Shown here piece by piece: positions 1 through 64,000 of a DNA stretch of 64,000 nucleotides. The DNA comes from an uncultured delta proteobacterium (GTDB lineage: Bacteria; Desulfobacterota; Binatia; Binatales; Binataceae). Made by a program: the position numbers and the translations under genes. The notes below the pieces were generated by a model. That model was not told the origin of the DNA and made no database searches. It was given only the letters and a program-made list of their open reading frames with translations. The DNA lies in contig CAVVEB010000019.1 of the NCBI GenBank assembly GCA_963747115.1, positions 5,824-69,823 of the forward strand, written 5' to 3'. The stretch's first letter is position 1; each line of letters begins with the position of its first letter.

Positions 1-8963: not shown

Positions 8964-11900
8964 GTGGCATCGAAGGCTGCCAAATCGCGCAGATTCGTTC
9001 GTCTTATCGGGAGTATTTTCCCGAGGTCGCTGTTCGTCGTCCTGATGCTTGCGCTTCCGCTATCGGCGCAGGCGCCCGGATTGTGGACCCTTTTCGCGAA
9101 TCTGAACACTGCGAGGGCCAATCACGCCGCCGCCACACTACCGGGCGGCCAGGCGCTGATCGTCGGCGGCATCGACGGCTCCGGCAACGCGCTCACCAGC
9201 GCCGAAATTTTCAGCCTCTCGGGCAACACGATGACCGCCCTGCCGACCGGCCTCGCGACCGGCGTCTCCGATCTGACTGCGACCGTGCTCAACGACAACG
9301 CCGTCCTGATTGCGGGCGGCCTTGACAGTTACGGCACCGCGGTTGCCGCGGCGGAACTCTACGATCCATCAAACCGCGCGTTCATCTCGCTACCCGCGAT
9401 GCATGCCGCGCGCAGCCATCATACCGCCACGCTGCTCAACGACGGCACGGTCCTGATTGCCGGCGGCAGGGGCGCATCGGGTCAGCTCGCGAGCCTTGAG
9501 ATCTATCATCCGGCCTCGAGAACGTTTTCGATGGCGGCCAGTTTGCAAAATGCGCGGCAGGATCACACCGCCACGCTGCTCATCGACGGCACCGTTCTGA
9601 TCGCGGGCGGCGCGAACTCTTCCGGGCCGCTTGCCAGCGCCGAGATTTTCAACCCCGTCACCGGCGCCGTCACCGAAGCCGGAAGCCTCAATCAGGCGCG
9701 CACCCGCGCGACCGCATCGATGCTGGTCAATTTCGATGGCACCGTGCTGATCGGAGGCGGCCAGGATACCAGCGGTAACGACCTCAATACGGCCGAGGAA
9801 TTCGATCCCGCGACCGCCACTTTCACGACGCTGGCCGCGCAGATGAACACGCCGCGCAGCGGCCACCTCGGGGTAACGCTGCCATACAACGGCAAGGTGT
9901 TGATCGCGGGCGGCACCAGCGCGGGACAGCCGGTGACAGCCAACGAACTTTACGATCCGATTGGCGGCAGCTTCGTTGCCAACGAGCCGATGAGCATCGC
10001 GCGCGATGAGTTCGCGGCCAATTTCTTCGCCGTGCCCGCGGTCGGGCAGGTGCTGATGAGCGGCGGGCTGGACAGCACCGGCAAACCGCTGGCGCTGACG
10101 GAGATGTTCTCCTATCCGACCATCCGCACCGACAAGAGCGACTACCCGCCGGGCTCACCGGTGATCATTTATGGAGCTGGATTGACTCCGGGCGAGCAGG
10201 TCACGATCCAGATCCAGGAAACCGACGACGACGACACGTTTCTGACCGACACTGCGGATTCGACCGGTTCCTTCACCGACACGAATTTTTACGTCTCGGA
10301 CAGCGACGGCGGCGTGACATTCCTGATGACGGCGACCGGGCAGAGCTCGGGCCTGACCGCGCAGGATCGCTTCACGGACAGTATCACCAGCGTCGCGATC
10401 ACGACGCAGTCACCGCGGCCGGTGGTTCCGCCCGGGACCGCTGCGTATACCGTCAGTTGTACCTCCAGCAATAGCAACAACGTCATCACCTACAACCTTG
10501 TCACCAACGCAGGCGGCTGCGAGACCGGCAACACGTGCGCCACCTGGACCCCGCCGGCTGGCGCGAGTTTCTCCTTCAATCAGAATGGTGTGACTTGCAG
10601 CACCAGTCCGACCATGAGCATCGCCACTACCTGCGGGGGTGCGAACAACACGCCGGCCGGAACCTACAACTTTGCGCTTCAGGGAGAGCAGACCAGCAAC
10701 CGCACCTTTGCCTACGCCGCAAGCAGCCTCGTCGTGACCGCATGCGCGACGCCGACTGCAACGGCGACGGCCACCGCGACAGCCACAAGGACGGCAACTG
10801 CAGTCGCAACCGCGACTGCCACGGCAACTGCGACGGCCACCGCAACCACAACCGTAACGGCGACACCGACGCCAACCGCAACCACGGTCATCTTCCTTAC
10901 GTCGGGCACCAGCTGGACGGTTCCGGGCGTATGTAACGGCTCCACTAACACCGTCGAGTGCATCGGCGGAGGAGGCGGTGGTGCGAGCCATTCTTCCGCC
11001 GGAGGCGGCGGTGGCGGCGCCTATAGCGCGGTCAGCAATGTCGCGCTGACTACCGGCAATATCGTTAGCATCGCGATCGGAGCCGGGGGAGCCGGTGGCA
11101 CTGGCGGCGTTTTGGGCACCGCAGGCGCCAACGGCGGAAACACTTCTTTCGGTTCGGCTTGCATTGCGGCTGGCGGATCAGGCGGATCGGGCAATACCGG
11201 CGGCGCCGGCGGTGCGGCTAGCAGCGGTTCCGGCACGACCAAGTTCTCAGGCGGCTCAGGTGGCACTAGCGCACCCACCGTCGGTTCCAGCGGCGGCGGT
11301 GGCGCGGCGGGACCCAACGGAGCCGGCAATCCTGGACAGCCCGGAACGCCAACGACCGCCGGTCCTGGTGGGTCAGGTGACAACGGCTCTGGTGGCGCGG
11401 GCGGTACTCCCGCTGGCGGCGCGGGCGGAAACGGTACGGAATACCAAGCCTCGCCAGCATTTGGGAGTGGCGGCGGCGGTGCGGGCGGCGTCAACAGCCC
11501 TTCCCCCGTCAATGGTGGAATCGGCGGCAATTACGGCGCTGGCGGCGGCGGCAGTGGCGGCGGCAGTGGCGGAGCAGGAACAGGCGGCCTCATTGTGATC
11601 ACCTGTAATGGAGCGCCGGCGCCTACGCCTACTTCAACCGCTACCGCGACGGCGACGGCTACCGCAACATCGACGGCCACAGCCACCGCAACTGCGACTC
11701 TGACGGCAACACCGACAGCAACTGCGACACCAACTGCGACGGCCACTTTGACCGCGACACGGACAGCCACGGCGACCGCAACTGCGACGGCGACCGCTAC
11801 CGCAACTGCGACGGCAACCGCCACAACGACTGCAACCCCGACGCCAACCCCAGCAGCGCTGCTGGTCACGCCCTACAACATCACATTCAACTACTCAGTC

Positions 11901-12887
11901 ATCCTGAATACGGGAACGACGACAACCGCCAGGATCGTAACGGCGCGAAATCAGTCCGCAGCCGCGATCAACATCGGCCAAATCTTCGCTACAACTACCG
12001 GAGTGGCCGGACCCTCAGCGCAGTTCAAGATCGCGACCATCGGTGGGGTGCCGCAGGATACGTGCTCCAACACGACACTCAGGCCCAACGGAACGTGCAC
12101 GGTCCACGTGAATTTCACCGCTACAGCACTCGGTGGGGTGACGGGTACTCTGGCATTCCCATCTAATGCTCCCAACGGCACGCAATACGTAGGTCTTAAC
12201 GGCACCGGCTTGGCCGGAACTATCAATCTCTCTTCCGCGATATCGTTTCCCAACACCTTGGTGGCCCGGACCGCCGCCACGAAGACCGCGAAGCTGACAA
12301 ATCCCAACACCGTCGCGCTGGGCGAGCCGGTGGGTTCGGGCGCAATCTCGATTTCGGTTTCGTCGGCCTCGGGCGACTTTAAAATCACGCCCGGCACAGA
12401 TAAATGCAGCGGAACGACCCTGCAACCGGCGGGATCCGGGGCTTCGAACTGCACCGTCGGAGTAAGTTTCAGTCCGACCCAGCAAGGCGCCCAAACGGGA
12501 AGCCTGATCGTTTCGAGCAACGCTCGAAACAGCCCCGCGACCATCATGCTGCAAGGCTCCGGGACACTTTCCGCGCCCGTGCTTTCGCCGACGGTTCTAT
12601 CGTTCGGCAGGGTGAGGCAGGGTACTATCAGCGCGCCAAAATCTGTGAAGATGACCAATAACAACGTGGTCGGAATGAACATCAGCAGCATCACGTCGAA
12701 CAACCCAGATTATGCAATCGGGCCCACCTCCACCTGCCAAGTGGGGATCTTGCCGGCGGGGCAGCACTGCACCATCTCGGTGACATTCGCTCCGAATGTC
12801 ACAACGGCGGACAACGGGACGATCAGCATCGTTACCAACGCGGGAACCGGCACTCAGAAGTTCGGCTTGTATGGCACTGGATTCTAA
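8964..12887 (+). CDS. large secreted multidomain protein: 7-blade Kelch-type propeller, Thr-Ala linker, Gly-rich module, Thr-Ala linker, choice-of-anchor-D/ASH-like beta-sandwich repeats
   Basis: 1307-aa ORF with a GTG start and a signal peptide (LFVVLMLALPLSAQA). Seven LxDGTVLIAGG-type Kelch blades. The motif SGTSWTVPG...VECIGGGGGGAS..AGGGGGGAYS opens a ~220-aa Gly-rich block. The C-terminus holds 4-5 repeats of the pattern C..T.L.P...C...V.F.P...G. Confidence 0.85.
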   Translation: MASKAAKSRRFVRLIGSIFPRSLFVVLMLALPLSAQAPGLWTLFANLNTARANHAAATLPGGQALIVGGIDGSGNALTSAEIFSLSGNTMTALPTGLATGVSDLTATVLNDNAVLIAGGLDSYGTAVAAAELYDPSNRAFISLPAMHAARSHHTATLLNDGTVLIAGGRGASGQLASLEIYHPASRTFSMAASLQNARQDHTATLLIDGTVLIAGGANSSGPLASAEIFNPVTGAVTEAGSLNQARTRATASMLVNFDGTVLIGGGQDTSGNDLNTAEEFDPATATFTTLAAQMNTPRSGHLGVTLPYNGKVLIAGGTSAGQPVTANELYDPIGGSFVANEPMSIARDEFAANFFAVPAVGQVLMSGGLDSTGKPLALTEMFSYPTIRTDKSDYPPGSPVIIYGAGLTPGEQVTIQIQETDDDDTFLTDTADSTGSFTDTNFYVSDSDGGVTFLMTATGQSSGLTAQDRFTDSITSVAITTQSPRPVVPPGTAAYTVSCTSSNSNNVITYNLVTNAGGCETGNTCATWTPPAGASFSFNQNGVTCSTSPTMSIATTCGGANNTPAGTYNFALQGEQTSNRTFAYAASSLVVTACATPTATATATATATRTATAVATATATATATATATTTVTATPTPTATTVIFLTSGTSWTVPGVCNGSTNTVECIGGGGGGASHSSAGGGGGGAYSAVSNVALTTGNIVSIAIGAGGAGGTGGVLGTAGANGGNTSFGSACIAAGGSGGSGNTGGAGGAASSGSGTTKFSGGSGGTSAPTVGSSGGGGAAGPNGAGNPGQPGTPTTAGPGGSGDNGSGGAGGTPAGGAGGNGTEYQASPAFGSGGGGAGGVNSPSPVNGGIGGNYGAGGGGSGGGSGGAGTGGLIVITCNGAPAPTPTSTATATATATATSTATATATATLTATPTATATPTATATLTATRTATATATATATATATATATATTTATPTPTPAALLVTPYNITFNYSVILNTGTTTTARIVTARNQSAAAINIGQIFATTTGVAGPSAQFKIATIGGVPQDTCSNTTLRPNGTCTVHVNFTATALGGVTGTLAFPSNAPNGTQYVGLNGTGLAGTINLSSAISFPNTLVARTAATKTAKLTNPNTVALGEPVGSGAISISVSSASGDFKITPGTDKCSGTTLQPAGSGASNCTVGVSFSPTQQGAQTGSLIVSSNARNSPATIMLQGSGTLSAPVLSPTVLSFGRVRQGTISAPKSVKMTNNNVVGMNISSITSNNPDYAIGPTSTCQVGILPAGQHCTISVTFAPNVTTADNGTISIVTNAGTGTQKFGLYGTGF
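10749..10887 (+). repeat. coding (ACN-GCN)n Thr-Ala linker repeat 1
   Basis: Hexanucleotide-periodic DNA encoding [45 protein letters not shown]. Confidence 0.9.
11620..11851 (+). repeat. coding (ACN-GCN)n Thr-Ala linker repeat 2
   Basis: Encodes ~75 aa of TATATA.. / TPTATA.. low-complexity linker. Confidence 0.9.
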
Positions 12888-13139
12888 TCGCTTCCGATAG
12901 TCGCGCTTGCCAGAAGGAGCGCGACCGGTTTACATCGACGGTGACGCCATCGGACCAACTGAATTCCGTCCTTAGCGATGCTGGATTAGCCCGTATCGGC
13001 TGATTCGACCACATTCGATCTCGCTTGGCCGAAAACTTCTCGCATAAGAAATCATCTCGATAATTCTAAGCGGTGCTAATCTTGTTTTTCGCGCTGTGGC
13101 GAGTACAGTTTTGCTCAAGGTTGAGGCTCTCGGGAGGAG

Positions 13140-13577
13140 GTGCATGAAATGAAAATGGTCACCGCGATTTTGCAGAGGCTGCTCGGCTTTATATTCCTGG
13201 CGTTCGGGATGAATGGATTCCTTCACTTTATTCCGCAGATGGCGATCCCTAATCCTGCTGTCCAATTTTTCGTCGCACTCGCGGCAACCGGCTACATCCT
13301 GCCGTTGTTGTTCGCCACTCAGGCGCTGGCCGGCGTTCTGCTGATTCTCGGCCTGTACGTGCCACTGGCGCTGGCCCTATTGGCGCCGATACTCGTCAAT
13401 ATCTTCCTGTTTCATCTTTTCCTTGCTCCCGGTGGTCTTCCGGTAGCCGTGGTCGTGGTCGGCCTCGAGCTCTACCTGGTCCGCGCTTATGGCGATGCTT
13501 TCGCGCCGATGCTGCGGGCACGCTCTGAGCATCACACCGAGCCCGCCCACACCGCACAACGAACTGTCACCGTCTGA
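13140..13577 (+). CDS. DoxX-like small membrane protein
   Basis: 145-aa ORF with 4 hydrophobic helices. GGGAGGAGG lies at 13131-13139 and the likely start is the in-frame ATG at 13149. The family call is tentative. Confidence 0.5.
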   Translation: MHEMKMVTAILQRLLGFIFLAFGMNGFLHFIPQMAIPNPAVQFFVALAATGYILPLLFATQALAGVLLILGLYVPLALALLAPILVNIFLFHLFLAPGGLPVAVVVVGLELYLVRAYGDAFAPMLRARSEHHTEPAHTAQRTVTV

Positions 13578-13584
13578 AAAGTTC

Positions 13585-13621
13585 TGCTAGATAAGGACGC
13601 GCGACCGCGAAGCCTCCGCGC
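13585..13621 (+). terminator. rho-independent terminator
   Basis: GGACGCGCG (13585-13593) pairs with CGCGCGTCC (13607-13615), followed by TTTTTT, directly after the stop at 13577. Confidence 0.7.
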
Positions 13622-13683
13622 GTCCTTTTTTCCGCACTCACTTCGGCGTCGCGGCGCGAAATTTTCTTTTCGGCCGATCGCCC

Positions 13684-14670
13684 GTGCAGGTCGATCATCG
13701 GCGAAGGAGTGTTGGCTTGGGCGCAAATGTAATCCACGCGGTCACCGTCGATCCTCGTGTTGAAGGCCGGTTGGCGATCAAGGAATATCCAGCCCCGGCG
13801 CCGCTCGTGAGCGAGGCTCTGGTCCGGGTCAAAGCGTTTTCCCTGAATCTCGGCGAAGTGCGCACTGCCTTGAGCGAGGCTCCCGCGGGATGGCGTCCGG
13901 GATGGGATTTTGCGGGCGTGATCGAAAAAGCGGCGGTCGACGGCTCCGGCTTCAAGGCCGGCACCCGCGTGGTCGGCTTGGTGTTTCATGGCGCGTGGGG
14001 AGAGCAGGTCGCGGCGCAGAGCAGCTTCCTCGCGGAGTTGCCCGATTCGATTTCATTCGCCGAGGCGTCGACGCTTCCGGTCGCCGGCTTAACCGCGCTT
14101 TACGGGTTGGAGCGCAATGGATCCATCCTCAACCGCAAGGTCTTGGTCACCGGCGCCAGCGGAGGAGTCGGCAACTTCGGATGCCAGATCGCGCGCAACG
14201 CCGGCGCGCGGGTGGTGGCGTTGGTCCGGCGCCCCGAGCGCGAGAAGAATGCGCGCGACGCGGGAGCGCATGAGGTCGTGATCGGCGAGGACCTGTCGCC
14301 GGCCGCGAGCTTCGGCCCATATCACACCATCCTCGAATCCGTGGGCGGGACGGTGCTCGCGTCGGCGCTCGGGATGCTGGCGCCGGGCGGCATGTGCGTC
14401 AGTGTCGGAGTTTCCTCATCACCGCAGACAACTATCGATGTGGGGACCCTGATGCACGTCGGTGGGGCAAGCTGGTACGGCTTTTTCCTCGGCTACGAGT
14501 TCCAGCGCGAGCCGGCCTCGAAGGGACTCGCGCGGCTGGCGCAGATGGTGGCCGACGGAAAGGTCAAAGCGCCGATCGAGCTGGAGACCTCATGGGATCA
14601 GATCGGCAAGGTCGCGACGCAGCTCTATCGCGATCGCGCGATCGCGGGCAAGGCCGTGCTCACGCTGTGA
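13684..14670 (+). CDS. zinc-type alcohol dehydrogenase / NADPH:quinone oxidoreductase family (MDR superfamily)
   Basis: MDR-like layout with a Rossmann motif VLVTGASGGVGNFGCQIA. The probable true start is TTG 13717, which is preceded by GAAGGAG. Confidence 0.85.
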   Translation: MQVDHRRRSVGLGANVIHAVTVDPRVEGRLAIKEYPAPAPLVSEALVRVKAFSLNLGEVRTALSEAPAGWRPGWDFAGVIEKAAVDGSGFKAGTRVVGLVFHGAWGEQVAAQSSFLAELPDSISFAEASTLPVAGLTALYGLERNGSILNRKVLVTGASGGVGNFGCQIARNAGARVVALVRRPEREKNARDAGAHEVVIGEDLSPAASFGPYHTILESVGGTVLASALGMLAPGGMCVSVGVSSSPQTTIDVGTLMHVGGASWYGFFLGYEFQREPASKGLARLAQMVADGKVKAPIELETSWDQIGKVATQLYRDRAIAGKAVLTL

Positions 14671-14720
14671 TCTGCTCTCCCGCCGTGAGACATACGTCGC
14701 GGACGTGAGGCGGGCGGATT

Positions 14721-15239
14721 CTAACTGGTGGCCGCTTCGATCGCTGCCAACAGGGAGCGAAGATCATACGGGCCGTCGTGCTTCACATTGTTGACATAGA
14801 AGCTTGGCGTGCCATTGACCCCGCTGCGGACTCCCGTGCGAAAGTCCTCGCGCACCTTCGGCGCGTAGATGTGCTCGCCTATTTCGCGGGCGAATCGGCG
14901 CACCTCCAGGCCGATCTGCTTTGCGTATTGCGACAGAGATTCGCGATCGAGCGCTTCCTGATTCTCGTAGAGCGTGTCGTGCATCTGCCAGAATTTCTCT
15001 TGCGCCCCTGCGGCTTCTGCCGCTTCAGCCGCGGCTTCGGCGTGCGGATGCGCGGAGCTCAGTGGAAAATTGCGAAAGGCAAAGCATAGATTATCGCCAA
15101 GCCGGCGCTGAATTTCTTTAACGATCGGATAAGCTTCGCCGCAATAGGGACACTCATAATCGCCGTATTCGACCAGGATCACGCGTGCGTTCATGGGTCC
15201 CTGAATGTGATCGCTCGCGCTAACAGGAGGGACGAGCAT
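14721..15239 (-). CDS. DsbA-family thioredoxin-fold protein
   Basis: 172-aa ORF with active-site CPYC and the typical ...GVNGTPSFYVNN... C-terminal motif. No obvious signal peptide. Confidence 0.85.
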   Translation of the reverse strand: MLVPPVSASDHIQGPMNARVILVEYGDYECPYCGEAYPIVKEIQRRLGDNLCFAFRNFPLSSAHPHAEAAAEAAEAAGAQEKFWQMHDTLYENQEALDRESLSQYAKQIGLEVRRFAREIGEHIYAPKVREDFRTGVRSGVNGTPSFYVNNVKHDGPYDLRSLLAAIEAATS

Positions 15240-15242
15240 AAG

Positions 15243-15755
15243 TCACCTCTTGCTTGAAGGAAGAGCTTCCAGGGCCGAAAGAATACCGTCGGCACCAGGA
15301 TTGACGCCGATCGGAGAGACGAAACTCCAGGTAATCGTTCCCTGAGAGTCAACTACGAACAATGCGCGTTCGCAGATGCCGTCCTCTGACCGATAGACCC
15401 CATAAGTCTGTGCAACTCCACCCTTAGGTTCAAAATCCGCGAGCAGCGGAAAGTGTAGCTTGCGATCTTTTGCGAAAGCGCTGTGGCACCAGACCCCATC
15501 AACTGAGATGCCTAAGAGTTCCGCGTTGAAGCGGCGAAACTCAGGCAAAATCTCGTTGTAGAGAGCCATCTGGTCTCCGCATACCGGGCTCCAGTCAGCG
15601 GGGTAGAAGGCCAGAATCACCGGCGCGCCCCGCAGCTCGCTTAGCGAAACGAACTGATCCGGTGTGCTTTTCAGTCTGAAGTCCGGCGCCGGAGTACCGG
15701 CTGCTAGCGCCGACTTGTTGCTTTTGGTTTCTTGCTCTTTCGTGCCTGTACTCAT
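15243..15755 (-). CDS. peroxiredoxin (AhpC/TSA family, 1-Cys/AhpE-like)
   Basis: 170-aa ORF with FYPADWSPVCGDQ. It ends 4 nt upstream of the DsbA-like gene, so the two probably form an operon. Confidence 0.9.
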   Translation of the reverse strand: MSTGTKEQETKSNKSALAAGTPAPDFRLKSTPDQFVSLSELRGAPVILAFYPADWSPVCGDQMALYNEILPEFRRFNAELLGISVDGVWCHSAFAKDRKLHFPLLADFEPKGGVAQTYGVYRSEDGICERALFVVDSQGTITWSFVSPIGVNPGADGILSALEALPSSKR

Positions 15756-16029
15756 ATTGGAAGACCTTTCCTCCTCCCAGCGTCTCGTGATGGAGCATCA
15801 GTGCCGCTCCGTTTACGCAACCGCATTCCGGCGCCGCTTGAGATGGTCGCGATTGGATGTCCGGATCGGGGAATTTATGCGTTGCGCGTACGGTGAACGA
15901 GCCGAGTGTCCGCCTTGGGCAAACTTAGATCAACCGAGCAAGGGAAACCATCGGCATCTGCCGCGGCTGGTTTGAATCAATTCTCTTAGATGATAGGTTC
16001 GCGGTTACCTGTCGCGGGAGAGTTTTTCG

Positions 16030-17424
16030 ATGGCCCTATGGAAGCCGGATCCGACCTTTTATCCATCAGCGCGAATGGCGATGGCCGCGCCGCCTGAAAC
16101 GCTCGCATACGTCGTCACTTTCAATCCGCATCCCGAAAATAAAAAGCCTGATGCATTGTGCGCGGTCGATCTCGATCCCAAGCAGAGCAGCTATGGAAAG
16201 ATCGTCGGCCGGGTCGAGATGCCGAAGGCCGGCGACGAGTTGCATCACTTCGGATGGAACGCGTGCAGCGCCGCGCTATGTCCCTACGCGCCGCATCCGC
16301 ACATCGAGCGCCGCTATCTGATCGTGCCTGGCCTGCGGTCTTCGCGCATTCACATCATCGACACCAAACCTTACGCGCGAAATCCGCGCATTGTGCGCGT
16401 GATCGAGCCGGGCGAAATTGCTTCGAAAAGCGGTTACAGCCGGCCGCATACGATCCACTGCGGTCCCGACGCGATCTATGTAAGCGCGCTGGGCGCTCCC
16501 GACGGTGACGGTCCGGGCGGAATTTTCCTGCTCGACCACGAAAGCTTCGATGTACTCGGACGATGGGAAGTCGATCGGGGACCGCAGCGGTTCGCTTACG
16601 ATTTCTGGTGGCATCTTGGGTGGGACGTCGCGGTCACCAGCGAATGGGGCACGCCGAATATGATCGAGAAAGGCCTGAATCCCGATTTGCTGCTGGCCGG
16701 CAAATACGGCCACTGCATCCACATTTGGGATTTGCGCAAACGCCGCCATCTCCAGACGCTCGATCTCGGTGCCGAAAATCAGATGGCCCTCGAACTACGC
16801 CCCGCGCACGATCCGACCAAGCAATACGGATTTTGCGGAGTGGTGATCTCGACCAAAGATCTTTCGGCCTCGGTCTGGCTGTGGCATCGCGAGGCCAATG
16901 GGAAGTGGGCGATTCAAAAAGTTATCGAGGTTCCCGCCGAACCGGCCGATGCCGATCGGCTGCCACCCGCGCTGAAACCATTCAAGGCGGTGCCGCCGCT
17001 CATCAGCGACATCAATCTGAGTCTCGACGATAAATTCCTGTACGTCGCGTGCTATGGAACCGGCGATCTTCGCCAATATGAAGTCAGCGACCCGTTTCAT
17101 CCGAAGCTGACCGGCACCGTGCGTCTCGGCGGTATCACCTCACACGCGGCGCATCCGAAATCCGGTCCGCTCAACGGCGGATCGCAGATGATCGAGCTGA
17201 GCCGCGACGGCCGCCGCGTTTACATGAGCAATTCGCTCTACGGCGCGTGGGACGAGCAGTTCTATCCCGAAGGTCTCAATGGATGGATGGTGAAGCTCGA
17301 CGCTAATCCCGCGGGCGGGCTCGCGGTCGACCCGAAGTTTTTTCTGACCTTCGACGGCGAGCGGCCGCATCAGATTCGCCTCGAAGGCGGCGACGCGTCT
17401 TCCGATTCATATTGTTACCCCTGA
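16030..17424 (+). CDS. selenium-binding protein family (SBP56) / methanethiol-oxidase-like
   Basis: 464-aa ORF with a characteristic SBP56 N-terminus (GYSSP-type start context PDPTFYPSARMAMAAPPETLAYV), HHFGWNACSS and an ...SSDSYCYP C-terminus. No signal peptide is evident. Confidence 0.9.
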   Translation: MALWKPDPTFYPSARMAMAAPPETLAYVVTFNPHPENKKPDALCAVDLDPKQSSYGKIVGRVEMPKAGDELHHFGWNACSAALCPYAPHPHIERRYLIVPGLRSSRIHIIDTKPYARNPRIVRVIEPGEIASKSGYSRPHTIHCGPDAIYVSALGAPDGDGPGGIFLLDHESFDVLGRWEVDRGPQRFAYDFWWHLGWDVAVTSEWGTPNMIEKGLNPDLLLAGKYGHCIHIWDLRKRRHLQTLDLGAENQMALELRPAHDPTKQYGFCGVVISTKDLSASVWLWHREANGKWAIQKVIEVPAEPADADRLPPALKPFKAVPPLISDINLSLDDKFLYVACYGTGDLRQYEVSDPFHPKLTGTVRLGGITSHAAHPKSGPLNGGSQMIELSRDGRRVYMSNSLYGAWDEQFYPEGLNGWMVKLDANPAGGLAVDPKFFLTFDGERPHQIRLEGGDASSDSYCYP

Positions 17425-18065
17425 ACGTCTGGCCATGGTTCGCCGTCGCGATGCTGGGGGCGTATCACGGAATCGATCCCTCGATGGGATGGCTGTTCGC
17501 GGTCGCGCTCGGCCTGCAGGAAAAAAGCCGCGCGCGGGTGCTGACGGCGCTGATTCCGATCGCGATCGGTCATCTGCTGTCGATCGCGGTAGTCGTTGCT
17601 CTCGTCGGCGGCTTGCGGATGGCCTCCTTCAATCCCGATTACGTCCGCTATGGCGGTGCCGTGGTTCTGATTGCATTCGGGATATTCCGCCTGATCTGGC
17701 CGCGCGCGCATCCTCGATGGGTAGCGATGCGGGTCAACTCCGCCGAACTCGGACTCTGGTCATTTCTGATGGCGTCGGCGCATGGCGCGGGCCTGATGCT
17801 CTTTCCGATTCTGATGAATGTGATGCCGCCGGGTCACGCGATGATGCATCACCATCATGCGATGCCGGCGATGGGCACGACCTTTATCACCGGCGCAATC
17901 GTGGTGATCGTGCACACATCAGCGATGGTGATAGTGATGGGCACGATTGCGATCGTGATCTACGAGAAAGTCGGCCTCGCGATTTTGCGCAGCGCCTGGG
18001 TCAACCTGGATTTGATCTGGGCGTCAGCGCTAATCGGCGCCGGCCTGCTCTCGATGGTCATTTGA
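17412..18065 (+). CDS. integral membrane protein with His/Met-rich loop (possible metal handling)
   Basis: 217-aa ORF overlapping the SBP56 stop by 13 nt (TTG start; alternative in-frame ATG at 17451). About 6 TM helices with the loop PPGHAMMHHHHAMPAMG. Confidence 0.6.
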   Translation: MLPLNVWPWFAVAMLGAYHGIDPSMGWLFAVALGLQEKSRARVLTALIPIAIGHLLSIAVVVALVGGLRMASFNPDYVRYGGAVVLIAFGIFRLIWPRAHPRWVAMRVNSAELGLWSFLMASAHGAGLMLFPILMNVMPPGHAMMHHHHAMPAMGTTFITGAIVVIVHTSAMVIVMGTIAIVIYEKVGLAILRSAWVNLDLIWASALIGAGLLSMVI

Positions 18066-18089
18066 TCCGAATCCGATCGGCTTCAATTC

Positions 18090-19010
18090 CTAGAACGCGA
18101 TGCGCCCGGTAATGATCCAGGAGTTGTGGTACTGGGTAAACCTGGTTACCGCTACCTGAAAGCCCGCACCCACAATCAGCTTGACGCGTTGCCAGACTGG
18201 AAAGCGTCCGAGCACCATTGCGGGCGTGAGCAAGACCTGATTTTTTCCGGCATGCTCGCCGTCGGGAAACCAGGTGTAGTTCACTTCGAACTCAGGCCAA
18301 AAGTACTCGAACAGGTGATATTGAAAGGCGGTGTTGTATGCGAGGGGCATCCCCAGGCGATCCAGCCCGCCGTTGGGAAATGTCATACCAACAGTGCTTT
18401 GGAAATCGAAGTCACCGAATCCCTTCCCGAATGCGATCGTCGGCGTGAACTGCGCATGCCCGGAGGTGTTGCCGCTGGTGCCGGTCGGCGCGCTAAATCC
18501 CACGAATGCGGTCAGGATGTAGTTGCCGTTTTCTTCGTTCGCTGAGAGCAGACGATATTTGATCAGCGCGGTCCAGTCGGCGAAATCGTCGGTGCCGCGA
18601 GTCGCGATACCTTGTTCGCCGGGAAACTCGTGCGATTCATAGTTCGGTATGCCGAGGATCACTTCGATCGTGTCCCATGGGATCAGTTCCAATCCCTTTC
18701 CCGAACCATAGTTGGTCGTTAGCTCGCCGTGCTGCGCCGATTGGAACGATTGATCGTAGCGAAGCTCCTGTTCCAGGCGCGGCGTCACCGTGACCACCGG
18801 CGTCATCCAGTGAGGCTGCTCGGCTTGGGTGCGCGATACGCGCATGAACCAATTTTCGAAGTAGTCCTGTACCGGCTGAAGGAGGCTAAGGCCGCCGCTA
18901 GAAGATGACGCGACTTCGTCGGCGCCGGCAGGCGCGGTGGTCGGGAGTGATAGTACGGACAGTGTCGCTATGATCGAAACCCAACGCGTAAATCTGCCGA
19001 CATATTTCAT
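18090..19010 (-). CDS. outer-membrane beta-barrel protein (MetA-pathway/phenol-degradation-like transporter family, tentative)
   Basis: 306-aa ORF with a signal peptide (IIATLSVLSLPTTAPAGA), alternating beta-strand pattern and a C-terminal aromatic residue (..TGRIAF). Confidence 0.6.
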   Translation of the reverse strand: MKYVGRFTRWVSIIATLSVLSLPTTAPAGADEVASSSSGGLSLLQPVQDYFENWFMRVSRTQAEQPHWMTPVVTVTPRLEQELRYDQSFQSAQHGELTTNYGSGKGLELIPWDTIEVILGIPNYESHEFPGEQGIATRGTDDFADWTALIKYRLLSANEENGNYILTAFVGFSAPTGTSGNTSGHAQFTPTIAFGKGFGDFDFQSTVGMTFPNGGLDRLGMPLAYNTAFQYHLFEYFWPEFEVNYTWFPDGEHAGKNQVLLTPAMVLGRFPVWQRVKLIVGAGFQVAVTRFTQYHNSWIITGRIAF

Positions 19011-19249
19011 GACGCGTGGTTATGTCACGACGATGTCGAGTTCGACAAGTATCGCAACGCTCGCCCGGAATGTCAGCGGAGCGGAAAGCCGTGCCGGAAA
19101 TTTACCAAACGAACCCAAAAGTTCTCGTATTTGCTTGATATATTTGCTTCCCTCGGTCGGGATCGTTTCCGGCAGTGTCTCTGAGGCGTTACCCATCGCG
19201 CGTCATTTACGTATCATCTTTGAGATTACGGCTTCGAGAGGAGGGGCAC

Positions 19250-20539
19250 GTGCTTTTTTCGCGATGGATTCAGTCCGCCAGGATGATACGACTTGCCGCC
19301 GGCGCCGGCTTCGCGGCCCTTCTTTTTGCCGGAAGTGCCGCTCACGCGGAGACGCTCACCCTGTCCGATGCTATTGATCGGGCGGTGCGGTTTGCGCCCT
19401 CCTTGACGATGGCAACGGCGACCAGCGACCTGAGCGAGGCCCGCATCGATGAGATGCGCGCGCCAATGTTTCCCGCGCTCTCAGCGCGCGCGGAGTACTA
19501 CCAGGCGCCCGGTTACGACACCGTGATTACCAATCGCGGATTGTCGAGTGGGCTGCTCTCGCTCGATTACACCGCTATTGATTTCGGGCGGCGGATGTCG
19601 CGGGTTCGGGCGGCGCGTTACGCGGCTGAAGCCGCGAGACTTGGAATCGTAGCGACGCGCGCGCAGATCGTGTTCGACGTCAAAGTCGCATATTTTGATC
19701 TGCTGCGTACAAGACACGCGGTGGCCGAAACCCAGGCCAACGTCAATCGATTGAACCGCTATCTCGGCACTATCAGCACACTTCAACGCAGCGGCCGCGC
19801 AATCGAGAATGACACCCTGAAGGTCCGCACCACGCGCGACACCGCGGAACTCGCGCTCTCCGATGCCCGCAGCGAACAACTCAGAGCAACGATGGTGCTC
19901 GGATCGATGATTGGTGATTTCAGCGGGCCGGAAGCTGCCGATTTCGATATCGTTGAGATCGCCGAAATTCCGCCGATGCCAACTGGCGACCTGCTCGGCA
20001 CTCCGGCCATGAGAGCGGCGCAGCGTACCATCGAGTCGTCCAAAATGGAGGTGCAGGCAGCGCAAGCGGAACGTTACCCAACTTTACAGCTCGCGCTAAC
20101 GACAGGCGCGCTCGGCGTCGATCCGCAAAGCACTATCGAGCACCATTATGGAGCGTCGTACGACGGCCTGGTCTCGATGCCGCTGTTCCAGGGCGGACTG
20201 ATTTCGTCTCACATCGATCAAGCCAAAGCCCAGCAATTGCAGGCGGTGGCGCAGGCACGTTCGACGGAGTACCTGTTAAGGAGGCGAGTGGATGACGCGC
20301 GGCTGCGGTATCAAAAGGCACGCGACGCGCTCGAAATCCTGAGCCGCTCGCAACCCGATGCTGACGATGCCTTCGCGCTCACGTGGACGCGATTTTTGGG
20401 CGGTGGCACGGCAACCCTGCTCGAAGTGCTGGACACCTACACGCAGGCGGAGAATCTGAGAATTTCCCGAATCGACCAGGAATTCGCGGCACGCGAGGCC
20501 GCTGCGGAAGCCGCCCTGCTTTACGGCGCCACTGAATGA
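19250..20539 (+). CDS. TolC-family outer-membrane efflux protein
   Basis: The track ORF starts at 19175. The in-frame GTG at 19250 follows GAGAGGAGG. Signal peptide ...LLFAGSAAHA, then the classic LTLSDAIDRAV start and two-repeat TolC architecture. Confidence 0.85.
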   Translation: MLFSRWIQSARMIRLAAGAGFAALLFAGSAAHAETLTLSDAIDRAVRFAPSLTMATATSDLSEARIDEMRAPMFPALSARAEYYQAPGYDTVITNRGLSSGLLSLDYTAIDFGRRMSRVRAARYAAEAARLGIVATRAQIVFDVKVAYFDLLRTRHAVAETQANVNRLNRYLGTISTLQRSGRAIENDTLKVRTTRDTAELALSDARSEQLRATMVLGSMIGDFSGPEAADFDIVEIAEIPPMPTGDLLGTPAMRAAQRTIESSKMEVQAAQAERYPTLQLALTTGALGVDPQSTIEHHYGASYDGLVSMPLFQGGLISSHIDQAKAQQLQAVAQARSTEYLLRRRVDDARLRYQKARDALEILSRSQPDADDAFALTWTRFLGGGTATLLEVLDTYTQAENLRISRIDQEFAAREAAAEAALLYGATE

Positions 20540-21547
20540 AAGCCGCGCGCCCATCTCGGCCTCGATGGCTTCATCTCGGCGCGATCCTGGTTGCCGCCGC
20601 AATTTCTATCGCCGGATGCCGACGCGCCAATTCTGATGAAGCGGCCCCTTCCGATGCTTCACCCAACCCAATTCTCGCCGTCAGCGTCGCGCAAGTGCGC
20701 ATCGGGCCGATGAAGAACACGTTGCGTCTGCTCGGCACCACCGTCGCGATGCATCATGTGATTTTGCGGGCGCCGGTCGGCGGGCGCGTGCTGGGTATGA
20801 ATCTCAAGATCGGCGACAGGGTAAAAAAAGGCCAGATCGTCGCGCACGTTCTGAGCCTCGAGAATCGAGGCAGCGCGGCAAGGTCTCAAGATTGCCCAGA
20901 AGATCGATCCCGAAGACGCCGCATCGCTCGGGCATTCGGTAAACAAATACAACGCCGACTCCGGGATTCCGGTGGTCGCTACCGAAGGCGGAGTCGTCTC
21001 CGCTCCGCCCACCACCACGGGTCAGGTGGTGGCGTATCTCGATCCGTTGGCGGATCTCGTCGATCCTAAGAGTGTCTACGTCGATGCCGCCGTGCCGGTC
21101 GATGACGTGCATCTCATCAGCGTCGGAATGCAGGCGCTGGTGAAATCCCCACTCATGCCAAATGTCGAAATGCCCGCGCGAGTCGCGGCCATCCTGCCCA
21201 ATTTCAACGCCGGCAGCGCAACCTCCGCGGCGCGTCTGGAATTCACCGGCGACGATCGTATGGTGGCGGCCGGAGCGCCGGCCGAAGCCCTGGTGGTCAC
21301 CCAATCGGTTCCCGATGCGATCGTGATTCCGGCGGCCGCCTTGTTCCAGGACGACGGGGGCGCTTTTCATGTGTTCATCGTGGGCAAAGACCATCGCGCG
21401 CATCGGGTTGCGGTCACACTCGGCATTCGCGATCCCGGCCAGGCGCAGGTAACCGCGGGCGTTGAGCCGGGAGACACTGTTATCATCTCGGGCGGTTACG
21501 CGCTTTCGGATGGACTCGAGGTCAGCGTGGCCCAGGCGAGCAAGTGA
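20536..21547 (+). pseudogene. RND efflux periplasmic adaptor (MFP/HlyD family) interrupted by one frameshift
   Basis: The N-terminal part (lipobox ISIAGC, barrel-sandwich LRAPVGGRVLGMNLKIGDRVKKGQ) is in frame 1 up to about 20855. The rest (IEAARQGLKIAQK...VVATEGGVV...FIVGKDHRAHRVAVTLG...ISGGYALSDG) is in frame 2, open from 20855 to 21547. Confidence 0.75.
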
Positions 21548-21566
21548 GAGGCCCGGCAATCCCGAG

Positions 21567-24500
21567 GTGACTCGATCGAATTCCATACTGGCAGTCCTCG
21601 CGGTGTTGGGGCTGACGATATTGGGAGTAATGCTCGCGTTCTCGATTCCCAGTTCCGTCTTTCCCGAGATGACTTTCAACCGCGCGATTATCCTGGCCGA
21701 TTCCGGCGATCTTCCGCCCGAACAGATGATCGTCACGGTCACGCGTCCGCTCGAAGAGGCCGCCTACGGAGTAACCGGGGTATCGTTGGTCCGATCGACG
21801 ACCACTCGCGGTTCTGCAGAAGTGGATGTGACGTTCGCGGAAAGTGTCGATCCGACCACCAGTTTTCAACTTCTCAACGCGGCTCTGGGCGAGGTGCGCG
21901 GACGTTTGCCGAATGGAACGCTAATCGACACCCGGTTGCTGACCTCCGGTACCTTTCCGGTTGTCGATCTGAGCATGAGTTCGCGGATCCGCACGCTCCC
22001 GGAACTCACGGATGTCGCATTCTACGATATCGTGCCGAGTCTGCATCGGATTCCCGGCGTGTACCGGGTCGAAATGGTCGGCGGAAAATATCGTGAGTAC
22101 GTGGTCCGAATCGACCCCGCAAAAATGCTCGCACACGATCTCGGACCCGACGACGTAGTTAGCGGGCTGGCCAAGGCCAACATCATCGAGTCGGCGGGCA
22201 GAATCGTCGATACGCATCGCATGCTGTTGACGGTGGTCACCGCCAATATTTCTCAGCCCGAACAGGTCGCGGCGATTCCGATCGCGAACGTCAGCGGACA
22301 GCCGGTGATGGTGCGTGACATCGGCACCGTTGAAATAGGGATTCAGGAAGACTACATCCGGACCGCCGCGGAAAACGGACCGGCGCTGCTGATCGGCGTC
22401 TCTCGCCAGCCGAGCGGCAACACCGTCGAAATTTCCAACCAGGTTAAGCAACTGATGGAGGATTTCCACCGCCGGTACCCGGACGTGCAGTTCTCTCTTT
22501 CTTACGATCAGGCGGCGCTGGTCACCGAGTCATTCAACAGCGTGCGCGACGCGATCGTGCTCGGTCTCGCGCTGGCGGTGCTGGTGGTTTTGATCTTCAC
22601 GGGCAGTCCGGTGAGCGCGATAGTCGCCGCGATCGTGGTGCCGTGCACGCTCGCGATCACCTTCGTGGTGCTGAAGGCGTTTGGCATGAGCTTCAACATG
22701 ATGACGCTGGGCGGACTCGCGGCCGGCATCGGACTCTTCATCGACGACGCGATCGTAATGATCGAAGCGATTCATCGCGCGCGGTCGCTCGGCGCCGCTA
22801 CGGTGCAGGGAGTTCCGGCCGCGCTCAAGGAATTGGGCAGGCCGCTATTCGCTTCCACCATGACGGTGGTGCTGGTATTCGCGCCGCTGGTTTTTCTTTC
22901 CGGAGTTACGGGAACATTTTTCCGCGCGCTCGCGATTACGTTGGGCGCGGGCCTCTTCATCTCGCTGTTGATCGCGATCTACTTCACTCCGGCGCTGGAG
23001 ATCGCATTCGAACGGATCCGCGGCAAGGCCAAACCGCCGGGAAGAATATTCGACGGGCTGCGCGACCTTTACCTCGCCGCCGTGAAGCCGTTCATTCGGG
23101 TCCCCGCGCTCGCGGTGGTACTTGCACTGGTCTCGGGCGGCACCGCGTATCTCCTTTACAGCTCTCTCGGCACCGATTACCTGCCGGCTCTGGATGAGGG
23201 CGCCTTCATTCTCGACTACAACACACCGCCACAGAGCTCGCTCGATGACACCCTGGCGATGCTCGCAAAGATCGAAGCGATCCTTAAATCGACGCCGGAG
23301 GTCGCGGCGTTTTCAGTGCGGACTGGAACTCAGCTCGGGTTTTTTCTCACCGAATCCAATCGCGGCGACATCTCGGTGCGACTGAAGCAGCGGCGCTCCC
23401 GCGATATCGACGCCATCATGAACGATGTGCGCGGAAAAATTCTGCAACGCGTTCCCGGCGTCCGCATCGAGTTCTCCCAAGTCATCCAGGACCTCATCGG
23501 AGATTTGTCCGGGACACCCGAACCGGTTGAAGTCAAGATCTTCGGCTCCGACGAGGCGACCATCGAAACTACTGCGCGCCGGGTCGCGGACGAGCTGCGC
23601 AAGATTACCGGAATGGTCGACGTCTTCGATGGGATCGTGCTCAGCAATCCAGAGGAAGCGATTGTGGTGGACGAGACCGCCGCACAGCGCTACGGGATTT
23701 CAGCGACTGACGTGCACGACGCGCTCCGTTCGGTGGTCGAAGGAAGTATCGCCACCTACGTGAGGGTCAATGATCGCTTGTACGGGGTGCGAGTCCGCTA
23801 TCCGGATAATTTCCATCAGGATTTAAGCTCGCTTTCCGAGGTGATGCTAAAGACACCGAGCAACGGACGGGTGCCGCTTTCGTTGGTAACCAGTCTACAA
23901 TTCCTCGGCGAGCGCCCGGAACTCGATCACGAGCGGTTGCGGCCCGTGATCCACGTCACCGCAAGGCTCACGGACAATCTCGACCTCGGCACCGCAATGT
24001 CGGAGGCGCAAAGCAGAATTAGCCATCTGATTTTGCCCGCCGGAGTTACTATCGAATATGGCGGACTCTACGCGCAGCAACAGAAGGCATTCGGTGAGCT
24101 GGCATTGGTGCTGATCGCCGGCGCGGTGGTGATTTTTCTGATTCTGGTTTGGGAATTCGGAAGGCTGGCGCCGGCCGTTGCGTGCCTGATCGCTGCGATG
24201 GCGTCGCTGACGGGGAGTTTCGCCGCTCTATGGTTGACCGGCATCACGCTCAATATTTCGTCGTTCATGGGAATCATCATGGTCGCGGGAATCACCGCGA
24301 AGAACGGGATCCTTCTTTTGGATCACGCCGAGCGCGGACTGGCCGGAGGACTCTCCTCCGCGGACTCGTTGATCGAAGCCGCCGAGATCCGGCTGCGTCC
24401 GATCCTGATGACGACGTTGGCGACTGCGGCGGGACTTTTTCCGCTCGCGCTCGGAATTGGCGCGGGCGCGAAAGTTCAGCAGCCGCTCGCGCTGGCCGTC

Positions 24501-24605
24501 ATCGGCGGTCTGGTATTCGCGATGCTGTTCGCGACCCCGCTCGCGGGCGGTATCTACCTCTTGGGTACGCGTGAAACCTCGAAACGGGAGCCGGCGGAAT
24601 TTTGA
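21567..24605 (+). CDS. RND-family efflux transporter permease (AcrB/CzcA superfamily)
   Basis: About 1010-aa, 12-TM architecture with a typical C-terminal half (ILLLDHAE...RLRPILMTTLATAAGLFPLAL). The start is uncertain: GTG 21567, or ATG 21510 or 21462 overlapping the MFP gene. Confidence 0.9.
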   Translation: MTRSNSILAVLAVLGLTILGVMLAFSIPSSVFPEMTFNRAIILADSGDLPPEQMIVTVTRPLEEAAYGVTGVSLVRSTTTRGSAEVDVTFAESVDPTTSFQLLNAALGEVRGRLPNGTLIDTRLLTSGTFPVVDLSMSSRIRTLPELTDVAFYDIVPSLHRIPGVYRVEMVGGKYREYVVRIDPAKMLAHDLGPDDVVSGLAKANIIESAGRIVDTHRMLLTVVTANISQPEQVAAIPIANVSGQPVMVRDIGTVEIGIQEDYIRTAAENGPALLIGVSRQPSGNTVEISNQVKQLMEDFHRRYPDVQFSLSYDQAALVTESFNSVRDAIVLGLALAVLVVLIFTGSPVSAIVAAIVVPCTLAITFVVLKAFGMSFNMMTLGGLAAGIGLFIDDAIVMIEAIHRARSLGAATVQGVPAALKELGRPLFASTMTVVLVFAPLVFLSGVTGTFFRALAITLGAGLFISLLIAIYFTPALEIAFERIRGKAKPPGRIFDGLRDLYLAAVKPFIRVPALAVVLALVSGGTAYLLYSSLGTDYLPALDEGAFILDYNTPPQSSLDDTLAMLAKIEAILKSTPEVAAFSVRTGTQLGFFLTESNRGDISVRLKQRRSRDIDAIMNDVRGKILQRVPGVRIEFSQVIQDLIGDLSGTPEPVEVKIFGSDEATIETTARRVADELRKITGMVDVFDGIVLSNPEEAIVVDETAAQRYGISATDVHDALRSVVEGSIATYVRVNDRLYGVRVRYPDNFHQDLSSLSEVMLKTPSNGRVPLSLVTSLQFLGERPELDHERLRPVIHVTARLTDNLDLGTAMSEAQSRISHLILPAGVTIEYGGLYAQQQKAFGELALVLIAGAVVIFLILVWEFGRLAPAVACLIAAMASLTGSFAALWLTGITLNISSFMGIIMVAGITAKNGILLLDHAERGLAGGLSSADSLIEAAEIRLRPILMTTLATAAGLFPLALGIGAGAKVQQPLALAVIGGLVFAMLFATPLAGGIYLLGTRETSKREPAEF

Positions 24606-24614
24606 GCGGAAGGA

Positions 24615-24646
24615 GAGGCTGCCCGCACCATCGCGCGGGCAGCCTC
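24615..24646. terminator. GC-rich hairpin between convergent genes (bidirectional terminator candidate)
   Basis: GAGGCTGCCCGC (24615-24626) pairs with GCGGGCAGCCTC (24635-24646). There is no clear U-tract. Confidence 0.5.
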
Positions 24647-24650
24647 GCTC

Positions 24651-26291
24651 CTAATTGGGAATGAAGTACTTCCACAGCCACGCTTTGTTAGTGTCAAGAT
24701 ACTTCGTCTCGGTGATGTATGCGTCGTCGGTGCCGTTCCACCAGGTGCCGGTATACCACTGGTCGACGCACCCCCATAGCATGTCGTTCGGATCGCCACT
24801 GGGATAGTCAGGGCTGCGGCTGCGCAGGTAATTGATCTGTCCTTCCATGCAGGCGCGCTCGTACCCGAGCTTGTAATCAACCACGTAGGCAGTGCTGGTA
24901 AGGGTGTCGGGGAAGGTACCCGGCGAGTCGGTGGCCTTAACCTGCATGACGCCGTAGCTCAGATAACATCCGCCGTTGCCAAATTCGAGGCCCGGAAAAC
25001 AGAGGCTCAGATTGGAGGTGAAGTCGCCGGCCGCAGCTTGATTCCATCCCCACGATTCGTTCGCCGCCATCGCACGAACCAGATTTTCGTCGATGCCCCA
25101 TTTACAAGCGCCCCACTGGAGGATTTCGTCGGTGGTGCCAGTGAAGTTGCCATCGATGTTGTTGGAGATCTTCGCAGAGATTCCCAGCTTGGCGTTGAAG
25201 GACCGCATGGTAGCGAGATTAGCGGTATCGCTGGGGATGGTGTGGTTGGCTGTATAATTGTTTGGCGCCGGTTCGAAGTCGGAATATTTGACCTCCGAGG
25301 CACAGACGGCTTCACTGGGGAGAGTCGAGCCCGGTGGCAGCGTATAAAAGTACGTTGAGCCGACCATCGGCGAATTCCGTACGTTCACGGTGGTCGAGGC
25401 GGTGCCCAGTACGACCCCCTGGTTCGCGAAAGCGCTGGCTGAAATGACGTGATTGCCGTTGAGGACGGTCGCGGAGTTCCAACTAAAGTTATACGGCGGC
25501 GACGAACTCAGATAGGTACCATCGATGTAGTAATTGACCCAAACTACATCTGAAGCCGCTGACGACGTGACATTCACATTGCCGGAGACGGTGGCGCCAT
25601 TGGCAGGAGAACTGATCGAAACCTCGCCGTTGCCGTTTCCTCCACCGTTTCCACCGGCCGGTGTCGGTGTTGGCACTGGTGTCGGCGCTGCATTGGCCAC
25701 CGTCACCGTCAATTGAGCCGAGCCAATCGCGTTTCCGTCTTGATCGAAGGCGCTCGCGGAGATGCTGTACTGTCCGTTAGACACTCCTGTGGTGTCCCAC
25801 TGGAACGTATCCGGTGGAGTGGAAGCCTGAAGGGTTCCATTGATGTATACGCTCGCGGACGCCGTCGTCGGACCGGTGGTAAGAGTTATAGGCACGATTC
25901 CCGAAACCGTTGATCCATTGGTCGGGGAAGTTAGCCATACCGCGATTCCATTGGCGACGGTCACTGTGGATGAGACGGAACCCAGATTGTCGCCTAAGGA
26001 ATCGTAGCCCGTCACGACCAGCTGATGCGGTCCATTCGCTACGCTTGAGGTTTGCCAGTAAAAGAAATTCGGCGGGGTCGAGTTTTGGTAAACGCCATCC
26101 ACGTACAGATTGCACATCGCGGTCGATGGGGCAGGCGATAGGCTTACAATCACGGTGCCGGAGACCGTGGAACCATTGGTAGGAGAGACCAACAGGACCG
26201 GGGAGGCCCAAGCGCGCCCACCCAGCGCCGACACGAACAGGGCAGCCGTCACAGCGATCTTGACTCTTCCCCTGATTGGAAAAAACGACAT
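24651..26291 (-). CDS. secreted protein: repeated Ig-like domains + C-terminal lytic-transglycosylase (SLT)-like domain
   Basis: The ATG at 26291 is preceded by GGGAGGG, whereas the track ORF begins at 26345. Signal peptide ...LGGRAWA. At least three repeats of SPTNGSTVSG.V...YVDG......PP..F.W.T..V.NG.H. C-terminal ...AANESWGWNQ...YGVMQVK. Confidence 0.7.
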   Translation of the reverse strand: MSFFPIRGRVKIAVTAALFVSALGGRAWASPVLLVSPTNGSTVSGTVIVSLSPAPSTAMCNLYVDGVYQNSTPPNFFYWQTSSVANGPHQLVVTGYDSLGDNLGSVSSTVTVANGIAVWLTSPTNGSTVSGIVPITLTTGPTTASASVYINGTLQASTPPDTFQWDTTGVSNGQYSISASAFDQDGNAIGSAQLTVTVANAAPTPVPTPTPAGGNGGGNGNGEVSISSPANGATVSGNVNVTSSAASDVVWVNYYIDGTYLSSSPPYNFSWNSATVLNGNHVISASAFANQGVVLGTASTTVNVRNSPMVGSTYFYTLPPGSTLPSEAVCASEVKYSDFEPAPNNYTANHTIPSDTANLATMRSFNAKLGISAKISNNIDGNFTGTTDEILQWGACKWGIDENLVRAMAANESWGWNQAAAGDFTSNLSLCFPGLEFGNGGCYLSYGVMQVKATDSPGTFPDTLTSTAYVVDYKLGYERACMEGQINYLRSRSPDYPSGDPNDMLWGCVDQWYTGTWWNGTDDAYITETKYLDTNKAWLWKYFIPN

Positions 26292-26883
26292 ACGAATCCC
26301 TCCCAAATCGTCCCATGAACAAAGCGCTTCGGCTTCGTCCCGCAAAATATAATGAAGCTCGTCAAGCCCGCCCCGAACCGCCCCCGCTGAATCGCTTAAG
26401 CGCTACAACCGGACTCAGCATCGTTCGGCGTCGCGCCGATTCAGGGGTTTTGTGCCTGGTCCAATATCAGTACGGACAGCCCAACCAAGCGGATGCTGGA
26501 AAATAGCCGGGCGGGCCGATTCCCAACGCTGTCTCTGATCAGCGCCCGCCAATTAAGCACAGGAACACAGATCCCGAAAAGCGCAGGAACTGTCTTCGAT
26601 CCGCCCCTGAATGCTCGGCGACACCTCTACCTCTGAACACTTACGAACAACCTCCTAGCGCAACCCGCGGGAACAGGGAGAGGTCCTAGCAAGGAAACGT
26701 ACGGCGACGCGAATCAGGAGCGAAATCGGAACCCCAAGCATGCTGCGTTCGTAGCCGCGCGAATCCACTCCCCCACCGCAGGATCAGTCACGAACGCGCG
26801 GAAACTAACACACGACGTATGTTGAAGCCAGTGAAAATTAGCAGCTTATGTGAATAAAGATTGAAGGCCGTGCCGCGCGGAAC

Positions 26884-27546
26884 TCAGAACAGACCAGGTA
26901 TGAGACGAAAATGAACCCGCTGCGCATACCCGCGATAGTCGGGATCGTTGATTAGCAATTCCTCTTCCAGAAGAATCCGCCACATCATAAACGGCACCGT
27001 GGCAATAACTATGAAGCAATTGAGCCATGAAGGGTACGCTGCAAGATAGCCTAACGTGAGCAGAAACCAGTCCGCGTAGATTGGATGGCGCATCAGACCG
27101 AATGGTCCCTTCACCACTATTCCACGATTGCCGGGTAAAATCCCAAAGCTTCGCCCCATGTAGATGCGCGCGGTCTGAGATAACACCACGCCCGCGATTT
27201 CGAGCCCGGTTCCGGTCCATGCCAGCAGCCCGACGGAGGAGGCCGCGGGTCGGACAAAGCAAGGCAGAAGAAACACGGCGATCGTGGATGCGAATGCGCG
27301 GGAGTCCATCATCACGGCGCGTGGCGGAAAGCGCACCAATGACATCGCGCCCATCAATAGCGCGCCGACCACCCAAATTATGTTGGCGGGTCCGCGGTCC
27401 AAACGACGCGCGTTGGGCAAGGCGCTGAGAAAAAACATCGCCGCCAACAGGACGTTTCCGATCCAATGCCGCAACTGCGCGTATTCCAAATTCCAGCCGC
27501 GCGATGGTGTATGCGCGTGGATCTTAACCGGTAATGTCGCCGCCAT
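26884..27546 (-). CDS. isoprenylcysteine carboxyl methyltransferase (ICMT/PEMT) family membrane protein
   Basis: 220-aa polytopic ORF with C-terminal GPFGLMRHPIYADWFL...EEELL...YRGYAQRV. Confidence 0.8.
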   Translation of the reverse strand: MAATLPVKIHAHTPSRGWNLEYAQLRHWIGNVLLAAMFFLSALPNARRLDRGPANIIWVVGALLMGAMSLVRFPPRAVMMDSRAFASTIAVFLLPCFVRPAASSVGLLAWTGTGLEIAGVVLSQTARIYMGRSFGILPGNRGIVVKGPFGLMRHPIYADWFLLTLGYLAAYPSWLNCFIVIATVPFMMWRILLEEELLINDPDYRGYAQRVHFRLIPGLF

Positions 27547-27763
27547 AGAATCACTACGGCAGCCGCATGAAAACGACGCAATGAAATCGCGCTCCGATGC
27601 GTAAATCGCTCCATCAAATGCTGGCTAATATGTGCGCGCGCTGCCGCCGACGCCTCACGAAAAGCGAGCGATGTCTATGGTCACCGTCGCGCTCGTTTCA
27701 CATAAATGATGCCATGCGCTTTCCAGATGTCGTCGAGTCGCCTAAGCTCTCTTTCCGAGCTGT

Positions 27764-27849
27764 GCCGAGGTGGCGAAATGGCAGACGCAGTGGACTCAAA
27801 ATCCACCGTGGGCAACCACATGGGGGTTCAAGTCCCCCCCTCGGCACCA
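27764..27849 (+). tRNA. tRNA-Leu (anticodon CAA), CCA encoded
   Basis: Hand fold: acceptor GCCGAGG/CCTCGGC, D-arm GCG-AAATGGCAGA-CGC, anticodon arm GTGGA-CTCAAAA-TCCAC, long variable arm, T-arm GGGGG-TTCAAGT-CCCCC, then ACCA. Confidence 0.92.
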
Positions 27850-27894
27850 AGTCACAATCTTATTGCGGGGCTAGTACGCCCCGATCACCTTCAA

Positions 27895-28090
27895 ATTCCC
27901 TGCTGATCAGGGAAAATACAGGGAAGTTTCGAGATTTCGAGCGTTCTGGCGCCGCTTGAAGCCGAAATAGCTTCGGCCTTCGCTGGGGTTTTCGGGGAAA
28001 TTCCCTACTCCGCGGAACAGGGAATTTTCTTCGCCGAGCAGGGAATTACATTTCCCTGATCAGGGAGTGAGCAGGGAAATATCAGGGTCC
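27895..28090. repeat. array of CAGGGAA(A/T)T motifs (about 8 direct, 3 inverted)
   Basis: CAGGGA at 27908, 27919, 28018, 28039, 28061, 28072 and 28083. TTCCCTG at 27896 and 28051. Palindromes TTCCCTGCTGATCAGGGAA and TTCCCTGATCAGGGAG. The array lies between tRNA-Leu and the terminase small-subunit ORF. Confidence 0.75.
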
Positions 28091-28095
28091 CGCCG

Positions 28096-28680
28096 TTGCG
28101 ACCGATGTTGAAATCTGTTGAGATTTCGAACCCAGGGTTACGCCTCGCCAACAGATTAAAAGAGCGCTGTATTTGGGGGAGTCCGGCGATTTCCGATTCA
28201 GCCAAGCTCGGTGCGAAGCGCTCCTCGCGAGCGGCGAGGAAGCGGCGCGATTCTCCGATGCGCGATCTATTTGCGCTCGAGTACATCAAGGACTTTAACG
28301 CCACCCGCGCCGCGATTCGGGCGGGCTACTCTCGCAAAACGGCCGCTTCACAGGGCCATCGATTGCTCAAATCCGCCGCGGTCGGCGAGGCGATCGCGCG
28401 AGTGGTCAAGAAAGCCGAGGTCTCGGCCAACCGGGTTATGGAAGAGCTCGCTGCGATCGCTTTCGCGGATCCCGGCGAGTTCTTCGATAAGAACGGCTTG
28501 CGGCCGATCAGCGAGATACCGGAAAAGGCTCGACGCGCGCTTGCAAGCCTCAGTTTCAAGCGGCGGTGCGACTGCCACCGGCGCGAAGGGACGTTTATCG
28601 GCCTAAGCTACAAAATCAGATTTGCCAACAAAGCCCCCGCGCTCAAGTTGCTTGCGAAATTCCTAAAAATCTTTCCCTGA
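28096..28680 (+). CDS. phage terminase small subunit (Terminase_2/P27-like)
   Basis: ...FALEYIKDFNATRAAIRAGYSRKTAASQGHRLLK... is the conserved terS HTH block. The start is uncertain (28096 to 28258). Confidence 0.75.
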   Translation: MRPMLKSVEISNPGLRLANRLKERCIWGSPAISDSAKLGAKRSSRAARKRRDSPMRDLFALEYIKDFNATRAAIRAGYSRKTAASQGHRLLKSAAVGEAIARVVKKAEVSANRVMEELAAIAFADPGEFFDKNGLRPISEIPEKARRALASLSFKRRCDCHRREGTFIGLSYKIRFANKAPALKLLAKFLKIFP

Positions 28681-28699
28681 ACACCGTCGCCACCAGGCA

Positions 28700-29000
28700 G
28701 CAGCGGCAGGCTCGACCAGGACCGTCGCGTCTGGGCAGCGATAGTGGGTGTGCTCCTCAATTTCCGCCAATCATAAGTAGACTCCCCGCAGCCTTGACCT
28801 GCCCGCAAAAGCATACCCAGCCGCAGGCAGAGTTTTCGGGCCGGGTGGTCCTGTTCTCGCGCACGTCGACGACGGTGAAGAACACTTCCACGTTCAAGCA
28901 CTCATCTCGCTGCCGGCAGTTGAACGATTCGATGTAGCTCTTCTCCGTCGGCCTGCCCGGGCGGATGAAACCTGAGAGGAAGACGTGAAACTCCGCCACG
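28700..29000 (-). mobile_element. IS3-family transposase C-terminal remnant (frameshifted fragment)
   Basis: ORF 28757..28999 reads PGRPTEKSYIESFNCRQRDECLNVEVFF.VVDVRE (rve-domain C-terminus). The expected ...ERPHS.LGY... tail is in another frame (EQDHPARKLCLRLG). No N-terminal part and no inverted repeats were found. Confidence 0.65.
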
Positions 29001-29065
29001 CTGCCCCGCTCGAGTTACGCTTAGCAACCGAGTAGGGATCGGGAACGCCTGATGACCGCGACATA

Positions 29066-29236
29066 ATGACGGTGACCGATGTCGCCAAATTCCTGCATAT
29101 ACACCGGGTAACAGTCTATCGATTGATAACCAGCGGAGAGCTGCGTCCGTTCAAGGTAGGCCGCGTCTGGCGATTCAATCGAGCCGATATTCTAGCGGTA
29201 ACGAAAAAGCGGGGCGGGACAGAATGCCGAAAGTAG
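29066..29236 (+). CDS. excisionase-family helix-turn-helix DNA-binding protein
   Basis: 56-aa ORF, too short for the track: MTVTDVAKFLHIHRVTVYRLITSGELRPFKVGRVWRFNRADILAVTKKRGGTECRK. This matches the MerR-like excisionase motif (..vgr.WRF....i). Confidence 0.7.
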   Translation: MTVTDVAKFLHIHRVTVYRLITSGELRPFKVGRVWRFNRADILAVTKKRGGTECRK

Positions 29237-29406
29237 CCCCTTTCTACTCACTCAAAGAAGTAAGCGAGCAGGTGCAGAACCGGGTGCATCACAACAATTC
29301 TGCGTGTCCGGTTGCTCGCGAGATACCGGAACATGAACGCAAGCCCGGAACTGAGGGATACAGGCTTTGCGTCCACTGCTTCAACCTGAACAATCAGGGA
29401 CGCTAG
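29224..29406 (+). CDS. small conserved-looking Cys protein (hypothetical)
   Basis: 60-aa ORF. ...VHHNNSACPVAREIPEHERKPGTEGYRLCVHC resembles a widespread small-protein pattern (YHxNxxCxxGxxI....R..GTGG..LCxxC). Confidence 0.4.
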   Translation: MPKVAPFYSLKEVSEQVQNRVHHNNSACPVAREIPEHERKPGTEGYRLCVHCFNLNNQGR

Positions 29407-29644
29407 TCGCTCGGTTCGCTCGCGCTAACCGGCTATCTACCCGCTCTGATAGGCTCTATGCCATGCGCGTCACGAAAAAGCCCCGGCAGTGGTGGATTGG
29501 AAAGGAAGCGCTTTGGAATGTGGACGTTCTGAGCCCATGCGTCCGATGCGGTGAGCGTCGATGCGCTGGAACTGCAACGCTGTGCGAGCCATGCAAAACG
29601 CGAGCGACCAGCGCCGCGCGGACTATCCGCTCAGGTTTCGTGCA

Positions 29645-29998
29645 CTAGCGGTTTCGCGCCGGCACTGACTTCGCCAGGCTGAGAACTTCCGTCCGGTTGA
29701 ATCGCACTTCACCGTCAATCGTGAGCGGATGCAATTGTTCTTCATTGATCATGCGCAATACGGTCGCGCGGTAGCAGTGCCACGTCTCCACCACTTCTTC
29801 GATGCTCATGTATAGTCCCGCTGGCGCCGGCTTGGCTGGCCGGAATCGCGTGCCAAGCAGATACGCGAGCTTGTCTTTGAGCACAGCGGATTTCTCGCGA
29901 GTCTCGTCGGACGCCAACTGCGCATGGAGGGTGATCGGCGGTTCGTCATCAATGACGATCTCTCCGATCAGCACAGATTGTCTCTCCATGCTCCACAT
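29645..29998 (-). CDS. hypothetical protein with C-terminal excisionase-like HTH
   Basis: 117-aa ORF. MSIEEVVETWHCYRATVLRMINEEQLHPLTIDGEVRFNRTEV resembles the HTH_17/excisionase fold. Confidence 0.5.
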   Translation of the reverse strand: MWSMERQSVLIGEIVIDDEPPITLHAQLASDETREKSAVLKDKLAYLLGTRFRPAKPAPAGLYMSIEEVVETWHCYRATVLRMINEEQLHPLTIDGEVRFNRTEVLSLAKSVPARNR

Positions 29999-30292
29999 AT
30001 CGTCGGGGAGCGCGGATATGTCTAGCGGTTTGCGATCACCAGCTGATATGCAGCTGGAATCAGAGCGCCACGTTCAGCATCTGTTAGGAGCTCGCATTCG
30101 CTACAAATGCCGAAGTCTCTGAGTTGCGCATCTAAATCTACATCGCGAGACCGACGCTGAAACTCTGCTCGATTTTGCGGCGCGAGTGGGGGCTTATTCG
30201 CTTCGGCCTCATGTCAGAAGACAACTTTATCGCGACCGTGTCTCTTCAAGTGTTGAGCGCTCGATGGCGGCGACCGGTGCTATATTCGCGGC

Positions 30293-31168
30293 GTGAGGTT
30301 GCACCTTGTCGATGGGACCTACGAGCTGTATCGGGCTCACTATGCGCCGCGCCCGGGTCACCTGGCTCCATCGGGAAGGGATGTTAAGGCCACCGTCGGC
30401 ATTGTGGAATCGCTCTTGGCCCTCCTGCACGACCAGCATGAAGCAGTCACTCATATCGCGGTAGCGTTCGATAACCCGATCCGGTCATTCCGAAATGATT
30501 TGTTTCCGCCCTACAAGAGCGACGAGGGTGTTCCGCCCCAACTGCGCGCACAGTTCGACGCGGCCGAAGATGCCGTGCGCGCGATCGGGGTAACGGTCTG
30601 GTCGATGCGCGAGTACGAGGCGGACGATGGTCTCGCCAGCGGTGCGCGTCGTTTCCGCGACGGGGTCGAGCAAGTACGAATCCTCACGCCGGACAAGGAT
30701 CTCGGGCAGTGCTTACAAGGAGACCGGGTGGTCCAGGTGGATCGACGGCAGAAGAAGACGCTGAACGAGGCGGCTTTCCGCGCCGAGCGCGGTTTCGGAC
30801 CGAAGAGCATGCCGGACTTCCTGGCACTGACCGGCGACACCGCCGACGGCATCGCCGGACTACCGGGCTTCGGCAAAAAGAGCGCATCGCTGCTGCTCGG
30901 CGTCTATGAACGGCTGGAGATGATTCCCGCCGACCCGTTGCAATGGAAAATCAAACCGCGCGGCGCGCTCCATCTCGCGGCCACGCTGGTGCAGCGGCGC
31001 GAAGACGCGTTGCTCTACCGGAAGCTGGCGACGCTGGTCGAAACTGTTCCAATCGCGGACTCACTTGATGACCTGAAGTTTCGCGGAGTGCCTTCAGCGC
31101 GCTTCGATAACTGGTGCGATGAACTCGGCGTCCGCAGACTCAAGACGGTGCCCAAACGCTGGCAATAG
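30293..31168 (+). CDS. 5'-3' exonuclease / flap endonuclease (PolI N-terminal domain family)
   Basis: 291-aa ORF with LVDGTYELYRAHYA, ...EADD..., ILTPDKDL.Q and H3TH LTGDTADGIAGLPGFGKKSA. Confidence 0.85.
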   Translation: MRLHLVDGTYELYRAHYAPRPGHLAPSGRDVKATVGIVESLLALLHDQHEAVTHIAVAFDNPIRSFRNDLFPPYKSDEGVPPQLRAQFDAAEDAVRAIGVTVWSMREYEADDGLASGARRFRDGVEQVRILTPDKDLGQCLQGDRVVQVDRRQKKTLNEAAFRAERGFGPKSMPDFLALTGDTADGIAGLPGFGKKSASLLLGVYERLEMIPADPLQWKIKPRGALHLAATLVQRREDALLYRKLATLVETVPIADSLDDLKFRGVPSARFDNWCDELGVRRLKTVPKRWQ

Positions 31169-31319
31169 GTGTCAATTTCGCGCCAGCCCGATCAGCTCCT
31201 GGAGAGGTAAGTAGAGCGACACTCGCGAACCAGAAGCCGCACCAGCCCGGTTCGGGGCACTGAGCGACGCACATCGCGACCGCAACTCAGTTCAGCATCC
31301 GTCGCAGATCGTTCCCCCG

Positions 31320-31352
31320 CCGCCCCGCCGCGATTGGGTGGCGGCGGGGCGG
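31320..31352. terminator. 12-bp GC hairpin between convergent genes
   Basis: CCGCCCCGCCGC (31320-31331) pairs with GCGGCGGGGCGG (31341-31352). No U-tract. Confidence 0.4.
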
Positions 31353-31370
31353 TGGTCGAGAAATGATGGC

Positions 31371-31979
31371 CTAATGCGAACTGGTCGGATCGTGCTCGGC
31401 TGTACTGGTCGCCGAAGCTGCTATGGCGGCTGTGTTTGCGGTCTTATTGAAGCTGCCGAGTAGCTGTAGCTGCATCGTTCCGGTCCCTGTCTCGGAAAGC
31501 GTTGGACCGCCGAACGAGAACGAGCCGGACCCACCGGCATTAGTGAGGTTTCCTTCACCCGAGAGTATGTTGAAACCGCCGGTATCCATGGCGGGCGCAA
31601 AGTTAGAGGGGTTAGTCTTGCAGAACCGACCGGAGAGCCCGAATGTAAGTGCGTTCGAGCTTTTGTTGACGGTGAAGAACATCAATCCGCCCGCGTTCTC
31701 GCATACGCCCGCGACGTTTTCCGTTTGAGTGTTATTGTCCATGAGCATTTCGATGTGAGCCATTCCCGAACCAATCCCGGTTCCCTTGAACGGAATTGTT
31801 CCCTCTGCGCAGAAGCAAGACCCCGCGCAAGTGATGTCTGCGCAGCCGGTAAAGCCAACCACGACGCTCCCGGAGCCCAACGCCGACATCGTTTTGAACG
31901 CGCTCGCGGCACTAACAGTTCGTGGCAGCAAGGCGGCCGCAACCGCAATTACTAGGCAACCAATCACATTTTTCCTCAT
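31371..31979 (-). CDS. secreted Cys/Gly-rich hypothetical protein
   Basis: The ATG at 31979 is preceded by GGGAGGGAG. Signal peptide MRKNVIGCLVIAVAAALLPRTVSA. The track ORF extends to 32366 only because it reads through a dispersed repeat. Confidence 0.6.
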   Translation of the reverse strand: MRKNVIGCLVIAVAAALLPRTVSAASAFKTMSALGSGSVVVGFTGCADITCAGSCFCAEGTIPFKGTGIGSGMAHIEMLMDNNTQTENVAGVCENAGGLMFFTVNKSSNALTFGLSGRFCKTNPSNFAPAMDTGGFNILSGEGNLTNAGGSGSFSFGGPTLSETGTGTMQLQLLGSFNKTANTAAIAASATSTAEHDPTSSH

Positions 31980-32280
31980 AGGTCGCTCCCTCCCTCTTAA
32001 AGATTGATACACATGATCGAATCGCGACTTTTCCACGCCTGAGAACCATAGGTCTCCGGCCTTGGCCCTGTTACAGATGTGCCTAAAATTGTGTGTCGCC
32101 CTGCGAGAATACCCCACAGTCGATGCTCTTATATCATGTTCCCTACTAGCCCAATAGTGCCTGCAAGCTGTACAACGGAGACTCCGACACGGCAGTAAAC
32201 GGGGGAGGGACCGAACGCCCTTCCCGCAAGCTCGGCGTGTATGAGTAGCCTGATGGAGGTCGTGAAATGCACGCTTTCCC

Positions 32281-32450
32281 ATTACCTCGGCGACTCTACG
32301 CGCGCGCCCTTCTCGCGGGTCCGGCGCAGCGAATTCCATATCCACTGCGCCATAAACACGGGCCAAGTCGAGTCCATGTCTCGAAATTGGACGCTATTCC
32401 GCTACTTGATTTCGGACGCCGCGGATCACAAATCCTCCGCGTGCTTGGCG
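32281..32450 (-). repeat. dispersed intergenic repeat, copy D (long form)
   Basis: The reverse complement aligns along ~170 nt with copy A at 44100-44270. It contains CGAAATCAAGTAGCGGAAT and GACATGGACTCGACTTGG. Confidence 0.85.
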
Positions 32451-32457
32451 AACAACG

Positions 32458-32483
32458 TAAACGGCGGGATCGATCCGCCGTTA
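32458..32483 (-). terminator. palindromic hairpin just downstream of the phosphoesterase gene
   Basis: TAAACGGCGGGATCGATCCGCCGTTA. The paralogous site at 44054-44081 is a perfect palindrome. Confidence 0.45.
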
Positions 32484-32501
32484 CCGCCTATTGCGCGACA
32501 C

Positions 32502-35267
32502 CTACGGGCCGGTTCCGCTGAGGCTGACATTATGCGGGCTGGTCGGATCGCTGCCGATACTCACCGCCATGTTCGCGCTCTCCGATGCTCCACCGCCTGC
32601 CGTGGGAGTGAAGGTTACGGATATCGTGCAGCTAGAGTTAGGTGTCGCCGTCGTCCCGCAAGTCCCGCCCGTCACTGCGAAGTCATTCGCATTCGCGCCG
32701 CTAAAGGCTTCGCCTATCGAGAGTGAAAATCCCGACAGGTTGGTGACGGTGACGGTCTTCGCCTTCGATGGCGCCTTCGAGGTGAGCGTTCCATAGCCCA
32801 GCGTGAGCGGCGTCAGTGTCGCCGGTACCGTCGGTCCCGTGCTTAGCGCGATCGGGTAGGGGCTAAGCGGGTCGGGGCTGTCAGAGACCGAGAGCATCGC
32901 CGATTCCGTCCCCAAAGCACCCGGGGCGAAGGTCACGGCGATCGTGCAAGCTGAATTCGCGGCCAGAGTCGAGCTGCAGGTACCTCCAACAACGGAGAAG
33001 TCGGCGGCATTTATCCCGCTGAGGTTTTCGCTCAATGTCACCGGCTGAGTCTGATGATTCGTGACGCTGAATGACCCCATCCCCTTGACGCCGAACTTTA
33101 CGCTCCCGAAGACCAGATTGCTGGTCGAAGCGGTCAAATCTGCTACGCCGCTACCACTCAGCGCCACGTTCTGCGGGCTGGCGGCGGCGTTATCGCTGAC
33201 CATCAGCGATGCGTTATGCGCGCCGATCGCGTTGGGCGTGAATGCGACTCCCAGCGTGCATGACGTCTTGGGCGCGACCGTCACCGGGATCACACCGCAG
33301 GTCCCTGCGCCGGTTACGGCATATTCAGCTGGGTCGGTCATTGTCGCGCCTGAGACGATCAGCGAATTGGTATTACCGGTGTTGTTGATTGTAAGAGACT
33401 TAACGCCAGTCTGGCCGACGGCAACGTTACCCACGATAAGCGAACTGGTCATTGTCATCGAGGTGGTCGGCGTCGCCGTTGGCGTGGCGGTTGCGGTCAG
33501 CGTTGCAGTTGTCGTTGGCGTGGGAGTCGCGGTAACCGTCGGCGTCGCGGTAGCTGTTGCGGTTGGAGTGTCGGTGGCAGTAGCCGTCGCGGTGGCCGTC
33601 GCTGTTTGAGTAGCCGTCGCCGTCGCGGTTGCGGTGGGAGTATCGGTGGCCGTCACGGTTGGTGTCGCGGTAGCTGTTGCGGTTGGAGTGCCGGTGGCAG
33701 TAGCCGTTGAGGTTGCGGTGGGAGTATCGGTGGCCGTCACGGTTGGTGTCGCGGTAGCTGTGGCGGTTGGAGTGTCGGTGGCAGTAGCCGTCGCGGTTGC
33801 GGTGGGAGTATCGGTGGCCGTCACGGTTGGCGTCGCGGTAGCTGTGGCGGTTGGAGTGTCGGTGGCAGTAGCCGTTGCGGTGGCCGTTGCTGTTTGAGTA
33901 GCCGTCGCGGTGGCCGTAGCTGTTTGAGTAGCTGTCGGCGTCGCAGTCACCGTCAGCGTGGCCGTCGCGGTCGGCGTCGCAGTTACGGTTGGGGTTGCCC
34001 CTGCCGCGGGGCAGATCCTGGTCGGAAGCGGCATCGGGGCACTTGGCGCCTGGGTGAAATTGAAGGCGTCGAGCAGGTCGTTGACGGTCGCGTCTCGCGC
34101 GGGCCCTCCAATCGGCGGCAGCCCGAAGTTATGTTCCACGGTGGCCGCAAACGACGAGAATTCGGTGACGCTATGTGAGACATATCCGGACTTTGCGTAT
34201 GGCGAGATCACGATCAGCGGCACCCGGAAGCCTAAGCCGGTAAGGTCGCCGCCCGCGAGGTTACTCTGCGGCGGATCGACGTGATCGTAAAAGCCGCCGA
34301 AATCATCGAAGGTGATGAAGATCGCGCTGCTGCCCCATTCGGGCCCATTCATGACCGCATTGACCAACTGGACCAGAGTGTTCTCATCCTTACAGAACGA
34401 AGCCGGTGGATGAGCCGACTTGGTATTCGGTTCCACCAGCCATGATACGTTTGCAAGGGTGCCCGCTGCCGCATCAGTCAGGAACTGGGCATCCGATTTG
34501 AAATTGGTCGTCCATTGCGGGCTGTACCGGATGTGGCTGATTGCGTCGAACTCGTTCCATTGAGACCCGGACGTGCCCAGCGGCGGAGTATAGTACATCC
34601 AGCTCAGGCCGGCCGCATTGAGCACATCGGGCAGCACCGCAAAGTCCATACAGGGCGAGATGTTCAGCGTCCGGGCGTATTGGGCGGACCCGGGCGGATT
34701 GATCTGTGCCACTTGTTGTACGTAAGTACCGGCCGGACTGTCGCAACCCCAGATGTAGTTGTTTGACTGGACACTTGGGTTACCGGCGATATTGTTCGCC
34801 CATGCCGCAATGGTGAATAGATGATTCGGAAAGCTCGGCCCGCGCACCGAAGTAAAGAACTGGTCGTAAAACGTGTAGTCGGTCGCATAGGTATGAAGGT
34901 TGGGAATGCTGGTCTGGCTGTATTGGCAGATGCAAGGGTATCCCGTGCTCGCCGTACAACCGACGATTTTGTCGAAGCCGTCCATCTTGCCGTTGTCCCA
35001 TCCGAGTAAAGCTGCTGCCCAGGCATGGTCCGGGTCCTCGGACAGCGGGTCGGGACAGGCGGGGATCGGATAACTTGCGCCGGTCGAGAGCGTGGCCGTC
35101 GCGGCGACGTCGGCGCCGGGGACCGGGCCAAAATTGTCGGTGGTATGATTCTCCATCACAATAAAGACAAAGTGCTGAATCGGTTGCGGGGAGACTTGAG
35201 CGGATAGAGGCGCCGACAAAACCAGGGCGAGCAGCGCCGAGAAGACCGCGACGGCTATTTTGGACAT
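32502..35267 (-). CDS. phospholipase C / phosphoesterase family (PF04185-like) protein with long Thr-Ala linker and choice-of-anchor-D-like C-terminal repeats
   Basis: ATG at 35267, signal peptide [23 protein letters not shown]. Catalytic-domain start [16 protein letters not shown]. About 180 aa of [12 protein letters not shown] linker, then four repeats ending ...C.I.V.F.P...G. Confidence 0.85.
33462..33995 (-). repeat. coding Thr-Ala linker repeat with higher-order ~84-nt units
   Basis: (GBN-NGT)n on the plus strand. The protein motif [16 protein letters not shown] recurs 4-5 times. Confidence 0.9.
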
Positions 35268-36483
35268 TGCTTTTCCCGCCGTCACGTTTCCGTGATGGCA
35301 ACCGCGATACCGCGTATCAAAACCGTCCCCCCCCGATTGGCAGTCGGCCGGGACGGTGTTGAGCAAGCTTGCGGCCCGCATTGCCAACAAGCGGTTTAGC
35401 GCGTATTCACCTGTTAATGCAAGCGCTATTTCGCATACGAAGGCTTGGATTTCATACAAATGGGTCTACGGCCGCGCAACCTTCTGGCGGGCGCCGCGGA
35501 TGGCAGCGCTACAAGGCGGCGATCAAATCAGGCTCGAGCCGTGAGCTGATATCTTCGCTGGATGCTCGCCTAACGGTCGATATCGCGCTCTGCGTTCACA
35601 GGCTCCAGCGTGAGCTTCCCATCATTATACGGGTCGAGTACCCGATATGGGTCGAGTACCCAAGCTCGCCGGCATAGCGGAAATCCTCCTTTGCCTTCGA
35701 GCCCGGCGCTTTTTCGGAGAATTCGCTTTCAGCCGTCTTTCTGGATGAACGCCAATCAGACCCGAACTGCGCTCCGAAATTTAGAAGCGCTAATGACCGT
35801 CAACCGGAATCCGGTTGACACCTTACGGCGGTTGACAAGTCGCTATTTTCGAGGTGGTGCCGGACGGTACCAATATTAGCTCAACTTATCATGTCGGTGG
35901 CAGTTTCCTTGCGAAACTCGGTCAGGAAATCGGGTGGGCAACAAACCGGCTAACAGACTTCAGTTCTTGGTGCGGGTATTCGATGGTTGCCTTTATCTCC
36001 TCGGCTTCGACGGCGATCAGGTTATGCCGTCTTTGTTCTTCGTTTTGCGTCCGGCCATAAGATCAAACGATCGACTAATGACCGCCACCGGAAGCCTAGA
36101 GAATCATTCCAGTGCACCGTATTCTGCACGCTTTTGCGGCCGCTCAACGATGGACCGTTTCGAGCCATCCAAGACCCTTCGTGTAGCAATTCGCGCCAAT
36201 ACGTAATGGTTGTAAATCTGCCTGTCTGTTTAAGTATCGGTCCAAATCGAGTTCAACTTCCGGCTTCCCGCGGTAATTTTTGTAAAGTACCCAACGATTC
36301 TGTCGGTGAATGGTCCGCCCGCCTCTTCTGACCAGGCTTATGGGATGATTTTGAGCGTAGCGATTTTGTTGGCAGGAAGATTGCAATCGCTAATATCAGG
36401 ACATCGCGCTCCAGGAATAACGGCAACAACTTCGCCGACATCAATTTCTCGTCGACGAAACACCCTTGACAAGGAGGTCGAGC

Positions 36484-36867
36484 ATGTTCGTGTGGGAACG
36501 GATGACGCGCAATCCGGTGACTATAGGACCTGATGATCGTCTTTCGGTCGCGGCGGAAAAAATGTTGTCGGGACGATTCCGTCGACTGCCGGTCATCGAG
36601 CAAGGCAATCTGATCGGCATCCTGAGCGAATATGATCTTCAGGCTCATCTCGCCTCGCTTGACACGGTTTCGGTCCGAGCGGTGATGACTGCCAACCCGA
36701 TTGTGGTTGAGCCATCAACAACTCTGGAACGGGCAGCAGGACTGATTTCGACTCATCGAATCGGCGCTCTGCCGGTCATGGACAGGGGAGAGTTGGTGGG
36801 TATTGTTGCAGCGCACGACATGCTTCTCCCGGAGCCGCGACCGCTACCCAAATGGGTGCCACTCTAA
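36484..36867 (+). CDS. CBS-domain pair protein
   Basis: The ATG at 36484 follows AAGGAGG. MTRNPVTIGPDD...RRLPVIEQGNLIGILSEYDL...VMTANPIVVEP...IGALPVMDRGELVGIVAAHD. Confidence 0.85.
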   Translation: MFVWERMTRNPVTIGPDDRLSVAAEKMLSGRFRRLPVIEQGNLIGILSEYDLQAHLASLDTVSVRAVMTANPIVVEPSTTLERAAGLISTHRIGALPVMDRGELVGIVAAHDMLLPEPRPLPKWVPL

Positions 36868-37047
36868 CCTTCAGAATCGGATCGATAGAATTTCTTTAGC
36901 GGTATTACTAACCGCGTTAAAAGAGAGTCGGCGACAAATCTGTGGAGCAGTTCGTAGTTGCCGCGAGAATATCTCCGACGTTGCGCCTCAAGCGCCTTTC
37001 ATTATTCTCGACAACTAAGTATCGTTCGAGTCGCTAATACTAACTCG

Positions 37048-37070
37048 ATACAAGAAAGGGGCCGGCTGCA
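37048..37070 (-). terminator. hairpin terminator (U-tract on minus strand)
   Basis: GGGGCCGGCT-GCA-AGCCGGCCCC. The minus-strand reading is followed by TTTCTTG. It sits ~70 nt downstream of a decayed minus-strand ORF end at 37138. Confidence 0.5.
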
Positions 37071-37140
37071 AGCCGGCCCCTCGGATTGTCAAAGCTAGTG
37101 GGTCGCGCGTTTCGTGGCGCTCCCTACCCGGCTCAAATCA

Positions 37141-37269
37141 TCCTTCGAACAGCGTTCCCTTCCATGACCGCGAGGCCAAGTCTATTTCGCCCTCAGCTCT
37201 GATTCGGCGGCCATCGGAGACCTGGGCAAAGTTCACCGTGCGCCACTTGTGCTTTCCTGTGTTCAGCTG
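37141..37269 (-). pseudogene. C-terminal remnant of an unidentified gene
   Basis: A 43-codon open stretch, ...KHKWRTVNFAQVSDGRRIRAEGEIDLASRSWKGTLFEG-stop, is followed by the terminator above. Upstream coding continuity is lost. Confidence 0.3.
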
Positions 37270-37587
37270 TTAGCGATTCTAATTCCTTCTAATGGCCTGG
37301 TTGAAGCAAAAAAAGCAAACGGTTTTGCGAATGAAGATGAAAGTACGGGCTGGATGTTCGTGATCGCATGCCTCCCGCCTCTCGGAGATGGACCCACCAA
37401 GATCGCCTGCGGAGACGTATTGCCGGATTCTTGCGACTGGCGCAGCCAGAGACTTCTCCGGGTCCACGTATCGGGCGCGAACTCGCGCACACGTGCGCTT
37501 TTCGAGCGATTCCCCGACAAGTATGAAAACTGAGAGACTGGACGGTGGATAGCGCAGTTTACTAAACTGGCCTTTTCGTGTGGGAAA

Positions 37588-37789
37588 GCGGTTTACGCCC
37601 TGCGGCGGTTTATAGAAGAGAGCTTCGGTCGGGCGTGCGGTTCATAAACTTCCGCGCTGGGTTTATGGCCCGGATCTGACTAAAACTAAATCGAGCAGAT
37701 GACCACGGTGCGCATATTTTGATGCGGCGTTGGGTCAGGCGCGGCCGCTCGAAATGGCCGCTTGTAAACCGCCGCATGGCGTAAACCCA
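37588..37789. repeat. 27-nt inverted repeats carrying GGTTTAY iteron-like motifs
   Basis: GCGGTTTACGCCCTGCGGCGGTTTATA (37588-37614) versus the reverse complement of TGTAAACCGCCGCATGGCGTAAACCCA (37763-37789), about 23/27 matches. Extra GGTTCAT/GGGTTTAT copies occur at about 37639 and 37659. Confidence 0.7.
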
Positions 37790-37881
37790 GTCGCAGCTGC
37801 TGGTCACTAGCGCTTCTGGATTTCGGAGCGAGTTCCTGCAGGGAATTTATTTCCCTGCTCAATCCCAATCACGCCGGGCAA

Positions 37882-37939
37882 ACCCACAGATTGTGATCCG
37901 ATGTACATGCAGAACTTTGGCGACATCGGTCACCGTCAT
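37882..37939 (-). pseudogene. 5' fragment of a second excisionase gene (paralog of 29066..29236)
   Basis: The minus strand reads ATGACGGTGACCGATGTCGCCAAA..., identical for the first 24 nt to 29066-29089 and about 75% similar for the next ~34 nt. It translates as MTVTDVAKVLHVHRITI and then loses homology. Confidence 0.65.
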
Positions 37940-38144
37940 TTGTGTCGCGGGCTTTGCGCGTTACCGATTGCTACTCGGTTGCCAAGCGTAGCGCGAGCGC
38001 GGCGTTTCTTAGCGGGTTTGCGACGGCACTGGGTTCGCCAAAGCAACATCAGCTTTGCTTATCATGCTCGCCCGAAGTTCCTGATTACCTTAACGCGATG
38101 CTTCCTCTTTGAACGCCGGCTCGACCAGCTTGAGCCGCGGGCGC

Positions 38145-41100
38145 TTACGCATGCGCAACACCGAGCGCGACCACCACGTCTTCGAGATCGTCGAAGAGCG
38201 AATACGCGACCGGCGTCACAAGCAGCGTGATGAGGAGGCACAGCGTCTGTCCGCCGATGACCACGATCGCGATGCCGCGCTGTTCGCCGGAACCGGCGCC
38301 GCGTCCGAACGCAACCGGAATCATACCGGCGACGAGCGCCGCGGTAGTCATCAGGATCGGGCGCAGCCGGTCTCGCGGTTGCGCCTCCATGATCGCCTTG
38401 CGACGCTCCATTCCCTGATTGCGCAGGTTGATCGTCTGATCGACCTGGAGGATCGAATTCTTTTTGACTATTCCGAACAGCAGCAGAATGCCGAGGATCG
38501 AGAACAGCGACATCTGTTGGTGGAAGACGATCAGCGACAGCAGCGCGAACGGTACCGCCAGCGGCAACGACAGCATGATCGTCACCGGATGGGTGAAGCT
38601 TTCGAACTGCGCCGCCAGCACCATGTACATGAAAACGATCGAGAGCCCGAATGCGATTACGAAGCCGCCGATCATTTCGCTGTACATCTTGCTCTGGCCG
38701 CCGAATGCGGTGGTATAGCCGGGCGGGATATCAACCTTCTTCGAAGCATCGGTAACGGTCTTGATGATCCTGTTCATCTGGGTGCCAGACGCGAGGTTGA
38801 ACACCAATGCGATCTGGCGCTGACGCGATTGCCGATCGATCTCGACCGGTCCAGTGCCGCTCACCAATGCCGCGACGTTATCGAGCCGAACCTGTCCAAC
38901 GGTAGTGGACGGCAGGGTGAGGCTCGATACTACCGCGGGGTCGTTGCGATCTTTGTCGTTAAGTTCAAGCCGCACATCGTAGGTGTCCTGACCCTCGCGG
39001 AAGCGCGTTACGACGTCGCCCTGCACCATGGTACGCATCGTCGCCGCGATATCCGACACCGACACGCCGAGGTCAGCCGCCTTCTGCCGATCGATTTGCA
39101 CCTGAAGTTCGGGCAATCCCGCTTCGTATGTCGAATCGATGTCCAGTACTCCGGGTATGTGTTTCACCTGCTCGCGCATCCCCGCGATGATCGTTGCAGC
39201 TTGTCGAGGTCGGGCCCACGCACATCGTACTCGACGTCGACTTCGCGGAAACCGCCCTGCTCCCATGGTTTGATGTCGTCGACACTAACCCGCATCGCTG
39301 GGAAACCGCGAGACCAGTCTGCGCGCATCCTCCATCACCCGCTGTTGCGAACGCCGGCGCTCGGTGACCGGCGAAATTTCGCGACGATTGCGCGAGCGTC
39401 ACATTATCTGCACCGGTGGTATCGCCGACGGTGTAAAGATGTGTCGGACTTCGGGAATGGTGCGGACCCGCGATTCCATCGCGCGCACCATCGCATCGGT
39501 ATGTTCTAGCGAGTAGCCCGGCGGAGTGCGGAGGTTGACGCGAAATCGCTGGAGTCCTCCGCGGGCATGAAGTTGGCGCCGACGATCTTCGCCGAGCACC
39601 GGGATCATAGCACCAGCGCCCGCGACGCTCGAGAGATCACCCATCGATGGTCGAGCGACCACTCGAGCGCGCGATCGTAGAGGCGATTCGATGGGCCGAA
39701 GAACCACGAATCGCGCGAGGTCCGCTGCCGCCTTCGTGCGCTTCAGGAAGCGCGAGCACAGCATCGGGGTCAGCGTGAACGCGACCAGCAGCGACACCAT
39801 GATCGAGAACGCCATCGTCAGTCCGAAGGTGTTGAGGAAGCGGCCGGTCGACGCTATGGATGAACGCGACCGGAACGAAGATGACTACCAACGAAAGCGT
39901 GGTCGCGCTGACCGCGAGGCCGACTTCGGCGGTCGCGGCTTTCGCTGCCGCCATCGGCGCACATGCGCTTCTCCTCGATGAACCTGAATATATTTTCCAG
40001 CACTACGATCGCATCGTCGATTACGATACCGACCGCGAGCGTGAGCGCGAGCAGCGACAGCGTGTTGAGCGTGAAGCCCATCCACAAAAGCAGCGTGTAG
40101 GTCGAGATGATCGACACCGGAATCGCGACCGCCGCAATCAGGCGTCGAACGCAACGAACCGAGGAAGAAGAACACCACAATCGCGGCGCAGATGCCGCCC
40201 AGCACCAGATGCTCCTGCACCGTATGCACCGATTCGCGGATGTACTGCGACGAATCGCGCGAGGCGATCACTTTCACGCCCGGCGGCAGCGCGGGTTCGA
40301 TCGCGTGCAGCCGCGCGAAGATGTTATCGACCACCTCGATAGTGTTGGTGCCCGATTGCTTGCGAATCACCAGCGAGACCGCGTTCAGCCCGTCCCATCG
40401 CGAGAGCGAGCGCGGCTCCTTGATCCGTCTCTCGACGGTGGCCACATCGCTAACCAGAACCGGTTTGTTGTTCTGCTCGCTGACGATGATTTTGGCGAAG
40501 TCGGGCACCTCGATGATGCGTCCGAGCGTGCGCAGGACATTCTCCGAGAGCCCCTGCTTCATGTGGCCGCCGGGATATTCGACGTTCTGGCCTTGCAGCG
40601 CGGTCGAAACCTGCTGCACCGAAAGCCCGGTCGCACGCAGCCGATTCGGATCGACGAGGACATGCACTTCGCGCTCGCGGCCGCCGACGATCTCGATCGA
40701 TCCGACTCCATCGACCGATTCGAGCGGCTCTTTGATCATGCGCCGCCCGATCTCGGTCAGCTCCTTCATCGATTGGAAGCCGGTCACAGTGAAGGTCAGG
40801 ATCGGCAGCGAGTCCATGTCCCATCGCGCGACCAGCGGCGGCTTGGTTCCCTCGGGCAACTGGTCGAGCACGGTGGAAATTTTGTCGCGGACATCCTGCA
40901 CGCCGGCGTTGATGTCGCGGTCGAGCTTGAACTCGACCATGATGCGCGACACGCCTTCCAGCGTGACCGAGCGCAACTCATCGATGCCGGTGACGGTGTT
41001 GATGACTTCCTCGAGCGGCTTGGTGACGCGCGCCTCGGTCTCCTCGGGCGCGGCGCCCGGCAGGTAGGTCTGGACGATCACCATCGGCATGTCGACCTTG

Positions 41101-41212
41101 GGATAGAGGTCGACGCCGAGGCGCATTAGGAAAACCATCCGAGCACCACCAGCACGCCGACGAACATGGTGGCGAAGACGGGCCGCCGCACGCATAGGTC
41201 CGCGAGGATCAC
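38145..41212 (-). pseudogene. RND efflux transporter permease, heavily frameshifted
   Basis: AcrB-like sequence is spread over ORFs 41126..41395, 39885..41195, 39854..40180, 39637..39954, 39399..39815, 39073..39402 and 38145..39266 in changing frames. The GTG start at 41212 follows AAGGAG. Confidence 0.85.
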
Positions 41213-41228
41213 GACTGCTCCTTTCCTA

Positions 41229-42304
41229 CTACCGCGGCCCGTCGGCGAGGCGATCGACATCGCTGGTGACGACCTGCTCGCCGGCCTTGAGCCCGCTGAT
41301 AATTTCGATGTTGTCGCCTTCCATCGTACCGGTGATGACTTCGCGCGAGCGCACCGCGCCGTCTTTGAAAACGAACACGCGCGCGACGCCCGCATAGCGC
41401 AGAATCGCAGAGTTCGGGATGAACAGCGCGCGGTCGTGGCCGAGGTCGATGGTCACATGCGCGAAGTAGCCGGGTTTCAGAATAGCCGTCGGGATTGGGC
41501 ACCTCGGCCTCGACCAGAAGCGTGCGGCTGTTGTCATCGAGCGCGGGCGCGATGCGGGTCACCTGGCCATGGAAAACCTTATCGGGACGCGCATCGATGG
41601 TGAGGTCGAGCCGCAGCCCGAGCTTCGCCATCGGCACAAAGCGCTCGGGAATCGGCGCGCGCAACTTGATGGGATCGGTCGCGATTAGCTCATAGAGCGG
41701 CATCCCTTCGCCGACGTGCTCGCCGAGCGAGACGGTGCGGCGCTGAACCCATCCGCAAACGGCGCGCGAATGTAGGTATCGCCGAGCTTCTTGCGCGCGA
41801 TGCCGAGCTGCTTCTCGGCCGCATCGGCATCGGCCTGCGCGACCCGCATTTCGGCGGAGGTCTGATCAAACTGTTGCGCGCAACCAGATGTTGGCGGTTG
41901 AGCTCGCTTCATGCGCTGGAAATTCGCTTGCGCATTCGCCAGCCGCGCCTGCACCTGCTCGAGTTGAGCCTGCGCGGAATCGAGTCGAAGCTGATATTCG
42001 CGCGGATCGATTTGCGCGAGGACCTGGCCGACCTTCACCTGGTCGCCCATGTCGGAGTAAACTGAACGCCAGCGCCCCGCGACCTCGGAGGCGAGAACCG
42101 CTTTTTCCTTCGGGAAGAGCGCGCCTTGCGCCTGCGCGGTGCGCATCAGGTCCTGTTGATGCGCCGGTCGCAATCGCGACGACGATCCGGTCGGAATCGG
42201 CCGGGGAATTCGAGGCCTTAGCGGGCGCGGGGCCATTGCATGCGCTCGCGAGGAGTCCGGATGCGCGCAGCAATCGCCATGAGAAGGCGATACTTCATTT
42301 GCAT
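41229..42304 (-). pseudogene. RND periplasmic adaptor (MFP), multiply frameshifted
   Basis: The lipobox LLASAC, the coiled coil (QLRLDSAQAQLEQVQARLANAQANFQR) and beta-barrel parts (KVFHGQVTRIAP; FAHVTIDLG...VFVFKDGAVRSREV) are found in at least 4 different ORFs/frames. Confidence 0.75.
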
Positions 42305-42940
42305 GTGCCGCTCCGGATGCAGTCCGCGGACACCATGGAGGAACAGATCGATGACCGCTTCGGCATCGTCTTCGGCCGGAGCATCGGTGAGCAGGAGCAG
42401 CGGCGTCGAACGGAGCGGTCATCATTTCGGCAAGCATGAGTGCGGCCAACTGCGGATCCAGCGCGCGAATCGCGCCGTTGTCGGCCGCCGATCGAGCACG
42501 CAGGCGAAATAATCGACCCATTCGAGATAGACCTTGCGCAACTCCTCGCCGCGTCGGTCGCAGGGCTCGTAGCTGACGAAGCGCGAATCCAAAATAAGTG
42601 CCTTGAAAAAGTCTTCGTGTGACTTCTGGGTTGTGAACATGCTGCGGATCAGACTGGCGATACGCTCGATCGGTTGGCGACTCGCGTCGTCGCGTCGAAT
42701 GAGTTCGCGAGTAAGGTCGCGGATACCCACGACCACGGCCGAATGCAGAAGCTCGTCCTTACCCTTCGGGAAATAAAGATAGATGGTGCCCTTGGCGATT
42801 CGGGCCTCGTCGGCGACGCGATCGATGGTGGTGCCCTCGAAGCCAAAACGCCCGATCACGCGTCGGGCAGCCTCGAGGATCTCGCTGACTCGGTAAATCT
42901 TTAGGACTTCTTCTTTGGTCATGACTGTTCGTTCAGTCAA
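42300..42940 (-). pseudogene. TetR/AcrR-family regulator, frameshifted in the C-terminal domain
   Basis: The N-terminal HTH is intact (EGTTIDRVADEARIAKGTIYLYFPKGKDEL). After ...YLEWVDYFACVLD the natural continuation (SAADNGAIRALDPQLAALMLAEMM) is in the frame of ORF 41685..42521. A second shift follows. Confidence 0.7.
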
Positions 42941-43163
42941 CTGAGCGTACGTTCAGTCTGGCACTATAAGATAGGTAACGCAAGGGAAATCCGCTGTGCT
43001 GGTGCCCCACCGGATATTTGTCAATCTTGACCGAACTGCTTGCATTACGGGGTCGTAGTTGGGGTACCAAAAGGCTTAATCCGAGGCCAGAAACCGAAAA
43101 TTCCGGTTAACTTGATCGGCACAATTTGTCGCTTGGCGGTCTTCCTATCGGAGGGGGAAACTG

Positions 43164-44056
43164 ATGAAGCCGTCTCGGGATAGATTCCGGTCCAAATACG
43201 CATAACCTGGGCTCTTGGCGCGGCTTCGTTGGCAATATTTGCGATTGTCGTACCAGCGACTGAGTCCGCCGCAACATCCGGCGTCTGGATTCCGCTGAAT
43301 AATCAGCCGTCCGCATCCTCCCCCATATTCTATCCAGGTAGCGTATTTCTGCTCACCGACGGCACCGTTTTAGCCCAGGATGGGGACACGGTTGACCTGA
43401 CGACCTCGGGTTTCGAGCTTGACGTGGTCCGCGGAAAAATTCGGCCACGGCTATGTCAAAGCACTCTCGGTCACGAATCATCAGACCGTCGCGATCTCAC
43501 TCAGTGAAAGCATCAGCGGAACCAACGCTGCCGACTTTGCCGTAACGGGAGGGGCCTGCACCTCAACGCTCGGAGCCAAGGGCGCTTGCACGATCGTCGT
43601 GACCTTCACGCCGGGCGCTCTCGGAACAGAATCGGCGTCGCTGTCGGTCTCTGACAGTCCCGATTCCTCGAGCCCGCACGCAGCTACGCTCAGCACCGGG
43701 ACAACGATCCCGGCAACGGTCGCGCCGAGCGCGCTCGCATATGGGACGCTGACGGCCAGCGCCCCATCGAAGACTAAGAACGTGACAGTCACGAACCTGT
43801 CAGGATTTCCGCTACCCTTAAACGAGAGCTTCAGCGGAAGCAATGCGAATGACTTCGCAGTGACCGGCGGAACTTGCGGTGCTACCGCATCGCCCAACTC
43901 GAGCTGCACATATCCGTAACCTTCACGCCCACGGCAGGCGGTGGCGTATCGGAGAGTGCGAGCCTCGCGGTGAGTATCGGGACCGATCCGACCAGCCCGC
44001 ATAACATCAGCCTCACGGGGACCGGCCCCTCTAGTGGCGCGCGAAATAGGCAGTAA
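43164..44056 (+). pseudogene. chimeric/deleted remnant: Kelch-protein N-terminus fused to choice-of-anchor-D repeats paralogous to 32502..33100
   Basis: The ATG at 43164 (after GGAGGGGG) gives MKPSRDRFRSKYA-stop. The signal peptide plus WIPLNNQP...LLTDGTVLAQDG continue in another frame. From about 43420 two repeats are colinear with the C-terminus of the 32502..35267 protein, with a frameshift near 43915. Confidence 0.7.
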
Positions 44057-44081
44057 ACGGCGGGATCGATCCCGCCGTTTA
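44054..44081 (+). terminator. perfect 28-nt palindrome after the pseudogene stop
   Basis: TAAACGGCGGGATC/GATCCCGCCGTTTA. Confidence 0.45.
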
Positions 44082-44099
44082 CCTTTGAAACGCCTTTTC

Positions 44100-44270
44100 G
44101 CCAAGCACGCAGTGGATTTGTGATTCGCTGCGTCCGAAATCAGGTAGCCGAATCAACAGTTAATCCGCGACTTGGACTCGACTTGGACCGTGTTTGCGAC
44201 GCAGTGGATATGGAATTCGCTGCTCCGGGCCCGCGACATGGGCGCGCGCGTCGAGTCGCCGATGTAATGG
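44100..44270 (+). repeat. dispersed intergenic repeat, copy A (long form)
   Basis: GCAGTGGATTTGTGATTCGCTGCG...GAAATCAGGTAGCCGAATCAA...GACTTGGACTCGACTTGGACC...GCAGTGGATATGGAATTCGCTGC. Confidence 0.85.
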
Positions 44271-44275
44271 AGACT

Positions 44276-44914
44276 CTATTGATGCCAGAGATCGCAAAAA
44301 TCAATCTGGTAAACCAGCTTGGCCATTACGGAATAGTCCTCATCGTTGAAACTCACCTGGGAACGGGCGAAGATCGGGCCCCACAGATGAGTATCCACGC
44401 CCACCACCCCGCGAAAGTCATTTGCCGCGACCCCGACATTGAGAGAGGCGGTTTGTTGTGTGCTTTTGAGAGTCAGGTTGGTTGAGTTGAATGCAACCCC
44501 CGCCCACGGCGCGACCGAGCGGAACACCTTACCGCCCGTCGCAAAGTCGTATCCGCCACGCGCTTCGGCGTTCCACTGGTAGAAGCTCAGGTTGTTCTTC
44601 TCGTTGGCGCCGTTCGTGGTAGTAGGGCTCGGGTGGACGGTCGCGGTCACGGTCGGGTTCAGGTTGGTGCGATATAGCATGTCCACGCCGCCGAACCAGG
44701 GGCAGTCGTCGCTCATAATAGTGAAATTGAATCCGCCGCCAATCACCGCTCCGGAACCGTTGAACGAGACAGTCTGGTTGGTCGTGCGGTTGGTTAGTTC
44801 CAGATCAAAAGTTGCTCCTCCGGCCGTGAACACGGGCGTAAAGAAAAGCATCGTGCGGTTGAACAGATGAACTGGCGGCATCCCGAACGGTATATCGACT
44901 GCGCCCTCGTTCAT
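44276..44914 (-). CDS. outer-membrane beta-barrel-like hypothetical protein (C-terminal part of a split gene?)
   Basis: 212-aa ORF with alternating beta pattern and a ...AKLVYQIDF beta-signal-like motif 6 residues before the stop. It has no signal peptide of its own. The start overlaps the upstream ORF stop (ATGA). Confidence 0.5.
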   Translation of the reverse strand: MNEGAVDIPFGMPPVHLFNRTMLFFTPVFTAGGATFDLELTNRTTNQTVSFNGSGAVIGGGFNFTIMSDDCPWFGGVDMLYRTNLNPTVTATVHPSPTTTNGANEKNNLSFYQWNAEARGGYDFATGGKVFRSVAPWAGVAFNSTNLTLKSTQQTASLNVGVAANDFRGVVGVDTHLWGPIFARSQVSFNDEDYSVMAKLVYQIDFCDLWHQ

Positions 44915-45381
44915 GTTGAAGGTCGTGTCGGGTTCGTTGTGACCAGTTGCCAGAGGTCGGTCTTGCCTCCGGAGGTGATCTGGACCTCGGTGATCTTCAT
45001 ATGATGGAAATAGTCGCCGTCAAATCGTGGCGCGAAGCCGACGCTGCCGAATCCCGACGGATTTTGCACCAGCGGTGCGCTCGGCATGACCGGTATCTCG
45101 AAGCTGCCGCCTTGAGCCGGAGGTGTCTGAGTCACCGGGATCGGCGCGTAGTCGTAGTTTTTGGTTGTCACCGTAACCGGCTGATCGGGAATCAAATCGA
45201 CTTTGACATGGCCGGTCGTGTCAGTCTTGACGGTCTGGGTCTTGTCGGCCTGCTTCAGGATAATGGTACATTCTGTGGGCTGCCCATTGAGCTGAAGATC
45301 AGTCACTACCGCTCCGGCCGAGATCGGGACGAGCAGAGCGGAGCATACTATCAGCCAGCTAAGACCGGATCGCGCCTTCAT
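44911..45381 (-). CDS. secreted hypothetical protein (CarbopepD_reg-like beta-sandwich N-terminus)
   Basis: 156-aa ORF with signal peptide MKARSGLSWLIVCSALLVPISAGA, then a small beta-sandwich-like segment. Confidence 0.5.
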   Translation of the reverse strand: MKARSGLSWLIVCSALLVPISAGAVVTDLQLNGQPTECTIILKQADKTQTVKTDTTGHVKVDLIPDQPVTVTTKNYDYAPIPVTQTPPAQGGSFEIPVMPSAPLVQNPSGFGSVGFAPRFDGDYFHHMKITEVQITSGGKTDLWQLVTTNPTRPST

Positions 45382-46132
45382 TCTTCTTCCTCCGAATGAA
45401 ACAAATTCCGATAGCGCGCTTGACTACCAGACTCTCATGCTGTTGCGCGACTCCTGCGTCTTGCCTGCGCGTGCAGCTAGGTTGGCAAGAGCTCCGTCCG
45501 AAAGGACCGACCGTAAGGCAACGCCTTTAATAAGCTCTCGATCGCGTCTTTGCACGTTGGATTGAGCGAACCGAGCGAAATGCCGCCTGGACAAACCGGC
45601 TGATTCGAAATCGACTCCGCTGCCTCATAATCTCTTCCGCCCAAAAGCGAGCTAGGACAGTTTAAAGCCCCCGTCGGACTCCGCGCAGTATCACTCTGGC
45701 TCAAGCGATTCGGTGATGGGCAAATTGTGTGGCAGCAAGAGCGGTGCCGTCGCCTCAAAAGACATTCCCGAGAACTTGTCGGGTAGTTGATGAGAGGAGC
45801 CGATGCAGGGCGATTCAGCGACGGTGCGAAACGAAACAGTGTGAGTCCTTCGGATGCATTGTTTAACTTGTTCTACTTGTGTTCGCGACTCAAAATGTCC
45901 ACTTGATTCCGCGCTCTTTTTCTGTTTCCGGACTCGGCAGAAAAGTTGCATGGAACGGTGTCGGCCTAAGGCATGGTGTCGCCTCCTGTGCGTCTGAATT
46001 TCGATGTGCTGGGCCCCGGCGGCGAACAGGGAATCGGGTTAGGGAGTGATCAGCTCAAGAGACGCCCCTGAGTAGATCCCTGATTTTTCAGGGGCCAGCA
46101 AGCATCGCAACCAATAAACAAGGAGGAGTGAG

Positions 46133-46657
46133 ATGAAAAAAATCACGGGCTTGAGAACGAGTCTAGGCTTGGCGTCGATGGTTGTTACAGTCGGCTACTT
46201 CGTCCTGGTAGGGATTGCGAGTGCGCAAGGGCCGGCAGTGAGCGCCGGGCTAAATCGAGACTTGCAGAACGCGCAGGAGCGAGTTGCAATTCAGGCCTTG
46301 CAGAGCGCCCCCGCCGCGAACGCGCAAACTTCAGCAGGCCAACAAATCGGGGTTGACATACTGTTCCCCAGAATAAGCGTCGACAACATCATGTTCGTGG
46401 AACTCCAGTCGGAGGACGTTCCGGTGGCAAATCAGCGTTTCCACCAAGCCGGAACCTGGGCAGAACATCTCGCAATTAAAGATAGTGCAAATCGTACCGT
46501 TAGCTCGACATTTCTTCCGGGAGACGGCCTTCAAGGAGGACACGTCTACGACGTCATTATCTACGGCGCCGCGGGAGACAAACATCTAGTCGGTCGGATC
46601 AAGGTCGTCGCAAGTGCAAGTCCGGAAGTCTTCCGGTTTGAAGGAGCGGGGTTTTGA
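46133..46657 (+). CDS. secreted hypothetical protein
   Basis: AAGGAGGAG lies 5 nt upstream of the ATG. Signal peptide ...VLVGIASAQG. No homology recognised. Confidence 0.6.
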   Translation: MKKITGLRTSLGLASMVVTVGYFVLVGIASAQGPAVSAGLNRDLQNAQERVAIQALQSAPAANAQTSAGQQIGVDILFPRISVDNIMFVELQSEDVPVANQRFHQAGTWAEHLAIKDSANRTVSSTFLPGDGLQGGHVYDVIIYGAAGDKHLVGRIKVVASASPEVFRFEGAGF

Positions 46658-46701
46658 CTCCCGTGTCGTGGATCATCGCGGCTACTTGGAACGTATCCCT
46701 A

Positions 46702-46813
46702 GTCCGGCGCGTCAACTTGAATGAACAGACAAAGTCGAGCCAAAGTCGTCACCTAATATTCGTTGATTTGGCTAGTTGATTCGGGGCGCTGTGGAGTGAT
46801 CATTCGCCGCGTC
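46702..46813 (-). repeat. dispersed intergenic repeat, copy E
   Basis: Very similar to copy F at 60664-60773: about 14 substitutions and one 3-nt indel over ~112 nt by hand alignment. Confidence 0.85.
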
Positions 46814-46880
46814 TAGACGATCAGGAGCTCTAAAATCGAGCGATAGTGTGTAAGAAGCAAGTGCCTCTTCGCATATCTGC

Positions 46881-46935
46881 CGGAGGGGGTGGGATTTGAA
46901 CCCAGGAGGGACTTTCATCCCTGCCGGTTTTCAAG
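46881..46935 (-). pseudogene. tRNA-Ser(UGA) 3'-half fragment (anticodon loop to 3' end)
   Basis: The minus strand reads CTTGAAAACCGG-CAGGGATGAAAGTCCCTC-CTGGGTTCAAATCCCAC-CCCCTCCG. This corresponds to anticodon loop + 3' anticodon stem, long variable arm, T-arm and 3' acceptor strand. There is no D-arm, and the sequence 5' of the loop (TCGAA) cannot pair with ACCGG. Confidence 0.6.
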
Positions 46936-47274
46936 TTCGAAGGGATACCCTCCGCCCTTATCCACACTGAGTGATTACGCGCCCTAATCAGTTCGTCACA
47001 GAGCATATCACTCGCCCGCATTCATGCCTTGGTGGTCAAGGTGGTGGTCAGCCTCGCAAGCGCGTAGAGGCGCCGATGTAATTCTCGCTGTCTTGAGATT
47101 GCAACAGACCTAACGAGCAGTCGCTGTATCCAGACGACCCAGCGGCTGAGAAAAGTGACTCCCTAAGAACCTGCTTTCCATTTTGGAAGGTTGAGTGAAG
47201 TCTTTCTGCTCGATGAGCAGACGGCACGCCTTGTGCTGAGAACGTTTGTCGATAGAGGCGAAGGAGAGGGCATT

Positions 47275-48861
47275 ATGAGAAAGATAGTGTTTGGCTCAAT
47301 TATCGCGGCCGGCCTATCTTTGATGACCGCGCCACCAGCAAGTGCGTTAGCACCCGGTTTGTGCGGGCACAGTTACGCAATGTTGATGACGGGAGGGAAT
47401 CCGCAACTCGTTTCGGCGACGGGAGGCACAGGCCTCCCCGGAGCGGCCACGCCCGCGTTCGGCATTGGTACGATCACGTTCGCTGCCGCCCAAACCGGAG
47501 CGACGAGTTGCGCCGTGACAGGCGGCGAACTTATCTATAACGCTGGCGATGTCCAGACCTACCCCATCGGCCTCTATTTCGGTCCCGCCGTTTGTTACAC
47601 CTCATCGTCCTTGCTCGGAACCGGAGTCCCGTGCTTTGACGGCCAGAACAACTTCGCGGCGGGCTTGCTGTCAAGCGGCGGCCCTGGCGGATCGTACATT
47701 CTGTCGTTTGCCGCGAACTACAGTTGGCTTGACGGGGAGGATGTTGAAGGTACCGTTCCATTCAGTTTCTGGATTCAGAACACACTGGGCAGCCTGATGG
47801 CCGTCGGAAGCAGTATCCCCGGTACCGTTGATCTCTCGCTGCCGGGAAATGGTGCTCCGGTCCTGAGCATCACATTGCAGAAGCAGAGGATCGTCCCTGT
47901 CGCAACCACCTATGGTGCCGCCCCCCATATCGGGGAGGCGGCCGTAAGCTGCTTGGCGCAAGTGGCTAATTCAACCGATTCGGTCGCAGCCAGTCAGGCC
48001 GCAGCCGCCAACGGCTTTGGTCCGACCGTCACGGGCGGTTTTGAATCGACTGCAGGAGCGATCGCGATCTTTACGGCACCTGCCAGCGGTCCTGCCTGCC
48101 AAGCGGGCGGAAACTTGAGCTTAAACAGCAACGACAACTACGTCAGTTCCGGCACACCGCCCAGCAATAACAACTGCGCATTCTCATTCTTGCCAGGAGA
48201 CTGCATCGAGGGGTACTCCGCTTCGCAAACCGCTCCTACCTTTTCGACTACCGCCTCGCAATTCGCTGATGGCACTAGCAACGGTTCCGCCTTCGTAGGA
48301 ACCAGCGGCTCGAACTGCAGCAAGGCGCTCACTGCGGGTGCGGGATACTCCACCAGCGCCGTGCAGTGGGGCGGCGCGGATTTTGATTCGTACGTAATGC
48401 CGACCGGTCTTGTTACTACTGCGACCGGGTACGTACCTGCAGGCGCTTCGTCGGTCTGCACCGAGTACGAACAACTACCAACTGCTCCCAAAATCACCAA
48501 CCAGGTCGTGACCACTCTAATCTCGGTAATTACGCCTAGATCGAACGGCCCCAAGATGGGGTATGTTAATCTAACCAACCCCACCGAAGCTGACTGCGAC
48601 ATCGAGATCTCGATGCCCTCGGTGAGCGGTGGCGGCTGCTTTCTCGACTTGGCCTATCCTGGTGGGGACTCCGTAGCGAACCCGGTGGAGACGGATGTGC
48701 CGGGCCCGGCACCTGCCACGCTGGTCGCAACCACAGACTGCCTATGCAACTTCCCGTCTGGGACGGTCAGCGCGGTCTACTCGACGTTGACGCTCTCGTC
48801 TGTGCAATGCCCGCTGAGCGGCACAACCTCGTACACGATCACGTGCAAGAACTACAGATAA
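47275..48861 (+). CDS. secreted Cys/Gly/Ser/Thr-rich hypothetical protein
   Basis: The ATG at 47275 follows AAGGAGAGG. Signal peptide MRKIVFGSIIAAGLSLMTAPPASA. About 16 Cys residues. No domain recognised. Confidence 0.65.
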   Translation: MRKIVFGSIIAAGLSLMTAPPASALAPGLCGHSYAMLMTGGNPQLVSATGGTGLPGAATPAFGIGTITFAAAQTGATSCAVTGGELIYNAGDVQTYPIGLYFGPAVCYTSSSLLGTGVPCFDGQNNFAAGLLSSGGPGGSYILSFAANYSWLDGEDVEGTVPFSFWIQNTLGSLMAVGSSIPGTVDLSLPGNGAPVLSITLQKQRIVPVATTYGAAPHIGEAAVSCLAQVANSTDSVAASQAAAANGFGPTVTGGFESTAGAIAIFTAPASGPACQAGGNLSLNSNDNYVSSGTPPSNNNCAFSFLPGDCIEGYSASQTAPTFSTTASQFADGTSNGSAFVGTSGSNCSKALTAGAGYSTSAVQWGGADFDSYVMPTGLVTTATGYVPAGASSVCTEYEQLPTAPKITNQVVTTLISVITPRSNGPKMGYVNLTNPTEADCDIEISMPSVSGGGCFLDLAYPGGDSVANPVETDVPGPAPATLVATTDCLCNFPSGTVSAVYSTLTLSSVQCPLSGTTSYTITCKNYR

Positions 48862-49060
48862 GGGCGAATGGAGATATGACGTCGCATTCATTTCATGGAG
48901 AAACTCTTGGCTTAAATCTTTATCCGTCTTCGCCTGAAGCCGGAGAGCCTCCTCAGCATCGGCTTCGTGAAGCAGTCCAACGCTCGCCACAGTCCGCCCG
49001 GGCAGAACCTCCCGCTGCGCCCACAAGTTCGACTAAATTTTGAAGGAGGCGATAGCCGAC

Positions 49061-49150
49061 GCAGTGGACTTGTGATTCGCTGCGCTCGGAATCAGTTAGG
49101 CGAATCAAGGGCAAGTTCGAGACTTGGACTCTACCTGGGCCTTGTCCATC
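49061..49150 (+). repeat. dispersed intergenic repeat, copy B
   Basis: GCAGTGGACTTGTGATTCGCTGCGCTCGGAATCAGTTAGGCGAATCAAGG...GACTTGGACTCTACCTGGGCC. Confidence 0.85.
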
Positions 49151-49254
49151 ACGATCATCAGTGCGGTTTCTAGTTGCCGCGGACAATCTTGGTGATCTTG
49201 GACTATGCTTCGCGTTTGCTCGGGCAACTCAAGTGAGAACCGAGAACCTTGGGC

Positions 49255-50423
49255 TTATACAATTTCGCGGAACGCCATCGCCGGAACTACGCGCATCGCG
49301 CGAATCACCGGGCCGAGCGCGCTCGCGATACTCACCAGGACCGCCGAGGCGACCGCCGCTGCCGCCGTCTCCGGACGCACCTCTATATAGCCCAGCATCC
49401 CGGTTATTCGCCGAGCCTGATGCCGTGCGCAAAAGTCCAGAGCGCGAGCCCCGCACCGGCGATCGATCCGCCAAGGCCGATCAGCGCCGCCTCGGTGAAC
49501 AGCAGGATCCGCGATATGCGTCCGCGTGAATCCGAGCACGCGCATCACTGCCACTTCGCTGATTCGGTCGCGCACCATCATCGCCATCGAATTGGCGGCG
49601 ATCAGCAAAACCGTCAGCAGTACTACCATGCACAAGCTGTAGATGATCGCACGGATGTTGCCGATTGCGCTGACCACGTTGGCGACCGAATCGGACTCGG
49701 TCGTCGTCTCGGTTTCGGCGTCGGAGTTGTGGAAATTCTCGTCGATCTCGTCGGCCACCAATCCCATGTTTTCTTCACGATCGACACGCACCATGATGAA
49801 CGACGCCCGGTCCTGGATATTCGCTCCGTAAAGATTCTTCACCGCGTCGTCCAGCATCCTGCGATCGAACAAAAACGCACGTGACAAATATTCGGTCGGA
49901 AACTCGACAATCGGAATGAACGTCAGCGCGAGCTTCGCATCGCTCGGGATTGCGCAGCGTAAGCGGCTGACCGAGTTTCCATCCGTGCTCGCGCATGAGC
50001 GCGTATCCGACCATCGCGCTGCGGCGATCCGTCTGCATCAACTTCACCTTGTCCGGCGGTATCTGGTAGTCGCTGCTCCCGGTGACGCTCGCGATGTCGC
50101 CATTTATTCCGTAAGTGATGATCGGGTCCTTGGGATCGCGATAGATCGCGCCCCAAAGGATTTCCGGCGCGCATCCCATCACGTGCGCGCAGCTTCTTGA
50201 TCGGCTCGCAGTATCGCGCCGGCAGCCGGCCGTTATTGCGCTCGGTCACCACCAGGCGCAGCCCCTTCGATGCGTTGTCGGCGATCCGATCCATCGACCA
50301 CGGCACCGCGACCAGCACCGTGTAGATGAACACCGCGATGGCAAAGGTCAGCCCAGTCAGGATCGTCCGCCGAAGCTGGCGGCGCATGTTGCGCAAAGCG
50401 ATCGTCAGCAACCTGGCCGTCAT
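49255..50423 (-). pseudogene. FtsX/MacB-type ABC transporter permease, multiply frameshifted
   Basis: The N-terminus (LRNMRRQLRRTILTGLTFAIAVF) is in ORF 49923..50423, the periplasmic domain in 49775..50182 and the TM2-4 region in 49255..49887. Within the last, the segment RGRISRILLFTEAALIGLGGSIAGAGLAL is readable only in another frame. Confidence 0.8.
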
Positions 50424-50426
50424 TCG

Positions 50427-51589
50427 TCACGCCTCCCTCAGCGCGCTGACGATGCCGACTCGCGAAGCGCGCAAGGCCGGCATCAGCCCGCCCGCAACTC
50501 CAATAATCGCCGCCACCACGACGCCTGCCGCTATTGCGCCCGCGGTCGGTCGGTACGAGAAGAACATCGCGCCGACACTCATCGTGCGGCTGGTCAATCC
50601 TGTCGCCCAGGCGACCGCGGTCGCAAGCACGACGCCTGCGACACCGCCCGCGAAGCCGAGGATCACGCTCTCGATCACGAAGCTGCTCAGGATGTTGGCG
50701 CGGGAGAAGCCCAATACGCGCAGCACGCCGATTTCGCGCCCGCGCCGGGTCACGGCTGTATACATCGTGTTCATGCCGCCGAAGGTCGCGCCAATCGCCA
50801 GCGCGAGCGCCACGATCACTCCCAGCGTCCGCAGCTGCCAGCCAACACCGCCTGCGCGGCGTAGTATTCGGTTTCTGTTTCCGACCTGCAGGTCAGGCGG
50901 CCGTCGGCCTTGATCGCCTGCGCAAATTCAGCCGCGCTCCCGGGTTTCAACACTAGGTGTAGCGCGGCGGCGCCGCCGGCGTCCCAGTGGCAGTCATTGA
51001 TCAGGTCTTCGATATCGGTCCAGGCTTCCGATTCGCGTGCGCTGTCATTGTCGGAGAAGACCCCGACGATTTTCCAATCGCGATGCCCGTAGTGAGAAAC
51101 TCGCCCCGGCGCTGAAGATATGGGAATCGCGCCAACAGCCGTCGCCCGACCGCCCATTCCCCGTTGCCACGCACCGGCCAGTGCCCCTCCACGCAGATGA
51201 AGGTTCGAATGCACTTCGTAGGCAATCGGATCGACGCCGCGAAGAAGCGCGAATTCTTTGGCGCCCCTGGTCCTGCTGATATTTACTCCCGCGATACTCT
51301 CCGGCGAAAGGAGCGCTTGATGCTGCTCGTTGGTCGCGATTTCCGGACGTACTCGGAGGATTTCGATTGCCTGGTGGGGAACGAAGCTCTCGTTCTCGCT
51401 GGTCACGCCGCGCGCCATCACGATCACGTTACGATCTTCGCCGGCATTCAGCAGCGATTGCCTGAGCCCGGCGGTAAATCCAAAGACGATGACGAAGATC
51501 ATCGAGACGAGCGCGACTCCCAGTATCGTCATCAGCGACGTCGCGCGCCGCTCCAGGAGGCTTCGAATGTTGTAGCGAATCGGCACCAT
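50427..51589 (-). pseudogene. second FtsX/MacB-type permease, frameshifted
   Basis: ORFs 50816..51589 and 50427..50819 abut in different frames. Part of the periplasmic domain (VEGHWPVRGNGEWAVGRRLLARFP) is readable only in ORF 51001..51225. Confidence 0.8.
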
Positions 51590-51900
51590 CGCCCGCAGAC
51601 CTTCGTTTCAATTGGTTGTGCCTACCAAAACTCCGAACGCGCCCAAAAGTCTAGAGTTTTGGGTTGGACCGCCGCAGTGTTATCTGCATCAAAAGGCGTG
51701 CGTCATCGCGGTGGCGTCGCACCGCTCTGCGGCCTCTGCGTCTGCTGCTAGTCTTTGCTGAGAGGTCGGAACCATGGCTTCGTCTTGGGCACATCGCGCC
51801 ACTTCTTCGTTCGCGTTTCCAACTTGTCTGCATTTCAATTCCTCAGCGAAATGCGCGCCGACTTAGATAGGGGCTCTATCCGCGTTTTGGAGCCTTCGGG

Positions 51901-52025
51901 CGCAGTGGATTTGTGATTCGCTGCGCTCGAAATCAAGTAGGCGAATCAAGGACACGTTCGAGACTTGGACTCGACTTGGACCTTGTTTAGGACGCGGTGG
52001 ATACAGAATTCAGTGCGCTGGCCCC
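51901..52025 (+). repeat. dispersed intergenic repeat, copy C
   Basis: CGCAGTGGATTTGTGATTCGCTGCGCTCGAAATCAAGTAGGCGAATCAAGG...GACTTGGACTCGACTTGGACCTTGTTTAGG...GCGGTGGATACAGAATTCAGTGCGC. Confidence 0.85.
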
Positions 52026-52142
52026 ACAGCAACGCTTTGCGAACCGTGTAAAGCGCGAGCCGCTGATGCCGCGGCGGACATCCGTTTCACGCTTCGTGCA
52101 TTAGACGCCAAACGAAAGCATGCGCGCCGCTTGCCTCTGCGT

Positions 52143-52580
52143 TCAGCTTAGAATGCCTTTGCGGTCTAGTCTGACTGAATACCAGACTATCGAAGCAGCA
52201 GCGGCGAAGCCGATGAGCGTGCTGATTCCCCCAATTTGAGTCACGGCTTCAATCCAATTCGTTCCGAACATGGCGCGGACCGTGAGCATGAGGTTCAGGG
52301 CTAGGGCCCAAGCAAACAAGGCAACTGCGCTGCGACGAAGCCGGAAGAGTTGAATCGCCGCTAATGCGTTGAGGACGGTGAGCAGCACCGTGCTCAAATG
52401 GTCAAATATTGTAAGTTTGGCAAAATACTCCTCTTCAGCAGGATTCATTGGCAGCCGACCGGAGACGGCCAATCCTAAAGCCGTTAGCACAAAGATCATG
52501 CTCACAATTTCGGAGATGAAAATTACCCATACCGTGATGGGGCGTCGCACGCGTCGCGGCCCAGCTGCTGGTGAGACCAT
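52143..52580 (-). CDS. hypothetical membrane protein (4 TM)
   Basis: 145-aa hydrophobic ORF with no recognised family. Confidence 0.45.
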   Translation of the reverse strand: MVSPAAGPRRVRRPITVWVIFISEIVSMIFVLTALGLAVSGRLPMNPAEEEYFAKLTIFDHLSTVLLTVLNALAAIQLFRLRRSAVALFAWALALNLMLTVRAMFGTNWIEAVTQIGGISTLIGFAAAASIVWYSVRLDRKGILS

Positions 52581-52718
52581 AAGTGATGCTCGACTACATC
52601 GCGCGTCCCATGGGCGACATGAACGTCTGCGGTGCTCACGCGGCCCAGCTCATCGACCGGGCTGGCGCGAGGAATCTCGAAATCTCAATGTCTCGTCATT
52701 TCGAACAAAGAAGAAATC

Positions 52719-53207
52719 TTACTGCACCGAGATGTTGGTCGCTTGCCTTCCGATTAGGCGCCAGTGGCCGTCGTCGAGGTAATACACGTTGGTGTAACGC
52801 CGATTGATCTTCTTCCCCGAATTCGGAACGTCCCCTTTCGGAACGGCTATCTCGTAGCCCAGGGTCACGACGCAGTCGCGGTGGATGACCATCGCTTCGC
52901 GGTGACGCTCAAGTAGCGAATACTGTAGGCCGGTTTGCTGCTTCATCAGTTCAAGTATGTCGGTCTTTCGTAGAACCCGATTGTTCGGAGCGTTCACGGC
53001 TAGATCATCGCTCATTTCGAGGGCCACAGCGGCAGCTTTTCCGTTCAGGACGTTGCGTATCTCCTGCTCCTCGATTGTCTCGATGGCTTTGCGAATTTGG
53101 GCTTCTTCGTCTTTGGACAGATTCATGGTCGAACCTCCCGTTGCCAAAGTCGGATTTGTTGATACGGCAGCGACCGATACGATCACTCCAAGCCAGAAAA
53201 GCCTCAT
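52719..53207 (-). CDS. NTF2-like (SnoaL/DUF4440) family protein with signal peptide
   Basis: 162-aa ORF with N-terminal signal-like helix and a C-terminal ...YTNVYYLDDGHWRLIGRQAT pattern typical of DUF4440/SnoaL folds. Confidence 0.6.
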   Translation of the reverse strand: MRLFWLGVIVSVAAVSTNPTLATGGSTMNLSKDEEAQIRKAIETIEEQEIRNVLNGKAAAVALEMSDDLAVNAPNNRVLRKTDILELMKQQTGLQYSLLERHREAMVIHRDCVVTLGYEIAVPKGDVPNSGKKINRRYTNVYYLDDGHWRLIGRQATNISVQ

Positions 53208-53212
53208 TAAGA

Positions 53213-53692
53213 TCAGTGCTTCATCGCTTGCTCGACGAAGCGCATCACCTCACTGTGTGTCCTCACGTTGGATGGCTGGTGAACGATCTCAAACTTCAGT
53301 CTATCCGGTCCAAGAAAGTAGACTGCGTACCACCCTTCAGGGTCGTATGGGAAATCGCCGGGACCGTCGAGTATCTCGGCGCCGAGGTGCTTCGCTAACT
53401 GACATGCCTGATCAACTTGCTCGCGAGTATCGGTGTTGAACGCGATGTGATGGAGTCCGACCTCGTAGACCTCGAACGGATGCTTGGCGAACTGTGGCTT
53501 TGCTTCCCAGATGTTGAACACAGCTCCATTGCCGGCATTAACCGTCACTCTCAGGCGTTGTCCGTTCGGATCCTGGATCACGTCCAAAATGTTGTAGCCA
53601 AGAAACTCCAGGAATGGCTTGAAGAACCTCATCGCGTCGGTCAGATCGCTCACCGTGATCGAAACGTGGTTCATTGATCCGAGGAGTGGCAT
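53213..53692 (-). CDS. VOC (glyoxalase/bleomycin-resistance/dioxygenase) family protein
   Basis: 159-aa ORF with MNHVSITVSDL...GLHHIAF...LGPDRLKFEIV. Confidence 0.8.
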   Translation of the reverse strand: MPLLGSMNHVSITVSDLTDAMRFFKPFLEFLGYNILDVIQDPNGQRLRVTVNAGNGAVFNIWEAKPQFAKHPFEVYEVGLHHIAFNTDTREQVDQACQLAKHLGAEILDGPGDFPYDPEGWYAVYFLGPDRLKFEIVHQPSNVRTHSEVMRFVEQAMKH

Positions 53693-53718
53693 TGACGTGA
53701 CCTCCGAAATCAGACTTC

Positions 53719-54330
53719 CTACTCAGTCGCCTTCTTCGATGAAAGTTGCTCCGCGGGAGTCAGCCCGTCGGCCATTCCGGTGGGCAGACCGTCGATGCTG
53801 ATCAAGTTGTGCTCGCGCCAGTATTTCTCGATACTGCCGGGACCGCCCTTTTGCGCCCATTTTATGAGTGTGTCGCGCTCCGTCACTTCAGCCATTCTGG
53901 GGACAGCGTAACCGCACGAGGTCATCGCTGAATCGACGTGAATCTCGATGATCTGCCGCACTCCGGGAACCTTCGGGAAGAGGGCAATGAGTTCAGTCCA
54001 GCGCGCGTCCCTGGGGTGTACGACCACGCCGCGTCCGTAGATGCGTGTGATTCGCGCGGTGCTGTCAAACGAGCAGAACATTATCGTGATTCGGCCGTCG
54101 TGCAGCAGATGGGCGGCGGTCTCGTTGCCGCTGCCGGTCATGTCGAGGTAAGCGACATGCTTTTCGTCGAGCACGCGGAAAGTATCCATGCCTTTCGGCG
54201 ACAGGTTGATCCTGCTTCCCGTCGCTGCGGTCGCGACGAAGAAGACCTTCTGCGCGTGGATGAATTCGGTCAGCTCGGAAGTGACTTTTTCGAAGAATTC
54301 TGACACGACGGTTTTCCCCGGTGGCTGCAA
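53719..54330 (-). CDS. pyridoxamine 5'-phosphate oxidase family (FMN-binding split barrel) protein
   Basis: 203-aa ORF with FFVATAA.GSRINLSPKG...AYLDMTGSGNETAAHL..DGRITIMFCSF. Confidence 0.8.
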   Translation of the reverse strand: MQPPGKTVVSEFFEKVTSELTEFIHAQKVFFVATAATGSRINLSPKGMDTFRVLDEKHVAYLDMTGSGNETAAHLLHDGRITIMFCSFDSTARITRIYGRGVVVHPRDARWTELIALFPKVPGVRQIIEIHVDSAMTSCGYAVPRMAEVTERDTLIKWAQKGGPGSIEKYWREHNLISIDGLPTGMADGLTPAEQLSSKKATE

Positions 54331-54446
54331 AGATTACTTAATTCAAGGACTGTGCGCCGCGGCTGCCATCCGATCAATACATTCGGTGTGTGGGAGCCGC
54401 CTTCGCGGATGCTCCGATTGAGCCGACCGTCGTCGCAGTCCAGGTC

Positions 54447-54701
54447 ATGCGAATCTACTTCGACGCGCCTTGCAAATATTGCCGTGACGGGAGACGCGCC
54501 GCCACGAACGTCAGGCCCGTCGACTATATCGGTCGTCCGATGGGCGACCTGAACGTCTGCGGTGCGCACGCGGCGCAGCTCGTCGACCGGGCTCGCGCGA
54601 GGAATCTCGAAGTCTCGATCCGAGCAGCAACGGCGCTCGACCTTGCTCCTGCTTCGCGGTCGGGCCAGGATGCTGCGCGCGGATCGAGAAAAGGCTTTTA
54701 G
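54447..54701 (+). CDS. small CxxC...CxxH hypothetical protein
   Basis: MRIYFDAPCKYCRDG...VDYIGRPMGDLNVCGAHAAQLVDRARARNLEVS. A 5'-truncated ~98-nt copy of its central part lies at 52589-52686. The end of the real coding region is uncertain. Confidence 0.3.
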   Translation: MRIYFDAPCKYCRDGRRAATNVRPVDYIGRPMGDLNVCGAHAAQLVDRARARNLEVSIRAATALDLAPASRSGQDAARGSRKGF

Positions 54702-54702
54702 G

Positions 54703-55161
54703 TCACAGCGCCACTTTCAGCCCATGGCGGGCGCCAACTTCTGCGAGCTTTCCCACATCGGGATTCACCGGCGCGACTTCCCGGGCCAGGTCGGCGAACA
54801 TTTTCGAGGCGCCAAGCCGCGACGTCATCGAAAGCATTTCGCCGCCCTTGCCGAAGCGGAACCAATGCACAGTGCCCGCGGGAAGATGAACCAGCGTGCC
54901 CGCCGATGCCGTCGTCGACTCGGCGCCGATGCCGAAAGCGATCTCGCCTTTGATGACGAAGAAGGACTCGTCCCAGGGATGACTGTGCGGAGGCGGGCCG
55001 CTGCCTTCGGGCCCGCGCTGGAGAAAGATCTCATAGCCTTCGGTCGCCTCGCCCGATGCGAGCACGGTGATGTGTTCGCCGACGAGGTTGAGCGCGGGCG
55101 CGTAATCCTGTGGCGCGACAACGAACGGTTTTGCGGCCATCTCAGTTTTCTCCTTCGGCAC
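54703..55161 (-). CDS. cupin-domain protein
   Basis: 152-aa ORF with G.PPHSHPWDESFFVIKGE...GTLVHLPAGTVHWFRF. Confidence 0.8.
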   Translation of the reverse strand: MPKEKTEMAAKPFVVAPQDYAPALNLVGEHITVLASGEATEGYEIFLQRGPEGSGPPPHSHPWDESFFVIKGEIAFGIGAESTTASAGTLVHLPAGTVHWFRFGKGGEMLSMTSRLGASKMFADLAREVAPVNPDVGKLAEVGARHGLKVAL

Positions 55162-55333
55162 GCATCAGGATTGCTTCACCTACGAAGCCCGTTGCTCCCG
55201 TCAATAAAACACGCATTCCATTCTCCTTGTGCTGCTAATCGCGAAACGCAGGAATCACTTCCTCCGCGAAGGCCTGTACCTCATCCTCCGCTATCTGCCG
55301 CGCGCATCGCAGTCCAAGGAGGATAGCTTCGTG

Positions 55334-55771
55334 ATGGAAAAAGGCAAACGAGGATTGCCACTCACGATATTCGCGATCTGCTTCGGGCTTCTGGCTATTT
55401 TGGACCTGCAAAAGCTGTGGGGACAAATGCACGATCCGCGCGCGGGACTGGTGTTCTTCGGCACCAAGTTGACCGGCACCGCCGATCTGATCATCGCGCC
55501 GCTGTTCGCCGCGTTCCTGGCGATCTATGCGATCGGGATCTGGCGGATGAGGCGTTACGCAATGGCGATGGCGCACGCATATGCGACTTACGTGTTTCTC
55601 AACTTGCTGCTCTTCGGGATGAAGCATCACGACCCCAAAGACCGGGGTGGATTGCCCTACATGGTGATTTACGCGACGATCGCGCTTGGCGTTTCGATCG
55701 GTTCCGCGATTATCCTCACCCTTCGGCGTACGGAATTGACCGGAGGGCAGCGCCCTTCAATTCCGAATTAA
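55334..55771 (+). CDS. hypothetical membrane protein (4 TM)
   Basis: The ATG at 55334 follows AAGGAGG at 55316-55322. The track ORF starts at 55229. Confidence 0.55.
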   Translation: MEKGKRGLPLTIFAICFGLLAILDLQKLWGQMHDPRAGLVFFGTKLTGTADLIIAPLFAAFLAIYAIGIWRMRRYAMAMAHAYATYVFLNLLLFGMKHHDPKDRGGLPYMVIYATIALGVSIGSAIILTLRRTELTGGQRPSIPN

Positions 55772-55840
55772 CGGTTTGCGACGCGCCGCGAACCGTGAAG
55801 CTGATCGCGTCGATCACCTGCCCTGACGCCGAATCCAAAC

Positions 55841-55950
55841 TAGGCCACTTGATTTCTCGGAAACAGCCAAAGTCGAGTCAAAGTCCCAAAATAGCCATTG
55901 ATTCGATTAGCTGATTCGGCGCGCTGCGGATTGATAATCCGCTGCGCGCT
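55841..55950 (-). repeat. dispersed intergenic repeat, copy G
   Basis: ...CCAAAGTCGAGTCAAAGTC...TTGATTCGATTAGCTGATTCGGCGCGCTGCGGATTGATAATCCGCTGCGCGC. Confidence 0.8.
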
Positions 55951-56190
55951 TCGTTTATTGGGCGAAATCGATATCGATAAGGAGGGCGGCTCCGACGGAA
56001 AACGCTTGGGTCCCATCTTCTGGTCAGAGACCCGGCACACCCTTTTGGGGGACAAAGGCACTCCGCGAGTAGGGTTAAAAACCCGTCTCCTTCTCGCTCC
56101 CAGAAATTCTCGCGCACGAGTGGCCGTGCCATCCTCGTCTTTCGAGGTGGCTCCCACGCCCCCCATTTAGCCGAAAAATACTTTTTCGCC

Positions 56191-57288
56191 TCAGTAGTCC
56201 CCCAGCGCCGCCACGCGCTCGCGATGATACCCCGGCGACCCAAAATACGACTCGTCGAAGCGCGCGCGCTTGTACCACAGATGCATGTCATGCTCCCACG
56301 TGAACCCAATCCCGCCATGCATCAGCACCGCGCGATCCGTCCCCCGGCTGTAGATGTCGCACAACCGGGCCTTCGCCATCGACGCTTCCCGCGAGCCGCC
56401 CTCCTCCGCGCGATAGGCCGCATACCACAAGAGCGCGCGCGCCGGCTCGATATCCGCGACGATTTCCGCCGCCGCATGCTTCAGCGCTTGGAACGATCCG
56501 ATCGGCTTGCCGAACTGCTCGCGCACCTTTGAATATTCCACCGCCATCTCGAGCGCGCGCTCAGTCCCGCCAAGCGAGTCGGCCGCAATCGCAACGGCTG
56601 CCACGTCGATCAGCTTCGCGAAAAGCTCGGCGCCTCCGCGCAGCATCTCGGCGGGAGCGCTTTTCAGCTCCACGCTCGACACCCGCCGCGTCAGATCCAG
56701 ATTCTTGAGCGAACGAATCGTCACCCCCGGCGACTTCGCATCGACGACGAAAAGAAAAATTTCTCCAGCATTATTTTTGGCCGCAACCGCGATAAAATCG
56801 GCGACGTTCGCGTACGGCACCAACATCTTGACGCCACTGAGCCGCCATCCCGCGCCACTCTTCGCCGCGACCGCCGCGATGTCTGCCGACTCGATACTTC
56901 CGGCCGCCTCCACCACCGCGACGGTGCCAATCGCCCTGCCCTCGGCAAGCGCGGTGAGCCACTTCAAATTGATCTCTTTCGATCCGCCAAGCTTGAGAGC
57001 GGCCACCGCGAGCACCGACGAAAACAAAAACGGCCCCGGCATCGCCGCGTAACCGCCCTCTTCAAGAATCATCGCCATATCAAGCATCCCAAGCCCCGCC
57101 CCGCCAAACTCCTCGGGCACGATAAGCCCGCTCCACCCAAGCTTCGCGATCTGCCCATAAAGCTCGCGCGGATACCCGTCCTCGAGCGCCATAACTTTGC
57201 GCACGACAGTGGCAGGGCACTTCCCGCCAAGAAATGCCCGCGCACTCTCCTTGAGCTGCTGCTGTTCGTCACTAAGTCCAAAATCCAT
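56191..57288 (-). CDS. acyl-CoA dehydrogenase family protein
   Basis: 365-aa ORF with an ACAD N/M/C domain pattern (MDFGLSDEQQQLKESARAF...; ...HGGIGFTWEHDMHLWYKRA). Confidence 0.9.
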   Translation of the reverse strand: MDFGLSDEQQQLKESARAFLGGKCPATVVRKVMALEDGYPRELYGQIAKLGWSGLIVPEEFGGAGLGMLDMAMILEEGGYAAMPGPFLFSSVLAVAALKLGGSKEINLKWLTALAEGRAIGTVAVVEAAGSIESADIAAVAAKSGAGWRLSGVKMLVPYANVADFIAVAAKNNAGEIFLFVVDAKSPGVTIRSLKNLDLTRRVSSVELKSAPAEMLRGGAELFAKLIDVAAVAIAADSLGGTERALEMAVEYSKVREQFGKPIGSFQALKHAAAEIVADIEPARALLWYAAYRAEEGGSREASMAKARLCDIYSRGTDRAVLMHGGIGFTWEHDMHLWYKRARFDESYFGSPGYHRERVAALGDY

Positions 57289-57329
57289 GACTGTTACTTT
57301 CCTACTTAGTCCCTTTCTCCTTGTCCGTT

Positions 57330-57363
57330 CCTAACCCTCTCCTTGTCCAAGGAGAGGGTTAGG
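57330..57363. repeat. perfect 15-16-bp-arm palindrome (REP-like)
   Basis: CCTAACCCTCTCCTTG-TCC-AAGGAGAGGGTTAGG. A related hairpin, CCTCTCCT-CGGACA-AGGAGAGG, lies near 57477-57500. Confidence 0.8.
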
Positions 57364-57668
57364 GAGAGGTTTCACGCCCGCTGCCCCGCCTACTCTCGAC
57401 CTACAGCACCATTTGAGCGTCGCTGCGATGGCCCGCGTTGAACCTCACCCGGGCTCGCTTCGTTCCTCACTCGCCCGACCTCTCCTCGGACAAGGAGAGG
57501 TAGATAGTCGGATCTCTCCTCCCTAAAACTTCTAACAGGCGCGAAGCGCCGCATCTTGATTTTCCTATTCCTCACTCAGGTGCGGGGGCTGGCCCCTGCC
57601 CAGGGAAGCGTGAAACCCACGGCGGGTTTCAGGTCAGGATGTCGCGGCCCGAGACCACCGCTTACCCG

Positions 57669-57712
57669 CCTCGCCCGCTCCGCGGGAGAGGCCGCGCCGC
57701 GCGGGTGAGGGT
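57669..57712 (+). repeat. CCTCGCCC..GGGAGAGGCCG..CGGGTGAGGG REP-like element, copy 1
   Basis: CCTCGCCCGCTCCGCGGGAGAGGCCGCGCCGCGCGGGTGAGGGT, 24 nt downstream of the ACAD stop. Confidence 0.7.
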
Positions 57713-57735
57713 GTCCACTTCCGACTTCCCCTCTC

Positions 57736-58923
57736 CTATCTCGACTTAGGCATCTTCAACCCGCGCTCCGCAATTATGTTCTTCTGTATATGCGACGTGC
57801 CGCCGCCTATCACCAGCCCGAGCGAGAACATCCACTCATACGGCCAGTACCCATGATCCAGGGCCGATTCCTCCTCCCGCGCGAGCATCGCGTAGTCGCC
57901 CATCGCCTCCATCGCCGCGGTCGCGAGATCATGGTTCAGCTCGGTGCCCACCAGCTTGTTGATCATCGCTTCGATACCGGGATTCTTGCCGCGAATCTGA
58001 TCCGTGAGCTGCCGGAGCGCATGCAGTCGCATCGCCTCGACCCGAGTCTCCAGCTCCACGAGCCGCTGTCTGAAGACGGGATCTTTTGTCAGTGGCTTGC
58101 CGGCTCGCTTGATCGATTTCGCCAGGGCGAGCAATCGATTAAACCGCTGCTCGCTTCCGCTCGCGGAGCCGAGCATATTGCGCTCGTGGAACAAGGTAGC
58201 GTTGGCGACAATCCATCCCTCGTTGAGCTTGGCGACCAGGTTTCGCCGCGGCACCCGCACATTATCGAAGAAGACTTCGTTGAAACCCTTGTCGCCGGTC
58301 ATCTGCACCAGCGGACGAACCGTGATTCCAGGCGAATGCATGTCTATTAGAATGTACGAAATCCCCCGATGCTTCGGCGCCTCGGGATCCGTCCGCACCA
58401 GGCAGAACATCATGTCCGCGTGTTGCGCGCCCGAGGTCCAAACTTTCTGCCCATTGACGACGAACTCGTCGCCGACGATCTCCGCGCGCGTCTTCAGCGA
58501 GGCAAGGTCGGAGCCTGCGCCCGGTTCCGAATATCCCTGGCACCAGATCTCCTCGGCGGTAAGAATTTTCGGCAGATATCGTTTCTTCTGTTCTTCGCCG
58601 CCCCACGAGATCAAGGTCGGCCCAAGCATCCCGAGCCCCGACCCGCCGATCAGGTACGGCGCCTTCGCCCGCACCAGTTCATCATTGACGATCGACTGCC
58701 GCACGGGATCCATCTGCTGCCCGCCATATTCACGCGGCCACGCCAGCGCGACATACCCAGCCTTGTATAATTTCCGCTGCCACGCTTTCGCCTTGGCAAG
58801 CCATTCGCGATCTTCGCGCCCCTCCCGCGCAGCCGCAAAATCGCCCTTCGGCACATTCTCATCGAGCCAACGCCGAACGCTAAGCCGAAACGCTTCTTCT
58901 TCAGAGGTAAATTGAAGGTCCAT
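57736..58923 (-). CDS. acyl-CoA dehydrogenase
   Basis: ATG at 58923 (MDLQFTSEEEAFR...). Contains WCQGYSEPGAGSDLASLKT and ...GGGTSHIQKNIIAERGL. The track ORF begins at 58977. Confidence 0.9.
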   Translation of the reverse strand: MDLQFTSEEEAFRLSVRRWLDENVPKGDFAAAREGREDREWLAKAKAWQRKLYKAGYVALAWPREYGGQQMDPVRQSIVNDELVRAKAPYLIGGSGLGMLGPTLISWGGEEQKKRYLPKILTAEEIWCQGYSEPGAGSDLASLKTRAEIVGDEFVVNGQKVWTSGAQHADMMFCLVRTDPEAPKHRGISYILIDMHSPGITVRPLVQMTGDKGFNEVFFDNVRVPRRNLVAKLNEGWIVANATLFHERNMLGSASGSEQRFNRLLALAKSIKRAGKPLTKDPVFRQRLVELETRVEAMRLHALRQLTDQIRGKNPGIEAMINKLVGTELNHDLATAAMEAMGDYAMLAREEESALDHGYWPYEWMFSLGLVIGGGTSHIQKNIIAERGLKMPKSR

Positions 58924-59186
58924 AAATGAAGCCTCAGCATAGTCAAAACCACCCCGCCGCGAAAACCCGCGCAACATGGATTAGAATCAAACGGATTTCG
59001 TTCCGCTTCCCACATGGGAAGGGGTTAGGGGTTAGGTCTTCCGGGGCTCGAGCGAATCTCTCGTCACCCTGAGCGAAGCGAACGGGCCCCGGATCTTTTG
59101 CGACGCGCCCACACTACGGCGTCCTACGGAGCAGGCACCGTTCCAAGTCGATCCAATCCTCTCTTCGCCGATGGCGTTCCTGATAG

Positions 59187-59241
59187 CCTCGCCCTGACAG
59201 GGAGAGGCCGACGCATCGTCTTCAATGCGTCGGGTGAGGGT
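59187..59241 (+). repeat. CCTCGCCC..GGGAGAGGCCG..CGGGTGAGGG REP-like element, copy 2
   Basis: CCTCGCCCTGACAGGGAGAGGCCGACGCATCGTCTTCAATGCGTCGGGTGAGGGT, with internal hairpin CCGACGCAT/ATGCGTCGG. Confidence 0.7.
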
Positions 59242-59526
59242 CCAAATTTTAGGATGCCTTCTCCGCTGTCCGTGGCCCGCTAGATAGACTCGACATCATC
59301 AGAGGACTACAAAAGTCGAAGTGCGGATCGTCTATCGATTTAGTGCCCAATTTCCTTGGCACGAAATTAAATCCGCATCGTCGCGCAAATTCGCGGGAAG
59401 TTCTTCAACTTACACTCACCTAATGGCGGAGTCCAAGCGCGAGCTGGCGGAAAAGATGGACGTCATTACTTAGTGGGGCAAAGAAGCTCGACGAACTAGC
59501 TCCAATTTTTATCGTTCACCAGCGAT

Positions 59527-60402
59527 TCAGGTGTCAGTCCAGCGCGGCAAGTGCGTCGAGAAGGGTGCGCCCGACAGTGCCGCCCGGAGCTCGCTGACGA
59601 ATTCTCGCGCTGCTTGTCGCCCGTTGGGGAATTGGTCGTTTCGATCCCAGCGCCATGCTGCGACCATCGCAAGCATAAGGACCCGGCATTCGCGGAGCAA
59701 CTGTTGATCGGTGCTCCGGTAGAGCACGCTCACCTCGTTGGGCACGTAGGCGAGATCGAACTCGACGGGCCCGCGGCAACAGGTCTCGAGGTCAATGAAC
59801 AGCAGGCCCTTCTTCGTCCTGAGCACGTTGCCCGGGTGTGGCTCGCCGTGCAGGAGTTGTTCGGGGCGCCCGCGAGCGCTGATCGCCTGCCGCAGACTTC
59901 GTAACGTGTTGCTGAGAAGCTCACGATCCGCGTCAACGAGCTCTGGAGTCTGGTCGCGGCTTCCGATAAGCCGTTGGGCGTCGGTGATTCGATCCGTAAT
60001 GTGCGGTGTCGGGAAGTCGATCTGCCGCATGCAGTCATGCAGCCGTTCGAGCGCGTGCGCGTAGTCGGCTGGCGCGAACTCTCGGGACGGCACAGGTTCG
60101 TAGTAGGTCCACAGCGTGACCACAAAGCTGTCACGCACGTAGACGCCCGGCGCGACCCGAGGCTCAAGCGCTGCTACGGGGCTCCCGGTTTCCGCGAGCC
60201 GTAAAGCAAGCTCGACTTCGAACTCCGCCCAGCGCTTGATGCGCTTCTCCGCGACCCGAGCAAGAACGTCGCACGGCAGCAGGCGCACAGCGAGCTTGTT
60301 CGACTCCTGGAGCACGATCGCATCATCGACTGTCAGGCCAAGCGCTGCAGCAGCGCCCATCGCCGCGGCGACCGCACGGTTACGGTTACTCGTCATCGAC
60401 AA
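59527..60402 (-). CDS. aminoglycoside/choline-kinase-type phosphotransferase (APH family)
   Basis: 291-aa ORF with LLHGEPHPGNVL......FIDLETCCRGPVEFDLA (Brenner and DFG-like motifs). Confidence 0.8.
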   Translation of the reverse strand: MSMTSNRNRAVAAAMGAAAALGLTVDDAIVLQESNKLAVRLLPCDVLARVAEKRIKRWAEFEVELALRLAETGSPVAALEPRVAPGVYVRDSFVVTLWTYYEPVPSREFAPADYAHALERLHDCMRQIDFPTPHITDRITDAQRLIGSRDQTPELVDADRELLSNTLRSLRQAISARGRPEQLLHGEPHPGNVLRTKKGLLFIDLETCCRGPVEFDLAYVPNEVSVLYRSTDQQLLRECRVLMLAMVAAWRWDRNDQFPNGRQAAREFVSELRAALSGAPFSTHLPRWTDT

Positions 60403-60663
60403 GGCTTTGAGGGTGAGAGAGAATCGCCAGAAATAGAAATACGTCCGGATTTTTGTTCGAGCCGAGCGCCGCCGTTCCTCGGCACGGGATTTTTCGATGC
60501 GATGTCATTCAATTAACTACTTTTGATTGCGGATCGCGCTCAAGCGGCGCGCGACGCACCTCACGCTGACAGTAAGCCCATCAATTTATGTACGTCAAAG
60601 CGACCGCCTGCGGCCCATGCCGAAGGGCCTCTGATATAGATGGCCACCGCGCGCGCCCGCCTA

Positions 60664-60773
60664 AGTCCGGCGCGTCGACTAGAATGAACAGACAAAGTCG
60701 AGCCAAAGTCACCTAATAGTCGTTGATTTGGCTAGCTGATTTGGTGCGCTGCGGAGTGATCATCCAGTGCGCC
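60664..60773 (-). repeat. dispersed intergenic repeat, copy F
   Basis: See copy E. It overlaps the last codons of ORF 60760..61098. Confidence 0.85.
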
Positions 60774-61098
60774 GGTCCCGCCTATGTCGATCTCTTTCGG
60801 GATCCTCGTCTGCCTCGCTGGATAGGGCTGGCGTTATCGCGGCTGGAATCTTCTCTGGTTTGAACGCGTCACCGGCGAGCCGCTCGATCGGGATACCGGA
60901 AGCGCGGGCCAGTTTGAGGGCATCGATGAGGCGCTCGACCCGCCACTGTTCGATCCAGGTATAGACCGACTGCCGCGCCACGCCGCAAAGCCGCGCGACC
61001 GCGGTGACGCCGCCCGCGAGCTCGACTGCGGCGGCCACCATATTGGATTTGACGCCTCTGAGGCGCTTGGGTCGTCCAGTGCTTTTCCTTCTGGTCAT
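60760..61098 (-). CDS. Cro/YdaS-like helix-turn-helix regulator (prophage)
   Basis: ...AAAVELAGGVTAVARLCGVARQSVYTWIEQ... resembles the YdaS/Cro HTH. An alternative start at 61041 is possible. Confidence 0.6.
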   Translation of the reverse strand: MTRRKSTGRPKRLRGVKSNMVAAAVELAGGVTAVARLCGVARQSVYTWIEQWRVERLIDALKLARASGIPIERLAGDAFKPEKIPAAITPALSSEADEDPERDRHRRDRRTG

Positions 61099-61322
61099 AG
61101 CGTCGGCTCTTTCACGGGCAAGCTACGCGCCCGAATCCATGGTTGCGTCGATTGGACATTGCCACATAGCTCGAAAGCACCCATTAGTGCAACTCCGATA
61201 AAAGGCCAGCAGGCTACATCGAGGCGTAATCGTCTCTATCGAATGACGTCCATCCCATTTGACAACAGAGCGCACCAGAGCAATGTGTGTCCACCACGGG
61301 AGACAACCCATAGGAGGCTGTA

Positions 61323-61733
61323 ATGGACACCAGATGCGAAGCCACAAAGCACGAGATCAGAACCAGACTTGCGTACAGGAACGGCTTCCTGTGCGTGGTC
61401 GCCGAGCGCTGCGACGGACGGCCCACAACCGAAGACGCTCAAGCTCTGGTACCCGGTCAGAGAGGCGGAAGAAGCCGAGGTGCAGACTCTGCTCGGGACG
61501 TCCGGTCACCGGAGATTGATCAAAAGGAAGGGATCTACGTCGACGAAGAAGGGACGGTATTTCAGCTGGCGGAGAAAGGCGAGACCAAACCGATCCTGGT
61601 CGAGGAGACTCCGGGCGAGAGTGGAGAGCTGGAGCAACTGCTGACGGCTTCGCTCGAGAACGGAAAGTCCCGCGAGCAGGAGCGGACTCACGCGTTGCTA
61701 GCGATCGACGGGACGGCGCAAGAAACGCGCTAG
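61323..61733 (+). CDS. hypothetical prophage protein (possibly frameshifted)
   Basis: The acidic C-terminal half looks coding (IDQKEGIYVDEEGTVFQLAEKGETKPILVEE). The N-terminal half looks better in the overlapping frame 61369..61644 (KTLKLWYPVREAEEAEVQTLLGT). Confidence 0.3.
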   Translation: MDTRCEATKHEIRTRLAYRNGFLCVVAERCDGRPTTEDAQALVPGQRGGRSRGADSARDVRSPEIDQKEGIYVDEEGTVFQLAEKGETKPILVEETPGESGELEQLLTASLENGKSREQERTHALLAIDGTAQETR

Positions 61734-61998
61734 AGAAGAGAACGGATCTGCGAAGCCGGATCACGATCAAGTTCCAGCCGCAGAGTCGTAGCGCCGATCA
61801 GTCTTCGCGATACGCCTGATTGGGATCGCGCTGCGACTGCACGAACCCACCCACCTGAACCTGCGCCAGAAGCTGGCCGAGGTCCGCCGCCGAATCGGCT
61901 ACGTCCAGAAGCGCGGCTTCAACGAACGGAACAACTACTCCTACGTCACCGCCGCCGATCTTGCCGGTGCAGTCGGCGACATCCTCGCCGAACTGGGA

Positions 61999-62493
61999 GT
62001 GGTGATCGTTCCGCGGCTGGAATCGATCGCGTACGAACCGGCGCGCAGCAACGGAGCTGAGGCGGCGCGGGCCGCGCAGGTGGTGATGGCCTATACCTTC
62101 ACCGATGTCGAGACCGGCGAAGAGATTACTACCAAAGTGGCCGGCCAGGGACTCGATGCCGGCGACAAGGCTCCCTACAAGGCGATGACCGGAGCATTGA
62201 AGTATGCCCTGCTGCAGTCGTTCCTGCTCGCCACCGGCGATGATCCGGAAGACGAGCGAATCAATCACGCCTCCGGTAATGGCTCCGAGCGACTGATTAC
62301 TCCCGAAGAAGGTCGCCAGCTTCGGGTGCTGGTCGACGAGACCGAGACGGAACTCGATCGCGTGCTCTCCTACTACAAGATCAACTCATTAGAAGAGATG
62401 CGCGAAAGCAGCTACCGGCGGGCAGTCGAACTGCTCAACCGCAAACGGACCCAGCAACAGGCCCAGGGAAATAATCACCATGCCCAGGATTGA
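61999..62493 (+). CDS. ERF-family single-strand annealing (recombination) protein; conserved N-terminus lies upstream of the first canonical start
   Basis: ...GDKAPYKAMTGALKYALLQSFLLATGDDPEDE is ERF-like. The same frame is open from 61792 and reads LNLRQKLAEVRRRIGYVQKRGFNERNNYSYVTAADLAGAVGDIL (typical ERF N-terminus). No ATG/GTG/TTG occurs before 61999. Confidence 0.7.
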   Translation: MVIVPRLESIAYEPARSNGAEAARAAQVVMAYTFTDVETGEEITTKVAGQGLDAGDKAPYKAMTGALKYALLQSFLLATGDDPEDERINHASGNGSERLITPEEGRQLRVLVDETETELDRVLSYYKINSLEEMRESSYRRAVELLNRKRTQQQAQGNNHHAQD

Positions 62494-63388
62494 ACGACTG
62501 GAGCAGAACACCCCCGAGTGGCTGCGCTGGCGGATGGAGGGAATCGGCTCCAGCGACGCTCCGGTGATCATGGGGGAGGGAGCATTCAAGACCCGACGCC
62601 TGCTGTGGGCGATCAAGACCGGACGGGCGCGAGACTTTGCCGGTAATCCCGCTTCCCGTCGAGGTCACGCGCTGGAGGCTATGCCGCGCGCAGCGCCTAC
62701 GAGCGGGAGTCGGGAGTCCAGATGGAGCCGCTGTGTCTTACCCATGACCAGCTGGAGTGGATGCGCGCGTCGCTGGACGGGCTCAGCTTCGATGGCTCCA
62801 CCGTGCTCGAGATCAAGTGCCCGCTCAACGTCCGCGATCAGAACGCCGCCCAGCAGGGACGCGTGCCGTCGCACTACTACGGTCAACTGCAACACCAGCT
62901 CGAGGTCTCGGGTGCGAGTAGAGGCGCACTACTGGTCGTTCGACGGGAGAGTCGGGCGTCTGGTCAGGATCCGCCCGGACCGGGACTACATGAAGCGGCT
63001 GGTCGATGAGGAGGGGGAGTTCTGGAGACGGGTCAAGGAGAACAGATGGCCGGAGCTCGACGACAAGGAAGTGGATATGAGTTCAGACCCTCGCTGGCGG
63101 TCTCTCGCGCTGCAATACCGTCAGGCCAGATCCCGTCTGGATGCGGCGACAGAACAGGAACGCAAGCTGCGGATCATTCTGGACCGCATGGCGAGTGCGC
63201 GGCGCACCTTCGGGTGTGGGGTCGAGGTCCTGAAGAGCTTTCGCCGGGGAACCGTCGACTACGCGGTCATTCCGCAACTGTCCGGAGTGGATCTCGAGAA
63301 GTTCCGCAAGCCCAAGATCGCCGTGACCAGGATCAACCTGATCGAAGCGAACCGCGAAGTATCGACATCGGCACAGGCGCCGTTCTGA
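62480..63388 (+). pseudogene. YqaJ-type viral recombinase exonuclease with two compensating frameshifts
   Basis: The N-terminus (QNTPEWLRWRMEGIGSSDAPVIMG) and C-terminus (VEAHYWSFDGRVGRLVRIRPDRDYMKRLVDEE.EFW) are in the frame of the 302-aa ORF. The catalytic middle (ARSAYERESGVQMEP...ASLDGLSFDGSTVLEIKCP...HYYGQLQHQLEVSGA) reads only in ORF 62722..63009. Confidence 0.7.
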
Positions 63389-63396
63389 TAACCGCT

Positions 63397-63894
63397 ATGG
63401 ATGAGTATCTGTCATTTCGCAACTTCCGTCAGTTCGAGCGCACCCGCAGGGAGATCCGGCTGCCCTACGACCTGCTCAACGACATCCGCTTCCGGCAACT
63501 CTCGGATGCGCGCAAGGCTCATCTGCTGTGTCTGCTCCTGCTGGCCGCGCGGATGGATAACTTCCTCCCCAACCATCCGCTCAAACTGGAACGCCTGATC
63601 GGTGCGACCGAGCTCCTGGATCTCTCGGAACTCGCAGAGTTCCTCGAGGTTGCGGTGCTGGAGCGACCTGTTTCTGAAGACCGCAGAGCCCGCAATCGGA
63701 TTCCCAACAGCCTTAAGGCTGCGGTGATCGTTCGCGACGGCGGCCGCTGCCGCGATTGCTACAGTGCCGTCAACCTGCAGATCGACCACATCGTTCCCCT
63801 GTGCAAGGGCGGCACCTCCGACGAATCCAATCTCCAGACCCTGTGCCGCAGATGCAATCGCCGCAAGTGGAAGAAGCTGGTGGCGCGACTGTGA
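63397..63894 (+). CDS. HNH endonuclease
   Basis: ATG at 63397. C-terminal ...RDGGRCRDCYSAVNLQIDHIVPLCKGGTSDESNLQTLCRRCNRRK. The track ORF starts at 63046 inside the YqaJ gene. Confidence 0.85.
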   Translation: MDEYLSFRNFRQFERTRREIRLPYDLLNDIRFRQLSDARKAHLLCLLLLAARMDNFLPNHPLKLERLIGATELLDLSELAEFLEVAVLERPVSEDRRARNRIPNSLKAAVIVRDGGRCRDCYSAVNLQIDHIVPLCKGGTSDESNLQTLCRRCNRRKWKKLVARL

Positions 63895-64000
63895 GCGAAT
63901 CCGATCACGAACCCCTCAGCATCGCGGCAGAAGTGGCACTGCTCTTCCTGAGTGAGCTCGAGTCGAAGGTTCCTGATAATCCCGAGCTGCTGGTCTCCAG
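63891..64000 (+). CDS. hypothetical protein, 5' part only (runs off the window)
   Basis: The GTG at 63891 overlaps the HNH stop (GTGA). Open to the window end: MSESDHEPLSIAAEVALLFLSELESKVPDNPELLVS. Confidence 0.3.
   Translation, partial: MSESDHEPLSIAAEVALLFLSELESKVPDNPELLVS

Follow-up and report, generated by a model that had tools for sequence, protein, structure and literature searches.

An undescribed family of short dispersed repeats in mobile-island DNA of Binataceae

What kind of element recurs seven times in one half of a 64-kb stretch of DNA (the window) from an uncultured Binataceae bacterium? A first-pass annotation had described these copies as a dispersed intergenic family and had read them as a DNA-level module, possibly a non-autonomous mobile element. 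That interpretation is partly supported here: the copies belong to an undescribed, genuine dispersed repeat family of 85-115 bp, scattered in mobile-island DNA of uncultured soil bacteria (Binataceae), and they look more like a mobile or protein-recognition module at the DNA level than like an RNA gene.

Results

The pattern AATCANNTANNNNAATNNNN{8,16}GACNTKGRCTCNACNTKG has exactly seven matches in the window, as against none expected and none in 100 dinucleotide shuffles, and a profile HMM search of the window returned the same seven copies and no further ones, so that all seven are confirmed in the places and orientations first reported. The copies and the two tRNA features near them are as follows, P1 being the palindrome that opens the repeat.

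27764..27849, plus strand: tRNA-Leu(CAA), at the left edge of the window's island half
32281..32450, minus strand: copy D, type 1, long form; pattern match 32363-32411; HMM core 32355-32442; second P1-like hairpin 32323-32351
44100..44270, plus strand: copy A, type 1, long form; pattern match 44138-44186; HMM core 44107-44194; second hairpin 44198-44226
46702..46843, minus strand: copy E, type 2, loop GATCA; pattern match 46730-46781; HMM core 46721-46813
46881..46954, minus strand: degenerate tRNA-Ser-like remnant (tRNA-Sec/Ser-type model, 24 bits, D arm missing)
49058..49150, plus strand: copy B, type 1, short form; pattern match 49090-49138; HMM core 49058-49145
51899..52025, plus strand: copy C, type 1, long form, representative for anatomy; pattern match 51931-51979; HMM core 51900-51985; second hairpin 51991-52019
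55841..55950, minus strand: copy G, type 2, loop TATCA; pattern match 55868-55916; HMM core 55858-55946
60664..60773, minus strand: copy F, type 2, loop GATCA; pattern match 60693-60741; HMM core 60684-60773

The accessory (island) half of the window, where phage-like gene remnants occur, contains all seven, and they fall into the two sub-families proposed, A-D with loop TTGTG and E-G with loop GATCA or TATCA. Gene calls place six of them between genes, as had been claimed for all; the 5' arm of copy F overlaps the last 13 nt of a Cro-like HTH ORF (60760-61098, minus strand). Copy D lies 60 nt past the stop of a phosphoesterase/Ig gene (32502-35459, minus strand), and copy A is preceded by a 166-aa Ig-domain gene fragment (43419-43919) duplicating the 3' end of that gene; both copies belong to an inverted duplication, about 800 bp long (32506-33065 versus 43470-44028), that runs on through the element, and they flank, in inverted orientation, an 11.7-kb segment. 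Since A and D thus share one duplicated gene flank, they count as one event, leaving six independent sites rather than seven. Copies B and C are 90% identical over 86 nt in unrelated flanks, and E and F have 91-96% identity across about 113 nt. Copy G lies 245 nt past the stop of an acyl-CoA dehydrogenase gene (56191-57288, minus strand), where synteny with relatives ends 18 nt past that stop; the syntenic relatives carry no copy at its position.

What is conserved is a discrete 85-90 nt unit, which opens with P1. The 12-bp arms of P1 enclose a free 5-nt centre and can form a hairpin, and the unit continues, in the block order originally described, through CGAAATCA, GTAG, CGAATCAA, a spacer and GACTTGG-ACTC-GACTTGG. 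In copy C the 5' arm of P1 occupies 51899-51910, its centre 51911-51915 and its 3' arm 51916-51927, followed by CGAAATCA (51928-51935), GTAG (51937-51940), CGAATCAA (51942-51949) and the two GACTTGG blocks (51962-51968 and 51973-51979). The roughly 55 nt of conserved sequence joined to P1 consist of two phased pairs of short repeats, CGAA(A)TCA 13-14 bp apart and GACTTGG 11 bp apart, and these have the look of protein-binding sites. Over 615 copy pairs, homology begins at the first P1 base (median 0, IQR -2 to +1) and stops at the second GACTTGG (median +1.5, IQR -2 to +7). The variable spacers noted earlier are real, and the unit is more compact than had been claimed, with sharp edges on both sides and optional flanking modules, upstream (U1, U2, U3) and downstream (D1, D2, P1'), that differ among copies in mosaic combinations. 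The second hairpin of the long forms A, C and D was borne out, and copy E carries an upstream module of about 30 nt (GCTCGATTTT...) in common with metagenome copy L016 (window 46726-46843 versus L016). For 27 of 36 unique copies the P1 hairpin is stabler on the given strand, and G.T pairs number 49 versus 23 A.C, a bias that hints at a single-stranded form.

Outside the window the family occurs in 26 soil-metagenome contigs and in the Binataceae MAG contigs L030 and L036. The window's core genes (27.8 kb) and syntenic relatives (48 kb) contain no copies; within the sampled DNA the repeat is restricted to horizontally acquired island DNA of Binataceae. Copies stand in unrelated sequence contexts and in both orientations: the island half of the window shares with all other loci only the elements, ACAD genes and a tRNA-Ser fragment, and the core remains about 80-90% identical while the intergenic DNA beside it, downstream of the same gene, cannot be aligned. 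Identity is 80-90% within one genome versus 80-88% between metagenomes; copies in one genome are thus not clearly closer, and nothing points to a recent burst. Both neighbouring genes were called for 21 copies, of which 10 lie between convergent and 11 between tandem genes (5 co-oriented, 6 anti-oriented) and none between divergent genes, and the upstream gene is co-oriented with the copy in 19 of 30 cases. REP/BIME elements have a similar gene-context pattern.

In related islands integrated at tRNA-Ser, the first copy follows a small-terminase-like gene (X), the last gene of the backbone, at 88-256 nt, and what comes next varies (a D1 module, a dioxygenase operon or other), so that this position is the junction of conserved backbone and variable cargo. 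In seven loci (L009, L019, L020, L021, L030, L036 and L041) a copy lies directly 3' of X and co-oriented with it; the L030 backbone comprises int, HTH_17, AAA_25 primase/helicase-like, MTase, HNH-like and terS genes. In the window, 68 nt separate copy E from the tRNA-Ser-like remnant, which lies upstream of it on that strand and matches tRNA-Ser(CGA) of L030 at 84% identity over the 3' part, from the anticodon loop on; by this resemblance the remnant looks like an att-type scar. The D-stem/anticodon arm of tRNA-Leu (27784-27812) is the best P1 match outside the elements in 255 kb searched and has a 13-mer identical to copy B, a borderline match (BLAST E=0.1).

The unit has no terminal inverted repeats, and target-site duplications do not rise above shuffled flanks. 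The repeat is thus not a classical MITE, and the proposal of a non-autonomous mobile element of that kind is not supported; nor was a transposase partner found in the window. The lack of target-site duplications is compatible with hairpin-directed, HUH-type mobility; neither the 64-kb window nor the DNA next to copies yielded a RAYT/Y1 transposase or any other mobilising enzyme.

Discussion

The explanation that we tentatively prefer is a hairpin-bearing mosaic element of the REP/BIME/PATE kind, which would multiply without duplicating its target and be retained at operon ends within island DNA. It is consistent with the discrete unit in unrelated flanks, the gene-context bias, the missing target-site duplications, the strand-biased P1, the module mosaics and the lack of an RNA signal. 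Like the REP/BIME elements of Enterobacteria and Pseudomonas, which come with RAYT, and the rhizobial RIME, the repeat is a short intergenic imperfect palindrome with conserved extra-palindromic motifs and a mosaic build, lying between convergent genes and at the 3' ends of genes, in both orientations and without target-site duplication. However, it has no GT[AG]G-headed REP palindrome, and its extra-palindromic part, with two phased direct-repeat pairs, exceeds the palindrome in length and conservation. With IS200/IS605-derived PATEs it shares strand-asymmetric hairpins with G.T pairs, the absence of TIR and TSD and, in the long forms (A, C, D), two similar hairpins in direct orientation, one close to each end, whereas most copies have only one hairpin, and the repeat has no conserved left-edge target tetranucleotide and no TnpA/TnpB nearby. 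Correia/NEMIS and ERIC-like MITEs resemble it in size, copy clustering, sub-families and intergenic location, but no related autonomous IS was identified here. What speaks against a mosaic element is the missing mobilising enzyme, the absence of copies from core genes, whereas classical REPs spread genome-wide, the lack of a recent burst, the failure of any empty or filled orthologous site to come to light, and the recurrent site after the terS-like gene, which suits a functional cis-site better than random insertion.

That last point leads to two other readings. A site for site-specific recombination (att-, res- or attC-like) is possible but rather doubtful. P1 would then be the core, a 5-7 bp crossover region between two inverted arms bound by the recombinase; the one-sided phased repeats would be arm-type or accessory-protein sites, and sites bracketing cargo modules in tRNA-integrated islands would allow module capture, inversion and exchange. 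The architecture (symmetric core, unconstrained centre, one-sided phased repeats, strand-biased hairpin) and the repetition between gene modules of integrase-bearing islands are indeed those of att sites and integron attC, and downstream content that differs by locus after X, the tyrosine integrases of the islands, the inverted A and D copies and the resemblance of P1 to the tRNA-Leu anticodon arm all fit. So do L014 and L021, which share the 3' arm and 840 nt downstream (94% identity) and differ in 5' arm and upstream DNA, L013 and L025b, which have upstream DNA and 5' arm in common and diverge from the centre onward, and L005, which has lost the 5' arm. However, for most copy pairs the whole 5' arm falls within the homology, neighbours in one array mostly have different centres, and the centre varies even at orthologous loci (L007/L012), which looks like drift rather than crossover classes. 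There is no R''/L''-L'/R' box structure, no GTTRRRY, no dedicated recombinase adjoining the copies and no P1-only partner site beyond the window's long forms; both orientations occur per array at 2-5 kb spacing. Moreover, a perfect 42-nt direct repeat of the tRNA-Arg 3' end in L030 and an island integrase directly after tRNA-Ser point to tRNA 3' ends, and not this repeat, as the sites that the island integrases use. Terminase recognition (pac- or cos-like), or another life-cycle cis-site of phage-satellite-like islands, is improbable. Here P1 would be a symmetric cleavage site followed by phased TerS-binding repeats, as in lambda cosN-cosB or SPP1 pacL/pacR, and any additional copies would be pseudo-sites or what is left of decayed islands. 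X, with an HTH and a helical core, is predicted to be small-terminase-like (best fold matches TerS of P74-26 and G20c, not significant at E>1); its sister-clade version comes after an MTase gene and has an overlap with a TerL homologue (phrog_2, E=5e-29); L030, with its satellite-like backbone, has before X an HNH-like gene that weakly matches phrog_740 (E=2e-5), and the repeat adjoins X in the seven loci listed above. Yet about 35 of 45 copies have no X nearby, the window holds seven copies and no X homologue, copies in both orientations 2-5 kb apart make no sense for headful or cos packaging, the repeat lies downstream, not upstream, of terS, and the X-element junction seems to be a single ancestral arrangement (X1 79-97% identical).

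A transcribed RNA, be it an sRNA, a hairpin or stabiliser in a 3' UTR, or a longer non-coding RNA with the repeat as its 5' domain, is unlikely. The strand preference of P1 and the co-oriented upstream genes would suit it, as would a conserved non-coding extension of about 400-480 nt beyond the core in at least seven loci and a possible second helix CGAAAU/AUUUCG, in which copies E and F have C-G for G-C. However, Rfam scans gave no family match even at E of 10 or less, as the first-pass annotation had anticipated; paired cells amount to 84% versus 83% in column shuffles, 119 of 500 shuffles reach the covariation score, the covariation term of the long form is positive, which likewise speaks against an RNA, and folding-energy z-scores of about -0.9 on both strands are ordinary. 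No promoter-like or terminator-like sites were found at the copies, both orientations are about equally frequent in tandem intergenic regions, and the predicted loops and single-stranded tracts are the best conserved parts. Conservation is thus of primary sequence without compensatory signal, and the earlier preference for a DNA-level element stands. An operator- or insulator-type module, itself non-mobile, by which a regulator or nucleoid-associated protein marks or silences acquired DNA, has only a slim chance of being correct. Conserved short phased motifs, two WATCA(A/C) cores resembling the IHF half-consensus, confinement to islands and a core conserved beside unalignable DNA argue for it; avoidance of promoter regions and the wrong IHF spacing (6 nt versus 4) argue against it, and sharp boundaries with identical units in unrelated contexts would require a copying mechanism anyway.

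Taken together, the 85-90 bp block, a palindromic hairpin fused to conserved extra-palindromic sequence, behaves as a discrete unit. New copies would arise by hairpin-directed copying (HUH/RAYT-type or recombinase-type), with the enzyme supplied in trans, or alternatively would be carried along with cargo modules, and the phased repeats would bind a host or island protein. Such copies would persist in the island DNA of these bacteria at gene and operon 3' ends, places where they do little damage.

Seven copies of one repeat unit

The first-pass annotation had described seven copies (A to G) of one repeat, here called the element, and this description holds. A degenerate pattern built from the two best-conserved blocks has exactly seven matches in the window, at the positions and in the orientations then assigned to them, and none in 100 dinucleotide shuffles of the window; a core profile HMM recovers the same seven, and no others, in the 64 kb. 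When the seven stretches are aligned, the order of blocks is common to all, and the proposed split into two sub-families is evident both in the centre of the opening palindrome and in the repeats that follow it (TTGTG with GACTTGG repeats in A-D, type 1; GATCA or TATCA with GACTTTG in E-G, type 2). The second hairpin ascribed to the long forms A, C and D is there as well, as a near-complete hairpin copy ~85 nt downstream, and the placement of the family in the accessory half is borne out by the absence of any copy from the core stretch at 1-27.8 kb. Only the notion of seven separate copies needs amending: all seven are present, but A and D both lie within one inverted duplication (arms 32506-33065 and 43470-44028), which takes in ~560 nt of the 3' end of an Ig-domain gene, and they thus represent one event.

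An alignment of 34 copies, with a mean column identity of 81%, yields the consensus GACGCAGTGGAT-NNNNN-ATYCGCNGCGTC CGAAATCAC GTAG CCGAATCAAGGGCAATTTCGA GACTTGGACTCGACTTGGAC TGTTCAC. The unit opens with P1, a 29-nt imperfect palindrome starting GACGCAG, and across 615 copy pairs both edges of the common block are sharp, the left one falling on the first base of P1 (median 0, IQR -2 to +1) and the right one just past the second GACTTGG (median +1.5, IQR -2 to +7). These two ends, P1 and GACTTGG(AC), are not inverted copies of each other. Optional modules combine around the block as a mosaic: three types of 25-35 nt upstream, and several types downstream that each start with CGACGCGSC, resembling the 5' arm of P1, one of them being a non-coding extension of ~400-480 nt present in at least seven loci. 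The 5 nt at the centre of P1 are free to vary and already differ between two orthologous metagenome loci (L007 and L012), so that a division into crossover classes by centre was discarded.

The element is probably constrained as DNA

The first-pass annotation had recognised no Rfam family in the element and had leaned towards DNA rather than RNA, and both judgements are upheld. Covariance models of Rfam release 15 (gathering score or E <=10) found no family at any copy in the window or in 15 metagenome loci, nor at copies when the window's pseudo-tRNA region was scanned. A structured RNA with helices P1 and P2 and a pseudoknot CCGAAUC:GACUUGG did no better than shuffled columns: the proposed helices have 83.7% of cells paired against 83.3% after column shuffling, the covariation score was equalled or passed in 119 of 500 shuffles, and the covariation term of the long form is unfavourable (+1.97). 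Fixed stem pairs are often mismatched, one of them in 22 of 34 copies and another in 8 of 34, the minimum free energy is ordinary and about equal on the two strands (mean z -0.87 top, -1.04 bottom), and it is the motifs presumed unpaired that are conserved best. We take the constraint on the element to act on its sequence, as DNA recognised by putative protein partners, and regard an RNA element as unlikely. The sole hint of a single-stranded form comes from P1: in 27 of the 36 unique copies its hairpin is more stable on the strand as given (49 G.T pairs against 23 A.C); the copies are related by descent, which makes this a weak test, and a strand-biased hairpin is possible. A small ORF is excluded by a conserved TAG in one frame and by 1-nt indels, a sigma-54 promoter by spacing that is wrong for -24/-12, and a sigma-70 promoter or intrinsic terminator by the lack of consensus sites at the copies.

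tRNA resemblance and probable tRNA scars

Four tRNA-related features bear on the setting of the element, two in the window and two in the Binataceae contig L030 (same sequence as NCBI JBEKJC010000026.1):

27764-27849, tRNA-Leu(CAA), at the island edge
46881-46954, minus strand, degenerate tRNA-Ser-like remnant (tRNA-Sec/Ser-type model, 24 bits, D arm missing)
L030 1219-1295 and 2147-2188, tRNA-Arg(CCT) and, 892 nt downstream, a 42-nt direct repeat that matches its 3' end perfectly
L030 2479-2566, tRNA-Ser(CGA), with the island integrase directly after it

In 255 kb searched, no non-element sequence resembles P1 more closely than the D-stem/anticodon arm of tRNA-Leu(CAA) (27784-27812), and this arm, AGACGCAGTGGA...TCCACCG, includes a 13-mer that is also present in copy B (BLAST E=0.1, borderline). 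At the level of sequence the resemblance is suggestive. tRNA models matched no copy, the element beyond P1 is not tRNA-like, and a tRNA-derived element was rejected on the grounds that the match is limited to this 13-mer. The tRNA-Ser remnant, 68 nt upstream of copy E, is homologous to tRNA-Ser from the anticodon loop onward and 84% identical to the 3' part of the L030 tRNA-Ser(CGA), the integration site of the L030 island; as a probable att scar, it would mark the edge of an island inside the window. In L030 itself, the tRNA-Arg repeat bounds a mini-island or scar and, together with the nearby tRNA-Ser(CGA) and integrase, makes up a tandem hotspot of tRNA-targeted integration.

Tests of mobility and likeness to known classes

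A non-autonomous mobile element, one of the options named in the first-pass annotation, would, if of MITE type, be expected to leave target-site duplications. We compared 5-8-mers matched between left and right flanks with those in shuffled pairings, and matching was at or below the shuffled expectation (4 against 9.4 for k=5; 0 against 2.7 for k=6). With terminal inverted repeats missing too, a DDE-type MITE is not supported. A model in which type 1 and type 2 copies form the left and right ends of transposons nests the copies neatly, as A(E) B(C(G)F), and CTTCG lies outside both C and G; however, no other pair has a duplication, there is no overall signal, and this single CTTCG match is compatible with chance, so that this model was rejected also. 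The segment between these two copies contains one further repeat:

52590-52689 and 54520-54619, 100-nt direct repeat, 89% identical, inside the C-G segment

The only transposase sequence within the window is a fragment of an IS3 rve gene, none being complete, and the window has no tyrosine recombinase, RAYT or Y1 transposase. IS1380-, IS21-, IS4- and rve-type genes of other loci lack the element's ends. One metagenome locus, L020, brings a transposase gene close to a copy:

L020 704-1159, minus strand, 3' end of an IS1380/DDE_Tnp_1_4 transposase gene

This gene ends 19 nt from the element tail, which is truncated there; apparently an IS inserted into or beside the copy. Two empty-site comparisons are uninformative on insertion: relatives at the acyl-CoA dehydrogenase (ACAD) locus lose synteny 18 nt past the gene, and a 54% homologue of the following window gene is without the element:

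47191-48861, plus strand, 556-aa Gly/Ser/Thr- and Cys-rich, secreted-looking protein

This protein has no Pfam, NCBIfam or PHROG match and belongs to a family whose ~50 observed members all come from metagenome and MAG data of Binatus type.

Set against described classes, the element lacks the R''-L''...L'-R' boxes with GTTRRRY of integron attC sites, occurs in mixed orientations and has no adjacent intI. PATEs of the IS200/IS605 type have sub-terminal hairpins at both ends and a conserved target or cleavage tetranucleotide; here two hairpins are present in A, C and D alone, and a T-rich motif (TTTTG.., GATTT..) lies 17-30 nt upstream, with no fixed tetranucleotide. The element resembles REP/BIME sequences in that the 29-nt P1 falls within the 20-40 nt of their imperfect palindromes, flanking modules are mosaic, and copies sit at gene 3' ends and avoid divergent promoters: by gene calls from our own codon-usage model, the 21 copies with both neighbours called comprise 10 convergent, 11 tandem (in both orientations) and 0 divergent placements. 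REP/BIME-like repeats are distributed in a similar convergent or tandem, non-divergent way. Yet the GT[AG]G palindrome head of REP is missing, the element's only GTAG lying between the two CGAATCA motifs; a cognate RAYT gene was not found within the window; and in place of genome-wide dispersal all copies, in a small sample, lie in island DNA. The element thus has the defining features of neither Rfam RNAs, MITEs, attC sites nor tRNA-derived elements, and shares those of REP/BIME in part.

The family in other islands

Binataceae (Binatota) are abundant uncultured soil bacteria, and the pattern finds the element in 26 soil-metagenome contigs, to which the HMM adds second copies in L005 and L022; by HMM, the Binataceae contigs L030 and L036 have three and two copies, respectively. 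The strict DNA pattern has 0 matches in a collection of genome contigs, though this collection includes the SPRUCE 314 Binataceae MAG, in which three diverged copies deviate from the pattern; because of this divergence, the 0 matches reflect a failure of sensitivity and not absence. Viral contigs gave 0 matches to the strict pattern and a plasmid database none, and there is no copy in the 48 kb around orthologous ACAD genes of relatives (L027-L029), in L037, or in L039, L040 and L048. The block is found in unrelated contexts in many genomes, and all sampled copies lie in island DNA. Besides the ACAD genes and the tRNA-Ser scar, the island half of the window has nothing but the element in common with any other locus.

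A gene of related tRNA-integrated islands, X, resembles small terminase (terS) genes and is repeatedly associated with the element. It lies directly upstream and co-oriented in 7 of the 26 metagenome loci and also in L030, L036 and L041-47; a TerS-like gene adjoins the element in 7-9 loci. Where the element directly follows X (seven loci) the gap is 88-256 nt, and it widens to ~540 nt in L004 and ~1400 nt in L013. X, which is also carried by the copy-less L037, has no Pfam domain, matches phrog_645 and is modelled in its predicted structure as an HTH plus helical core, the best fold matches being small terminases at non-significant scores. In a sister clade an MTase gene precedes X, and X overlaps with a TerL homologue; remnants of terL 3' of the element were looked for and none found. 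The L030 island runs from tRNA-Ser through an integrase, a 223-aa gene, HTH_17, AAA_25 and more genes to an MTase, a weakly HNH-like gene and X, and then through element 1, a ring-hydroxylating dioxygenase operon, element 2 and a reverse-strand operon to element 3 (reverse). The DNA past the first element differs among otherwise related islands, and the element therefore sits where backbone gives way to cargo.

The island half of the window

The window (G+C 59.4%) has core functions at 1-27.8 kb (DAHP synthase, RND efflux system, AhpC, DsbA, SBP56). Past tRNA-Leu follows accessory DNA with a Terminase_2 small subunit, an IS3 fragment, three HTH_17 excisionase-like remnants, a 5'-3' exonuclease, a phosphoesterase/Ig gene, a split AcrB, MacB/FtsX fragments and small redox enzymes; further right come two ACADs and an APH, and at the right end a Cro-like HTH with ERF, YqaJ and HNH genes. 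The closest named homologues of one ACAD are MAG proteins of 'Candidatus Binatus' and Binataceae. The following are broken or repeated:

28757-28999, IS3-family rve fragment
29003-29124 and 37881-38003, HTH_17 (AlpA/excisionase-like); ORFs 29066-29236 (plus) and 29645-29998 (minus)
38145-39266 and 39885-41195, minus strand, AcrB-type transporter split in two ORFs
49255-51589, minus strand, MacB/FtsX permease broken in four ORFs

The AcrB and MacB/FtsX pseudogenes confirm that the island half is decayed. Two of the three HTH_17 copies or fragments form an inverted repeat, and these copies and the rve fragment are remains of several island backbones. Four further repeats were observed:

59183-59248 (plus) and 57463-57503 (minus), whalefall-1-like motif of ~65 nt (sub-threshold in Rfam, 26.6 bits, E=0.005); in relatives, L028 15-70 and 2836-2899, L029 9729-9792 and 12244-12303
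58988-59037, short repeat of ~45-50 nt, 91-95% identical; also L028 965-1007, 1116-1165 and 4070-4113
6039-6081, 8547-8585 and 8692-8730, a 39-nt unit that occurs three times in the core half, each time with the perfect palindrome GTCTGAAACCTCGTGAGGTTTCAGAC
33441-34040 and 11600-11869, 12-nt-period tandem repeats coding for TPTATA-type linkers

The whalefall-1-like motif recurs beside ACAD genes in the window and two relatives, and may represent either conserved regulatory sequence or another repeat family. The 45-50-nt repeat lies just upstream of the ACAD1 start, with three copies around a relative's ACAD genes. The 39-nt units are a separate small repeat or terminator-like family, and the 12-nt-period arrays, ~70% alike and on opposite strands, lie inside the phosphoesterase/Ig gene and a Kelch/Ig gene.

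Discussion

The element is a real repeat family and, as far as we know, an undescribed one: a full-text search of one paper library with the core sequence and for Binatota repeats returned nothing relevant, and we know of no published account of Binataceae mobile DNA. The best single reading, which we hold tentatively and at somewhat less than even confidence, is a mosaic DNA repeat of the REP/BIME/PATE kind that would have spread without target duplication and been tolerated at operon ends. A functional cis-site, serving recombination or packaging, is argued for mainly by the position of the element at the backbone/cargo junction. Three points speak against it: most copies lie away from any X, the window is without an X homologue, and the junction between X and element appears to descend from one ancestral arrangement. 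For recombination in particular, an att- or res-like site is the second-ranked reading, conceivable but rather doubtful; at tyrosine-recombinase att sites crossover falls within the core, and some chimeric copies do break at P1, but most homology spans the whole core. A terminase site is very improbable; phage pac or cos occurs as a single site per element, bound and cut by the cognate terminase, and the copies here are multiple and mostly remote from terminase genes. A protein operator is given just as little probability.

It is also imaginable, though we think it unlikely, that the elements serve as boundaries in a cassette-like system of cargo carried by phage-satellite-like, tRNA-integrated Binataceae islands. 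A site of ~90 bp, made of a symmetric core and phased arm repeats, would then follow the terS-like gene of the backbone and separate the cargo operons, and an island- or helper-encoded enzyme (recombinase or terminase) would use it to capture, shuffle or package multi-gene modules. Such a system, if true, would be a functional analogue of the integron with another site architecture and operon-sized cassettes.

Since the element is the sole sequence common to otherwise unrelated island segments from many soils, it provides a practical marker of island and cargo boundaries in metagenome assemblies, in which it is also a likely source of contig breaks. If the element is REP/PATE-like, it would extend that class to a new phylum, with an unusual design of one hairpin plus phased repeats and a spread restricted to islands. 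If it is instead a recombination or packaging site, it would constitute a new way for multi-gene metabolic modules, such as the ring-hydroxylating dioxygenases, acyl-CoA dehydrogenases and efflux genes seen here, to move between genomes.
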